A stretch of DNA of 63,759 nt, filler included, from Aduncisulcus paluster (GCA_024181965.1; 14 parts of 14 records of this genome joined end to end with filler, not necessarily neighbours in it), one strand, 5' to 3'; shown: positions 1 to 63,759, counted from the whole stretch's first letter. Notes: generated by a model not told the origin, from the letters alone. Translations and numbers: made by a program.

Positions 1-334
1 CACGTTCATAGTGGAGTTTCTGACCAGAAAGATGGCCTATGTTTTTTTTTGGCACCTTTATCCAGTTGTGATGGAGAAAAAAAAAATATTGATCTCGAAA
101 ACTCAAATATTCAATAAATTGAAGGAGAAAATTCGGAAATGCCAAAATAAATATGAATAATTAACAGAATTGTTTTCAGGAAAAGAGAATTAACTTCGTT
201 CGAGCATGACAAAATATTCTTTGTGTTTTGATAACATTTGGCCTATTAATTGGACCCATTAAGTCTTTTTATTTGTATAAAAAACATTCAAATATTTTTA
301 TTGTTGTTAATATATTGATTTATCACCAAATTTT

Positions 335-1633
335 ATGGGAAGAGACTTCATATTAGGTTTATCTTCTAAATCAAAACGTAAAAAGGAAGAATCGTTGCGA
401 GCAATTCATTCCTTGCGAAGTGGAAACGAATTCACTCTCACCAGCCTTGCAGGAGTTGAATCCAAATGTTTACTTGGAAAAGGCGGATTTGGAGAAATTT
501 CTCTTGTAAAAATTGCCCAACTTCCGCAACTTTGCGTTTTAAAGAAGATGCTTAGCGCTGCAGATGAAATGGTTGTTGCATCTTGTTATGGAGAGTTTAA
601 GATTCAACATAGGCTATTTATGAATCACAGATGTTTCCATCGTATTCCACGACCTTTGTATGTTCTAGATTGTCTTGATGCTGATTTCACGGGCGTGTAT
701 GGATTCCTGATGGAATTTTGTGCCGGAGGCAGTGTGAGCGCATTTGCTAAGACTTGGTGTGTTGATGTCAAGGATGAGAGTGCTGATGAAGGAGAAGAAG
801 ATTATGAATCGAGCTCTGATAGTGATGTCTTTGCTCGAGATTTTGATCCCTTGACACTTAATCCTGTGAAAGTGGCTTCATTATGTGTTGGGATGATTGA
901 ATGCCTTGCTGATGTGTTTAAGGCATCGAGACGTCTTGTCCATCGAGATATTAAACCTGAGAACTTTCTTGTTCGTGTTAATCCCACTGATGGAGAGTGT
1001 AATATTGTCCTTGCTGACCTTGGTCTTGCCAAGATCAAACATTCCATCTCGATTTCATCAAACTCGGTAAGCTTTTCTTCCGTGTCCTCAATTTCTGCTG
1101 ATCCTATGGATTCTGGTGTTCTATCTGAAGCAGAGAGTTCACCGCAGTCATATGCTGGGACCTTTGCATATTCATCTTGCGAAACGATTAAATTCGGCGA
1201 AAGCACGCAACTCAGTGATGCTCATTCTCTTGGAATGTCTATCCTTGCCTTGTTCTTGTGTAAACATCCCTTTATTGGTCATCCATTATTCCAAAGCTCT
1301 CAGAGTATATCTCTTAAATGCATGAAATATATTTACAATATGCCTGAGTTGCTTAAAAGTGGTATGGTAGAAGGCATGTTGACTAGATCGCGTCTCTTCA
1401 GATCCCTCGAGACCATTGAAGATGGGAAATTCAAGCCTGTGCTTCATTGTCTAAATGAAGTGTTTCAAGGTCTCACTCGATGTGATGTTGAAGAACGTAT
1501 GGATGTTCACACTGCTCGTGAGAAAGTTCAGTTGATTAAAGATCTCCTCCCAAAGATTGGAGAAGGGTGGGAATGTCCAACTGAGGAGGAAATTATTCGA
1601 ATGAAGATCGAACAATATGGTAAGTCTCGATAA
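335..1633 (+). CDS. Ser/Thr protein kinase, lineage-expanded family (same family as the kinase fused at ~43984-44365)
   Basis: GKGGFGEI G-loop, VLKK lysine, HRDIKPENFLV catalytic loop, DLG, GTFAYSSCE in place of APE; acidic insert after the hinge. Confidence 0.93.
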   Translation: MGRDFILGLSSKSKRKKEESLRAIHSLRSGNEFTLTSLAGVESKCLLGKGGFGEISLVKIAQLPQLCVLKKMLSAADEMVVASCYGEFKIQHRLFMNHRCFHRIPRPLYVLDCLDADFTGVYGFLMEFCAGGSVSAFAKTWCVDVKDESADEGEEDYESSSDSDVFARDFDPLTLNPVKVASLCVGMIECLADVFKASRRLVHRDIKPENFLVRVNPTDGECNIVLADLGLAKIKHSISISSNSVSFSSVSSISADPMDSGVLSEAESSPQSYAGTFAYSSCETIKFGESTQLSDAHSLGMSILALFLCKHPFIGHPLFQSSQSISLKCMKYIYNMPELLKSGMVEGMLTRSRLFRSLETIEDGKFKPVLHCLNEVFQGLTRCDVEERMDVHTAREKVQLIKDLLPKIGEGWECPTEEEIIRMKIEQYGKSR

Positions 1634-3018
1634 CTATTTCTTCTCGCCTCAAACGTTTTTAATCTCCCTATTTTCCGAGAATATGAAGGTGAGTGAGCTT
1701 TGCTTTGGTCCTTCTGAACATCCTTCTTCCTTATCGTGGTAATTTCCAAATATTGACTATATAATTGGAGTGAAAATGTTCAATGGTAAATTTGGATAAT
1801 TCATGATTGTCAGTGCATCAGGTGTTTGACAAAGAATAACGGTTTTACTCAAACTTGTTAGCTATTTCAGATTATGTATAGCTATACATTGTATAGTTAG
1901 CTTTTTTAACATAACGATAGAAACATTTCAAATCTATTACCTTTATTTCGTTTTTTCGTAGAACAATCTTTGATATTTTGCCACCTTTTTCAAATAACGT
2001 TATTATTCATGTTTGTTGGACCATAAATGTCTTTCAAAAAGAGATTTTTCTAAAAGTTGTTTTTCAAAAGATATTCTATCAAACCATGTATCTAAAAAAA
2101 AGAAAAAAAATATGAATAAAGGTTGTAAACACTAATAATTTAAGTATAATGGGGGGAACTCTGATCTTTTTTCTGAAACTATCCTAAATCTNNNNNNNNN
2201 NNNNNNNNNNNATATTTTGCCACCTTTTTCAAATAACGTTATTATTCATGTTTGTTGGACCATAAATGTCTTTCAAAAAGAGATTTTTCTAAAAGTTGTT
2301 TTTCAAAAGATATTCTATCAAACCATGTATCTAAAAAAAAGAAAAAAAATATGAATAAAGGTTGTAAACACTAATAATTTAAGTATAATGGGGGGAACTC
2401 TGATCTTTTTTCTGAAACTATCCTAAATCTGCACGGAGATTTCCCTCATTATTCTGATGACTTGTTTTGGACATGAGAAGACAGGGACATTTGATTGAGG
2501 AAATAAAACTATTGAAGTTTATATTTTTAACCTCTCAAATCAAAATGGAGACGAATAAAATATTACAATTGGAAATAAAATTTTAGAAAGATATCTTACC
2601 GTTGTTCGCACCAGATTGAGAATGGAAACTCAATTTTATGAAAAAACCAAGAAGGAGAGAGACAATCATGCGAAAAACGAGAAGAAGAATGATAATATGA
2701 ATGGGTATATAAATAAAAATTAAAAATTAAAAATAGAATTTGGTATTAATAATAGAATTGTGAATCCGATGAATATAACTAATGTTAGAAAGTATGAAGG
2801 ATCGAAAAATATGAGTTTCTAACAACACACAAAGACAAAAAAACGGGATCCGGGGTCAAAATAAAATAAATAAAATTTACATGATTCAAATTCAATTGGC
2901 TGATCTCCTCAGCAAACTTAGAAGTAACCTACATCGATATCAAAAAAAAAAAAAAAAAAAAAAAAATTGTTTATCGAGAAATATTACTCAAAAACATCCA
3001 AAAAAAAAAAAAAAAAAA

Positions 3019-6000
3019 TTACAAGAAAATGAAGTGTAATATCAAGATTGCACAGCCAAATAAACATCCCCCAAGGAACCACAAGGCCAAGGTTCTTTCC
3101 TTTTCAGTTGAAATATCCTCCCATTGACAGGAACGGTCATCCAAAGACCGAATAATAGAGTGCAAAAAATCAACTTCTCCAAAAATAGAGCCGTTTTTAT
3201 CAAACAGGTGAGAAATGGAATTTGATGCAATGGATGCTGAACAAGCTTCTTCCATGAGAATAATGGAAAGTGAATCTGAGACATTTGTGAGTCGCGAAAC
3301 TGTCTCACACTCCCATTCACTTTCACTGGGGAGATTCTCAATCATGCAGGCAATACAGTCATGTGCATCGGTCATAGCACACACAATTGACACATCAGAG
3401 AAGCTATCTGGAAGGCAAGAGAGGGTAGCCGTGCCACTGAGGTAACTGTATGTCACAGACTCTCCGCTAACAGAGATGGTCAGTTCCTCAGAGAAACTAG
3501 AGGGGTCAAAATGGTAGAAAGAGTGGATATCTCCATTAAACACACCATCAAGAGTCACATATACATCATTTTCAAGAAGGAAATGGAACAGAACTGGGTG
3601 GATCTCACCTAGAAAAAGATCAATTTCCAAGTTCACTGCATTTGTAAGGTTATTGGATACATCAGAATGAGTATCAAATAGGATATTGGATTTGATATTG
3701 AAAAAAGTACAGTCAATGTCGTTTTGATCACAAGAAGTTTCGGCTATAATCTGCGTAAATGCCGAAGATAATATGGTGGTATTGGCAACTCCAACATTGT
3801 AATCGCCAAGTTGAACTGGTTGGATAAGGGGGAAAACAAGCTCACTCGTGGCTTCTACAAGGGATGGAGGGAAGAATGAGTACGAATATTTCATGCTAGA
3901 GTGAGTTGAAGAAGTGATCCAAAACTCGGAAGACACATCAGTATCGAAACTTACGGGAGATTCAGGGAAAGCAACGTATGTTCCATCCAGGGAAGTATAT
4001 GAGGCCTTGAAAACAAAGAATTTGGATACTTTTTCAGTCCTAAGAACATAATCAAAGAAAGGAACCCACATAAGAGTAAGGAGAGCATCAGACACATCTG
4101 ATTCACTTCCATAAGCTACATCTGTGGACAATCCAGCATAGAAGTCAGATATCTCGGACACAACACTCACTGTGATATCACTTTCATCTTCAATGGCTGC
4201 CTCACTGCTTATCAAGTGGTCTGAGGGGACAGAGAAGGCTGAGCTTAGTAAGATCGATTGATGAGTATGCAATGGCCAAGTATCTTCTAAATCATCCTCA
4301 ATTTCAATCATTCCAAGAGACGATTGACTTGAGGCATCCAAATGGGCAAATTTGATGAACAAGGCTGGTTCATAGCAAGGGATAAGAGTCTCGAATGGGT
4401 TATTCAAATTCTCATACGATTCAGTGTATTCACTGGGATAAGAAGCATCACATATGACGGGGAGAATGGGAATATCAACTTCTTGCAGGTCTGATACAGC
4501 CAAAGCCATAACAACAACGAGGGTGGAGGGAGCTGTTCGCCACTCATAGATGGTCTTCACTGGAACTAACGATGTGTCAGAGGAGTCAAGGAGACGGAGA
4601 ACGGTTGTTTCCACTCTGCCACGTGAAATATGCCTCTTTGCAAACGAATTGATAACAAGCGACCTGAATCCTTCATCTGCTATGGTGAGATCATCGTTGA
4701 CAAGGATTTCAAGCTTATCGACATCAACTGTCACAATATCCATTCGATTTCTTGTAGATATTGGATGTGAATACACAACACCATCACTAGCAATCATAAT
4801 GGTGTAAGACAGGTCTCTATTGAAGTTGAGAGAGACGGAATCGGGCATCGTATACAAAGGAGAAGAGCTGTACATTCCATCTTCAAACATAACAACATTG
4901 ATATCCATTGCTAGCATTCCGTGGAAGGTGCCATCTGAAGTGATCAAGGGTAGACTAGCCACTTCTGTGTTAATACCGAGAATAAAATCATTCTTGGGTG
5001 TTAATGTCACAGGGATACGACTCAAAAAGGCCCCATAGGTACACTCACCGGTCTCTTCATCCAATTCATCACCTTCACATACAGAGAACTTCTTGATAAG
5101 GTTGACAAAGACAGAAACATCATAGTTCAGCGTAGAATCAATGATATCACTCAATAAATGATCCTTAATGGTGTATAATGCAAGAGATTTAAACACTTCC
5201 TTGGTGTCAAGAGAGATATGGACATCCGAGACATCATATTCCAACCTCTCAAATGTATTATAACGAACATATCTTGTTGGATAATCCTGCCATTGCTTAA
5301 GTGTGTAGATAGCGGACTCGATTATCTCAGATATATTCCTCTCCCTTGATGTTGCTATGATATAATCGCATGAGAGTTCATTCATGATGACATCTCTAAT
5401 GTTATAATACTCGTCATACACACCATTGCCACTGGAGTAGCTACAAACAGTGTTAGACACACTGGTAGAGGAGGTGGAGGAATCATCATTCTTGAACAGA
5501 GTGGAGAATGTATTCGTTGAGTTTGAAAGGTTAGAGGAAGAGAAATCACTCACGAGAGGAAGCATAGCACAGAGGTCTCCATTGATGACTCTTGATCCGA
5601 TCCCAAGGGATGCCACATGCATGTAGAAGTTGGCGTCCTTCACTTCATACCGGAGAGACTTGACGAATGTCGAGTAGAACTTTGGGATAGAGGAACCAAG
5701 GGTAATGAGATGAATGGCAAGCGGAGAGCCAATAGGGAGTGGACGCAGGGAGGTCAGATCATTCTCAGTGCTGGACAATCCGAAGATAGTAGTCTTCTCC
5801 TCAAGGATGGTCTGGAAGGTTATTTTGGGATTGATGGCAGATCTGAGGAGACGCACTGCAAGACTAGTGGCTTCAAACAATGGCTGTGATTGAGCATGAC
5901 CAGCAGAGGCACGAGGATCGATTGACTGACTTTCCAGCAACTCATCTATATCAAGATCAAAGATATATGAGATTAGTTCGTTTGTAAGGGATGATATCAT

Positions 6001-7140
6001 GAGGTTAGTTGCTTGAATAAGCCCCCCAACTGTGGAATCATCAAGAGCAGAAGAGGAAGAGGAAGAAGAGGAAGAAGAGGAAGAAGAGGAAGACGAATCA
6101 CATGTGTCTGATGCATCACTTCCAGAATAATAGGGGAATCCTGCCCAAGCACCATCTGTACTGACAATAGAAATGTAATCGTAGTATGACAACGAATGCA
6201 AGACTCCAATGGCTTCAGATATGAAGGAAGTGAGGATATATGGACCCATGGGAGAGTTCATGATGGCTTTCGTCGGGGCATCCATGGATAGATCAAGAAG
6301 GATGACAGAACCTCGTCGAAGGTGCATGTTTGTCGTGTTATTGAAGGGATGCGAATGTCTTCCGTCGTGAGGGATACGCTCTTTAAGTGGAATAGTCTCA
6401 AGGGATGGATCTCCATAGTACAATCCAGGAGTAACAAATGTCACACCACCCGCAGAAACAACTCGAAGCCAACTCAAAGGTAAAGTGTCAAGGTCACCAG
6501 GCATGTGGAAATACTGGAAAAAACTCAACCATTCTAACCCATATCGTTCTTCTTCAGGATAATATGAGGAAGGCTGTGAGTATTTAGTAACAGCATCACG
6601 CAATAGGTCAGAGGTATACGTGTTACCAGTTGATATCTCAGAGAATTGGTTCCAGGATACTTGGACTATATCGTCATCATTTGAATATTTGGGATTATCT
6701 GTGGTATCTGAGAAATACTCATCAGGCACAGGCTTAAGGAAGTTATGGTTCATTTCATCATATAATCCATCAGGAATAGAAATATCGGGATTATTCTGCA
6801 TAGCCTCTAGAATCTTACACAAATCAGAATGCATGAATCGAAGAAGAGCCATAGCGCCGGCTGTACCTGCATAAAACTGGTCAATGAAATAATCAGCAAA
6901 TAAACTGTTGGATTCATATTCTTTGGTATAAATTGAGTATGAGGATGCATTTAAAGCTGCAAGTAAATTTTCATAAATATTAACAGGTGAAGCAACGTCT
7001 GCAATATCTGTCAAGAATCCTGTAACATCGGATAACGAGCTAATAGCTTCAGAAACATTAAAACTTAATGCTATGGGAAAACAAATGAAAATAACGGTAA
7101 AAATGAACAAATTAATACTATTGTGAGTTTTAATAAACAT
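3019..7140 (-). CDS. alpha2delta/CACHD1-like VWA + Cache domain single-pass membrane protein
   Basis: N-terminal signal peptide; VWA-like strands (VILLDLSMD, YDYISIV, IHLITLG, HVASLGIG); Cache motifs (SLPLITSDGTFHGMLAMDI, YTIMIASDGVVYSHP, ASYTSLDGTYVAFP..EFW); Cys-rich region and C-terminal hydrophobic anchor. Confidence 0.75.
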   Translation of the reverse strand: MFIKTHNSINLFIFTVIFICFPIALSFNVSEAISSLSDVTGFLTDIADVASPVNIYENLLAALNASSYSIYTKEYESNSLFADYFIDQFYAGTAGAMALLRFMHSDLCKILEAMQNNPDISIPDGLYDEMNHNFLKPVPDEYFSDTTDNPKYSNDDDIVQVSWNQFSEISTGNTYTSDLLRDAVTKYSQPSSYYPEEERYGLEWLSFFQYFHMPGDLDTLPLSWLRVVSAGGVTFVTPGLYYGDPSLETIPLKERIPHDGRHSHPFNNTTNMHLRRGSVILLDLSMDAPTKAIMNSPMGPYILTSFISEAIGVLHSLSYYDYISIVSTDGAWAGFPYYSGSDASDTCDSSSSSSSSSSSSSSSSALDDSTVGGLIQATNLMISSLTNELISYIFDLDIDELLESQSIDPRASAGHAQSQPLFEATSLAVRLLRSAINPKITFQTILEEKTTIFGLSSTENDLTSLRPLPIGSPLAIHLITLGSSIPKFYSTFVKSLRYEVKDANFYMHVASLGIGSRVINGDLCAMLPLVSDFSSSNLSNSTNTFSTLFKNDDSSTSSTSVSNTVCSYSSGNGVYDEYYNIRDVIMNELSCDYIIATSRERNISEIIESAIYTLKQWQDYPTRYVRYNTFERLEYDVSDVHISLDTKEVFKSLALYTIKDHLLSDIIDSTLNYDVSVFVNLIKKFSVCEGDELDEETGECTYGAFLSRIPVTLTPKNDFILGINTEVASLPLITSDGTFHGMLAMDINVVMFEDGMYSSSPLYTMPDSVSLNFNRDLSYTIMIASDGVVYSHPISTRNRMDIVTVDVDKLEILVNDDLTIADEGFRSLVINSFAKRHISRGRVETTVLRLLDSSDTSLVPVKTIYEWRTAPSTLVVVMALAVSDLQEVDIPILPVICDASYPSEYTESYENLNNPFETLIPCYEPALFIKFAHLDASSQSSLGMIEIEDDLEDTWPLHTHQSILLSSAFSVPSDHLISSEAAIEDESDITVSVVSEISDFYAGLSTDVAYGSESDVSDALLTLMWVPFFDYVLRTEKVSKFFVFKASYTSLDGTYVAFPESPVSFDTDVSSEFWITSSTHSSMKYSYSFFPPSLVEATSELVFPLIQPVQLGDYNVGVANTTILSSAFTQIIAETSCDQNDIDCTFFNIKSNILFDTHSDVSNNLTNAVNLEIDLFLGEIHPVLFHFLLENDVYVTLDGVFNGDIHSFYHFDPSSFSEELTISVSGESVTYSYLSGTATLSCLPDSFSDVSIVCAMTDAHDCIACMIENLPSESEWECETVSRLTNVSDSLSIILMEEACSASIASNSISHLFDKNGSIFGEVDFLHSIIRSLDDRSCQWEDISTEKERTLALWFLGGCLFGCAILILHFIFL

Positions 7141-7530
7141 TTCAAGTAACTATTTATGACCAAACTAAAGATTAGCAAAGAAAAAGGGAAATTCGGAACA
7201 AATCGAGATGACTCCTGAAGTTGGAATTCAATGAAAATATTTATATTGGCACTGAAATAATTATTGCATAGAATCATGAATTCTTAGATCTATTTGTGCA
7301 AAATTGTGTTTTGTAGTTGATGATCTTAAATCGAAAAGATATATCACATTTTTTATTTGCATTAACAATTTCAACAAATTAAGAACAAAATATATGAATT
7401 AATCAATTTATCCGTAAAAAAATTTCGATTTCAGGCCATTTCTGCCACTGGCTGTCAGTGGCACTGCGAAACACGATGTTTCTACTCTCCACGAGATTTC
7501 TACTGCCTTGTAGTTTTCAGTAGAAGGTAA

Positions 7531-9734
7531 CTATTTAAGCATTTTCGCCTTCTGTTCAAGCATTGAAATGTGTTTGTACATATCTCTCAATCTCTTTTTC
7601 TCGGCTGAATCAGATCTTCTTTTTCGAAATTGTTTCTTTTCTTTTTCAGATTGTTTGGGGTTTTTCATTGCCGATTTGCTCCTTTTCCCATCTACTTTTC
7701 TCCTGCGCTTTGCCTTGATTGCCTCTCCTTGAACAGCCTCCTCAAGAGCAAGCATGCTTTTCCCGAGTTCATGGACAGTTTGTGACAGTGTTGGCATTGT
7801 ACCCGAAGATGGAGAAAGGCTTTGATATCTCTTCTCTAATTCCTTTTGAGCACGCAAAAGGAGGGTATTTTCGCAGACTTTCTCGCACAACGAGGACTTA
7901 TCATGAACACGGGAGGAATGGTGTGAAGGGTCACAAGAAGAAGACGATGATGAATACCTGACATTCCTCTTCTTGGAAGATGATGAACGGTGAGGTTGAG
8001 TAACTTCACTATCGACAACACGAGAAATGGTAGACGATGCTGTCGCCGCTGAATGAAGAGGAATGGATGAGGAAGATGGATGACTAGGAGCTGCAGAAAT
8101 GGTGATTGGTTCATTTTCATGAATAGAAATCCTCGGTGGACATACCGGTTTCTTACTGATAGAATGGTCGATTGGCATATCTTTCTTCTTTTCGATTGTT
8201 TTGATCTTTTGCTTGAGTTCTTCAAGTCGGTCTTTAAGAAGCAGAGTTGAAGATTCATTATCTCTCAGCTGTATCTTAATAGTGGCAAGAGAAGATGATA
8301 AAATCGATGACAACGATGAAGAAGATGAAGACAGTGAAGTAGAAAAGGCAGAAGACATCGATGCAAGCTTGTTGTCAAATTCGTCACCAAACTGTATCAT
8401 TTTTTGTTTGATGACTCCACGATCGGTTGTTGCAAACTTGAGTTCTTTTGCTACATCCTTAAGAGTTGTATTATTTCTTTCAATCGACTCATTTAACTGT
8501 TGGATTGAAGCTACACTCTCCGTAACACGCTCGAAGAGGTTGTTCACTTGTGCAAGAGTCCTCTTTCTTCCTTCTTCTCCAGCAGTCACAACGACATGCA
8601 TCCGCTTCCTTTCTTCCTCGATCATGGCTTTTGTCTCGAGTTCTTGTTCAGAAATGGAGGTCGATATCGTATTTTGCAAGATAGATATGAGTTCTTCCTT
8701 CAACTTATTCTGAAGGACTTTAGAGTCGGTTATATGAGAAGAATGGATTGAGCACATGTCATCCATTGAGGATTTAAGAAGGGAAATATCAGACTTTAGT
8801 GATTTCTCGAGCTCAGACACTTGAGTCGAGGAATATTGGAATCTGGAATCCACGGACCTCTGAAGAGTGTTGAAAGACTCAGAGATCGACGCAACTGCAT
8901 GGTGGCACTCACGAACTTGAGATTGAATTTGGATATCGGTTTCTTCGCGCTTTGAGGCACTTTCGAGGGATTTGCGCTCCTTTTCTTTATCATCTCTTAT
9001 TCTTTCCTGTTTATCCTCATCAATGATTTGCCTCATTTGAGTCACCAAAATGTCTCTAAGTCGGTCGATCTCCCCATTAACTTGATCTTCAAGACGACGT
9101 TTAACCCCATCCAATTGAGTTACTAGAGTCTGCTTACATGACTCTGCTTCTTTGGCAGTGAGCTTTGTTAATTTATCTTCTATTGAATTAACTTTTTCAA
9201 TAACATGTGTTGAAAAGTCTTCATATTTTGTCTCAACATCTTTCACTCGAGAATCAACCATTTCAGTGATGGAGGCCACAATAGATTCCTCGCGTAAAAG
9301 TAATTCTTCTTCGCGTTTTTCGAATAATTCATGTTGATTCTTGATGGTTTTTTCAAGAGACTGCATATGTTGCTTCTGGAGGGCGGAGTCGGCTTGTAAT
9401 TGCTCATATCTTTCTGAAAAAGTTTCAATGGTAAGCATTGTTGATGAAAGTTTTTCCACTTGTGTTTCTAAGTATTTTATGTATGCATTTCGATCAGTTA
9501 ACAGAGGACGGTAATCTGTAGGGAACATACCGTCTCTACTCTAATGTAGCAAAATAAAAGAAAAATTTGGCACAAAAATTTAAGTAAAATGATAAAATAT
9601 TAAATGATTGAATAATAAATTTAAAATAAAAAGCGAAATACGGGAAATAGAACGAAATATGGAAAATCGAAACATACAAGAAGTCTTTGCCTAGCATAAG
9701 CATTTGAATACCCACTATCATGTATTCCAAACAT
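7531..9734 (-). CDS. Coiled-coil protein, predicted two exons (9734-9678 and 9540-7531)
   Basis: 665-aa coiled-coil ORF; upstream ATG at 9734 gives a 19-codon exon that splices in frame through a GTATGT...TTAG intron at 9677-9541. Confidence 0.75.
9541..9677 (-). other. Predicted spliceosomal intron (137 nt)
   Basis: Minus-strand 5' site GTATGT, T-rich body, 3' site TTTTCTTTTATTTTGCTACATTAG; phase-0 join keeps the frame (..QRLL|SRDGMFP..). Confidence 0.65.
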
Positions 9735-9876
9735 AATATTTCGTGTTGGCAATCTATATACTTTTATGAATCTTGACACAAATGGCAAATTTAGGTATAA
9801 AGTTAGTTTGTTTAGGTATAAACAAATTCATCGGTAAAATGTTTAAAAATGAGTTCGTAATTTATTGGTAATTGGA

Positions 9877-11178
9877 TTAAGGTTTACATCTGTTGCAGTT
9901 TCTGGGGTACAAGATAACATCTCTGATGTGATCGATACCTCCAAGCCAACAGACGAATCTATCGACACCAACACCGGCACCTCCGTGGGGGAATGATCCG
10001 AATTTACGGAGATCAGTGTACCAGTAGTAAGGATCGGGCTTGATTCCCTCTCTCTTGAATCCATCCATGATCTTTTCGTAGTCTCCTTCTCTCATCGATC
10101 CACCAATAATCTCACCAACGCTGGGCATGAGGAGATCGACACTCTCGGTGACCTCAGGATGGTCGGCGGGAGTCTTCATGTAGAAAGGTTTCTGGTGAGT
10201 GGGGAAGTGAGTCAATAAAATGGGCTTTCCAATGGTGTCAACCATGAATCTCTCTGGTTTCTCAGGGATATCATCTTCGTAGGTGTAGAAGATCTTCTCT
10301 TCCTCGTTCTTGTACACCTCGTGCTCTTTGAGCCAATCAATGGCTTCAGTATACTTCATACGGATGAATGGTTCCTCAACGAGAGTTTTGCACTTCTCAA
10401 CCATTCCCGGGTTGACCTCTTCCAAGAGATCTCCCTTCTTTTCACAAACATATTTGACAACGTCCTTAACCATCTTTTCAAGACGAGTAAGAAGGCCCTC
10501 GAAATCAATGAAAGCGTACTCCATCTCAAGGTGGGTGAATTCGCTCACATGTCTCCTTGTACGGGATTTCTCGGCACGGAAGGAGGGGAGAACACAGAAA
10601 CAATCACCGACAGCGGGGCAGGCAGTTTCTAAATAAAGTTGGGAAGACTGGGTCAAATAGGCCTCTTGATCGAAGTATTTCAATTTGAACAAAGTGGATC
10701 CTCCCTCGACCTGGGTCTGAACAATGGTGGGAGGGCTCACTTCAGTGACATCTTCTTCTTCAAAGTGGTGTCTGAAACCTCTGAGAATGGCAGCACGCAA
10801 TTTAACAACGTTAGACATATGAGTTCCTCTAAGTTGGATATGACGGTTATCAGCCATAACTTCAGGACCACTTTCGGGGCGGATACGGCCCTCAATCTCT
10901 TCATCACTAGGGCCGATTAATTCCCAATCAGTAACCTTGAGCTCGACGCCACCAGGAGCACGAGCATCATCATGAAGAGTACCAGTAAGAGAAATAGTAG
11001 CTTCACGGTAGACACCAGGGTTCTTGCTGCAAGTTTTGGCAAGCTTACCCTTCATAACACATTGAATGTAAGCATGGGGCTCTTTATGAGTCCTTAAAAT
11101 GATGAATAATAAGCTTCCTTGCTTCCTTAACCGGTGAATCCAACCGACAAAAGTATGAAATTCAACTTCTCCTTCCAT
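9877..11178 (-). CDS. NARS1: Asparaginyl-tRNA synthetase, eukaryotic cytosolic type (likely start MEGEVEF at 11178)
   Basis: OB-fold GWIHRLRKQG; PPTIVQTQVEGGSTLFKLKYF..EAYLTQSSQLYLET; motif 2 FRAEKSRTRRHVSEFTH; motif 3 PHGGAGVGVDR; C-terminal LYPR..RCKP. Confidence 0.96.
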   Translation of the reverse strand: MEGEVEFHTFVGWIHRLRKQGSLLFIILRTHKEPHAYIQCVMKGKLAKTCSKNPGVYREATISLTGTLHDDARAPGGVELKVTDWELIGPSDEEIEGRIRPESGPEVMADNRHIQLRGTHMSNVVKLRAAILRGFRHHFEEEDVTEVSPPTIVQTQVEGGSTLFKLKYFDQEAYLTQSSQLYLETACPAVGDCFCVLPSFRAEKSRTRRHVSEFTHLEMEYAFIDFEGLLTRLEKMVKDVVKYVCEKKGDLLEEVNPGMVEKCKTLVEEPFIRMKYTEAIDWLKEHEVYKNEEEKIFYTYEDDIPEKPERFMVDTIGKPILLTHFPTHQKPFYMKTPADHPEVTESVDLLMPSVGEIIGGSMREGDYEKIMDGFKREGIKPDPYYWYTDLRKFGSFPHGGAGVGVDRFVCWLGGIDHIRDVILYPRNCNRCKP

Positions 11179-11824
11179 ATCCGTGACGAAAAAGACAAAA
11201 AATCTAATTTTGGAACTGTCCAAAATAACAATCATGAATAGCCGTTCAATCTGTTAAGTAAGAGGACATTTTTTAAAAAATAACAAATATATTCTGGTTT
11301 TTATGACCATTTTCCCACAATATATTTTTTTTATGCTGGAAACTACCTCTTGATGATTTTGAATATCAACTCATCGCATGTCAAGCTAAGTAGAACGAGA
11401 AGGATATTTTCATTTATTTTGTACGAATTTCATATAATTTTCAAGAGAATATTAATAATTAAAAGACAGTTCTTGATCGGTTTTTTCGATCTCCAGAAAT
11501 ACTTAAAAAAGAAAAATATAAATTTACAAATTTTACTTTACTTTGAATAAAAAGATTTAAATGTCCTTCNNNNNNNNNNNNNNNNNNNNTTTTTTTATGC
11601 TGGAAACTACCTCTTGATGATTTTGAATATCAACTCATCGCATGTCAAGCTAAGTAGAACGAGAAGGATATTTTCATTTATTTTGTACGAATTTCATATA
11701 ATTTTCAAGAGAATATTAATAATTAAAAGACAGTTCTTGATCGGTTTTTTCGATCTCCAGAAATACTTAAAAAAGAAAAATATAAATTTACAAATTTTAC
11801 TTTACTTTGAATAAAAAGATTTAA

Positions 11825-13324
11825 ATGTCCTTCAAATATTTTGTGACTGCTCATATGCTCTTTCCTCATCTTTTTTCGATTTTCTTGCGACAAATGACAT
11901 TTTCAAAACCTTTTTTTGTTGAAAATACTGGCCATCAACAATTTGCAAACCTATGGTTAAGTGATACCATATTTCTTTCTGGTGGTGGTGGAAGGAAGGT
12001 AGAAGAATCAACTCCTAATTCTTTGGGTCTATATAAGATTGACGAGACGGAGTCATCAAATCTTACTTGTAAATGTATTGCTCGAGGCGACTTAGGTACT
12101 GATGTATGTCTTGAACTTCACACATTATTGCCCGCCTTTGAAGCTGATGGTGAGATACACTCTCTGGCCTTCGTTGTCACCCCCTTCAATCTTCAAGTGG
12201 CCAATATTACCATTCCTATTGCAAAGAAAAACAAGAAGAAAGCTGTTGAAGAACCTTCCGTTTTTATCCAAACTGTATATTCTGTTCCTGAAAGTAAGAG
12301 ATTCAAATCGTGTGTTCCGTTATCTATCGATTCTCGTGGTATATGTGCTATTGCTGCCTCAGTTGATGGACTTTTTGGGATTTCTATTGGTCTTTCTGAT
12401 GAGCCTCCAATTGTCGTAAAAGGATCGATAAATCTCAAGCCTGGAGAATTTATCCGGGAATTAAAGGTGGTTCCACTTGCTGCCAGTGGTATTTCATTTG
12501 TTTCTGCTGTAATTGTCAAAGGAAAAGGTGGTAGATTGCGCCGAATGGAATTGGGATGGTGTTTGACGGCCCCTATGAAAGAATTAAAGGAACTTCACAG
12601 CAAAAAACATGATGCTAAGAAGGAGAAAGATGAGAAAAAGGGTGAGAGTGAAGGAGATGATGACGATATTCTTGATGATGAAGAAGATGACGTATTGGGA
12701 TTCCTTGACGAGGAAAACGACGATGGAAAGTGCATTACAAATATCCAAATGAGGCCTTTCCCTCTGAAGTTCTCCCCAAGGACCATTGATTGGCGGCCCT
12801 TTAAGAACAACCACAGTGCAATGGTTTGTGTTACAGGAAGCGATGGGCGGATGCTCAATCTTGTCATAGAGCTTGAGTTCCACGGAGAGAACTTTGGTTT
12901 CAACATATCGTTGCATTCAGCCAGGAAGACGTTGTGTCCTCGCCCTGTATCTGCCTGTGTTACCCAGAGAGGAGTGCCCTATCTATGTTCATGTGGGAGT
13001 GGTGGTGATGTGTATGCATGCGATCTCAGTGCTGTTCCTGCTGGCTTGAAGGGTGGTGAAAGGTTCAAACTCAGCAATGTGGGTCGTGAGGCTCTTGCAT
13101 CTGGAATGTCTATTAACCCAAGTTGTAAGTATGTTGCATACTCTGCCATTAATGGAGATTGTGGTGTATTTACTATTAGTAAGAGGGGTAATACGGCCAT
13201 TGATATCGCTAAGACTCTCCTGTTTATACTTGTCGTGGTTTTGGCCCATGTTTTTGCCCATATTGTGGGTTCTGTCAATGATTCTCCCATTATTCCTGCT
13301 TCCGAGTGGTTTGATTTAGAGTGA
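11825..13324 (+). CDS. SEC12: Sec12/PREB-like beta-propeller Sar1 GEF with C-terminal TM (true start may be 11894)
   Basis: N-terminal LSGGGG.....PNSL resembles the Sec12 K-loop; WD40-like C-terminal blades (INPSCKYVAYSAINGDCGVF); single TM and short lumenal tail. Confidence 0.65.
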   Translation: MSFKYFVTAHMLFPHLFSIFLRQMTFSKPFFVENTGHQQFANLWLSDTIFLSGGGGRKVEESTPNSLGLYKIDETESSNLTCKCIARGDLGTDVCLELHTLLPAFEADGEIHSLAFVVTPFNLQVANITIPIAKKNKKKAVEEPSVFIQTVYSVPESKRFKSCVPLSIDSRGICAIAASVDGLFGISIGLSDEPPIVVKGSINLKPGEFIRELKVVPLAASGISFVSAVIVKGKGGRLRRMELGWCLTAPMKELKELHSKKHDAKKEKDEKKGESEGDDDDILDDEEDDVLGFLDEENDDGKCITNIQMRPFPLKFSPRTIDWRPFKNNHSAMVCVTGSDGRMLNLVIELEFHGENFGFNISLHSARKTLCPRPVSACVTQRGVPYLCSCGSGGDVYACDLSAVPAGLKGGERFKLSNVGREALASGMSINPSCKYVAYSAINGDCGVFTISKRGNTAIDIAKTLLFILVVVLAHVFAHIVGSVNDSPIIPASEWFDLE

Positions 13325-13603
13325 AATGACTAGGAATTCTATTTTTATACTTGAGAATATTATATATATTTCATAAAATTCATTATTTCATGATTGTTTT
13401 CTTCTTTTGCCTTCAAATATCTACTATCCTTCACACAGATTATATATAATACAGACCAAAGATGTTTCTCAAGATCTATTTTTATATTCTGAGCTTGATC
13501 TTTGAGTCTCATTGATTTTATGTGCTAAATTAGGTCATAATCCATATGTAATAGCCAAACCATATCAAATAGTGGAATAACCATTGTAATCTTTACATTT
13601 CCT

Positions 13604-13606
<3 letters not shown>

Positions 13607-13643
<37 letters not shown>
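13607..13643. repeat. (CT)n microsatellite
   Basis: Uninterrupted CT dinucleotide run. Confidence 0.95.
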
Positions 13644-13645
<2 letters not shown>

Positions 13646-14019
13646 GTTGGGAGTCTTTAGAAATCTTGTTTTGACCATAACAATAAAAATACATTTATTT
13701 TTTTTGACCGTATTGACGGCGGCTAGCAAATTTATTGGAGACAATGACCGGTACGGCCGGGGAATGCCGGTTGCCATCACATCTTGTGATCATCACATCA
13801 AACTAGAATTACGGACAAATGATTTGTCACAAATCACAAAATGGTGCCAAAATCAAAATTTTACTAACCTTGAAATACTTCTAAATCATATTAACAACAT
13901 ATCAAATCCATGAAAAATGAGTTAATTCCGTGCCCAATAATTCAATATCAAGAGAATCAGCATGAATCCAAGGGTTTGAGAAGTTATAGTGGAATTCGAG
14001 CACAATCGACAATACAATT

Positions 14020-17000
14020 TCACATATTTAATATTTTACGAGCAGTTTCAAGACTAATTTGTGACTTTTTCCTCGATGTGGTGAAGAAAGGCTTGACATC
14101 GATCGTAGCAACGTCCCCAAAGACCTCTTGAATTCTTCCCACGTGATGGAAATCAGAACAAATGATGAGGAAATGCACTCGACCAGTGTTAAGTTCTTTG
14201 ATTAGTTTCAATTCATAATCAGATAATATTTCAGCATTGTTGATACACAGGACAAGACGAGGGAGATCCCCACATTCCTCGACAGAGGAGACCATGGAAT
14301 GAATCACATCGAGGGCAATAGGAAGAAGAGGAGGAGAAAGCAAGGTGGCTGGGAGTAATTGCTCACTTGAAGAAGGTTGCGCCAGAGACAAGTGTTTCTG
14401 CATATCTTCATGGACAGACATGAAGGCTTCCTTCTCACCAGCAGCAGCAATGGACGGAACGGTTACTGCCACTGAATGTGGAGGAGCAGTAGCATCCTCC
14501 TCTTCCTCATCCTTTGTGGCATTTCTAGTGGAAGCAAGATCACCTGTATCACTAAGGTCTTTCATATTTTTGACATCCTCTTTGGATTCCTCTTCATCCT
14601 TGGTAACATGAGTAGTTGTTCTTGGCTCAGCAATTCTTGGAGAAGAAGAAGAAGATTCATATTTCTCAAGGGAAGCATCGACAATCTCATCGTTGCCAAG
14701 AGCCTCTTCAATGGTAATATGAAAGGATTTATCCAGTGACTCTTCAGTGAGTTCTTTGTCTTTAACAGCCATCGTTGAGGCTATTATTGGCTCCACATTC
14801 TTGTCAGTATCCACCTTTTCTTGCATATCTTTGACCTCCATTGTACTTGTGGCAGTACTGGAACTTGAAGAAGCAGAAGAAGAAACAGACTCCACAGCCC
14901 TTAAGGGATGAGAAAGATCCAAAGACGGCTGTATGGAAGCATCGCCACCATGGTCAGGATGATGATTCGAGGGTTTACCAAGGGAGTCGGCCAGTATTTT
15001 CTCTTCGTCCTTGGTAAACTCGGCGTCAGAAGAAGAACTAGACTGTGAAGTTGCAAACATAACACTCTCCCTCAACCTCTTCTTATCTTCATCAATCTCG
15101 GGCTTATAAAGACTCAATCGCTCAACTCCACCATATTTCCACCCTGCCACAAGGATGCATTCTTGAAGAGAAAGGGAAGATACAACACTCTGCTTCAATC
15201 CTTGTTCAAGGAGGAATGTCTGGAGAGCACGATGGAGAGTAAACGAATGAGAAAGTGAGAATAATCTAAAAATAGATAGATTGGGTCCGAATAATGACTT
15301 GGTACCACCTTGGATTGCAAGACTATGCTTAATATCATGGATAGGGTGTTTATAAAACGATGTCCGTCTCTTCTTTTCTTGACTCGATTGATGAAATATA
15401 TAGTTAACAACACTCTCAGCACATTTATACAGCGTTGGATTGAACAAAGGAGAGGAGAGAGAGGATACCATGGTGGGAATAGAACCATCTGCACACACAT
15501 GATCAATTCCATCACACAATATGACTGGCTTATTCCTCAGTGACAGAGAAATGAATGAAACCAACTGAGTTAGAGAATTATTCTGAGAAAAGGTCAAGGA
15601 TGGACATGGTGGAAAAGCGTGAGACAGATATTGAGTTCGTTTCATTATATTTCCTTTTCCACCAATCTCGTCAATGGCACGTGATTCTTTCAGGGCCTCT
15701 TTTCCCAAGACATCCAGGGAGAGGGAGAGGTCCAATCCAGAGTCAGACAGCACAGTTCTACGTTTGCCGATCTGATCACGAACTTCGACTAGACGCTTAC
15801 CGTATTCCTGGTCAAGAACTTTGAAACACTTGTCAAGATCATCGTCAGAGAGGGCAAGAAGAGCAGTGGCAGCAGAATTAGCAACTGTGCTAAAAATAGA
15901 TTTGATCTTGGATACATTGATACTTGATAGAGCACGAGGAACAGAGGGGAGTTGAAGAGAGCTTACTGGACGATAATCAGACATCGAAGACTCCTCATTG
16001 AATGAAGAAGACTCTTCTTCCTCCTCCTCTTCTTCCTCGGCTTCGTATATCACCGTCGGTTCCCTCTTCTCTCGTTGTTCTCCTCCTTTCGCCATCCGAC
16101 CAGATTCTTTCTTTCTTGATGGTATAGTTCCCTTCGAAGATGATTTTGACGACGATTCTTTCGTTTTCTTTGACCCTCTCTTCTTTGAATGTTGTTGTTC
16201 GGTCACTTCCTCTTTCTCATTCACAGAATCAGAAATAGATTTCGATGAGACACCTCCCTTAGAGCCTCCTCCTCTTCTCTTCCCTTTTCCTCCTTTCCCC
16301 TTTTCACTCCGTGGAGAGTCTCCTTGTTTGTTGGCATCTTCTTCTTGATCCTCAGAGGAATTCGACTCATCCGATTCAGAGTAGGAATATTCATACTCTT
16401 CTTCTTTCTTTTTGGGTTCTCTGCTACGTAAACACCTACTCTTACTCAAAAGTCCCCGTTCATCCTTGGAGACCATGGTCAATGACGGTACAAGAGAAAT
16501 ATCAACCAGATCAGAAGTATCAAGCTGTTGTTTGACCTTAATTTCTTTAGATTCAGATTGAGCTTTGGTTACTTTTTCTTTATCTTTGGTTACTTTTTCT
16601 TTGTCTTTGGTTACTTTTTCTTTGTCTTTGGTTAATTTAGATTTACGGGAATGCTTAGGTTCCTTGGATTTTGAAGATTTGGAACTTGGAGCGTTATCTT
16701 CCAATTCTTCCTGATTTTTGGATTGCCTCCTTTTTCCTCTTCTGGGTCGGTTTGAATGAACATCTTTCCAGATACGTGATCTTTCCTTTGTTTTTATCGA
16801 TTCTTGAAGCTTGAGATTGCGAACTATTTTCGAATTCCTGAGAATAATCTCACCTTCAGATACTTGTTTGGGAATGGAGGCAAGAGCTCGAGATCTCAAT
16901 TCACTTGGAGATATTTTACCAAAGGTTGAATGAGACGAATGAGAAGGAGATACTGGCGATAATATTTTTGGAGGGGTCTTAACTTGATCTTCATGAGAAA

Positions 17001-17349
17001 AAAGATGGCAAGTATATGGGAGCCCTCTTGGGGGTATATATTTAGGTTTTATACCAGCCAAAGACTGTTCATATGGACAGGAAAGGGTTGTGGAAGAAAA
17101 AGAAGAATATTCAAGAGAAACCATATCAATATCGTCAGGACCATATGCAGAAATAAACAAACGAAGATTTGGATGAACCCACTTTTGATCTTTTGGCCAT
17201 GGCTTATATCTTCCACCACAAGGAACAAGAGAAACAGGAATATTTGAAGAAACATCTCTCTTGAAAGAAGGGCAGTGATCATAATCTGACTGCTGAATAA
17301 CTGGAAGCGTTGGAGCTTTATGTACCTTTATGGTTCTTTTAGGTGGCAT
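14020..17349 (-). CDS. Large protein with charged low-complexity N-half; C-terminal alpha/beta region weakly Orc2-like
   Basis: 1109-aa ORF; K/S/E-rich disorder; motifs KPVILCDG, RLVLCINNAE, RVHFLIICSDFHH. The ORF is secure but the family call is tentative. Confidence 0.7.
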   Translation of the reverse strand: MPPKRTIKVHKAPTLPVIQQSDYDHCPSFKRDVSSNIPVSLVPCGGRYKPWPKDQKWVHPNLRLFISAYGPDDIDMVSLEYSSFSSTTLSCPYEQSLAGIKPKYIPPRGLPYTCHLFSHEDQVKTPPKILSPVSPSHSSHSTFGKISPSELRSRALASIPKQVSEGEIILRNSKIVRNLKLQESIKTKERSRIWKDVHSNRPRRGKRRQSKNQEELEDNAPSSKSSKSKEPKHSRKSKLTKDKEKVTKDKEKVTKDKEKVTKAQSESKEIKVKQQLDTSDLVDISLVPSLTMVSKDERGLLSKSRCLRSREPKKKEEEYEYSYSESDESNSSEDQEEDANKQGDSPRSEKGKGGKGKRRGGGSKGGVSSKSISDSVNEKEEVTEQQHSKKRGSKKTKESSSKSSSKGTIPSRKKESGRMAKGGEQREKREPTVIYEAEEEEEEEEESSSFNEESSMSDYRPVSSLQLPSVPRALSSINVSKIKSIFSTVANSAATALLALSDDDLDKCFKVLDQEYGKRLVEVRDQIGKRRTVLSDSGLDLSLSLDVLGKEALKESRAIDEIGGKGNIMKRTQYLSHAFPPCPSLTFSQNNSLTQLVSFISLSLRNKPVILCDGIDHVCADGSIPTMVSSLSSPLFNPTLYKCAESVVNYIFHQSSQEKKRRTSFYKHPIHDIKHSLAIQGGTKSLFGPNLSIFRLFSLSHSFTLHRALQTFLLEQGLKQSVVSSLSLQECILVAGWKYGGVERLSLYKPEIDEDKKRLRESVMFATSQSSSSSDAEFTKDEEKILADSLGKPSNHHPDHGGDASIQPSLDLSHPLRAVESVSSSASSSSSTATSTMEVKDMQEKVDTDKNVEPIIASTMAVKDKELTEESLDKSFHITIEEALGNDEIVDASLEKYESSSSSPRIAEPRTTTHVTKDEEESKEDVKNMKDLSDTGDLASTRNATKDEEEEDATAPPHSVAVTVPSIAAAGEKEAFMSVHEDMQKHLSLAQPSSSEQLLPATLLSPPLLPIALDVIHSMVSSVEECGDLPRLVLCINNAEILSDYELKLIKELNTGRVHFLIICSDFHHVGRIQEVFGDVATIDVKPFFTTSRKKSQISLETARKILNM
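16563..16635 (-). repeat. 21-bp coding tandem repeat (TKDKEKV x3)
   Basis: CTTTGGTTACTTTTTCTTT(A/G)T units repeated on the + strand. Confidence 0.9.
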
Positions 17350-17582
17350 AGTTTGTCTAATCGCTCACAACAAGACCCTTTTGAATTTGATTTTTCCAAA
17401 TCTGATGATATTACAATATATTTTTAATAAAATAAAACAATATATTTACTATATGATTTTTTCAATAATAAATTTAAGATAAAAAGCTTATATAATTCAG
17501 AAAACAAAAATCGTCGATTAGGCCCAAAATACAAATAAATACCGAATAATAATAAGTTAATTTATTGTGTCCAAAATGAGTG

Positions 17583-19712
17583 TTATCTATAATTGCCAAA
17601 AGGATCCTCTTCATCTTCCTCCTCTTCCTCCTCTTCTTCTTCTTCACCTTCAACGCCCCACGGATCTTCTTCTGACTTCATTTCAGGTTGTTCCGCACTA
17701 ACTCCCATCTCTTGTTCCTCATGACCCTCATCCTCTTCTTTCCTTATTTCTTCACCAGTCTCTAGGTCAATACCACCAACAGTTCCCAAATCTTTGGTTC
17801 GCTTCCTCTCTTCAGCTTTTTCTACTTCAACAGCGTGTTCAGCAGCAATCCGTTCCATTTCTTCCTGTAATTCCCGCCTTCTTCTCCACCACAGCTCAGC
17901 CCATTCTTGCTCCACCATTCCTCCAGCGAATCTATACCTCTCCTCATCAATCTCTTGTGCATCGCCATCAGTCTCCCTTTGCAAAGCTTCTTTTAAAGAT
18001 TCTAATCTCCCTTCCCAGTCAGTTCCGGCAAACTCTTCGGTTTCTTTCNNNNNNNNNNNNNNNNNNNNAGCGTGTTCAGCAGCAATCCGTTCCATTTCTT
18101 CCTGTAATTCCCGCCTTCTTCTCCACCACAGCTCAGCCCATTCTTGCTCCACCATTCCTCCAGCGAATCTATACCTCTCCTCATCAATCTCTTGTGCATC
18201 GCCATCAGTCTCCCTTTGCAAAGCTTCTTTTAAAGATTCTAATCTCCCTTCCCAGTCAGTTCCGGCAAACTCTTCGGTTTCTTTCCTCCGATCTTTCAAA
18301 ACATTTTCAGCAATGGAAGCGAGAGCAGATTTAAGTTCCAAATCCATTTCCCTCTCCCTTTCAACTTCAATGCACACCCAATCTCGAACGGCAGCCCTGG
18401 TGTCCTCGGTCACAAACTCAAGAGATGGGGAAAAACTTAAAATGGGAGCGCGGCCAAATGAATATCTTTTCAATCGAAGGATTTTTAACAGATCTGTTGG
18501 CGCCAAACATACATCCTCAAGTTGAACATCATGAGCAACATCAAGGGAAAGCTGGGGAGGATGTTTATAAGGCTGGGAGTATGAAGTGTGGCCACGAATG
18601 ACATGACCATCGTCATCGTCAGACCCCTCAGATTTAGATCCATGATGATGATGCTGAGAAGAAGTTATTTTTGGATTATTGATTGGTTTATGTGATGAAT
18701 GAGCATCAAGACCTTCGGATCCTTCCTCATCCTTCTTCTTGAGTCCCTTTTCAGTCCCGTCTCCTATCTCTCCATCTTTTTCTTCTTCTTCCTCACGCTC
18801 CTTCTTTTCCTTTTCGCGACGACGTTCCATGACAAGCTCACGTTCCAGCCACACATTCTCACACACGCACCCAAGAGTGGCCACATCATCAATAGTGAGA
18901 GATGGATATGGGAAAAGAAGAGAAGGTGGGAGAGGGGACATGTCAGCAAGGTCATACGGGAGTGGGAATAGCTCTTTGGGAGAGAATTCACCGAGTTCAG
19001 GTGGAATTACAACTGTTGAAATATCAGGGTTAGTTCCATCAGTAGTGCCAAGAGTTGGAGCTTCATCGCTTGCTTTGTGGTCTCCGGTATCTGCAGATAT
19101 TGATAATTCAGAACCAGTTAATTCAATATTCGATCCAGTATCTGTCCCTTGCTTTTCCTCATCAGCATCTTTTCCAGGATTTTCACTCCTTTCTTCCTCA
19201 TCCTTCTGTCTCTCATCACTTTCGTACAGAAGTTGGAATCGTTTTGCTTCACGTATTTTTTTCTCATGCTCAGTTTTGGCAGATTCAATAATATCAAATA
19301 TTTCAAGCCTTGATCGCTGGGGATTTAGAGTAAAATCTTCATGATCTCGTATCTGATTGCTAACATAATTAAGAAGAGTTAATTGATCATTTGATGATAA
19401 TCTAGGAAATAAAACTATTCCATCCCAGAGTTCAAGATTTGTTAAAAGCCGTAAACAACGCAAAACAGCATGTTTCGCTTTAAACACTATAATAGCATAA
19501 TCTTTAAAATATTTTGAAGCATTTACAACACGAGCATATGGAGTATCCATAAGAGACGATTGAGGTCTTAGAACTCCATCTGTATTCCCACATAGAGTAA
19601 AAAGTCTTTTAATGAAAGAAGTAGAGACAGATGAATCAATTCCTCCAACAAATACCCGATAAGATTCTGTTGACACATATTTATCGGTAAATATTGGTCT
19701 TTGAAATTGCAT
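17583..19712 (-). CDS. RBM25/Snu71-like U1 snRNP-associated RRM protein (contains an artefactual duplication around the 18049-18068 gap)
   Basis: RVFVGGIDSSVSTSFIKRLFTLCG and AVLRCLRLLTNLEL match the RBM25 RRM pattern (TVFVGNI..LIRQLLAKCG; TLRALRLLHDL); followed by E/R-rich coiled regions; no clear PWI domain. Confidence 0.65.
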   Translation of the reverse strand: MQFQRPIFTDKYVSTESYRVFVGGIDSSVSTSFIKRLFTLCGNTDGVLRPQSSLMDTPYARVVNASKYFKDYAIIVFKAKHAVLRCLRLLTNLELWDGIVLFPRLSSNDQLTLLNYVSNQIRDHEDFTLNPQRSRLEIFDIIESAKTEHEKKIREAKRFQLLYESDERQKDEEERSENPGKDADEEKQGTDTGSNIELTGSELSISADTGDHKASDEAPTLGTTDGTNPDISTVVIPPELGEFSPKELFPLPYDLADMSPLPPSLLFPYPSLTIDDVATLGCVCENVWLERELVMERRREKEKKEREEEEEKDGEIGDGTEKGLKKKDEEGSEGLDAHSSHKPINNPKITSSQHHHHGSKSEGSDDDDGHVIRGHTSYSQPYKHPPQLSLDVAHDVQLEDVCLAPTDLLKILRLKRYSFGRAPILSFSPSLEFVTEDTRAAVRDWVCIEVEREREMDLELKSALASIAENVLKDRRKETEEFAGTDWEGRLESLKEALQRETDGDAQEIDEERYRFAGGMVEQEWAELWWRRRRELQEEMERIAAEHAXXXXXXXKETEEFAGTDWEGRLESLKEALQRETDGDAQEIDEERYRFAGGMVEQEWAELWWRRRRELQEEMERIAAEHAVEVEKAEERKRTKDLGTVGGIDLETGEEIRKEEDEGHEEQEMGVSAEQPEMKSEEDPWGVEGEEEEEEEEEEDEEDPFGNYR

Positions 19713-19877
19713 CAATAAGCCCAAATCGCAATTAATTATTTTGATTTTTCGAATCGTGTTTTCGTGGAGAATAACCAATCAATTTATAATTACGATTTAA
19801 TTTATACTTTTAATTGGTTTCTTTTAAGATTTGAACTTTTTATAATTGTATATCTAGAATAATTTCATACAAAAAAT

Positions 19878-21857
19878 ATGTTTTGGGTTATTATCCTTGC
19901 TTCGTTGTTTGTTTCATCGAGCATTTCCATATTTGACATCTCAAATAATTTTTTTCATAATTACCACTTTCAAGAGGCCTATTTTACTGAGTATGCCTTC
20001 GAATATCGAGTGACCAATCAAATTGGCGCGATAATAGGGGGATTTCTGTTTTCTTTCACATGTAAACCAAAATACTTTCACTTATATATTGTTCTTTGTT
20101 TTATATTTTCAACTGTATTTATGGGTTTACCCATGTTTTTAAAGAACATCTCAGCTGTGTGGTACGGCGTACTTCTGTTTTGCCACGGCATGTTTTCAGA
20201 CATGCTATACAATTGTCGCTTCTTGTACCAATGGTTTTATGTTCCTCATAGATATCATGCAATCGTATACTCCATGAATTCCGTCTTTACATACTTAATA
20301 TCAGGAATTATCAATATATTTGATCAGTATCTCAATTTTTCGATTGTAATAGCTCTCTTCCACCTTATATCCCTCGCTGCCCTTGGTATTTTATTCTGGA
20401 TATGTCGTTTCATTGATCTCAACACTGAACACATTGATGTGAAACACCGTCAGAATCAAATATTACCAACACTTCACTGGTGTTACAGACTGTTTTTTTC
20501 AAAGCCCTCGTCGATGACTAAGTTGATATTCGTCGGAGATAAACTCAAAACAGATAGAGCTGCTGAGCAAAGGAAAAAATTTCTTAAGCGGAAGAAAGAG
20601 ATTGAGAAAGTTCAAACTGAGCTGACAAAACATGTTCAAGCCGTTAAGAAAGATGAAGAAAAAGATGCCTCTGATGCTTCTGGGAAAGAATATGAATATA
20701 TGTATGAGTACGACGATGAAGAAGAAGAAGAAGAGGTCATTCCAGGTGGGCCAAGGGGAGTTGCTGATGTTCCAAAGGATAATACTGATGGTGTTGGTGG
20801 CCGCTTTGAGAAAAAAGATGGTGATCGATCGGGAGATGTCGTTGGACTTGGACTTGGACCAGTTCCTCGTGATTCTGAACAACCACTTCTCGCCAAGACC
20901 TTATCGACCAAAGCCACTTTCCATGATGCCGACACTTCTCATCAGATCGAAAAGACGCTTTCTGTTCCTGACATTAACCATGCGCCTTCCTTGCCTTCCT
21001 TGCGTCCAAGCTCTCCTGGCCACTACTCTTCTTCGTCTGTTGTTTATCCCCCATCTCATCCCTCAACTGATGCAACGCACACCCCACAACAGTCACAATC
21101 AAGGAAATATAAATGGGGTTTCTCTGTGAGCATGGATAATAGTATGAACCAGATGGATTACATTGAGATTGGCGAAGGTAATGTGTTTGGGGTTGCAAGA
21201 GGAAACATCCTTTCATTCATGTTTAAGGAATACCCATTCAGAAAGATCATATTCTTACTCGTATTCTTGCTTATTCAATTCCCAGTTGTCACTTACATGA
21301 GCAGGAGTTTCAACGATACCGTAGAAGCGTGGTTCCCGCTATTCTCTGAGACTCTCATAGGTCAATATCCCATGGGTCCATTCCTTCTGATGTTTTCTTC
21401 CATTGTGGGACTCATTTGGGGAGTTGTAGCTACCTTTATAGGTCAGAGAGTGACATTTATGTTTATTATCCTTGGATGTAACCTTCTTATCTTCTGTACT
21501 CGTCCTTTCTATTCCATTGGAATGCTCTCTGTGATAGCTGCTTTCTCTCAGGGAATATTGCAAGTATCTCAGACATCTATTGTTCCTCTGATCTTCTCCA
21601 AATCACACGGATGCCAGAGTTGCGGCATTCTTTTCTCAGTAAGGCGAGTGTCTTATATTTTGGGCGCATATTTTAATGCCTATTTCATACCAAATCAACT
21701 CTCTGAGAAATCCAATGATCTGGTCATGATTATTGTTCTTTCTGTTGGGATAATCTTACTCTCTTTTCTTATTATTGAGGATCTTTTCTTACATAGTGGA
21801 TATCTGAATGCCCCCGCTAGAAAACTAAAGGATCGAAGGAAAGAAGAAGATGTATAG
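19878..21857 (+). CDS. MFS-like multi-pass transporter with large central cytoplasmic loop
   Basis: Two blocks of about six hydrophobic helices separated by a ~250-aa charged/Ser-rich loop; IGAIIGGFL and IVGLIWGVVATFIGQR resemble MFS motif A. Confidence 0.7.
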   Translation: MFWVIILASLFVSSSISIFDISNNFFHNYHFQEAYFTEYAFEYRVTNQIGAIIGGFLFSFTCKPKYFHLYIVLCFIFSTVFMGLPMFLKNISAVWYGVLLFCHGMFSDMLYNCRFLYQWFYVPHRYHAIVYSMNSVFTYLISGIINIFDQYLNFSIVIALFHLISLAALGILFWICRFIDLNTEHIDVKHRQNQILPTLHWCYRLFFSKPSSMTKLIFVGDKLKTDRAAEQRKKFLKRKKEIEKVQTELTKHVQAVKKDEEKDASDASGKEYEYMYEYDDEEEEEEVIPGGPRGVADVPKDNTDGVGGRFEKKDGDRSGDVVGLGLGPVPRDSEQPLLAKTLSTKATFHDADTSHQIEKTLSVPDINHAPSLPSLRPSSPGHYSSSSVVYPPSHPSTDATHTPQQSQSRKYKWGFSVSMDNSMNQMDYIEIGEGNVFGVARGNILSFMFKEYPFRKIIFLLVFLLIQFPVVTYMSRSFNDTVEAWFPLFSETLIGQYPMGPFLLMFSSIVGLIWGVVATFIGQRVTFMFIILGCNLLIFCTRPFYSIGMLSVIAAFSQGILQVSQTSIVPLIFSKSHGCQSCGILFSVRRVSYILGAYFNAYFIPNQLSEKSNDLVMIIVLSVGIILLSFLIIEDLFLHSGYLNAPARKLKDRRKEEDV

Positions 21858-22388
21858 AAAAGTTAGAGAGCTTAAACGCAACACAAACAGAAATATATAA
21901 TCAATCAATTATATAATAAGATGTAATATTTTTAAATTTGGAATTTAAAATAATAATATAAATTGTATCGGATCTAAAAATAGGAGCTTTGAGAAACTCA
22001 TCTGGAGAGTCGAAGGGAGATACTTTGGACAGACACATATTCGAGAATTGGTAACGTCCCCAATTTCCACCGATATTGATCTATTAATATCGCCATATTA
22101 AAATGTATAGATGTGATCTAATTATAGCCACACTGATCTGAACATTTTATTATACAATTCTGGACTTCTCCCGTCTAAGTTTGTGAAAATCAATATCTTG
22201 TACTCCCTTATTTCTTTCTTATTATTATTATTTCTTTCTGTAGATAAATCATTTGAACTTACTCAGAAATATATAAATAGTTCAATTGTAAAGTATAGTA
22301 TAGACGTTTAAACATACATATATTTAAACATTCTTTTTCAATGTTTGAGACAAATAATTTGTCAAAAATATCGAATAAAGCTACAATT

Positions 22389-22913
22389 TTATTCAGTTTT
22401 GTCTTCTTCGCCTGTCTCTGCAATCACATCCTCCTTATCCTCGGATACTTTCGCTTCAACGGGTGCTTCTTCCTTAGATTCTTTTTCACTTGGGCGAATA
22501 GCATCTAAAGCCGGCGCCCGTAAGCTTGGAGTGGAATGAACTGGTTCATCACGACTGCCACGACGAACCTTCACCTTCTTTCTCTTCTTCCCTTTAACAT
22601 CATCAGATAATTGAGTTAATCCGCTTTCTTTTTCCAATGTAGCTATTTTAACCCGTAAATGATGATTATCTTCCTTTAAAGTTTTAACTTGCCCTTTAAG
22701 AGTCGAATTTTCTTCACTTAACTCCAAAATCTTTTTTGATAATGTATCTGTCGTTTCAACTTTCTTTTCACTTAGTATTTCTCTGATAAAATCCATGGCA
22801 TCAGCTGGTTTCTCAGCAGAAGAATAGATTTGGACAACAGCTTTGGCTAATTGGTCTAACACGCCGTTTGATTTGATATAGTCAATAAATGCTTGCTTTT
22901 TTGCTTCAGACAT
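22389..22913 (-). CDS. MYCBP: c-Myc-binding protein / FAP174 homologue
   Basis: KKQAFIDYIKSNGVLDQLAKAVVQIY..AEKPADAMDFI matches MYCBP (KREQFRRYLEKSGVLDTLTKVLVALYEEPEKPNSALDFL), followed by a coiled coil. Confidence 0.85.
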   Translation of the reverse strand: MSEAKKQAFIDYIKSNGVLDQLAKAVVQIYSSAEKPADAMDFIREILSEKKVETTDTLSKKILELSEENSTLKGQVKTLKEDNHHLRVKIATLEKESGLTQLSDDVKGKKRKKVKVRRGSRDEPVHSTPSLRAPALDAIRPSEKESKEEAPVEAKVSEDKEDVIAETGEEDKTE

Positions 22914-23620
22914 TGAATTTTTTATAATAANNNNNNNNNNNNNNNNNNNNCATCATCAGATAATTGAGTTAATCCGCTTTCTTTTCCAATGTAGCTATTT
23001 TAACCCGTAAATGATGATTATCTTCCTTTAAAGTTTTAACTTGCCCTTTAAGAGTCGAATTTTCTTCACTTAACTCCAAAATCTTTTTTGATAATGTATC
23101 TGTCGTTTCAACTTTCTTTTCACTTAGTATTTCTCTGATAAAATCCATGGCATCAGCTGGTTTCTCAGCAGAAGAATAGATTTGGACAACAGCTTTGGCT
23201 AATTGGTCTAACACGCCGTTTGATTTGATATAGTCAATAAATGCTTGCTTTTTTGCTTCAGACATTGAATTTTTTATAATAAGATACTCGATATATTTCT
23301 ATGTGTTGCAAAAACCAAAATTCATTATATCTTCTGATTAAAACCATGAAATTCAAAATTCATGTTAAAATATGAGGAATTAGAAGTGTTAAAGCTAAAG
23401 TTATTTATTGTTGAAACGCGAGAGGCAATGTAACTTAGTCAGGATTTTGCTCACCTTTTGGTGGCCCTCCTGGAATAAAAAGAAGCTATTATCCAAGTTT
23501 TTCAAAACCAATATATCATGATAGGCTGATATCTAATATTTAAATATCTCTCTGCGTAAAGTACAAGTGGCTACACAAAATGATGGATTTAATCGTGTAT
23601 TTCTTGCCAGTACGAGATAG

Positions 23621-25839
23621 ATGTTTGACATATTGTTATATTATTTGTCATATTTTTTAGTATTTATAATTTTATCTCATATTCCCTTTTCGTTCCCACT
23701 GGCCTATAATGCACCCTTTTCACCAATTAGCTTTTCTTCGACTCTCGATGAAATAAGATTAACCGAATTAAATATTGCAGGTAATATGACGATTAATGAT
23801 ATCAGTTTGTTTTATAGGAATTCTGCAATAGATTCTTTAACTCTTTCTAGTGACACTCTTTCTATACCGATATGTCATTCCGAAACATTATCTCAGTTTA
23901 ACACATATATTGAAACAATTTTTCCAGATTTAAGCTCGTATTCCGGAGGGAATAATTGCTCTCTGAATGAATCTGGACAAGATATCTGTCTATCTTCGAA
24001 CTCAGCATGTCCATCAATAATTCAGAATGAAATTTATGACGGAGAGAAAAAATGCTCACACATTGCGAAATCTGATAATTCCTCTGGATCATTAATATGT
24101 TATACATTTCACAATGAAAATCTACGCAATTATTTTATAAGTAATTTCCCTAATCTTCCAGAAACATCTGGAATGATTAGTATAGCTTCAATTAGATCAA
24201 CAATATCGGGTTCTTTTGACATCTCCACAGTTATTGCAAATTTTGGTTCTGTGACTTCACTCCGAGGTCTTGAATATGCGACCGGTCTCGTAGAATTAAA
24301 CCTTAATCAGTATTCATTGGATGGAACTATCCAGGAGCAATCATATATGAGTGAAGATGCAAGATACGATCGGTTAGTTGTCAAAATATTAACTCATTCC
24401 GCTTCAAATAACTCTCATTCTCATTCAGGAGTTTCGATATTATCATTGAGTGGAACTGGTATTCTTTCAATTGAAGATGTTCTTGATGTTGATGATATTG
24501 ATGCTGACGATTATGCCACGTCTCCTTTCAATCTCACTTATCTCGACCTCTCTGACAATGCCATTTCTGATGTGTCTATTCTTCTCACAAGCCCTCTATT
24601 CCTCCATGATTCCAGTGCTATCCTCTCAACCCTTGTGCTTGACAACAACCTGATCTGTGATCCCGATGGAGTGTCGTCTGTGCTTAAGGATAGTTCCTTC
24701 TTCGGGTCTTCCCTCAACTTGTCCATTGAGGATCAGACATGCATGTGCTCAATGCCTGTCTCATTCAGCAATCATCAAGTGTGTCGCCAAGTCTCATCAG
24801 GAAGGTGGAATGTTGAGTGTTGGAAAGGGTATTATTATGATGAGACAACAAAGTCTTGCATTGAGGCATCTTCTTCCACCAATCTCTCCTATTGTGAGAG
24901 TAATTATAGACTTCAGGCAGTTAATGATTCGGGTACATGTGAATGCCGTTCATCATGGTATGGTACTGAGTGTAATGATATGTATAGTGTTAATATCCCT
25001 GATAAAGCACTTAGGAACAGTTTATGTACTCAGATTGGGTCTTCATCTGGCTGTGACATCCCCATGTCTCTTCTTGCAAATATTTCAGGATCATTTTCCA
25101 TTCCATCTTCAACTATTGACCTTACTGGGGTTGAATATCTCATTGGAATATCCGAGATTGTGTTAAATAGTCCAAACCTAACAAATACAACCCCTTTGTC
25201 AAAGCTTTCACAACTTGTAAATATTGTGGGTTACGCTACTGATAATTTCGTGTATGCTCTCGATCATCTTGATCTTTTTTCAGTGGGTCGATTAACCGGT
25301 TCCACCATATTCGGCGGTTATTTGAACGATATCACTCCATTTTATCGGAGTATTAGTATGCATCACTTTGAAACCTCTTGGGTTGACGGTTCACACAATT
25401 ATCGTTCTCCTATCTGCAGAAGTGAACAGGATAATGTTTTTTGGGACTTTTTGAGCGATGTTTTCCCTCTTTTGGGAAATGTGACTTCTGGTTACTCCTT
25501 ATCTTGGGATATCATGCCCAATAATTGTCCCTTTTCCTTATCTTTAACTCCCTATGTATGTGCCGGTGCCTACTGTCCTTCCTTGATTTTGAATCAAATA
25601 TACAACATTTCAACAGAATCAATCGAGTGTGCTGCAATTGCATATCAAGATGGTTCTATTTGTCACACTATCCATGATCCATATCTAAGAACAATCCTTG
25701 TTAATTCCTCTTCTGACATCACTTTGAATTCTTCAATTGTGACTGTGGATACTTTACGTCAATCATCACTCGCAACACTAAGTATTGGAACTTCTGACTG
25801 GAGTAATGTTACCAAGCTTCAAGGACTTGAGTATCTTGG
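23621..25839 (+). CDS. Internalin-like LRR / EGF-like Cys-rich surface protein (3' partial)
   Basis: LTYLDLSDNAISDVS, LRGLEYA, IPDKALR cap, GVEYLIGI..PLSKLSQL LRRs; CECRSSWYGTEC EGF motif; hydrophobic N-terminus. Confidence 0.8.
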
Positions 25840-25939
25840 NNNNNNNNNNNNNNNNNNNNNNNNNNNNNNNNNNNNNNNNNNNNTTAATTAATTAANNNNN
25901 NNNNNNNNNNNNNNNNNNNNNNNNNNNNNNNNNNNNNNN
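25840..25939. other. Artificial contig-joining linker (first of 13)
   Basis: N-run, TTAATTAATTAA (stops in six frames), N-run; also at 30981, 33843, 37429, 41830, 44366, 47062, 49680, 52178, 54621, 57143, 59473 and 61727. Confidence 0.97.
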
Positions 25940-26328
25940 TTTGATATAGTGCTTATTCCTATATCAATTTCAAAATGTGTTTTTATAAACATTTGGGCCT
26001 CCTCAAGCGTTATCGAGGGATTTACCCATAAAACATGGCTAAAAAAGTGCATTCTCTGTTCCAAAGACAATTTTGTCTTCCTTCCTCTGCTTTCTTTGTC
26101 GGATTTTTTGGCAGATTCTTGATCTGTCATGATTTCGTCTATTTTGGACATCCATCGTTGAATTGTCCGTTCCGAACGGCCCATCGTACGCATTACATCA
26201 TCTCGACTGCATTTCTGAAGGATTATGCGTCTTACTATACCCCTAATGGTGAGTTTTTTGAAGTGGTGCTTATCTAGGGGGTTATCCTTAGTTAACATTG
26301 AAAAGCCACTAATTTGATCACTTTCCAT
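25940..26328 (-). mobile_element. IS630/Tc1-mariner family transposase, N-terminal HTH region (truncated by contig end)
   Basis: SRDDVMRTMGRSERTIQRW HTH, RGRKTKLS linker, NPSITLEE...HFEIDIGISTIS second HTH. Confidence 0.8.
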
Positions 26329-27311
26329 TATTATCTTGATATATTATAAGAATAAAAAGATGGTTCCATAAGAAATTTGATTTTTTATTTTTATTTTTAT
26401 TCGCTCTCATTTCACCTCTATGTTGTGAATAAACGACATTTCCAAAAAAAACAGCAATATTTGTGAATCTTTAAAAAAACGAGTTAGATTGAAAATGATA
26501 GAATCTAAAAACAACTATTTATTTTGCATATATTAATAACAAAATTTAGAAAATAAGATTCCGTTAGATACTCCTAACTAAGCATCAGGTAAAAAAATGA
26601 TCATGTAAAGTAAGAATGAAAGATCCCCAACAATTTATATAAAAAAACAAAACAAGATAAATTTTTTCATTTTTTGTCAAAAAAAAGGGGGATTGAACCC
26701 AATGGCCACTCATTTATATGTTATTTCACATAGGGTGAAAGTGAAAACGTGAAAACACAACAAAAGAACAACAATCAACAGAAAGATAGGAATAGAAAGA
26801 AAGATATAGAGATTGATAGATGAGGAAAAGGGAGAGAGCGGAGAAGAAGAAGGAGAAAACAGAGAGAAAACAATAGAAAATATCAAGGCCCTTGAGACAA
26901 ATTGAGGGAAACTTATACACGAGGAAGAAAGAAAAAAAACAAAACAGGATGATTCACTGTTTCTGGCACGTCAAACGAGACCCAATCACACACAACATTA
27001 ACATTAATGCAACGAAAGGATCAACAAAGTTATATATAAATATTAAATTCTTACAGATCTGGGTGGGAACAAAAAGAGAGATATTGAGAAATGATAATAA
27101 AAAAGAAGGAAAGAAGAGATAAGCTTGAAGTTGAAGGTAGAGGAAATGAAATGAAACAATAATCATCCAATTATGAATAATAAAAAACAATGTTTGGTTT
27201 TTTATCATACAGCAGACAGGGCAAAAGATGAACACCAATCACGTTAACCAAAATAAAGTGTTCGTGTCGATCATAATACAACACTCTATGAACTGCGAGA
27301 CAGTAGTAGTA

Positions 27312-27610
27312 TATGTACAGTATATAGTACAGCTATACAAAATATAGTAACAGTATAATTATAATAAACCATTTCACAGTGTATCATCAGTATTAGAATT
27401 AGATCGCAGGGTGTGACATGTCTTGAAAAATCATATAATTATTTATATATACACGAACATATTATTCGCAAGGATAATAATAATAATAATAATAATAATA
27501 AAAGATCTAGGTAACAATAATTATTCAGGTATATATATTCCAACTATATAAAAAAGGGAGTATAGTACACAAATACACTATACAACTTGGGCTAGTACAG
27601 TATAGTACAG
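27312..27610 (-). promoter_or_regulatory. Cluster of Pumilio-response-like elements in the putative PUF 3' UTR
   Basis: Minus strand: TGTACATA (27312-27319), TGTATATA (27446-27453), TGTACTATA x3 (27323-27331, 27561-27569, 27601-27609) and further TGTA cores. Confidence 0.5.
27474..27501. repeat. (TAA)n microsatellite
   Basis: About nine TAA units. Confidence 0.9.
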
Positions 27611-28736
27611 TAAATAAAAACTGACAATTTTCAAAATCCTCCTCAATCCCATTCCGGATAATGTAAGAAAATATGTTTAAAATGATACTTATTGTTTTAA
27701 AATTAAAATATAGTTTTTAAAAATAAATAAATATAGGAAATTAAAGACAAAAAAAAGCCATTCCTCGGATATATATATAGATATGTAAAAAAAAAAAAGA
27801 AAAATAACAGACATCAGCAAATTAATACACCACACAAATTAAACGGTTTCGAAAAAAACTGATCTAAATTTAGAAATAAAATGTATTTAAAATGAATCCA
27901 GAAAAATACAACAGAAAAATACATGAATCATATTCTGGACACTTTCATACATTTGATCTCAAATCTATGGAAATAAATCTAATAAAACTCTAAAACGCAA
28001 TTGTTGTGGTTTTGTTTTTTTAAAAAAAATATATTGGAGTTGAAAAAGCAAAAGTTGTACACTCGAGCAGCGAAAACCAACAATTCCCAACCAGAGATGA
28101 ATTTCTACTGATATTTCGGGAAAGCCACAATGAAAAGGAGAGGAGAGAACAGAAAACGGGATAATATGAAGCAGGAAGAGAGAGAGTAACTATTATTATG
28201 AGGGAAGATAGATAGCAACTTGCAATGAAGGCAAGTATCTACGCGCACAAACAATATCAGTTTTAACATTGAAAAATTAATTGGCTATTATTATTATTTT
28301 GAGTGAAAATTGGATTGATATAGTCATATAATTTTGTTAATTTTTGGGGAAAAAAGAAAGTTGAAAATTTTTATAAGTTCTATAAAACGAAAACACAAAA
28401 ATGTTGTACAATTATTTTCCGAAATTTTCTATCTNNNNNNNNNNNNNNNNNNNNAGAAAACGGGATAATATGAAGCAGGAAGAGAGAGAGTAACTATTAT
28501 TATGAGGGAAGATAGATAGCAACTTGCAATGAAGGCAAGTATCTACGCGCACAAACAATATCAGTTTTAACATTGAAAAATTAATTGGCTATTATTATTA
28601 TTTTGAGTGAAAATTGGATTGATATAGTCATATAATTTTGTTAATTTTTGGGGAAAAAAGAAAGTTGAAAATTTTTATAAGTTCTATAAAACGAAAACAC
28701 AAAAATGTTGTACAATTATTTTCCGAAATTTTCTAT

Positions 28737-30728
28737 CTATTTTCCTTTTCTAGGCTTGGAGGGGAAAGATCCAGTCTTCATGGCATGTTCAACAGCCCTG
28801 ACCAAATGAGCACTGTATTTCTGGATTCGAAGAGAAGAGTCACTCTGGATTAAATGCATCAATTTGGACTTTTGTTCGGGAGTTCCATACTCAAGGGCAC
28901 GTTGAACACAGTAATTTCCAAACTTGTCACTGACCAACACACCGAGGGATTCAATGATAGAGTCAATAATGATACGTTTTTGCTCATCTGTTCCAACAAC
29001 AATGCATCTCTCAATCACATTGCTGCTGAACTTGTGAGTACTCAAGGCAACTGCTTTGTCGGTGAATTGCTCCACAATCTCATGTTTGAGGCTAATGTCA
29101 ATGTCACTCTGGTCAATAGCAGTCTGAACAACATAGTTTCCATAGCTGTTGCTGGCAAGAGGTACGGCTTCATCCTTCATCCCTAAGACAATGGGAGTCA
29201 CTTGCTCTCTGACACCATGCTCCAGGAGACGCTGGATGACACGGCAAGCATATGGGTGCATGGAGAGTTGAACAACATCATCAGCTTCAATGGCTTTGAT
29301 CATAAAGTCGACTTCCTTGGGAACAACCAGTTCAAGGGCCCGTTGGCACACATGGTTGGCATTTTGATCCTTCATGAGGGCAACAACTTCTCCGCGAATC
29401 TCCTGGACGAGTTCAATCTTCACGGCATCGCTTACAACCTCAAGGGCTTTTTGGACGACACGGCATCCATAAACATGGTACGAGAGATACAAAATACGCT
29501 TGCGAAGCTTACGACCAAGCATATCCTTCTTTGGGAGCTCACTGACTTCCAAAAACTTCTGGTAGATATAGTTTGCGAAAGGATCAACGACCATATCCAT
29601 GGCATTCTCATGAACACACTCGAACAAGATGGCAATATGGGCAGGATTGGTTAAGAATGACTGAATGAGCCGAGAGCCATTCTGATCCTTGGCAAGAGAG
29701 GTAAAATGAGTCACAATATCCTCAATGGGACTCATTCTAGTGAGATGAACACCCCGCTTTGTGTTGATAACAATATCTTCAAACTGGTTCAACGAACGAC
29801 TGGCACCATGAGAACGAGGGGGGACATGGTGCCTTGGAGCTTGCATATGACCCATGGGGTGGCCCACAGGGTGACCAGGAACATAACTAGGGGCATATCC
29901 AGGAGGGAGTTGAACAGGTCCTCTGGACATCATTGGGGGAGGCATTGTATGGCCAGGAACATAAGAAGGAGGGAAATAACCGGGAGGAGCACCAGGATAG
30001 ACATAATATGGATGTACTCCGGGAGGCATGGCCTGGAATGAAGTCGGAGGGTATTGAGAAGCCTGTTGAGGAGGGCCGGGATATGAAGGAGGAGAAGTTG
30101 AATGTACAGGGATACGTTGAAGTTTTGAAGAAGGTAATGATTGCGAATGAGATAAATAAGGGTGGTCAAAGGTAACATTTGAACTGGGAGGATGCTGTTG
30201 ATGAGGCTCGAAGAATTTACCAGTCTCACCCTCGCTACCATACCTTTGGGGTCCACTATGGCTCAAATGACTTGAAGAATAGGGTTGATAAGATCCTTGA
30301 GAAGTAAAACGAACCGAAGAACTGCTTGGACGGTCTCTGCCCCGTTCATCTGGCCCATCACGACCTGCAGGGGGAGCTGAGAAAACTTGAGGTCTTGAAG
30401 ACTCGGTAGTAATACGAGAAAAAAATGGTTCAAGGTGGTCTCTCTCACTAGAAGGCATTGGGGAATGAGAAGACGGTATTTGTGAGTCGATAGCAACTTT
30501 TGTATTAGGGGATAACGGACGCGAAGTAATTTGAGTTTGACCAGGATTAGAAAATGATCCGTGTGGTTCTATTGAAGAATGAGGCATGTCTGACAGAGAG
30601 AAGATGGAGAAATGATCTCGAGACCTAATAAATGAAAATGAACAAAATAAACAAAAAAATTAGAATTTAAACGCGATATAGACTAAATAAATACAACTAT
30701 TTCAATTATGAACGTACATGTTTTGCAT
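28737..30728 (-). CDS. PUM: Pumilio/PUF RNA-binding protein (main ORF 28737-30587; predicted 11-nt first exon 30728-30718)
   Basis: Eight PUF repeats with recognition triplets SRQ, NYQ, CRQ, NHQ, CRQ, NYQ, SNE, NYQ; P/Q/H/Y-rich N-terminus; GTACGT...TTAG intron at 30717-30625 joins in frame. Confidence 0.95.
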
Positions 30729-31460
30729 TTGGTGGCAAGATCTGGGGTAGGAGAGCAATTTGAATGATTTTGATAATCACCATGAAAATGCATGAAAATG
30801 AGAAACAGCATAATCAAGAATTTGATAACAATCTTTCATCAAGAAAGACATTTTATTATTTTTTTTAATTTATTTTTTCATGGATATTGATAATTTTGAA
30901 GCGTTATCCGCTTTATCACAAGTTCAAGAATTATGTACTTTATCTTCTCCTGCTGTTCCTTTACAGCCAAAAAAATATTCNNNNNNNNNNNNNNNNNNNN
31001 NNNNNNNNNNNNNNNNNNNNNNNNTTAATTAATTAANNNNNNNNNNNNNNNNNNNNNNNNNNNNNNNNNNNNNNNNNNNNGTTGATAATATATCGTATTG
31101 TTTTGTTTTACTGCTTCCTTTATCTCTCAATGTTCAGTATCTCCCGTGCATTCATATCAGACATCTGAATCAAAAGACTATCCATGTTCTTCCTCATCCT
31201 CAAAGATACTCAATGAACATCCTTCACGAAATCAGAGCGATCATGATGGTCATGTCCATCGTTTGTTCTTGCTCTTCGCTCGGATGCTCTTCTTCATGGT
31301 TATATGTTCATCAATATGCATGGTCTGCAAATGTTTTATTTCTTTGCTTGTGTTGTAGACGTAAGCGAGAAGTTACATGTGTTCCCCATTGAGAAAATAG
31401 ATAATAAATCTGCAATTTGAAATGACTTCATGGTAGTATTCCATACCTATCGTGGAATGG

Positions 31461-31598
31461 AATTCAGTTGTAATTCACTATATTTTCAGTTGTAACAAAT
31501 TATATTTTCAGTTGTAATATAGGTTCCACTTGTAATTCAGTTGTAACGAATTATATTTTCAGTTGTAATACAGGTTCTACTTGTAATTCAACTGAAAA
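31461..31598. repeat. Complex tandem repeat (~51-bp unit x2, built from TTCAGTTGTAA motifs) ending in an inverted copy
   Basis: Two near-identical 51-bp units starting at ~31485 and ~31536, then TTCAACTGAAAA, which is the reverse complement of the core. Confidence 0.85.
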
Positions 31599-32180
31599 AT
31601 TTTTATTTGTGTCGTTGTGTATTAGCGCTAAACAGATACTTTCTCGTAACAACATGAAAAGACACGTCTTATAATTATATCCATTGGATAATATATTTGT
31701 TCACATACAGATATGGCTTCAAGAATCACTTCATCAAATACACTTGGAATCCAAGTCTTGGATCTTCAAGATCTCAAGTTGAGAAATGTAAAATGTTCTG
31801 CACTCATTTCGAAACATGCCATGTGAGTGAGTGCAATTGTAGCAAATGAAAGTCAAAGAGATTCTTACGTTTTCCAGCAATATACAGACAATCTGGAGAC
31901 AGAACGGATTGTTCGATTCTCAGGGGATCTGAGATAACGACTAGAGGTTGTGTCAAGTCTTAGAAGTTTTGTATTGTTTAATTGATAATTTTGGAAGAGA
32001 GGTGGGAATATCATCTCGAATGAAAACAAGGGAGTTGATCCAAAAATCTCGACTATTCTTATCAGACATCTGACAAATGACTATTTCTGTCAGAAATTTT
32101 CTGAGAAGACTGACACGCGACAGACACAAGGGAATAAAAGAACATTGTCCTTCTTTGCAGAAAATATCAGTATTATCGGA

Positions 32181-33236
32181 TTATTTCCATGGAAGTAGAG
32201 ATAATCGTTCAGCTGCAATGATTTCCTCGGGCATAGTAAATACAAGGGAGTGTATCCAGAAATCTCGACTATTCTTATCATCCCACTTTCCTTTCCCTTC
32301 AACCTCACACAATACAACGTTATCCAAATCAATAGGAAGGAAGTGCCATTCATATAAATTTTCAGGTCTTGTGAATTCATACTTCCTGGATGTCTCCTTA
32401 CCATCACAATCAGTGAAAGTGAAGAGAAGAGAGGGAGAACTCCAACTACAATGAACACAGATATAAGCACCTTTCATTGGACTAGGTGTGAAAGGGATGG
32501 AAATATGGGATAGTTCAACACAATCCTCTCCTTTTAACATTTTTTGTGCATCTGAACTCTGATCATACCCCTCAGATTCCTTACTATACACATCATCCTT
32601 GCACTTAACCATTGAGAATGAAGGATCTACAAGCTTTGGATCATCTCGTGGAATGGGAATAGAATATCTTCCTCCTTCCTTAACAAACTCTGGTTTCACA
32701 ACTTGAGCTTCAGACCAAAGTTTCTCTCTGGCTTCACGAGATTTGATTTCTTCAGGAGTTTCTTCTCTAATGAAAACAAGGGATTCGATTCCAAAACACT
32801 CTCTCCTTCTTCCTTTCCCTGTAATCTCACACAGAACAACATCAGGGAGATCAACAGGAAGGAAATACCAATGTGCATCTTCAAATTCAGGAAATTCGTA
32901 TTTCTTTGATGTTTTCTCACCCTTTGAAGACGTGAGAGTGAAGTTAAGATGCGATGGAGGTGAAGGATCACCATGTAGACAGATATAAGCCCCTTTCATT
33001 GGGGAAGATGAAGAGAAAGGAATGGAGATATGGGTATATTGTCCATAATTACAGTCTCCTTTCATCATCCCTTGTGCTATATGGGTATCATACCCGACAA
33101 GATGATCTTGTCCACAATTACCCTGTGCACTCTTAACATTGGGGGAATCTCTAGGAATTGGACAGCAATTGATATATCCTTCATGAACAAACTCAGGTTC
33201 CACGGTTTGAATAACAGCATCTGTGGATGAACTCAT
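32181..33236 (-). CDS. MSSSTD family tandem DOC/APC10-like domain protein, short form (copy A)
   Basis: Two internal repeats (HISIPF..SPMKGAYIC..S.L.FT.T...G.KTS.KYEF...W.FLP.DL..VVLCE..GKG..F.I.SLVF); paralogous to 42606, 57692 and 60253. Confidence 0.85.
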   Translation of the reverse strand: MSSSTDAVIQTVEPEFVHEGYINCCPIPRDSPNVKSAQGNCGQDHLVGYDTHIAQGMMKGDCNYGQYTHISIPFSSSSPMKGAYICLHGDPSPPSHLNFTLTSSKGEKTSKKYEFPEFEDAHWYFLPVDLPDVVLCEITGKGRRRECFGIESLVFIREETPEEIKSREAREKLWSEAQVVKPEFVKEGGRYSIPIPRDDPKLVDPSFSMVKCKDDVYSKESEGYDQSSDAQKMLKGEDCVELSHISIPFTPSPMKGAYICVHCSWSSPSLLFTFTDCDGKETSRKYEFTRPENLYEWHFLPIDLDNVVLCEVEGKGKWDDKNSRDFWIHSLVFTMPEEIIAAERLSLLPWK

Positions 33237-33842
33237 TTGAATAGAGATAGAATTTCTTATCTAAAAAAAACAAAAACAAGCAGAATAATGAATGAATCCG
33301 GTTAAAATATTTCTTAATATGCATTTAACAAAAGAAATGACATATATTAAACATACAATTTGCTTGTACGACGAGAAAAAATGGAGGACTGAACAAGCAA
33401 CTCTTCAATAGATAAGATTGGAAAATTAAAAAAACACATATAAACGAGTTAAATGCTGGTAAATGATAAAAACATGTTTTATTTTCATTTCCATGCCATG
33501 GTGTTTATTCTCGATATCTCAGGCTTTTGGAGAACCCTCAGGACTGGATATAGTTCCATTTCACGTGTTAAGAACATTTATGAACGATTTCAATGCTATT
33601 CAATAACATGGATATATTTCCATTTCATTTCTATCCTTATCCTTGCCTTTCTGTTCATTTTCACTTGCTTTTGCTTACAATCAAAAATATCAAGAACTCG
33701 AAATACGATGGTATACATATGTCTGTATACATATGTCTGTATACTGCTACGAATCTAATCCCCTGATGCTTCATGGAACATGACATTTCCCCGCAGTCAA
33801 ATCCAACTCCAACTCCAAATCCAACTCCAATTCCAATGCCAG
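33237..33842 (-). repeat. Conserved ~600-bp leader of the MSSSTD cassette (copy A)
   Basis: Reverse complement of 42020-42605, including the TTGGAG-type hexamer run. Confidence 0.92.
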
Positions 33843-33942
33843 NNNNNNNNNNNNNNNNNNNNNNNNNNNNNNNNNNNNNNNNNNNNTTAATTAATTAANN
33901 NNNNNNNNNNNNNNNNNNNNNNNNNNNNNNNNNNNNNNNNNN

Positions 33943-36900
33943 ATGGCACTCATCTTTGGGAACTGAGTAATTGCTTCATTGGCCATCTCAGAGAGAATGG
34001 CGAGATATCCAATGTCAGATGGATCATTTTGATAGGCAGATATATCAGTCACAGCCTTACCACGAACACTTCCATACACCATTCCACTCCTGCTACTGTT
34101 ATGGTCACGCAGAGTATCCTGAACATCCGCATATGTACCCTTACCGCGTGACAGAGTCAATATGCAGGATTGAATGACTGTGGACACACAAATGGACCGA
34201 CTGTATTGTCCAAGGAAGGATAGGGCAGGGATAGATAGAGCGGAGGAGGAGAGAGAGGTGTGCAATAACAAGGGAGTGACCATGGGGAGGAAGGGGAGAA
34301 GAAGGGTGGAAGGAGGGAGGGTGGAGGGGAGTCGGGCAAGAGTTTGATTGAAGAATGCCGGAATAAAAGGCAAATGAGAAGAAGAGATCACCTTTTTACA
34401 TTTGCTTGACATGGACTGGGCAGGGAAAATCGAATCTAAATCCCTTTCAGTCATAACAAATGGCATGGATTCTGTGAATGGATGGAGCAACAGAGAGTAA
34501 TCCTTGACTTCATCCTCCTCCTCACACTCGTTGACTTGAGGCTTCCATAACATCCTTTCATCATTATTCCAAGTCCATCCTGACATTCTACGTTCACATT
34601 GAGCCTGACGAGCTTCATCTTCCCTTCCAGCACCTACCCAATATGTCTTCCAAAGAGCCCATGACTGCTCATCAATGGTCATTCCATCAATTCCAATGCC
34701 CATTCCGATGGCACTTCCTCCTGCTCCCCCACTCTTTCCACCTCCCCCACTCTTCTTCACAGAACTGTTGCTAGCAGACATGATTCCAGAGCGACTGATA
34801 CTGGCACCTCCGTTGATCAGACCCTCACAACTGAGGCCATGCCATGAACTTTCACTGCTCAATAGACAGATAGTAGGTAAGAGTTGGAATATAAAGGTGA
34901 AGAAAGGCAAGAGAGGGGCAAGAGACATAATGTTTGAGGAACGACCACGAGAACCAAAGAGACGTTTACACATCTCAAGGAAAGGATGGAGATCCTTGAA
35001 CCAGGCATCTATTCCTGTATCTCTAAGACACCAGAGAGCCAGAGAAGCTGGATAGGGAGGGAGATGACTAATGACAGCGGTGCGAAGGGATCCAGAGGGT
35101 GTGAATACAGATGATTGGGGGTCGTTTTGTTCACAGAACACACCCTCGCTGCTACCACTGCCTCCATCGCCAATTGCAGATCCAAGTCCACCGCCAACTC
35201 CTACTCCTCCACCAACGCTGAGAGACACATCTCCAGTGATGTCTCCTTCTGCTCCTTCCTTGGGGGATGTCCCTCTAGAGCTTGCACCAACGACACCCTT
35301 GGGCATGCCAGGAACGGTCCCTAACTCAATGCCCCTCTTAACGGTGAGCAATTCGAGGGAAGAGAAGGAAATAGAAAGGAGTGAAGATAGAGGAAACCGT
35401 GACTGTGGCGGAATATAACCAACTTTCATTGTTTTATCCACAGCGGATGAAGAAGAGGAAGATGAGGAAGATGAGGAAGAAGTCCACAAGAACCCTCCAA
35501 GAGTGGGAAGAGTTCCACTCAAATCGCAACCACAGACACGTTCGTGCTCATCCCAATGAACATGGGATGAGTTGATTACGGCATACTCAAGGAATCTTTC
35601 AGGGATTGAAAAAGCAGATGGCATAGATGGAGAGAAAATATTCATTGTCTTCTGTTTCTTGGTAAACGCTGAAGAATCAGTGCTAGAGGCAGTGCTAAGA
35701 GCTTTATCATATGAACACATGTGTTTATAAGAGGCATCAAGCCATCTGAGGCGTCCGAGTTCACAGACATCACTCTCACTCTCACTCACTCGCTTGTGCA
35801 TAGAGAAAGGAGGGAGGCACAAAAGCATGTCGGGAGAAGGAGAGACAGTCACACTATCGACTCGAGGGCATGTTTTCTGTCTCATGCTCTTCTGTTTCTC
35901 GTCCTCAAGCTTTTTACCCTCAGCTGAATATCCATACACGGAGGATAACACGCCCCCATATCCTGGTCGTTCTCTGGCACACACGAGGGGATTCATATCG
36001 ACAAGGCCTCTGAGGCCTCTCATATACTTTGATCCATCAATTCCGGCACTCTCAATCCACATCAGCATGTCCAAGAACTCATCAACAATAAGCTGGAAGA
36101 AAGGGAGGGATAATTGGTGGAATATAGAGGTTGTAAAGGAAGGAGGGAGGAGAGATGAGAGTTTTGGATTGAGAGAGGAGAGTAAGATTGAAGCTAGATC
36201 ATTCTCAATTCTATTCATAGAACCTTCAGAGGTATCAGGAGAAGTGGGAATGGTGGAAGAAGGAGAATGGCCATGGAATAGGTTTTCGGTCGTCGATTTG
36301 ACAAATTCGGATAAGATTGGGTTGCGAGTAGTCCCCTCAAAATGGATAAATTGTTGCTCGCTGAGTTGGACAGATTCACAAACATTAACACACACTCGAG
36401 CACAGACTCCAAGTGGAATACAGTCGAACATTGAGCTCCCTGAGGAAATGGCTGAGGAAGCGATACTCAAGGGACTCGGAGATGGAGACGAGGAGGAAGG
36501 TGCCGGTTCAGAAGAGCAAAAGACAGAGCAAGGTAGAGAAACATAAAATAGAGGTGAGAAAAACCAATGCCATATAGAGTGTGTGTCCTTTGTCGAGGAT
36601 TTCGAATAATAATGAGCTACTAGTTGGCTAAAGGATTCAAAGGGACATGTCGATGTCATAAAAGACTGAGAGCTTCTTGAGTTTCGCATTTTTTTACCTT
36701 CTTCTGATTTCCTCTTCCACCATCTGAGAGCAGTATTGACACAAAGTTCCATGGCTAATTGAATAATCCGAATCTTACCATGAAAAGCGGGAGGTTGGAA
36801 AAGAAGGGGCATCATAACAATAGCGTCATGGCCTATTTCATACTTTGGAGTGATCGACATGCAAATTTCACGCCATATTTCAGTATAACTACTGAGAGGA

Positions 36901-37428
36901 TCAAATAGGCATGAAACGTGTGATAAAAGCTTGACATATTGACCCATTCTATTGAAAAGGGAAATTCGATTCTTTGTTCCATCAGGTTCCATTATTTCAC
37001 CGAGGATATTATAAAAAAATCTCCAATCGACAAAAATGGGTGGAGGAGTTGAGCAAATGATTCTACACACAATTTTTTGTATTTTTCCAAGGCTATAACC
37101 CCTGAGAAAAGGATCTTTTAATGACAAAAACAACAGAGATAATATGTGAGTCTTGGCGGAGAACGTTAAAGGAGTATTTAGATTTAAAACATCAACTAAC
37201 TGAACAAGAACGTATCTAAATCCCCCATTATCTCTTGTTGAGACCGTTTTTGCAAGGTCTTCAACTATCTTATGACTGTATACGACATTCTCAACTTCTC
37301 TAATATCTTGAATTTCAGAAGGTGATTTGTAATCACAATTTATAATAATATCATCAACCATGTCAAAAATGTTTGAATATAGTGGAGACACAGTGATCAA
37401 AATCATCTCTTTAATTTGCAAAATGGTC
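33943..37428 (-). CDS. PA200/PSME4/Blm10-like proteasome activator (partial, with long low-complexity inserts)
   Basis: KTHILSLLFLSL, VDWRFFYNIL, VKLLSHVSCLFDP...EIWREI..SITP..AIVMMPLLFQP resemble the PSME4 N-terminus (KEDHVLFIKLLYEL, LPWRPLY, LVKSCRPYFP...EMLEEW..FLPT). Confidence 0.55.
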
Positions 37429-37528
37429 NNNNNNNNNNNNNNNNNNNNNNNNNNNNNNNNNNNNNNNNNNNNTTAATTAATTAANNNNNNNNNNNNNNNN
37501 NNNNNNNNNNNNNNNNNNNNNNNNNNNN

Positions 37529-38809
37529 GGGAAAGAGATGGATGAGTTGAAGAGAATGTTGAAGAAAAGCAAGTTGAAAATCCAAGAAAATGAAGAAGAC
37601 CTCAAAATGGAGAAAGCTCGGTTGGAATCTTTTTCTCTCGGTTCGAATGCCTTTCCTTGTCTCGTCGATTCCTTTGATTCTCGCAACAACAAACACGGGG
37701 GTAAAGAAGAGAAAAGTGAAATATCTGCAGAGAAAATGGATGAAATGAGTATCAAAAGACGTATTAAGAAATTTGAGAAAGTTCAGAAGAAGTATGAAGA
37801 GAATATTGATTTGATTCGTCGCGAAATGAATTATAGATTCTTTAGATGTGTTACTTTACAGCACCATGCGAATATTTTATCCAAAGTTGGCTTCAAAGTC
37901 CCTGATCTCCTAAATATGTCAATGGATAAGGTCATAGGCTCTGAGAGTCCAACACTTCCTTTCTTGTTCCAAACCGGTGTTGCTCTTGGAATGTTCCGAG
38001 ATATCAAGGAAATGAGGACAACGATGTGTGACTCATCCAGCAGTGTTCAATCACGTTTCAAGAATGAAGGAAATGTTTTTTCTGCCTATTGGGGTGAATC
38101 GTCAACAAAGGTTGTGCTAAAATATTTTGATCTTCCTTCCGTGAGTTCTCTCTCTTCTTCTTCCTCTTTTCGCACATTACTAAGGTCAGCCTTATCTGCA
38201 CGAGCTTGTGGTGAGTGTAAATACATTGTTCCTCTTTTTTGTGCATTTCGTGATGACCACGTTCACGATTCTTCCAAGAAAAATGGGGCTTATTTAGTGT
38301 TTCCTTTCTATCCACAGGGAGACATGATAAAATGGTTACATTCTTCGGCAACCCCGACACTCTCCCAGATATATAACGTGTTAAGGTGTGTTCTCAGTGC
38401 ATTGTCATTCCTGCATAACAAGGGCATTGTCCATTGTGATTTAAAGCCACAAAATGTGCTGATTGATAAAGAAATGGCTTTGTTATGTGATTTTGAGGGA
38501 GCTGTTGATTGTAGTGAACGTACGTATAGGTTATTCAGTAGAACAATGCGTATAATAACAAAAGATTACACGGCTCCTGAGCTTTTGGATGTCATAGATG
38601 CCCGAGTTGAACATCCCCACCCTCGTCCATCAAGCGATATGTATTCTTTTGGCGTTCTTGTTATGAAAGTTTTCGAAATATTGCAAGGTATCCCAATGCC
38701 TGAAGATTTGAAATATATTTCTTCGATATGCACGAAAAAGGATCCGGAACATCGATTAACAGCTTCAGAGGTACTAAAAAGGTTAAAATCTCATGAGAGG
38801 AAGGTATGA
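37529..38809 (+). CDS. Coiled-coil plus Ser/Thr kinase (5' partial)
   Basis: KVVLKYF, HCDLKPQNVLI, CDFEGA (DFE for DFG), TKDYTAPE, SDMYSFGV, DPEHRLTA; degenerate G-loop. Confidence 0.88.
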   Translation, partial: GKEMDELKRMLKKSKLKIQENEEDLKMEKARLESFSLGSNAFPCLVDSFDSRNNKHGGKEEKSEISAEKMDEMSIKRRIKKFEKVQKKYEENIDLIRREMNYRFFRCVTLQHHANILSKVGFKVPDLLNMSMDKVIGSESPTLPFLFQTGVALGMFRDIKEMRTTMCDSSSSVQSRFKNEGNVFSAYWGESSTKVVLKYFDLPSVSSLSSSSSFRTLLRSALSARACGECKYIVPLFCAFRDDHVHDSSKKNGAYLVFPFYPQGDMIKWLHSSATPTLSQIYNVLRCVLSALSFLHNKGIVHCDLKPQNVLIDKEMALLCDFEGAVDCSERTYRLFSRTMRIITKDYTAPELLDVIDARVEHPHPRPSSDMYSFGVLVMKVFEILQGIPMPEDLKYISSICTKKDPEHRLTASEVLKRLKSHERKV

Positions 38810-39395
38810 TTTTATTACCAAGAGTTACCATTTTATATGCTTTGGAATCCAAAGTTTGGATTGATTGACTTCTTGATGATCAAGACTTGATCTCAATTTA
38901 AGAATGCAAACATAAAATTTATATAAATTTCTGATGAGTAAACTCTTTGACATAATGTCAGAAGTTCTTAACCTCAACCACATCAATTGAATTCAACTCT
39001 TAAATATAATTTTTGAAAATAAAATTGAAATGTGTGTGACATTTCGATGTGGATTGCAATTATTATTTTATGACTGAAGTTCTTTCATGCATCTCTTCAT
39101 ATCGAGCAGGACATGGTACTCTACAAACATCATGGCAGACAGGATAGTAAAACTAACATCCATACGTGTTGGAACTCATTCTTTTCATCTAAATACGTGA
39201 TATAACATGCTTAACTTGACGAATTTCAAAGTAGTAGGCACGCCAGTTTGCAAGACAAAATGCACTGCATGATTGGCAATCATTCATGTCATAATTGCAT
39301 CCAAAACCACACCGAAGTATCAAATCAACTCAGAAAAATGACAGTATTAGTCTGGAGCATTTCTGGTTCTGCCATTCGATAGATTCATGACTATA

Positions 39396-39443
39396 TTGTG
39401 CTAGTTTTGTGCTAGTTTTGTGCTAGTTTTGTGCTAGTTTTGT
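39396..39443. repeat. 11-bp tandem repeat (TTGTGCTAGTT) x4
   Basis: Four perfect consecutive units. Confidence 0.92.
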
Positions 39444-40445
39444 CATCATTATTACCATTACTTGTGGGTGAAAAAGAAGAAGATCTATAGAAGGCAAAGA
39501 ACTTCTTGAAGAAAGGTGAACTATCACATCAGCTCTGATTATGATATTACGGAAGACATGTTTCTATTTTTTCAATGGAACTCATAAATTAAGTTTCATT
39601 TTAGATAAATTAAAGAATTCATTTCAAATCTTACCGGGCAAAACAAGACTTTTATGAAACCAAAACTTACAAGTTGCATTAAGATAATCTTCCTTGATAG
39701 ATGGTCATGAATATATTTATAAAGCAGAATGAAATCTGTTCTCATTTATATTTCACCAGATTGTTGGTGTCAATAACGAATTACAGCNNNNNNNNNNNNN
39801 NNNNNNNTAGAAGGCAAAGAACTTCTTGAAGAAAGGTGAACTATCACATCAGCTCTGATTATGATATTACGGAAGACATGTTTCTATTTTTTCAATGGAA
39901 CTCATAAATTAAGTTTCATTTTAGATAAATTAAAGAATTCATTTCAAATCTTACCGGGCAAAACAAGACTTTTATGAAACCAAAACTTACAAGTTGCATT
40001 AAGATAATCTTCCTTGATAGATGGTCATGAATATATTTATAAAGCAGAATGAAATCTGTTCTCATTTATATTTCACCAGATTGTTGGTGTCAATAACGAA
40101 TTACAGCGAACCTTTGATAAAACCCTACATTCTTACCATCTGAGTCCAATTTTATGGAATTTTTCGAATAATATATTTCACGAATATGATCAATAATATA
40201 TTTAAAATATCTTTGAGGAGTAAGGTTTGTTAAACCCTCATTTGACGCCATTTGGACAACATTACAAAATTTTATACGTCGAAAATCTCCATATCGTATG
40301 TCATTAATACCCATTATGCCGGGATCCATTTTCAATTTAATTTAGTTCGTCCACAACACTAATTTTCATCATTGTCTTGTTAAAATACACCATTATCGAA
40401 TATAATATAGGTCAAGAACATATAAATACAGATCAATATTTACAT

Positions 40446-41829
40446 ATGGAATACGACACAGAGGAAGAAGAAGAATTTTCGAGGTCATCCACTCAAAATG
40501 ATTATGACAAACGAGATGATCCTGATGATTCGAGAGATATGGACTCAAGTACATCAACCCATGACATTCAATCGGGTAGGTCTGAAGAAGAAGAGGAAGA
40601 AGAATTGAAGGATGAAGTTGACGCCTTGAACCTGAAGGAAAAAGAGAAGAAACAAAGAGAAGAACTCAAAACAGAAAATGTGAGGAAGAAAGAATCAGAA
40701 TTAAAGGCCTTGATTTTGTCAATCAAAAGAACTGAGTCTCAACGTGCCATCACATCCCTTTACAAAGAATCATATCCTCGTCTCAAGGCTATCTTTGATG
40801 AATTCGCTTCTTCTTCACCCTCTGCCATCACATCCAATATAGATCTCTTTGAGCTTTGTTTCGAATGTTTGTCCTTGTTCGTGAAGCATAAAGTTACAAA
40901 AGGAGATGGAACTTTGAAGGAAGATGAGGATGATATTGAGGTTATTCTTGATAGTTCTTCCATCAAGAACATTATTGACATTTTCTTGCCTTCAATGATC
41001 CGAGTTGAAAATATTCTGAGAGTGAGAAGAAGAAGAAGAAGAAGAAGAAGAAGAAGGTGGAATTGGAACTGATGATGTTGGAGTGAATTCCATTACAATG
41101 TTATTATTTAGGATGCTTGGCAACTCCACAAATCATAATCAATCGCTTTGTATTTCTATTTTCCCCCAAATCTCTTCCCTCCTCTCCAAGATGATAACTC
41201 TTGGCCTATCCAAGAAATTTGAAGATTCTTTTATTGAAGACATACTAACAACATGCAGAAATATTGCATTTGCCAAAGATGATCCCACCAAGAACTCTCT
41301 TTTATCCCTTCTTCTCCCTCATATCTTACCTTGGATGAAGAAGTATCCTGACAAGAAGTTCTTTTTCTTGTGGACAAACATCTTGAAGAATATCACGAAT
41401 GATAAAGATAACATCAAGGCTCATAAAGATCGTTCCTCACAACTCTGGTTTGTCTTCCATCCTGTCTTGGATGTGATTAAGGATACTGCTTCCAAAGGTA
41501 TTACATTTGATGATGCTGTCATTCGTTGTTTTCGGTTCTTTGCTAACTTTAGTTGTATTCCTTCCCAAGCTGTTGAAGTGCATGATTGTATTAAAGATGG
41601 TCTTCTTGATGGTTGGTTTGAGATGATAAAGAAGAAGAGTGAAGCAGGGAAAGATGATGGTAATTGGGGAATTAAATACTGGTCCGCTCTCATTTCCATG
41701 TTCTCCAGTGTTCCATCTCTTGTTCCTCACATATATCCCAAATATGATACCAACATGGAATGGTGTAAGAATAATGGGGGTTGGGGTGAAGATTATTCAA
41801 GATATCTTGTTAACTGCTATCCTTCTCTG
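40446..41829 (+). pseudogene. ARM/HEAT-like helical repeat gene with a frameshift at ~41025 (3' partial)
   Basis: ORF 40377-41072 and ORF 41083-41829 join if the (GAA)n run is read as poly-Glu (EEEE GGIGTDDVGVNSITMLL); helical ARM-like motifs TCRNIA, ILKNIT, FFANFS. Confidence 0.6.
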
Positions 41830-41982
41830 NNNNNNNNNNNNNNNNNNNNNNNNNNNNNNNNNNNNNNNNNNNNTTAATTAATTAANNNNNNNNNNNNNNN
41901 NNNNNNNNNNNNNNNNNNNNNNNNNNNNNCGCCTCGTGCTGAACTTGTATGACAAATGCCACCCAATTGCAAAGATACGGAA

Positions 41983-42605
41983 CACAAATCTCAGTATTAA
42001 ATGTATCAAATGATCAGGATCTGGCATTGGAGTTGGAGTTGGAGTTGGAGTTGGAGTTGACTGCGGGGAAATGTCGTGTTCCATGAAGCATCAGGGGATT
42101 AGATTCGTAGCAGTATACAGACATATGTATACCATCGTATTCCGAGTTCTTGATATTTTTGATTGTAAGCAAAAGCAAGTGAAAATGAAACAGAAAGGCA
42201 AGGATAAGGATAGAAATGAAATGGAAATATATCCATGTTATTGAATAGCATTGAAATCGTTCATAAATGTTCTTAACGCGTGAAATGGAACTATATCCAG
42301 TCCTGAGGGTTCTCCAAAAGCCTGAGATATCGAGAATAAACACCATGGCATTGAAATGAAAATAAAACATGTTTTTATCATTTACCAGCATTTAACTCGT
42401 TTATATGTGTTTTTTTAAATTCCAATCTTATCTATTGAAGGGTTGCTTGTTCAGTCCTCCATTTTTTCTCGTCGTACAAGCAAATTGTATGTTTACTATA
42501 TGTCATATCTTTTATTAAATGTATATTAAGAAATATTTTAACCGGATTCATTCATTATTCTGCTTGTTTTTATATTTTAGATAAGAAATTTATATCTCTA
42601 TTCAA
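41983..42605 (+). repeat. Conserved leader of the MSSSTD cassette (copy B) with 5' boundary CACAAATCTCAG, (TTGGAG)n and a putative 5'-UTR intron at 42487-42580
   Basis: Near-identical to 49205-49679, 57243-57691, ~59620-60252 and the reverse complement of 33237-33842. Confidence 0.92.
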
Positions 42606-44365
42606 ATGAGTTCATCCACAGATGCTGTTATTCAAAATGTGGAACCTGAGTTTGTTCATGAAGGGGATTGGTCTTGTTGTCCAATTCCTAGAGATGCCCC
42701 CAATATTAAGAGTGCAGAGCTTCCAACTATCAAAGCAATAGCTGTAACTGATAAAAAGTCCGATCAGAGTTCTAATGCACAAGATATGATGAAAGGAGAG
42801 TGGAATCGAGGATATTTTACCATATATGGAACCAAGGAAGAAGGTGATGAAAAGTACGATCAGAGTTTTGAAGCACAAGATATGATGAAAGGAGAATATA
42901 ACAGTGGACAATTTACCCATATCTCCATTCCTTTCTCTTTATCTTCCACAATGAAAGGGGCTTATATCTCTCTATATGGTTATACTTTATCTCCATCACA
43001 CCTTATCTTCACTCTAACATCTTCAAAGGGCGATAAAACATCCAAGAAATACGAGTTTCCCGAATTTGAAGATCATCATTGGTATTTCCTTCCTGTTGAT
43101 CTCCCTGATGTTGTTCTGTGTGAGATTACAGGGAAAGGAAGATATAAAGAGTATTTTGAAATCAAATCACTTGTTTTCATTAGTAGAGAAGAAACTCCTG
43201 AAGAAATCACATCTCGTGAAGGCAGAGAAAAACTATGGTCTGAAGCTCCAATTGTGAAATCAGAGTTTGTTAAGGAAGGAGATGAAGAATCTTTTGGTAG
43301 AGGTTCTATTCCCATTCCACGAGATGATCCAAAGCTTGTAGATCCTTCATTCTCAATTGTTAAGTGCAAGGATGATTCGGTGAGTAAGGAATCTGTGTAT
43401 TATGATCAGAGTTCAAATGCACAAAAAATGTTAAAAGGGGAAGATAGTGTCCACTTATCCCATCTTTCCATCCCTTTCCCATCACCTAGTCCAATGAAAG
43501 GTGCTTATATCTGTGTGAATAAGTATTTGAGTTCACCCTCTCTTCTCTTCACTTTCACTGATTGTGATGGTAAGAAGACATGCAAGAAGTATGAATTCAC
43601 AAGACCTGAACATGGATATGAATGGCACTTCCTTCCTATTGATTTGTATAATGTTGTATTGTGTGAGATTGAAGGGAAAGGAAGGTGGTGTGATAAGAAT
43701 AGTCGAGATTTCGACATCGAATCCCTTGTTTTCCTTCGAGGTGATGATATTCCCACCTCTCCTCCTCTTCTTACTCCTGTTCCTGTTCCTTCCAGTTCCT
43801 CCAAGACACCCACATCAACTTTGTCTTTGCCATCAAAACCTGTGAAAGAAGAAGAAGAAGAAGAAGAAGTTGTTATTAAAGGAAATGATAAGGATCCAAG
43901 ACCAAAAGACACCAAACCGAAGAAACATAAGGATAAAAAGAAACATAACCCCAAGGATGGCAAGCCCAAGTATAACCCCAAGCACGACTCGCTAACCCTG
44001 ACATCTGCATCCACGCTGACTTCACAGTGCATCATTGGCAGTGGTGGGTTCGGAGAGGTTCTTCTTGTTCTTATTGATGGCATTCCTTTCCCATGTGTTC
44101 TGAAGAAGATGCTTCGGATTGCGGACAAAACTGTTGTGAAAGGGTGTCGGAAGGAGTTTAAAGTGCAACTCAAGTTGTTTACGAATCCCAAATGTTTCAA
44201 CCGTATCCCACGTCCTCTGTATATCCTTGACCTGCTTGATTGCGATATGAAAGGTGTGTATGGCTTCCTGATGGAGTTCTGTGTTGGAGGCAGTGTGAGT
44301 GCGTTTGCCAAGCGTTGGTGTGCTGATGGCAAGTATGTGAGTGTTGATGATACTGCTGATGATAG
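42606..44365 (+). CDS. MSSSTD family tandem DOC-like domains fused via a P/E/K-rich linker to a protein kinase (copy B, 3' partial)
   Basis: Same N-terminal domains as copies A, C and D; from ~43984 IGSGGFGEV, CVLKKML, RIPRPLYILD, GVYGFLMEFC.GGSVSAFAK.WC closely match the kinase at 335-1633. Confidence 0.9.
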
Positions 44366-44465
44366 NNNNNNNNNNNNNNNNNNNNNNNNNNNNNNNNNNN
44401 NNNNNNNNNTTAATTAATTAANNNNNNNNNNNNNNNNNNNNNNNNNNNNNNNNNNNNNNNNNNNN

Positions 44466-46440
44466 TACATACCAATCAGCTGCATCCACGACAGTGTCGC
44501 ATACAACTGCTCTCTCGGCTGGTCCTGACACTCGTCTTGGACAACAGGCTTTCTCTGAACAAGAATTCACGCCAACCCATGCCGAAAACCAACTTAAACA
44601 TGCACAAGCTGATGTGAAACGGTCCATGGAGGACCCATCGCAGCCCATGCACCAGGTTAAGCATCCCACCCGTGGAAGGAGCCGTGTGAACCCTGAAGAG
44701 ATCATGAGTATGCATGGCTGCATTGGAGTGTACAATGGACATGGTTTCTCGAAGGATGGAGATAAGAAGTATGGTGTCTGTGGATGTCCCTATGATGGGG
44801 AACTCAGTGCTATCGAAAAGGGAAGGACAAGTGGTCGCAAGAAGCAAGAATTCCAACCGTTCAAGAAAATGAAGGATGTGGGATCACCTGAAATTCTTCA
44901 ACAATACACAATATTCTATAATCAATGCCTCGCTTTTCCATTATCCGTCAAAGAAGATAGAACTTGGGGAGTTTCTCAGGCTGAAGTCGCTGGTGAGAAA
45001 CTGTGGAGTTGTAAACGGCCTGCGTATGGTTTTTCTTCCTTGCCTTCTGCAGTCTCCCTCCATGTTCGTGGTCACGACATTGCCACAGCCGCTGATGTGA
45101 GTGCTGATGGTAGTCTTGTTGCATGTGCGTTTGATGGCACTGGTGAGGTTTTTATTTGGCAATTGGATGAAAAGAATGAAGATGACACTGATGCTGAAGA
45201 AGCTGGCGATATCGGTGGGAAACGTAGACTCATCGGTGGTGCTCCCACTGCTCCAGGTTCTTCCCAATCCTCCTTTCACTCGACTCCATTCGGAAGTCAA
45301 ACGGAGGACCATCTATTCTTTGGCGGCAATGTCATGTCAATGTCAGCCCAACAACCTTCCATGGGAATGGCTGAGAAACGCCATGCTCCAGGTGCTGTTC
45401 CTTCTGCCCAGGCCTCATCTTTCTCCTTCTTTTCATCATCATCTGCACCTCTTCGTTCCTCAGCCGCACCCAAACGCCCTTTCACCATTGCTCCACCAAT
45501 AGTCCTTCCATGTCATTCTTCTGCCGGCATTCTCTCCCTTAAGGTGTCACACGACGGTAAGCATGTTCTCACTGGTGGAGTTGATGGAACTGTTCGCATT
45601 TCTGATGCAGAGATGGGTGTGCAGACCTCGTACAAATATGTCGATGGTTCCACAGCTTATAGTCTTGTTCGCAGTGTGGATTGGTGTCCAGGTGACCATG
45701 CTTTCTGTTGTGGAGGAGATAACATGTGTGTTAAGCTTTTTTACACACATACTCATCAACCACTTCGGATTTTTGTGGGTCACAAGTCCCCTGTTACTGT
45801 GAATAGGTTCCATGCCAGTGGATCTCTTGTCATGAGTGGATGTATGGATGGTTCAATTCGTATGTTTGATCTTAGGACTGGAATGTGTGTAAGACACTTT
45901 GAGGGTCACATGGCCGCCACAAGTGCTCTCGCTTCATCTCGGGATGGCAGACTCATGGTCAGTGGAGACAGGGACGGTCGTGTTTGTATCTGGGATGTTG
46001 GGATGGGAAGGATTTTAGGAGTTAATCAGGCACATACGAGTGCGGTCAGTTCCATTGATTTTGATAGAGATGATAGAATATTTGTCACTGGCAGTCGGGA
46101 TAGCTGTGTCCGCCTCTGGCATTCTAAATTATTGCGCCATGTTTGTGACATTGCACCTTCATCCCAATGCGGATACAAGAGCCATGATACTGAACAAATC
46201 AAAGCTGTTCACTCTCGTTTCATCCAAGACTATCTTCACGGTGATCCTGACGATACAGAGAGCATTCCTTATCCTTTGGACCTCTCAACAATGCTTCCAA
46301 AGATGGGAATTGGAAGATATGTAATGCAGAGAAGCGTACCATTATGCACGAAATTTATTAGGAGTGGTTCTTTGATGTGTGTTGGGAATTCATTCAGCTT
46401 AAAGGAATGGAGACATATGAGTGACCAAACTGGTCTATAA
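44466..46440 (+). CDS. TAF5: TAF5-like WD40 subunit of TFIID/SAGA (5' partial)
   Basis: LPSAV, SADGSLVACAFD, QPLRIFVGH, FHASGSLVMSG..DGSIRMFDLRTG.CVR.F.GH, FDRD..IFVTGSRDSCVRLW follow the TAF5 blade order. Confidence 0.8.
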
Positions 46441-46626
46441 AAGTAGACTACAATGCAATTTATTCATCAATATGCAATTTTATTGTTATAAGTTTAGATC
46501 GTTGGTTTATTTATAGGACGTAACAGGTTCTCGCTAAATTTTTAAACACTAGGATTTTACGATAAATTGTTTCAGTAAAATTGGGTTTAATTTGCGAGAT
46601 TTTTGGGTGTTTTTTGGCTGAAAGAA

Positions 46627-47061
46627 CTAAAAGCTTAGGTGACTACCCTTGCTCTTTGGTTCTTTCTTTTGGATTAAATTCCAGCTGTAAGACGATACAC
46701 AAGTCGCTTCTCTTATGCACAGGCCTCTTCCAAGCCCACATAGAAGGGTAGATGCCCATCTACGTGATCTCTCTTCTCTGGTTCGGCCAGGTACCATGAA
46801 ATCGGTTCCATTCCTCCGTACGTGCTCAATAAACTCCCAAGCTTTCTCTCCAATGGCTCCAATTGTTGTCAAGGCGAAGGGTATCAAAAGATAGGGTTGG
46901 TGCTTTTTAGCACAGCCTGTGTCAACAATATTGGCAAAAGGGTCTTGAGCGTAGCTCGTTTCTGAACTATCGTCCTGCTTCTCAGTACCGGAAGCAGATT
47001 GAGGGCTTGAGGGGCGTTGGGAGGGGTTGGGGGGGATCATAGAAGGGGACTCGTTGACAGA
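46627..47061 (-). mobile_element. Remnant of an RLE-type (CRE/NeSL-like) non-LTR retrotransposon C-terminus
   Basis: LIPFALTTIGAIGEKAWEFI....RWASTLLCGLGRG resembles the PLA.ET.G..G..A..FL...LS..LQRGN end of restriction-like endonuclease domains. Confidence 0.55.
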
Positions 47062-47357
47062 NNNNNNNNNNNNNNNNNNNNNNNNNNNNNNNNNNNNNNN
47101 NNNNNTTAATTAATTAANNNNNNNNNNNNNNNNNNNNNNNNNNNNNNNNNNNNNNNNNNNNATACCACTATTTTTAGTGGTATTACCATAAAAAATTTCT
47201 GGAATGGTATTACCATGGTAATACTTTTATTCGGAACGCTAGTGTTGTTGATGAAAGGATCAAGTCATGGGGCAAAATATGCGAGAACCCGGTTGTAACT
47301 GGGTTTTCAAGCGAGACATTCAGAGATGAAGAGTGGACTCACAATCTGTCAGGTGGA

Positions 47358-48113
47358 ATGGATAAAAGGCTATTGCATGATCAGGAAGGGGGCAAAGGAA
47401 ACTCGTTGTGGAAACAGTTCGATGATTCAATGATGGGATTGTTCACAGATCCACATTTTTCACACATTGAGACTGAAAAAACCATCAAAACGAATTTCTC
47501 AACGTTGATATCTTTGGCTTCTTCACCTTCTTCCTTTCTTCTCATCCCGTGTTGTGGACTCCTCTTGCCTTCCTTCAGTGATATAAATTCGATTATCATC
47601 TCACACCCTCCTGTTTACTCACAACAATATACACTCAAGCATGGTGTAATGTCCAAATTGCACTCATCACATGGTACCTTACGACACAATGACTCCACTT
47701 CATATGGTTGGGATAACACTTTCCCGACAACTATCATTGAGGGTCATTCAGATTCACCAATCATCACGACACAGGAACTTGCATTGCCTTCATCGCATCT
47801 CATCCTTTTCCAGGCGTATTACCATCTGCTGCCACGTTTGCTCACTTCCCTGGAGGTCATGTATGCCCATAACCTTGCAAACTCTACGTATTTTATGTAC
47901 TTTGCAGGTGTTGCAAAGCTTGCTGCATTGATTTGTTTTGGGATTAGTCTAATTTTCATGGTGGTGACAGCAAATGATTGTTCAGATATGATGAATTTTG
48001 TGTCCACTTTAAGGTTGAATGGTGAGTGTTATGTGTTCAGAAAACTATTAAAGATCGCCAAACGACAACGTAAGGCCAAAGAGAAAATGAAGAAAGAAAT
48101 TGGACTGGGTTGA
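47358..48113 (+). CDS. Hypothetical membrane protein (probably a C-terminal fragment)
   Basis: 251-aa ORF with one hydrophobic helix (FAGVAKLAALICFGISLIFMVVT) and a basic tail; no recognised family. Confidence 0.45.
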   Translation: MDKRLLHDQEGGKGNSLWKQFDDSMMGLFTDPHFSHIETEKTIKTNFSTLISLASSPSSFLLIPCCGLLLPSFSDINSIIISHPPVYSQQYTLKHGVMSKLHSSHGTLRHNDSTSYGWDNTFPTTIIEGHSDSPIITTQELALPSSHLILFQAYYHLLPRLLTSLEVMYAHNLANSTYFMYFAGVAKLAALICFGISLIFMVVTANDCSDMMNFVSTLRLNGECYVFRKLLKIAKRQRKAKEKMKKEIGLG

Positions 48114-48559
48114 ATTTATTTAGAAGGAATATAGCCGGTATATCCCCGGTAATCGCCGGTTACATACCTCAACAATATCACAAAGAGTGCAGAGTTCTGA
48201 TTTCTAGAATCTAGTAAATTAAACTTCCATTATAGAAAATGAAGAAACTTTCTTCAAGAAAGAAAAAGAAGGAAAGGAGAGATATAAGTCTGTTGCTCGT
48301 TGAATTTTACACAGATATAAGCACCAATAAAGGGACGGGGGCGAAATTACTCCGGAGTAACTTCCTCCGGTAAAACAGACAATTGCGAGTATCCCGGCTG
48401 GATGAAATAGTTTCCCGGCTACTATCTAATGGAGAGGCAATTCAGCTTCTTAATGGTAGGTAGCTGGGAGTTTGAAAGTGCACGATAAGCACCATAAGCA
48501 CGATAAGCACAGCCTTGCTCTCGTGGTGGACACTGACAACACTGTAATCACCTTCAAGG

Positions 48560-48790
48560 ACAGCCTCAAGCCACCTTGCATACTCAACACACTGGTCTGG
48601 CCAGGGAACGTTGGCAAGAGAGAAGAAAGAAAGAAATCATGGCGATGTCATGTTCCACCGACAAACGAGAAGGCTTTCAGCTCAATGAAGCATGGACGGC
48701 CCAAACGAATGAGTTTGACATACCCAGGAATGTCTTCACGACGGCAATTCAGCTTCTTAATGACAATGATTCGGATGGCTGTCCTCTCTT
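48560..48790 (+). mobile_element. Possible degenerate non-LTR retrotransposon fragment
   Basis: MAMSCS...AWTAQTNEFDIPRNVFTTAIQLL resembles the post-RT S.S...AWL..P....L....F..A..LRLG segment of CRE-like elements; GC-richer than its flanks. Confidence 0.3.
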
Positions 48791-48809
48791 GACGGGTGGA
48801 TAAAATGGA

Positions 48810-49204
48810 CAGAACTCTCGTTCAATCGGCGCCAGGCGTCAGTTTTGCCGACATAAGGACGGTCGATTTCGGCTAATGTGTCCGGGTCAGCAGCGTCAAC
48901 AGAGAGATACAACTGGGTGACAGGGGGTATGGCCTTGAGTTTCTCGGGGAGCTGGGAGTTCGAAACGAGGAATGTGCTCAACTTTCTGCGGTGTAGGTCG
49001 AGGATCAGTTCATTGATTTGAGGGTATAAAAGAGATTCACCGACAAGGGAGAGGGCGATGTGACGGGATTTATGGGCAGACTTCCACAAACTTCTTCGTC
49101 CAGTCCAGGAACTCCCCTCTTGGCATGGACGAGGGAACGCTGACCCTCAAGGAGTTTATCAACCAGGGGGACGGGGTCAAGATATTTCCACTCGGGCTTC
49201 CAGG
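48810..49204 (-). pseudogene. TYW1: TYW1 (wybutosine radical-SAM enzyme) internal fragment with frameshift
   Basis: EWKYLDP...KRGVPGLDEE, then a frameshift near 49089, then HIALSLVGESLLYPQINEL..LHRRKLSTFLVSNSQLP....PVTQLYLSVDA..DRP; the CxxxCxxC part is missing, cut by the repeat at 49205. Confidence 0.85.
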
Positions 49205-49679
49205 CACAAATCTCAGTATTAAATGTATCAAATGATCAGGATCTGGCATTGGAGTTGGAGTTGGAGATGGAGTTGGAGTTGGAGTCGACTGCGGTGAAAT
49301 GTCATGTTCCATGAAGCATCAGGGGATTAGATTCGTAGCAGTATACAGACATATGTATACCATCATATTCCGAGTTCTTGATATTTTTGATTGTAAGCAA
49401 AAGCAAGTGAAAATGAAACAGAAAGGCAAGGATAATGATAGAAATGAAATGGAAATATATCCATGTTATTGAATAGCATTGAAATCGTTCATAAATGTTC
49501 TTAACACGTGAAATGGAACTATATCCAGTCCTGAGGGTTCTCCAAAAGCCTGAGATATCGAGAATAAACACCATGGCATGGAAATGAAAATAAAACATGT
49601 TTTTATCATTTACCAGCATTTAATTCGTTTATATGTATTTTTTTTAATTTTCCAATCTTATCTATTGAAGGGTTGCTTG
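49205..49679 (+). repeat. Conserved leader of the MSSSTD cassette (copy E; gene lies beyond the contig end)
   Basis: Starts CACAAATCTCAGTATTAAATG and is near-identical to 41983 onward. Confidence 0.92.
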
Positions 49680-49779
49680 NNNNNNNNNNNNNNNNNNNNN
49701 NNNNNNNNNNNNNNNNNNNNNNNTTAATTAATTAANNNNNNNNNNNNNNNNNNNNNNNNNNNNNNNNNNNNNNNNNNNN

Positions 49780-52177
49780 TGGGCAAGTGGATTGGTTAGA
49801 TGCAGTGAGGGTGGTTAGATTTGTGAAATACGATTGGAATGACATCACGACGGAATTAATGTCACAGATGGAGTTGCCACTGATATTCAGAGAAGTCAAA
49901 GAATCGCCAGGGAAGATAGATGATGTGATGAGAACAGATACATCAGAGATGGAGTTGTTTGAGAGATCTAGGGATGTCAATTTGAATTGGTCTGTGGTTG
50001 AGTCTCCATTAGCAATTGGAGTCAAGTCAAGCACATCACTGATAGCACTCAATCCACATCCACTCGCAGATAGTATCCTCAGACCAGAATCAATGGTTCC
50101 AGACGTCACAGCCTTTGCCAAGATCTGAACAACCAACTTATCATACTCAGCGTTGGAATTAATATCTCCACTCAAGTCATACCCATCAAGGGTCAGAGAG
50201 GTCAATGAAGTGGCATACTCAAGACCTTGCAGGGTCGTGATGGAATTCAGGGATATCCCCCTATCTGTGGCAATGGAAGGAATCGACAATGAAGTACATG
50301 TCAAAACACTCCTCATCGTGGCAACACTGATGACACCATTTGATTCAACATCACTAGTGGAAAGACACTGATCCTTCAGATATTGTCGAATTGAATCATC
50401 ATGAACAGTGTAACACTCACCATTGTCACCTTCCTTCGCAATGAATGCACATTGTTTCTCGTTCACACCATCCACACTGTTGTACACCTCATTCAGAACT
50501 ATTGAAGGGCATGAAATATTTGAAGTATCACAGTTATATGGGGAATTTCCAGGATTAGAGTTGAGAGGACAGCTATTGGGAATAAAGTATTTATCCTTAT
50601 CGGTTGAGGAATGAATTGGAAAGACAGTCGTTATAAATGTCCAATAATCGGTATCATCTTCTGATCTACAGAGAGGCGTGAATTCAGAATAATTTGTATA
50701 CGCAATATACATCTTAGACAATCCAACATTCCTAAATGAGACAGATATATCATAGATTTGTTCATTCCCATAAATTGTCAATCTATACAATCTATTCAAT
50801 GTGAATAAGGAATTGAGATCATAAATATTGACATTATAGGTAGTTGAAGTCTGATTAAAAGATAAGCGTGATTGTTGTTCAAGGAAAGAAATAGGATAAA
50901 CTGATGTTACATCTGTATTTGCTCCATGGAAAAAATACAAGTTTATCAAATACTGAGCACCTTCAACGGATGTAATATGGGAACCAGATGACTCAAAATA
51001 CCCATTTATACCAGCCATCTCAAATTCTGTGACATCACACAATGGATCGACTGTAATATCATATCCAGCAGCATCACACACTTTACCTCTGAACAACCCA
51101 TCTGGAATATACACTTGATACAATTGATCACAATCATCTCCATACCATGCAGCTCGACATCCACATGTGATGGATGAAGCTCCTTCCTCAAGAACAGGCA
51201 TCATATTGGAATGGCCTTCACATACTTGGACACGAATGGCATCATCAACAGAGGCACTCATATATACACAAGTTCCACTTTCAGTATCAAGTTCAGAGCC
51301 ACTATCACATGCAGCAACACACTCTCCAGTCGATTTGTCGAGATAGTACCCATTCCAGCACTCAACAGCCCATTGATCGGGATACACTTCACGACACACT
51401 TGGTGGTCAGAAGAAGACACAGATGCAGAACAATAGCATGTTTGGTCAGAATATGCCAAGGTTGATAAGGTTGGGAATTCGGTTTGCAATTGACTCACAA
51501 TTCCTTCAATGTCACAGATGTTGTTATCACTGATGTTAAGAGTTGTGAGAACAGCATCAGTATCTTCGGGAAACATGGAAGATGTGATGAGAACAGACAC
51601 ATCTGAGATGTTGTTGTTGGAGAGATCAAGGTATGTCAGTTGAAAAGATTTGGTTGTATAGTCCTCAGCAACTACTGAAGTCAAGTCAAGGATATCACTG
51701 ACACTACTCAACGCACATCCACTTGCAGATAAAGAGGTAAGACCAGAGTTAAGGGTGTCGTATTTAACTGATTTTGCCAAGATTTGAACCACCAATCTGT
51801 CATATTCAGCATTGGTGTTAATTTCTCCACTCAAGTCATAGCCATCAATGTTGAGAGATTTTAAGCCAATGGAATTATTTGAAGAATCAATTCCTTGAGA
51901 ATACTCAAGACCTTGCAGAGTCGTAATGGAATTCACAGATAATAGTGACATGGATGTTACAATACTAGATAGGTTCAATGAGGAACAACTCAGAGAACTC
52001 CTCAATGTGGCAACACTAATCATCCCATTGGATTCAATATCAGAACTAATCAGACATCCATTGGCGGGATCAGACAAATAAGCACGAATATTATCATCAT
52101 GAATGGTATAACATGTGAGATCACCATCATCAACAGAGCCACTCGTCTTTGCAATGAAAGCACATTGTTTTTCATTC
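49780..52177 (-). CDS. Internalin-like LRR / EGF-like Cys-rich surface protein (internal fragment)
   Basis: Open across the whole contig; TTLQGLEY, LDGYDLSG, LDLSNNNISDVS, CREVYPDQWAVECW, CGCRAAWYGDDC, IPDGLFR; the module repeats within the ORF. Confidence 0.85.
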
Positions 52178-52277
52178 NNNNNNNNNNNNNNNNNNNNNNN
52201 NNNNNNNNNNNNNNNNNNNNNTTAATTAATTAANNNNNNNNNNNNNNNNNNNNNNNNNNNNNNNNNNNNNNNNNNNN

Positions 52278-54620
52278 ACGATGAACTTAGAACATACCTC
52301 TCTGATGAAACCAATTCATGTTTGACTGCCGATGACATTGAAACTAATGGTATCATCAGTGTTGCTACCCTGAGGAGTGCTCTCACCTGTACCTCGCTCT
52401 CCCTCTCTGATATTGTTTCCTATAGCTCAAACATCTCTGATGTTACAGAGCTCACCACACTTCAAGGTCTTGAGTATGCCACTTCACTGACCTCTTTGAC
52501 CCTTGATGGATATGACTTGAGTGGAGATACTAATTCTAACGCCGAGTATGATAAACTGGTTGTTCAGATCTTAGCAAAGGCAGTGAGTTATTCAAATGAT
52601 TATGGTTCCATTGATTCCGGTCTTACATCCTTGTCTGTCAGTGGGTGCGGGTTATCTGAAGTAAGTGATGTGCTGGATTTGACTCCAATTGCTTCTGCCG
52701 ATACATTAACACAGGTTTTCAAACTTGCTACGCTTGATCTCTCTGACAACTCCATCTCCGATGTGTCTGTGCTCATCACCGAGGATATCTTCCCTGCTGA
52801 TACTCTCGCTACTCTTGATATCAGTGGCAACAACATCTGTGACATTGATGGTATGGTGGATGAGTTAGAAACCTATTTTTCTGCTACTTCTATCGCGATT
52901 ACCTACTCTGACCAGACTTGTAATTGTACGATGCGCATAACTTCAGCATCACACGAAGTCTGCCGTGAAGTATATCCTGATCGTTGGGATGTTGAATGTT
53001 GGAAAGGATATTATTATGATGTTGACAATGAGAGTTGTGTTGAAGCAACTGCCACTGAAGATATTCTTCGTTGTCAAGTATGTGAGCGTAATTCCAAGAC
53101 AAGACCTGTTCTTGAATCTGGTGCTTCTGCCATCACATGTGGATGTCGTTCTGCTTGGTATGGTGATGATTGTGAGAGTTTGTATCAAGTTCATGTTCCT
53201 TCTCTCTGGTTGAGAAAAGGTATGTGCTATTATCTTGGGTATGAATTGACTTTATGTGATTTCTCTGAATTTGAAGCAGCTGGATATTCTGATTCAGTGT
53301 CTAACTCTGATGGATTTGCTTCAATCACAACTCCTGAGGGTCTTCACTATATGATCAATGTTAGTAATGTTACTTTGTTTAACATTTCACCAGTTTCTGC
53401 CCTTGAATTCTCTCTTATGCCTCAACTAACATCCCTCTTATATTTGGATAATTTCCCATCTGTTCATGATTTTGAGGTTTATGATTATCCAACGCCAACA
53501 ATGCATCGATTATCGACATTAGCTATTAGAGGATCAAATTTACTCTATGATATTTCCATGTTTTATAGAAATATAAAGATTGTTAGTTTTGGACTTGCTG
53601 ATACATCTTTGTCAACATACACTGTATACTGTCGATCTGAGGATGATGATACATTCCTTGACTATATTACCAATATTTTCGGACGTCTAACATCCGATTA
53701 TGCCACAGATTATGCTATCCCAAATGCTTGCTCTATCAACGATACTGATGTGTATTATTGCTCGAGTGATACGGAATGTCCCTCAATTGTAATTAACGAA
53801 GTATACAATCATTTCCTCAGCCAAAAAGAGTGTTCAACTATTTCCAAGGAAGGTGATAGTGGTGAATGTTACACAATCCATGATGATACTGTTCGTTCAT
53901 ATCTGACTACAAACTGTGGTGTCACCGCCGAAACGAATGGAGTGATCAGTGTTGCTAGTCTTAGGAGTGGGATGACATGTACTTCTCTGACTCTGACTGA
54001 TATTTCTGCTGATGTGACTGCTATCACTTCCTTACAAGGTCTTGAATACACTCAAGGTCTTGATACAGATGGTAATGTTGTTGGTCTGACAGCCTTAAAT
54101 CTCGATGGATATGATCTGAGTGGAGATAGTGATGTTTCTGAATATGATCAGATCGTTGTTCAGATCCTTGCTAAAGGTGATACTTTTTCAAATAGAAATA
54201 GTGTTTCTGTTGATATTGGTCTTACATCCTTGTCTGCTAGTGGGTGCGGGTTGAAATATATAAGTGATGTGTTGGATCTGACTCCGATTGCTTCTGCTGA
54301 TTCGTTAACACAACCATTTATGCTCTCCACTCTTGATCTCTCTGACAACTCTATCTCCGATGTGTCTTTATTCATTTCTGATGATATCTTCCCTGCTGAC
54401 ACCCTCACAACTCTAGATATTAGTGGTAACTACATTTGTGATGTTGATAATGTGAGTAGCGCTCTAACCTCTTCAATTTCCACTCTCTCTACTCTCACTA
54501 TAAATGATCAAAATTCATGTGCTTGTGGTTTCAATTCCTTATCATCCTCTGCAATCGCATTTTCTGAACATAGAACTTGTAGAAGGAGGTCTGATGGTCA
54601 TTATCAGGTTGAGTGCTGGA
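52278..54620 (+). CDS. Internalin-like LRR / EGF-like Cys-rich surface protein (internal fragment)
   Basis: Same ~520-aa module repeated about 1.5 times; open across the contig. Confidence 0.85.
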
Positions 54621-54720
54621 NNNNNNNNNNNNNNNNNNNNNNNNNNNNNNNNNNNNNNNNNNNNTTAATTAATTAANNNNNNNNNNNNNNNNNNNNNNNN
54701 NNNNNNNNNNNNNNNNNNNN

Positions 54721-57142
54721 CTCTGACCCTTGATGGGTATGACTTGAGTGGATATATCAATTCCAATGCTGAGTATGATAAGTTGGTTGTTCAGATCTTG
54801 GCAAAGGCTGTGACGTCTGGAACCATTGATTCTGGTCTGAGGATATTATCTGCGAGTGGCTGTGGATTGAGTGCTATCAGTGATGTGCTTGACTTGACTC
54901 CCATTGCTTCTGGAGACTCAACCACAGACCAATTCAAACTGACATCCCTAGATCTCTCAAACAACTCCATCTCTGATGTATCTGTTCTCATCACAGAATC
55001 GATATTCCCAAATAATTTCCTCACAACTCTTGACATCAGTGATAATAATATCTGTGATATTGAAGGAATGGTTGATGAATTGGAAACTTATTTCTCCACT
55101 GGAATCTCGATTACCTACTCAGACCAAACATGCCATTGTTCTGCATCCGTGTCTTCTTCTGACCACCAAGTGTGTCGTGAAGTGTATCCCGATCGTTGGG
55201 CTGTCGAGTGCTGGAATGGGTACTATCTTGACAAAGCCAGCGGAGAGTGTCTTGAGGTATGTGCGGGTGGGTCTGAGATTGATACTTCCAGTGGAAGCCC
55301 ACCATATCCATGCATAACAGCTGCTTCAGATGTTGATGATTCCATTCGTGTCCAAGTATGTGAAAGACATACCAATATGATGGCTGTTCTTGAAGTTGGT
55401 GATTCATCCATTACATGTGGTTGTCGATCTGCCTGGTATGGAGAAGACTGCTCGAGTGAGTGTCCAATTGTTGGAGGTGAAGTATGTTCTGGTCATGGAA
55501 GTTGTAACACCACCGATCATGCATGTGAGTGTGACACTTGGTATGACGATGCTTCATGCTCAACTCTTGTTCCGATATACTCCCCTGAATGTGATCGTAC
55601 ATTCACCATTGATGACCATTTGGAGTGCAATGAGGTATATCCTGGTCGTTATGCAGCCGAGTGTGAGGATGGGTATTATTATGACCAAGGAGAGTATTCT
55701 TGTGTTTATGACACCAATACTGACTGTCCCAATGATATGAATGATAATCAAATGTGTGTCAAAACAGCAGATGGTGATGTTATTACATCTGATTGTCGAT
55801 CTGCTTGGTATGGTGACGATTGTGACCAGTTGTATTCCGTTCATATCCCTGATACGTTGTTCAGAGGTAAAGTGTGTGATGCTATATGTAATAGTGATCC
55901 TCTTTGTGATGTCACAGAGTTTGGAATGGCTGGAATTATCGAGATTGAAACCAATGAAATTTATATTACATCATTTGTTGGTGTTGAATATTTGATCAAC
56001 ATATACAAATTCCATGCAAGAAATACATGGGCAACTTCCGTTAATTCTTTTTTTGGTCTTAAACAACTGAGTCTTATGTTTTTCAATATTAGAAATGAAG
56101 AATTTATTTATAATTCCAATATTTATGATCAAAATGATATATATTATCAAAGTAGATTATCTAAATTATTCATTTATGGAAATGAACGAATTTTCGATTT
56201 ATCTGTTGCATTTCGGAATATCGGGATGAAAATGTTAACTATCGGCTGCACACCCGACTCTTTTTTCATTCCCCTTTGTAGATTAGAGGGTGATATTGAT
56301 TATTTGGACTTTATTGCCGCAATATTTCCAATTCATAATACAATAACAACCACTGCAAACAGCTTTTTCCTCCCCAACAGCTGTCCTCTTAATATTGATC
56401 CTGGAAATTCCCCATATAACTGTAATACTTCAAATGCTTCATGCCCTTCAATAGTTCTGAATGAGGTGTTCAACAGTGTGGATGGTGTGAATGAGAAACA
56501 ATGTGCATTCATTGCGAAGGAAGGGAGCAGTGGTGAGTGTTACACTGTTCATGATGATTCAATTCGACAATATCTGAAGGATCATTGTCTTCCCACGAGT
56601 AATGTTGAATCAAATGGTGTCATCAGTGTTGCCACCATGAGGAGTGTTTTGTCATGTCCATTGGATGCTAATAGTAATGAGTCATTGTCACTTCCAGACA
56701 TAGCTTCTGCAGCTTCCTTAAGTTCTGTGAATTCCATCACGACTCTGCAAGGTCTTGAGTATGCCACTTCACTGACCTCTCTGACCCTTGATGGGTATGA
56801 CTTGAGTGGAGATATTAATTCCAATGCTGAGTATGATAAGTTGGTTGTTCAGATCCTGGCAAAGGCTGTGACATATTCGAATGATTATGGAACCATTGAT
56901 TCTGGTCTGAGGATATTATCTGCGAGTGGCTGTGGATTGAGTGCTATCAGTGATGTGCTTGACTTGACTCCCATTGCTTCTGGAGACTCAACCACAGACC
57001 AATTCAAACTGACATCCCTAGATCTCTCAAACAACTCCATCTCTGATGTATCTGTTCTCATCACAGAATCGATATTCCCAAATAATTTCCTCACAACTCT
57101 TGACATCAGTGATAATAATATCTGTGATATTGATGCTGTGGT
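54721..57142 (+). CDS. Internalin-like LRR / EGF-like Cys-rich surface protein (internal fragment, extra EGF modules)
   Basis: Includes tenascin-type EGF CSGHGSCNTTDHACECDTWYDDASC; 54721-55060 recurs almost identically at ~56780-57135. Confidence 0.85.
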
Positions 57143-57242
57143 NNNNNNNNNNNNNNNNNNNNNNNNNNNNNNNNNNNNNNNNNNNNTTAATTAATTAANN
57201 NNNNNNNNNNNNNNNNNNNNNNNNNNNNNNNNNNNNNNNNNN

Positions 57243-57691
57243 AAAATGAAACAGAAAGGCAAGGATAAGGATAGAAATGAAATGGAAATATATCCAAGTT
57301 ATTGAATGGCATTGAAATCGTTCATAAATGTTCTTAACACGTGAAATGGAACTATATCCAGTCCTGATGGGTCTCCAAAAGCCTGAGATATCGAGAATAA
57401 ACACCATGGCATGGAAATGAAAATAAAACATGTTTTTAGCATTTACCAGCATTTAACTCGTTTATATGTGTTTTTTTTAATTTTCCAATCTTATCTATTG
57501 AAGAGTTGCTTGTTCAGTCTGTTGGCGGCTAAGCACCGATGTCCATTTTTTCTTTGCAAACGAGCAAATTGTATGTTTACTATATGCCATATCTTTTATT
57601 AAATGTATATTAAGAAATATTTTAACCGGATTCATTCATTATTCTGCTTGTTTTTATATTTATTTAGATAAGAAATTCTATCTCTATTCAA
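57243..57691 (+). repeat. Conserved leader of the MSSSTD cassette (copy C, 5' cut by contig end)
   Basis: Near-identical to the other leaders, with a short insertion at ~57519-57541. Confidence 0.9.
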
Positions 57692-58810
57692 ATGAGTTCT
57701 TCCACAGATGCTGTTATTCAAACTGTGGAACCTGAGTTTGTTCATGAAGGATCGGGGGGATGTTGTCCGGTTCCTGGAGATGCCCCCAGTATTAAGAGTG
57801 CGGAGTTTCCAACTATCAAAGCAATTAATGGAACCAAGGAAGCAGGGGAATGTGGGTACGATCAGAGTTCTAGTGCACGAGACATGATGAGAGGAGAGGT
57901 TAATTATGGACAATTTACCTATATCTCCATCCCTTTCTCATCATCTTCCCCAATGAAAGGGGCTTATATTTGTCTTGATGGTAGATCTTATTCTTCACCT
58001 CCATCACACCTTATCTTCACTCTCACATCTTCAAAGGGTGATAAAACATCCAAAAAATACGAATTTCCTGGATTTGAAGGTTTTCATTGGCATTTCCTTC
58101 CTGTTGATCTCCCTGATGTTGTTCTGTGTGAGATTACAGGGAAAGGAATATATAGCAAGTATTTTAGAATCATCTCCCTTGTTTTCATTGGTAGAGAAGA
58201 AACTCCTGAAGAAATCAAATCTCATGAAGCTAAAGAGAAACTATGGTCTGAAACTCCAGTTGTGAAACCAGAGTTTGTTAAGGTGGGAGGTATAAAAGAT
58301 GGCTTTGGATCTTTTGATAGAAAATCTATTCCCATTCCACGAGATGATCCAAAGCTTGTTGATCCTTCATTCTCAATGGTTAAGTGCAAGGATGATTTGG
58401 ATAGTAAGGAATCTAGGGAGTATGATCAGAGTCTAAATGCACAAGGAATGTTAAAAGGGGAATGTGGTGTATGGCTATCTCATCTTTCCATTCCTTTCCC
58501 ATCACCTAGTCCAATGAAAGGTGCTTATATCTGTGTGGGTAAGGTTGATAGTTCACCCTCTCTTCTCTTCACTTTCACTGATTGTGATGGTAAGAAGATA
58601 AACAAAAAGTATGAATTCACAAGACTTGAACATATATATGAATGCTACTTCCTTCCTATTGATTTGGATAATGTTGTATTGTGTGAGATTGAAGGGAAAG
58701 GAACGTGGAATGATGAGAAAAGTCGACATTTTTGCATCCTCTCCCTTATGTTTACTATGCCCGAGGAAACCATTGCAGCTGAACGAGTATCTCTTCTTCC
58801 ATGGAAATAA
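57692..58810 (+). CDS. MSSSTD family tandem DOC-like domain protein, short form (copy C)
   Basis: Intact 372-aa ORF with two internal repeats, ending AAERVSLLPWK. Confidence 0.87.
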   Translation: MSSSTDAVIQTVEPEFVHEGSGGCCPVPGDAPSIKSAEFPTIKAINGTKEAGECGYDQSSSARDMMRGEVNYGQFTYISIPFSSSSPMKGAYICLDGRSYSSPPSHLIFTLTSSKGDKTSKKYEFPGFEGFHWHFLPVDLPDVVLCEITGKGIYSKYFRIISLVFIGREETPEEIKSHEAKEKLWSETPVVKPEFVKVGGIKDGFGSFDRKSIPIPRDDPKLVDPSFSMVKCKDDLDSKESREYDQSLNAQGMLKGECGVWLSHLSIPFPSPSPMKGAYICVGKVDSSPSLLFTFTDCDGKKINKKYEFTRLEHIYECYFLPIDLDNVVLCEIEGKGTWNDEKSRHFCILSLMFTMPEETIAAERVSLLPWK

Positions 58811-59405
58811 TTCAAGAAATGGTATAAAATGCTAATATTCTGTGAAGAATAATAAAAAAAAAAGTACCTGTTTTTATTTCTGGGGTCTTTATTCTAGATT
58901 GTTGGACAAAATCCCTATGTCATAGGGCCTATGGGTTGGAAATGGAAGTCGAATGCAATGCATTCAATGTATTGTCCCGGAAAGAGATTCTCAAACGGGT
59001 TTTGAGAACTTTGATTTCTGAGCAAGAGAAAATATATCTAAAACCCAATAAAATCAATTCGTTTGTTCTTTTCAAGCGTTATTTCTTGATTCTTAATAAT
59101 TCAACATCAAATATGAGAGTGGAATCAGGTGGAATAGAATCGCCAGCTCCACGGCTGTCGTGATTGATTTAGCTGCAAGAAAATATAATAAATTTGCTAG
59201 CCCGACTTATTTTATAGTCGTTAACACGGGTACCATAACCATAATCAGGATCGATTTGATTACAATCATGGCTCTTTCACCAACACTTAATGTAAGAAAG
59301 GCTTCATCCCAAACACTGATAACCATACCCATTCCAACTGCAAATCCAAAAACCTACGATATCACTTTCCATGATTGTCACATTGTCAATCTGGGGTGAA
59401 ATAGT

Positions 59406-59472
59406 ACAAAGCTCAGTATTAAATGTATCGTATGATCAGGATCTGGCATTGGAGCATTGGAGTTGGCATACC
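59406..59472 (+). repeat. 5' end of another MSSSTD cassette leader (copy F)
   Basis: ACAAAGCTCAGTATTAAATGTATC..ATGATCAGGATCTGGCATTGGAG matches 41984 onward. Confidence 0.85.
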
Positions 59473-59618
59473 NNNNNNNNNNNNNNNNNNNNNNNNNNNN
59501 NNNNNNNNNNNNNNNNTTAATTAATTAANNNNNNNNNNNNNNNNNNNNNNNNNNNNNNNNNNNNNNNNNNNNTTTATATTGAATTTCAACTGAATTCCCT
59601 ATAAATCGATTCGTTGTG

Positions 59619-60252
59619 CAGGATCGGGCATTGGAGCGTTGGAGTTGGGTGGAATGAAATTGGAGTTGGATTTGGAGTTGGAATTTCATTCGGATTTGAC
59701 TGCGGTGAAATGTCATGTTCCATGAAGCATCAGGGGATTAGATTCATAGCAGTATACAGACATATGTATAGCATCATATTCCGAGTTCTTGATATTTTTG
59801 ATTGTAAGCAAAAGCAAGTGAAAATGAAACAGAAAGGCAAGGATAAGGATAGAAATGAAATGGAAATATATCCATGTTATTGAATAGCATTGAAATCGTT
59901 CATAAATGTTCTTAACACGTGAAATGGAACTATATCCAGTCCTGAGGGTTCTCCAAAAGCCTGAGATATCGAGAATAAACACCATGGCATGGAAATGAAA
60001 ATAAAACATGTCTTTATCATTTACCAGCATTTAATTCGTTTATATGTATTTTTTTAATTTTCCAATCTTATCTATTGAAGAGTTGCTTGTTCAGTCCTCC
60101 ATTTTTTCGATTTCTCGTCGTACAAGCAAATTGTATGTTTACTATATGTTGCATCTTTTATTAAATGTATATTAAGAAATATTTTAACCGGATTCATTCA
60201 TTATTCTGCTTGTTTTTATATTTTTTAGATAAGAAATTCTATCTCTATTCAA
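59619..60252 (+). repeat. Conserved leader of the MSSSTD cassette (copy D) with putative 5'-UTR intron 60133-60228
   Basis: Near-identical to the other leaders downstream of a degenerate TTGGAG run. Confidence 0.9.
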
Positions 60253-61359
60253 ATGAGTTCATCCACAGATACTGTTATTCAAACTGTGAAACCTGAGTTT
60301 GTTCTCGAAGGACCTCGGTGGTGCTGTCCAATTCCTGGAGATGCTCCCAATATTAAGAGTGCAGAGTTTCCAACTATCGAAGCAATTAATGGAACCAAGG
60401 AAGAAGGTGATGAAAAGTACGATCAGAGTTCTAAAGCACAAAAGATGATGAAAGGAGAGAATAATGATGGACATTTTACCCATATCTCCATTCCTTTCTC
60501 TTCATCTTCCCCAATGAAAGGGGCTTATATCTGTCTACGCAATTATCTTTCTATTGATTCACCTCCATCACACCTTATCTTCACTGTCACATCTTCGAAG
60601 GGTGATAAAACATCCAAGAAATATGAATTTCCTGAATTTGAAGGTTTTCATTGGTATTTCCTTCCTGTTGATCTCCCTGATGTTGTTCTGTGTGAGATTA
60701 CAGGGAAAGGAAGAAAGACAGAGTATTTTAGAATTCAATCCTTCGTATTCATTAGTAGAGAAGAAACCCCTGAAGAAATCACATCTCGTGAAGCCAGAGA
60801 GAAAATATGGTCTGATACTCCAGTTGTGAAACCAGAGTTTGTTAAGGTGGGAGATAAAGAATCTAAAGGTAGAGATTCTATTCCCATTCCACGAGATGAT
60901 CCAAAGCTTGTAGATCCTTCATTCTCAATGGTTAAGTGCAAGGATGATGTGTATAGTAAGGAATCTGAGGGGTATGATCAGAGTTTAGATGCACAAAAAA
61001 TGTTAAAAGGAGAGGATTGTGTTGAACTATCCCATATTTCCATCCCTTTCACACCTAGTCCAATGAAAGGTGCTTATATCTGTGTTCATTGTAGTTGGAG
61101 TTCTCCCTCTCTTCTCTTCACTTTCACTGATTGTGATGGTAAGGAGACATCCAGGAAGTATGAATTCACAAGACCTGAACATTTATATGGATGGTACTTC
61201 CTTCCTATTGATTTGGATAACGTTGTATTGTGTGAGATTGAAGGGAAAGGAATGTGGTATAATAAGAATTGTCGAGGTTTCATAATCTACTCCCTTGTAT
61301 TTACTATGCCCAAGGAAACCATTGCAGCTGAACGATTATCTCTATTTCCATGGAAATAA
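60253..61359 (+). CDS. MSSSTD family tandem DOC-like domain protein, short form (copy D)
   Basis: Intact 368-aa ORF ending AAERLSLFPWK; second domain nearly identical to copy A. Confidence 0.87.
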   Translation: MSSSTDTVIQTVKPEFVLEGPRWCCPIPGDAPNIKSAEFPTIEAINGTKEEGDEKYDQSSKAQKMMKGENNDGHFTHISIPFSSSSPMKGAYICLRNYLSIDSPPSHLIFTVTSSKGDKTSKKYEFPEFEGFHWYFLPVDLPDVVLCEITGKGRKTEYFRIQSFVFISREETPEEITSREAREKIWSDTPVVKPEFVKVGDKESKGRDSIPIPRDDPKLVDPSFSMVKCKDDVYSKESEGYDQSLDAQKMLKGEDCVELSHISIPFTPSPMKGAYICVHCSWSSPSLLFTFTDCDGKETSRKYEFTRPEHLYGWYFLPIDLDNVVLCEIEGKGMWYNKNCRGFIIYSLVFTMPKETIAAERLSLFPWK

Positions 61360-61826
61360 TCCGATAATACTGATATTTTCTGCAAAGAAGGACAATGTTC
61401 TTTTATTCCCTTGCGTCTGTCGCGTGTCAGTCTTCTCAGAAATAGTCGTTTGTCAGATGTCTGATATGAATGCACATGAGATTCTGATTCAGTATACTAT
61501 ACTGAACATTATAATGATATATGCAGATGTTGATTGGAGATGATCGAGCTGTTGAAGAAAACACAAACATGATAACTTTCTGGTGTCACTTCTGTGGTGA
61601 CCATTCTCAGGGACATTCTAAAAATAGATTGGTTCGCTCGAGATCTGTTTATTAATAAATTGGACCGCATTATAGTTTAGTTTGGCCACATTTTGATCAA
61701 AATCCTATCAAACTAAAGTTTATTGTNNNNNNNNNNNNNNNNNNNNNNNNNNNNNNNNNNNNNNNNNNNNTTAATTAATTAANNNNNNNNNNNNNNNNNN
61801 NNNNNNNNNNNNNNNNNNNNNNNNNN

Positions 61827-63085
61827 CAATGAAGTGGATCTGCTGCAATAACGTGGAGTGGCTTGAAATGTTTGCTACTCTCTCTCGCGAAGATCCCTCT
61901 GGTGTTTAGATGTCTGAGTCTGCCCATTCCTGCAAAAAGCAGTGGAATACCACGAATATGACACCATGGGCAGCAAGTTTTAGACACATCAATCAAGCGG
62001 CATCTTTCTGGGTGGTCTCCAAGTATCACTTGAATGTTTCCCACGATGATAGCATCTCCAGCGTTGGTTGGAATGAGAATTCCTTTTCGTAAAAGGGCAA
62101 GCTGACTCTCAATAAGCCTCACCATTCTATTTGTGGCTCCCTTTACCTCGGGAAGTAATGCCATCTCCCGCCAACACGAGTTTCGACCCCTATATTCAAA
62201 GCTTATGTTTGCCAACGTGCATTTCAATGATAATGCCGTACCACCCAAACGTAGTGTTGCAACACCATCCAAGAAGAAGATTACATTCACAAATATCAAA
62301 GGTGGAACGTTGAACCACTTGTGCTTCACTACAAAATCTTCGATATCTGTGAACGTATATGACGGTGGAAGTCTGAAAAGACCTCGTGAACAACTTAATT
62401 TAGAGATAAATGGGCTGATGCTCCTTATAAAACCATCATAAGCCACCATCTCTATGGAGGGACATTTGGGGAGTTCCAAGAAGGGTGTTGAAACTACCAG
62501 AGTTGAGAACACATGCTTGTCTTCCAGTAACGAACGGATAAGAGCCCCAAGCGGAAGGAAACTGTAGCCACCTTCTTTAAATGTCATTACCTCTTGGACA
62601 TTTTTTAGTCTTTGTCGCATCCTAATAACCTCATATGGCGAATAGAGGTTCAAATTTGGGTGGGATAATGAGGCGCGATAGAGAGCCTTGTACATGTTGA
62701 GAGGAAGACTCCTATTCAAAACCCATCCAAGAAGCAATCCTGGGAATGAATCATCATCATTCCCAGGGATGGATCGAGCATAAGAGGGGTCGAGGGCAAG
62801 GCGAGATAGCATATCGGGTTCTGGAGCCTCCAGAGCCTGAGGCGGGGGACTAAGGGAAGGAGGTTCGATATCAGTCCCAAACCCTTCATTGAAACCCTCA
62901 TCTTGGTCATGACTCTCTGTGGTAAGGGTTGGCGTGCACTGCAAATGGCATACAGTATCATGAACTGAAATACACAATGATCCGACTGATTCGATGCCTA
63001 TCGAAGGACCCACTAAGACGCAGCCGCATTCTATGAAAAATTGGATTGGATATTCCCCCTCTTCGGACACTAGCCTTAGGTACAT
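61827..63085 (-). mobile_element. Plavaka/CMC (EnSpm-related) DDE transposase, partial
   Basis: VIFFLDG (D1), CTLANI...R....W..MALLP, L.LLRKG, ILGDHPERC (D2), CCPWC, IAADPLH match Plavaka/Tnp2-type motifs (DYPEQ..CPxC..DxLH). Confidence 0.7.
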
Positions 63086-63086
63086 A

Positions 63087-63192
63087 TGTAATAGACCGTT
63101 CCGGGACTCAGGTGCCGGCCCGCCGTGTTTCTCACCGGTTCTAAAAATAGATAATTAGCGTCAATCTTTATTTTAATAAATGTATCACAACA
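63087..63192 (+). mobile_element. Putative short 5' LTR (~103-106 bp)
   Basis: Begins TGTAATA and ends TATCACA(ACA), giving TG..CA with an imperfect inverted repeat; AATAAA at 63175-63180; immediately precedes a gag ORF. Confidence 0.55.
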
Positions 63193-63211
63193 ACTTTGAT
63201 CAAAGTTCAAG

Positions 63212-63759
63212 ATGCAAGCGAAATTTGAATATTTCCCACGTTTAACCCATTATGGTGAGAAATATTTCCGTTCTTTCAAAGAAGAGTATGAAACTGCAAA
63301 AATCGTGAACGGCGAGCTGAAACTCTATGTCTGTATTTCACCTGCGATCAGGAAGATTTACGAACGCTCTTCAGGAGTAGTTCTGAGGTCTCCAGTGGGT
63401 ATGACACCGTCAGAGTTGAAAGCGAGCGAAGATGCTTTTATTGAAGCTGTTTCTGCTTTATTTGGAAACCTGTCTGCTTTGGACACCATGTATGCACTTG
63501 AACGTCTCCAATTGAAACGTATTAACGAATCTTCGGTTGCCGGATACGTTCGAAGGTTTCATGAGATTGTGGAACGAATGGATGAGACCGAAGTGCTTAC
63601 GGATGAGACATTGGCGAAGAGGTTCTTGAAGGGGATCAAGAATGAACGATTCCATCTCCGTATGATGACAGCTCTTGAGGGGGAAACTCCATCTATGAGC
63701 CTTGTTACAAAGACTATCTTCGAGCAGCAACGTCTCGTGCAAGAAGCTTTGGATGACGC
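63212..63759 (+). CDS. gag: Ty3/gypsy-like retrotransposon Gag (runs off the window; absent from the ORF track)
   Basis: Manual translation MQAKFEYFPRL... has no stop to the window end and contains LERLQLKRINESSVAGYVRRFHEIV...DETLAKRFLKGIK, a capsid major-homology-like motif. Confidence 0.7.
   Translation, partial: MQAKFEYFPRLTHYGEKYFRSFKEEYETAKIVNGELKLYVCISPAIRKIYERSSGVVLRSPVGMTPSELKASEDAFIEAVSALFGNLSALDTMYALERLQLKRINESSVAGYVRRFHEIVERMDETEVLTDETLAKRFLKGIKNERFHLRMMTALEGETPSMSLVTKTIFEQQRLVQEALDD

Follow-up and report, generated by a model that had tools for sequence, protein, structure and literature searches.

A hypervariable galactose-binding-like domain family in Aduncisulcus paluster: a candidate germline repertoire of cytosolic, often kinase-linked recognition modules

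Four gene copies on four contigs

The window analyzed here is a stretch of 63,759 nucleotides from Aduncisulcus paluster, a free-living anaerobic protist of the Fornicata, and consists of separate contigs that are chained by N44-TTAATTAATTAA-N44 spacers. A tblastn search with P0003 as query identifies exactly four copies of one gene in it (57692-58807, 60253-61356, 42606-43733, and 33236-32184), which reside on four contigs (57243-59472, 59573-61726, 41930-44365, and 31081-33842, respectively). The copies are 75-81% identical in pairwise comparison, with differences confined to short patches. The search and the comparison of translations thereby recover what the initial annotation had described, namely four paralogues with a near-invariant scaffold and about ten differing short sites. 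The four genes do not form a physical cluster: each lies on its own contig with spacers in between, so that the 29 kb span is not one locus. Nor is the copy at 42606 an intact two-domain gene, as its reading frame enters the spacer and belongs to a kinase-type member that is incomplete at the contig end. The genes and the pieces next to them are as follows:

31993..32067, minus strand: relic 3′ of the P0001 stop, a second copy of the C-domain end followed by a decayed kinase-linker start
32181..33236, minus strand: P0001, stand-alone two-domain member, 351 aa from the MSSSTD start (N domain 32748-33215, C domain 32229-32702)
42606..44365, plus strand: P0002, kinase-type member truncated by the contig end
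42627-43205, plus strand: N domain of P0002, containing a 28-residue internal duplication
43251-43742, plus strand: C domain of P0002
43743-44365, plus strand: low-complexity linker and kinase N-lobe of P0002
57692..58810, plus strand: P0003, stand-alone two-domain member, 372 aa (N domain 57713-58213, C domain 58259-58762)
59406..59472, plus strand: pre-leader start of a next unit, about 600 nt past the P0003 stop
60253..61359, plus strand: P0004, stand-alone two-domain member, 368 aa (N domain 60274-60777, C domain 60823-61311)

The MSSSTD two-domain proteins end in a conserved short tail. The relic downstream of P0001 matches 43688-43765 in the kinase-type member P0002 at 84.6% identity. 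The pre-leader piece behind P0003 is 92-93% identical to 41984-42042 and 49206-49264, which hints at a head-to-tail arrangement of units.

Leader, 5′ exon, and intron

The four genes share a leader of 450-600 nt that is 90-96% identical by blastn and diverges by 0.025-0.049 when substitutions only are counted. The near-identity of the leaders claimed earlier therefore stands. Their description as non-coding holds in part, as a 5′ exon and an intron of about 100 nt lie inside the leader:

33237..33835, minus strand: P0001 leader (promoter region, 5′ exon, intron)
33357-33439, minus strand: coding part of the 5′ exon at the P0001 locus, with a 101 nt intron at 33256-33356 (GTATGT..AG)
42022..42605, plus strand: P0002 leader, putative intron 42487-42585
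49205..49679, plus strand: fifth leader copy, an orphan at the terminus of another contig; the gene itself is lost where that contig breaks off
57243..57691, plus strand: P0003 leader, truncated by the contig start, intron 57571-57672
59655..60252, plus strand: P0004 leader, coding part of the 5′ exon 60044-60132, intron 60133-60233

Splicing of the 5′ exon to the P0001 reading frame yields exactly the deposited model P0076 (385 aa), and splicing at P0004 yields exactly the deposited model P0020 (404 aa). P0002 has no upstream in-frame ATG because of a 1 nt insertion in exon 2. The orphan leader is 96% identical over 432-475 nt (blastn). No Rfam match was found for the P0004 leader at E up to 1, and a 19 nt pair is the sole repeat found within the leader. 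An antisense reading frame of 101-125 aa in the leader is 73-97% identical between copies and rich in Phe, His, Ile, and Tyr; the underlying DNA is about 95% identical, and the frame was not taken as a gene.

Fold and relation to known domains

Structure models reach a pLDDT of 91.4 for the two-domain protein and 80.9 for a single domain, and each half is predicted by them to take on a galactose-binding-like β-sandwich. With the single domain, Foldseek places APC10/DOC1 first (E 1.1e-4, TM 0.52) and F5/8C and CBM32 next, with a probability of 1.00 and TM values of 0.5-0.6. VIA-align superimposes 117-137 residues at Z 10-11.9 and an rmsd of 2.4-3.4 Å on CBM32, DOC (HECTD3, APC10, HERC2, CUL7), IFT25, muskelin, and PITH domains, and F5/8C (discoidin) ties with these. 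PITH structures score Z 9.7-10.5; the four proteins have no Pfam PITH match. The ESM Atlas gives weak leads to CBM32 and F5/8 type C (scores 0.80-0.83). The initial annotation had assigned each half to a DOC/APC10-type jelly-roll; both structure searches support the jelly-roll class, whereas nothing points to DOC in particular, as CBM32, IFT25, muskelin, PITH, and F5/8C score on a par with it and a Pfam match is lacking.

On the sequence level, the DOC/APC10 Pfam model has no match in the four proteins by hmmscan at E up to 1, nor in 107 further members at a stricter E, and PF00754 and PF18344 (CBM32, F5/8 type C) likewise have none at E up to 1. At that threshold, the sole Pfam listings for these proteins are JHD and DUF3615, which lie far under the cut-offs and are noise. 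A Dyp-type peroxidase, the best PDB-sequence profile match at E 0.25, was taken as chance. The domain is a new sequence family of the galactose-binding-like fold.

The domain shares its fold class with CBM32, F5/8 type C, DOC/APC10, PITH, IFT25, and the muskelin N-terminal domain, and it forms tandem pairs as in ZmpB CBM32-1/2, neuropilin b1b2, and factor V/VIII C1C2. In galactose-binding-like domains, one end of the sandwich carries the ligand-binding loops. The A. paluster family differs from the known representatives by its hundreds of paralogues with hypervariable loops. Its context also differs, being probably cytosolic and kinase-linked, whereas the known domains belong to secreted enzymes, E3 ligases, or IFT complexes.

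Family size and kinase fusion

A family profile search returned 168 matches of 204-651 aa and 169 clusters at 50% identity. Each protein contains 1-11 near-complete domains of about 165 residues. In a sample of 20 matches, all 19 real database relatives checked stem from A. paluster. The only match from elsewhere, the ENA record P0241, is a tandem-repeat reading frame whose score is made up of ten weak partial matches, and it is no relative. In the DNA run, 8568 pieces at an identity of at least 95% map to 2.2 kb. The summed depth amounts to 1e5-2e6, whereas of the eight copy-specific pieces listed, seven have a depth of about 1200-1750 and one of 2707. The flank downstream of P0003 is likewise high-copy. 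Judged from these sequence counts, the family appears to be very large and, among the relatives checked, restricted to A. paluster. It is not described in the titles and abstract openings listed for A. paluster or for kinase gene family expansion in Carpediemonas-like organisms, and the body of the A. paluster genome announcement makes no mention of it.

A Pkinase domain is fused to the C-terminal end in 18 of 30 long members and is found in 9 of 33 distant members. GxGxFG and HRD motifs occur in all three members inspected and DLG in two; the kinases contain long inserts, and one of the three inspected is without DLG. For the most part, the domain forms the N-terminal portion of protein kinases with several domains, a link that the first reading of the sequence had missed and that is the main clue to signaling. 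Thioredoxin, also C-terminal, is attached in 2 of 44 mid-length members.

The thioredoxin fusion and the presence of DOC (APC10, HECTD3, HERC2, CUL7, BIRC6) and PITH domains among the best structural matches could be taken to mean that the proteins are substrate receptors for protein turnover or redox control. DOC- or PITH-like domains would then pick varied protein substrates for ubiquitin ligases, the proteasome, or thioredoxin, with fusion to a kinase as just one output among several. This explanation is improbable, as a scan of 107 further family proteins revealed no cullin, HECT, RING, proteasome-related, or APC/C ubiquitin-ligase domain and showed Pkinase as the recurring partner, and as carbohydrate-binding modules score equal to DOC. 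The domain order is also the opposite of the known one, in which thioredoxin precedes PITH.

Where the variability sits

In 76 two-domain members, 52-54 alignment columns have an entropy of at least 2 bits. These columns form five patches per domain at equivalent places in the N and C domains, and identical positions are hypervariable across 417 distinct domain instances. Among the sequences compared, the variability appears clearly localized. Each patch exists in 59-73 distinct versions among the 76 members, and 2710 of 2850 pairs have none of the ten patches in common. The other 140 pairs share 1-10 patches, mostly one; 139 of them share 1-5, and the single pair sharing all ten was taken as two forms of the P0001 locus. 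The indels, which had been described as frame-preserving, keep the frame in all 76 aligned models.

The five patches of a domain are taken to lie at the surface, four of them as loops and the fifth on the outward side of the last strand, while the core and three turns are constant. Hypervariable turns alternate along the chain with the conserved turns SSSPMKG, SSKGD, and DLPD, and the last patch follows the alternating pattern x-F-x-I-x-S. Tyr (3.7-fold), Trp (2.9-fold), Asn (2.8-fold), and Asp (2.2-fold) are enriched at the variable sites, and Pro is depleted (0.08-fold). We infer that the patches jointly form one binding face.

Selection on the variable sites

The site classes for the dN/dS calculation were defined on 72 other members and then applied to the four DNA copies. 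In the hypervariable codons, dN is 0.55-1.0 and dS 0.15-0.35, and dN/dS exceeds 1 in six of six pairs (2.6-5.4, Fisher p 8e-4 to 0.03); these are six non-independent pairwise Nei-Gojobori estimates from four DNA copies, and the variable class comprises about 25 synonymous sites. The scaffold codons give 0.18-0.34, which indicates purifying selection. The variable sites also change 20-30 times faster than the leader, so both suspicions voiced beforehand, of coding loops that outpace the adjacent non-coding DNA and of localized sites with dN/dS above 1 (in the pairwise estimates, 6/6), are borne out.

A neutral origin of the pattern deserves consideration at this point. Unconstrained loops, combined with gene conversion that homogenizes scaffold and leader, could create functionless variability in proteins with an ordinary housekeeping role, for example as structural or scaffolding partners of kinases. 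Many 60 nt windows of scaffold and leader are indeed 95-100% identical in DNA next to windows of 60-80%. P0001 and P0004 look like a mosaic, although a short-read chimera is possible: the two genes share 480 nt at 98-100% and diverge elsewhere, and their C domains are 98-100% identical in DNA. Pooling of the site classes, moreover, brings the whole-gene dN/dS near 0.8. Gene conversion of the scaffold would lower the scaffold dS and inflate the contrast between the classes, but it leaves dN > dS inside the same codons unexplained. There, the 2.6- to 5.4-fold excess in all six pairs departs from the value of about 1 that is predicted by neutrality. The variable residues, strongly skewed in favor of Tyr, Trp, Asn, and Asp and against Pro, and the frame kept by every indel in the 76 aligned models speak against it as well, and neutral drift of the loops is considered unlikely. 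Segment exchange between family copies probably occurs in addition to selection.

Leader and gene might also spread together within a mobile element or a toxin-antidote-like system, with copy number and diversity reflecting intragenomic conflict instead of the recognition of outside targets. A conserved 600 nt flank on hundreds of copies, the high-copy flank 3′ of P0003, the extra leader copy at a contig end, and a retrotransposon gag fragment on a neighboring contig of the stretch would suit such a selfish repeat. It has little to recommend it in view of the purifying selection on the scaffold, the identity of the leader as the gene's own spliced 5′ region, and the downstream flanks that differ between copies. 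Furthermore, the 107 further family proteins scanned contain no transposase, integrase, or reverse transcriptase domain.

Transcription, read depth, and assembly

The family appears to be transcribed. Copy-specific pieces of P0003 occur with 0 mismatches in the RNA-like run X2, the RNA label of which is a guess; none of the sequencing runs listed as containing the sequence is recorded as RNA. The same run contains a joint 57570>57673 with GT..AG ends that is absent from the DNA run. Expression of copies, for which RNA data had been called for, is thereby seen at least for P0003, subject to the guessed label. Over 57393-57617, the relative depth of X2 is about 1000-fold lower, and two family relatives are present in a transcriptome-derived set. 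Other joints, such as 57975>58194 and 58148>58550, run between motifs that resemble each other in the N and C domains and were read as repeat cross-joins.

The A. paluster assembly was built from 150 bp reads and has an N50 of 4.6 kb and 25,863 contigs according to the genome announcement, and the combination of patches within a contig may thus be chimeric. All four contigs end in or near repeats. The paralogues could, in the extreme case, be chimeras or mis-assemblies of fewer genes, or allelic or somatic variants. This is very improbable, however: the most copy-specific stretch of P0003 (57771-57961) is matched with 0 mismatches by unitigs from the DNA run and, independently, from the RNA-like run. 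The depth of the listed copy-specific DNA pieces is even (1195-1746 for seven, 2707 for one), as fixed copies would give, and each variable patch is shorter than one read, which makes the dN/dS result independent of phasing. Somatic or retroelement-driven diversification is disfavored by an informal comparison, in which the even depth of the eight listed pieces and the indel variants fit fixed copies.

Location and proposed function

The absence of signal peptides and transmembrane segments noted initially agrees with a hydropathy scan, which detected no hydrophobic window of at least 1.6 in the three full two-domain proteins P0001, P0003, and P0004 or in the N-terminally extended P0076. This fits the cytosol as the most likely place of action.

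The reading preferred here, with a probability of roughly 0.55, holds that the family encodes cytosolic recognition modules, many of them linked to kinases, as a germline repertoire on which diversifying selection acts. Every copy would offer a different binding surface through its five varied patches, and the variety would be germline-encoded as hundreds of fixed gene copies and maintained by positive diversifying selection, probably plus segment exchange. In members with variable domains ahead of a protein kinase with intact catalytic motifs, binding may be reported by phosphorylation. The MSSSTD two-domain proteins would be kinase-less derivatives and probably serve as adaptors, decoys, or competitors. 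The targets are presumed to be variable and biotic, such as prey, parasites, selfish elements, or non-self cells.

A bolder version of this proposal, which is speculative and on balance unlikely, sees an intracellular antibody-like repertoire in a free-living metamonad. Hundreds to a thousand or more germline "natural discobody" domains, with loops diversified by selection and reshuffled by recombination anchored in the conserved leader and scaffold, would be wired directly to protein kinases and would give a deep-branching eukaryote a new kind of innate recognition or immune system.

Comparison with known recognition systems

Large germline repertoires with hypervariable binding surfaces are a hallmark of recognition systems such as plant and fungal NLRs, lamprey VLRs, and invertebrate lectin families. 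To our knowledge, no such repertoire has been described for metamonads, and none with this fold on a soluble kinase. In plants, lectin-type and other receptor kinases form large families with lineage expansion and pair a diversified binding domain with a kinase of the serine/threonine type. The A. paluster family resembles them in its diversified binding domain, its kinase, and its lineage expansion but appears to be devoid of a signal peptide and of a membrane segment before the kinase, has another fold, and belongs to one protist only.

The het-d/het-e nwd family of Podospora anserina, fungal NLRs whose repeats show high internal conservation, has, as described in PMC1805685, a near-invariant scaffold with a few surface positions under positive diversifying selection and exchanges segments between paralogues. 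This repertoire is intracellular and germline-encoded, and the A. paluster pattern appears to be of the same kind, with segment exchange as a probable element. In the nwd family, which has 10 members, the scaffold is a WD40 propeller and four residues vary in each repeat; in A. paluster it is a jelly-roll with about 25 variable positions, length-variable loops, and hundreds of copies. The output is a NACHT/NB-ARC switch in the nwd family and a protein kinase or none in A. paluster. Allorecognition belongs to the nwd side of the comparison; the A. paluster family is known here from sequences and models.

If the preferred reading is true, the family would constitute a new natural binding scaffold and a clean case of loop diversification with a near-identical scaffold, intron, and promoter. 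It would also provide a handle on the sensing of prey, parasites, and non-self by a bacterivorous anaerobe. The "discobody" (PDB 4pt6), an engineered factor VIII C2 discoidin domain whose loops were, per the entry title, made into antibody-like binders, implies that the fold tolerates loop diversification. It is man-made, and the A. paluster family would be its natural counterpart; the structural match is moderate (Foldseek TM 0.51, rank 31). The family also explains part of the poor assembly of the A. paluster genome.

Family genes in the window

In the best-supported reading of the data, the MSSSTD proteins of Aduncisulcus paluster belong to a germline-encoded repertoire of soluble modules that serve recognition and are built on a galactose-binding-like scaffold. 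Positive selection would diversify these modules at one surface, many modules would be coupled to a kinase, and the window copies would be kinase-less derivatives. Variable biotic targets are favoured as what the modules may recognize.

By tblastn, the window contains exactly four copies with a mutual identity of 75-81%, which agrees with the four paralogues on a shared scaffold of the initial annotation. Three of them are complete two-domain ORFs. The fourth, also described as intact, runs off its contig halfway into a protein kinase that follows both domains and a low-complexity linker.

Family genes of the window and their contigs
32181..33236 (-), P0001, 351 aa, two domains; contig 31081-33842
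42606..44365 (+), P0002, kinase-type, cut by the contig end; contig 41930-44365
57692..58810 (+), P0003, 372 aa, two domains; contig 57243-59472
60253..61359 (+), P0004, 368 aa, two domains; contig 59573-61726

Treating 32181..61359 as a single 29 kb region is physically meaningless, as the four genes lie on four different contigs. The 63.8 kb window contains 13 joints, each made up of 44 N, TTAATTAATTAA, and 44 N, in addition to scaffold gaps of 20 N and is thus a chain of small contigs from 25.8 kb on. Any feature across a joint is an artefact, and so is any ORF that extends into the N runs.

Joints of the window (N44-TTAATTAATTAA-N44)
25840-25939
30981-31080
33843-33942
37429-37528
41830-41929
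44366-44465
47062-47161
49680-49779
52178-52277
54621-54720
57143-57242
59473-59572
61727-61826

Splicing the window DNA at the ~100 nt intron upstream of two genes gives exactly the deposited family proteins P0076 (385 aa) and P0020 (404 aa), which identifies the A. paluster draft assembly as the source. A. paluster is a free-living fornicate, and its draft (29.4 Mb, 25,863 contigs, N50 4.6 kb, 15,316 predicted proteins) was made from 150 bp reads (PMC9933649). The main text of this genome announcement does not mention the hypervariable family.

Pattern of variability

The differences between the four copies sit in the short patches listed in the initial annotation (five per domain, ten per two-domain protein). 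In an alignment of 76 two-domain members, 52-54 columns have an entropy of at least 2 bits. The variable residues of the N domain are 21-23, 49-74 (scattered), 96-102, 129-132, and 154-161 (P0003 numbering), and those of the C domain, which is 45-49% identical to the N domain, are found at matching places. Each patch occurs in 59-73 distinct versions among the 76 members, and 2710 of 2850 pairs have none of the ten patches in common. A domain profile applied to 269 retrieved proteins yields 639 domain instances, 417 of them distinct and near-complete. Across these 417, the most variable profile positions are again 15-16, 63-67, 89-92, 121-122, and 146/148/150/152, so the pattern belongs to the domain family as a whole and extends to its kinase-type members. 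Tyr (3.7x), Trp (2.9x), Asn (2.8x), Asp (2.2x), and His (1.8x) are over-represented in the variable columns, and Pro (0.08x) and aliphatic residues are depleted, a composition that is typical of protein binding sites. Length change inside a patch is exemplified by P0002, where a DQS..AQ.MMKGE.N.G motif is duplicated internally over 28 residues (about 46-73, 42700-42790) within the second variable region.

Selection on the variable sites

Site classes were set on 72 members excluding the window copies, and Nei-Gojobori counts were made on the four window genes. Diversifying selection at the variable sites, as initially proposed, is supported by the pairwise dN/dS values, which are based on four sequences only and on ~25 synonymous sites in the variable class.

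Pairwise divergence of the four window genes by site class
Hypervariable class, 52 codons: dN 0.55-1.00, dS 0.15-0.35, dN/dS 2.6-5.4
Scaffold class, 243 codons: dN 0.026-0.058, dS 0.11-0.22, dN/dS 0.18-0.34
Leader, 450 nt: K 0.025-0.049

The hypervariable dN/dS exceeds 1 in six of six pairs (one-sided Fisher p 8e-4 to 0.03, pairs non-independent). A rival explanation combines neutral loops with concerted evolution. Gene conversion of the scaffold is ruled out as the source of dN > dS because the excess is measured within the same codons. Conservation of the leader (the conserved stretch 5′ of each gene), with its intron, is 3-5 times that of the scaffold synonymous sites.

Predicted fold

An AlphaFold2 run on the 76-member alignment gave a two-domain model with pLDDT 91.4 and pTM 0.85. 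Foldseek and VIA-align concordantly place each half of the predicted model among the galactose-binding-like beta-sandwiches. The halves had been likened to DOC/APC10-type jelly rolls; the fold class is right, but DOC is not singled out. The best matches of the domain pair are the ZmpB tandem CBM32-1/2, neuropilin b1b2, factor V/VIII C domains, and allantoicase. For one domain, BF3416, CBM32 modules, DOC domains (HECTD3, APC10, HERC2, CUL7), IFT25, the muskelin discoidin domain, and PITH domains tie at Z 10-11.9 (rmsd 2.4-3.4 Å over 117-137 residues). With a single-domain model (pLDDT 80.9), yeast APC10/DOC1 ranks first (E 1.1e-4, TM 0.52), and F5/8 type C, CBM32, BIRC6, and factor VIII C2 are close behind. 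A rival role as substrate receptors for protein turnover has the DOC matches on its side and the tie of DOC with the other families against it. Judged by sequence, the domain stands alone: Pfam yields no family at E up to 1, no PDB sequence matches below E 0.25, and the Atlas gives weak leads only.

Along the chain, the hypervariable turns (96-102, 129-132, 154-161, and the segment leading up to residue 77) alternate with the strictly conserved turns SSSPMKG, SSKGD, and DLPD. The DSSP string contains two "strands" of 20-22 residues, each presumably a hairpin, since a single strand of that length would not fit so small a domain. If so, the variable and the conserved turns would come to lie at opposite ends of an up-and-down sandwich. 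In the last patch, variable and conserved residues alternate (x-F-x-I-x-S), a pattern that suggests a strand with one face exposed.

Family size and architecture

Searching with the 372 aa copy retrieves 168 relatives (204-651 aa) among 1960 scored candidates; 118 of 120 among the matches listed are A. paluster hypothetical proteins, and the remaining two are the window's own. The domain profile matches 169 proteins at E 1e-3 or better, 105 of them at 1e-30 or better, among 1.84 billion cluster representatives. Nineteen of 20 sampled profile matches, mostly from the weak end, belong to A. paluster; the twentieth was rejected as a tandem-repeat ORF.

In a public DNA sequencing run, 8568 unitigs match the 2.2 kb P0003 contig at 95% identity or more. 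The summed depth is 1e5-2e6 per bin and only 4241 in the most copy-specific bin, and single pieces reach ~1200-1750 in seven of the eight listed (2707 in one). Unitig count and summed depth point to hundreds of domain copies, beyond those assembled, although depth is not itself a copy number. Such multiplicity could also be that of a selfish or mobile repeat, a less likely rival, against which the purifying selection on the scaffold counts.

Family proteins contain 1-11 near-complete domains, or up to 15 in P0124 with partial matches included. Of 30 long members, 18 have Pkinase, as do 9 of 33 distant ones, and a kinase P-loop stretch precedes the contig end in 15 of 123 proteins (the window's four plus matches). 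A C-terminal thioredoxin is found in 2 of 44 mid-length members, PARP or LRR domains in single members. All three kinases inspected have GxGxFG and HRD, two have DLG, and long inserts occur. A hydropathy scan detects no hydrophobic segment between domains and kinase. Some deposited models of the family, namely P0044, P0054, P0071, and P0083, start with MG...S or MGC, which we take to resemble an N-myristoylation or palmitoylation motif; if lipidated accordingly, these members would be tethered to the membrane.

Further kinase ORFs occur in the window. The contig with 40701-41664 and 37538-38809 has one (Pkinase E 1.2e-28), along with ORFs that share 72-83% identity with the C-terminal helical region of P0161, a kinase-type member; this contig probably carries another kinase-type member or a fragment. 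A 432 aa kinase at 335-1633 is 51% identical to the P0161 kinase domain and represents either a family kinase without variable domains or one with its domains past a gap.

The C-domain end is repeated 3′ of the P0001 stop and followed by a decayed start of the kinase linker, and ~60 of the 123 proteins have in common a short tail ending in LLPWK. The stand-alone MSSSTD proteins thus look, from these sequence traces, like a subfamily that arose from kinase-type genes by rearrangement at the domain-linker border and then expanded. The pre-leader of another unit starts ~600 nt past the P0003 stop, and several deposited members among the matches listed apparently share contigs (same-size contigs, nearby locus tags), which makes local arrays likely.

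Of the known systems, the fungal nwd/het-d/het-e family comes closest in logic: four residues at the surface of its almost invariant WD repeat are under diversifying selection, and paralogues exchange repeats (PMC1805685). The title of PDB 4pt6, an engineered "discobody" of the same fold, indicates that the scaffold can bear antibody-like loops. The principle of a diversified germline receptor repertoire and the fold class are already known. The novelty lies in the sequence family, the way it uses the fold, its scale, the host lineage, and a kinase fused directly with no membrane anchor; the titles and abstract openings of the literature searched contain no description of the family.

Leader and transcription

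The ~600 nt upstream of the four genes and of a fifth, orphan copy (49205-49679, contig end) are 90-96% identical, and the divergence of the leaders, with substitutions alone counted, is 0.025-0.049. The leaders are therefore near-identical as described, but not entirely non-coding, as they hold a short 5′ exon and an intron. The intron (GTATGT..AG, 99-102 nt) ends 19-20 nt ahead of the MSSSTD start. The 5′ exon is in frame at two loci, shortened at one, and out of frame at one.

The P0003 contig was found in two public runs, the DNA run and X2, which was guessed to be RNA. X2 contains a joint 57570>57673 with GT..AG ends that is absent from the DNA run. Over 57393-57617, depth is 51-80 in X2 versus 3.3e5-7.4e5 in the DNA run, whereas X2 depth in coding bins is ~2-9% of the DNA run. 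This contrast argues well for X2 being RNA and for P0003 being transcribed. A transcriptome-derived protein set additionally contains two distant relatives. An assembly artefact is a further, unlikely rival: the short reads behind the draft speak for it, and the X2 pieces, which match the most copy-specific stretch of P0003 with 0 mismatches, speak against it.

X2 depth is coding-like over the initial 150 nt of the P0003 leader (57243-57392), and the next 225 nt are almost uncovered. The covered part could be either an additional 5′ exon or the end of an upstream neighbour's transcript. The deposited family protein P0008 begins with a small ORF at 57328-57420. Every leader copy also contains an antisense ORF of 101-125 aa.

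Antisense ORFs in leader copies
59713-60030 (-)
42014-42391 (-)
33453-33758 (+)
49302-49619 (-)

These ORFs are rich in Phe, His, Ile, and Tyr and 73-97% identical between copies, the DNA itself being ~95% identical; they need not be genes.

Other genes of the window

The aminoacyl-tRNA synthetase, Pumilio-repeat, and WD40 genes are ordinary eukaryotic ones and bear out the eukaryotic, intron-poor nature of the window.

Other ORFs of the window
9877-11235 (-), class II aminoacyl-tRNA synthetase
28737-30587 (-), Pumilio-repeat protein
44494-46440 (+), WD40 protein
49732-52077 (-), LRR protein
52322-54676 (+), LRR protein
54744-57194 (+), LRR protein
63212-63757, open-ended, weak retrotransposon gag match (E 6.3e-5, slightly short of the Pfam cut-off)

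The LRR ORFs (~780-816 aa) each fill one of three contigs end to end and may represent a second expanded repeat-protein family of the A. paluster genome.
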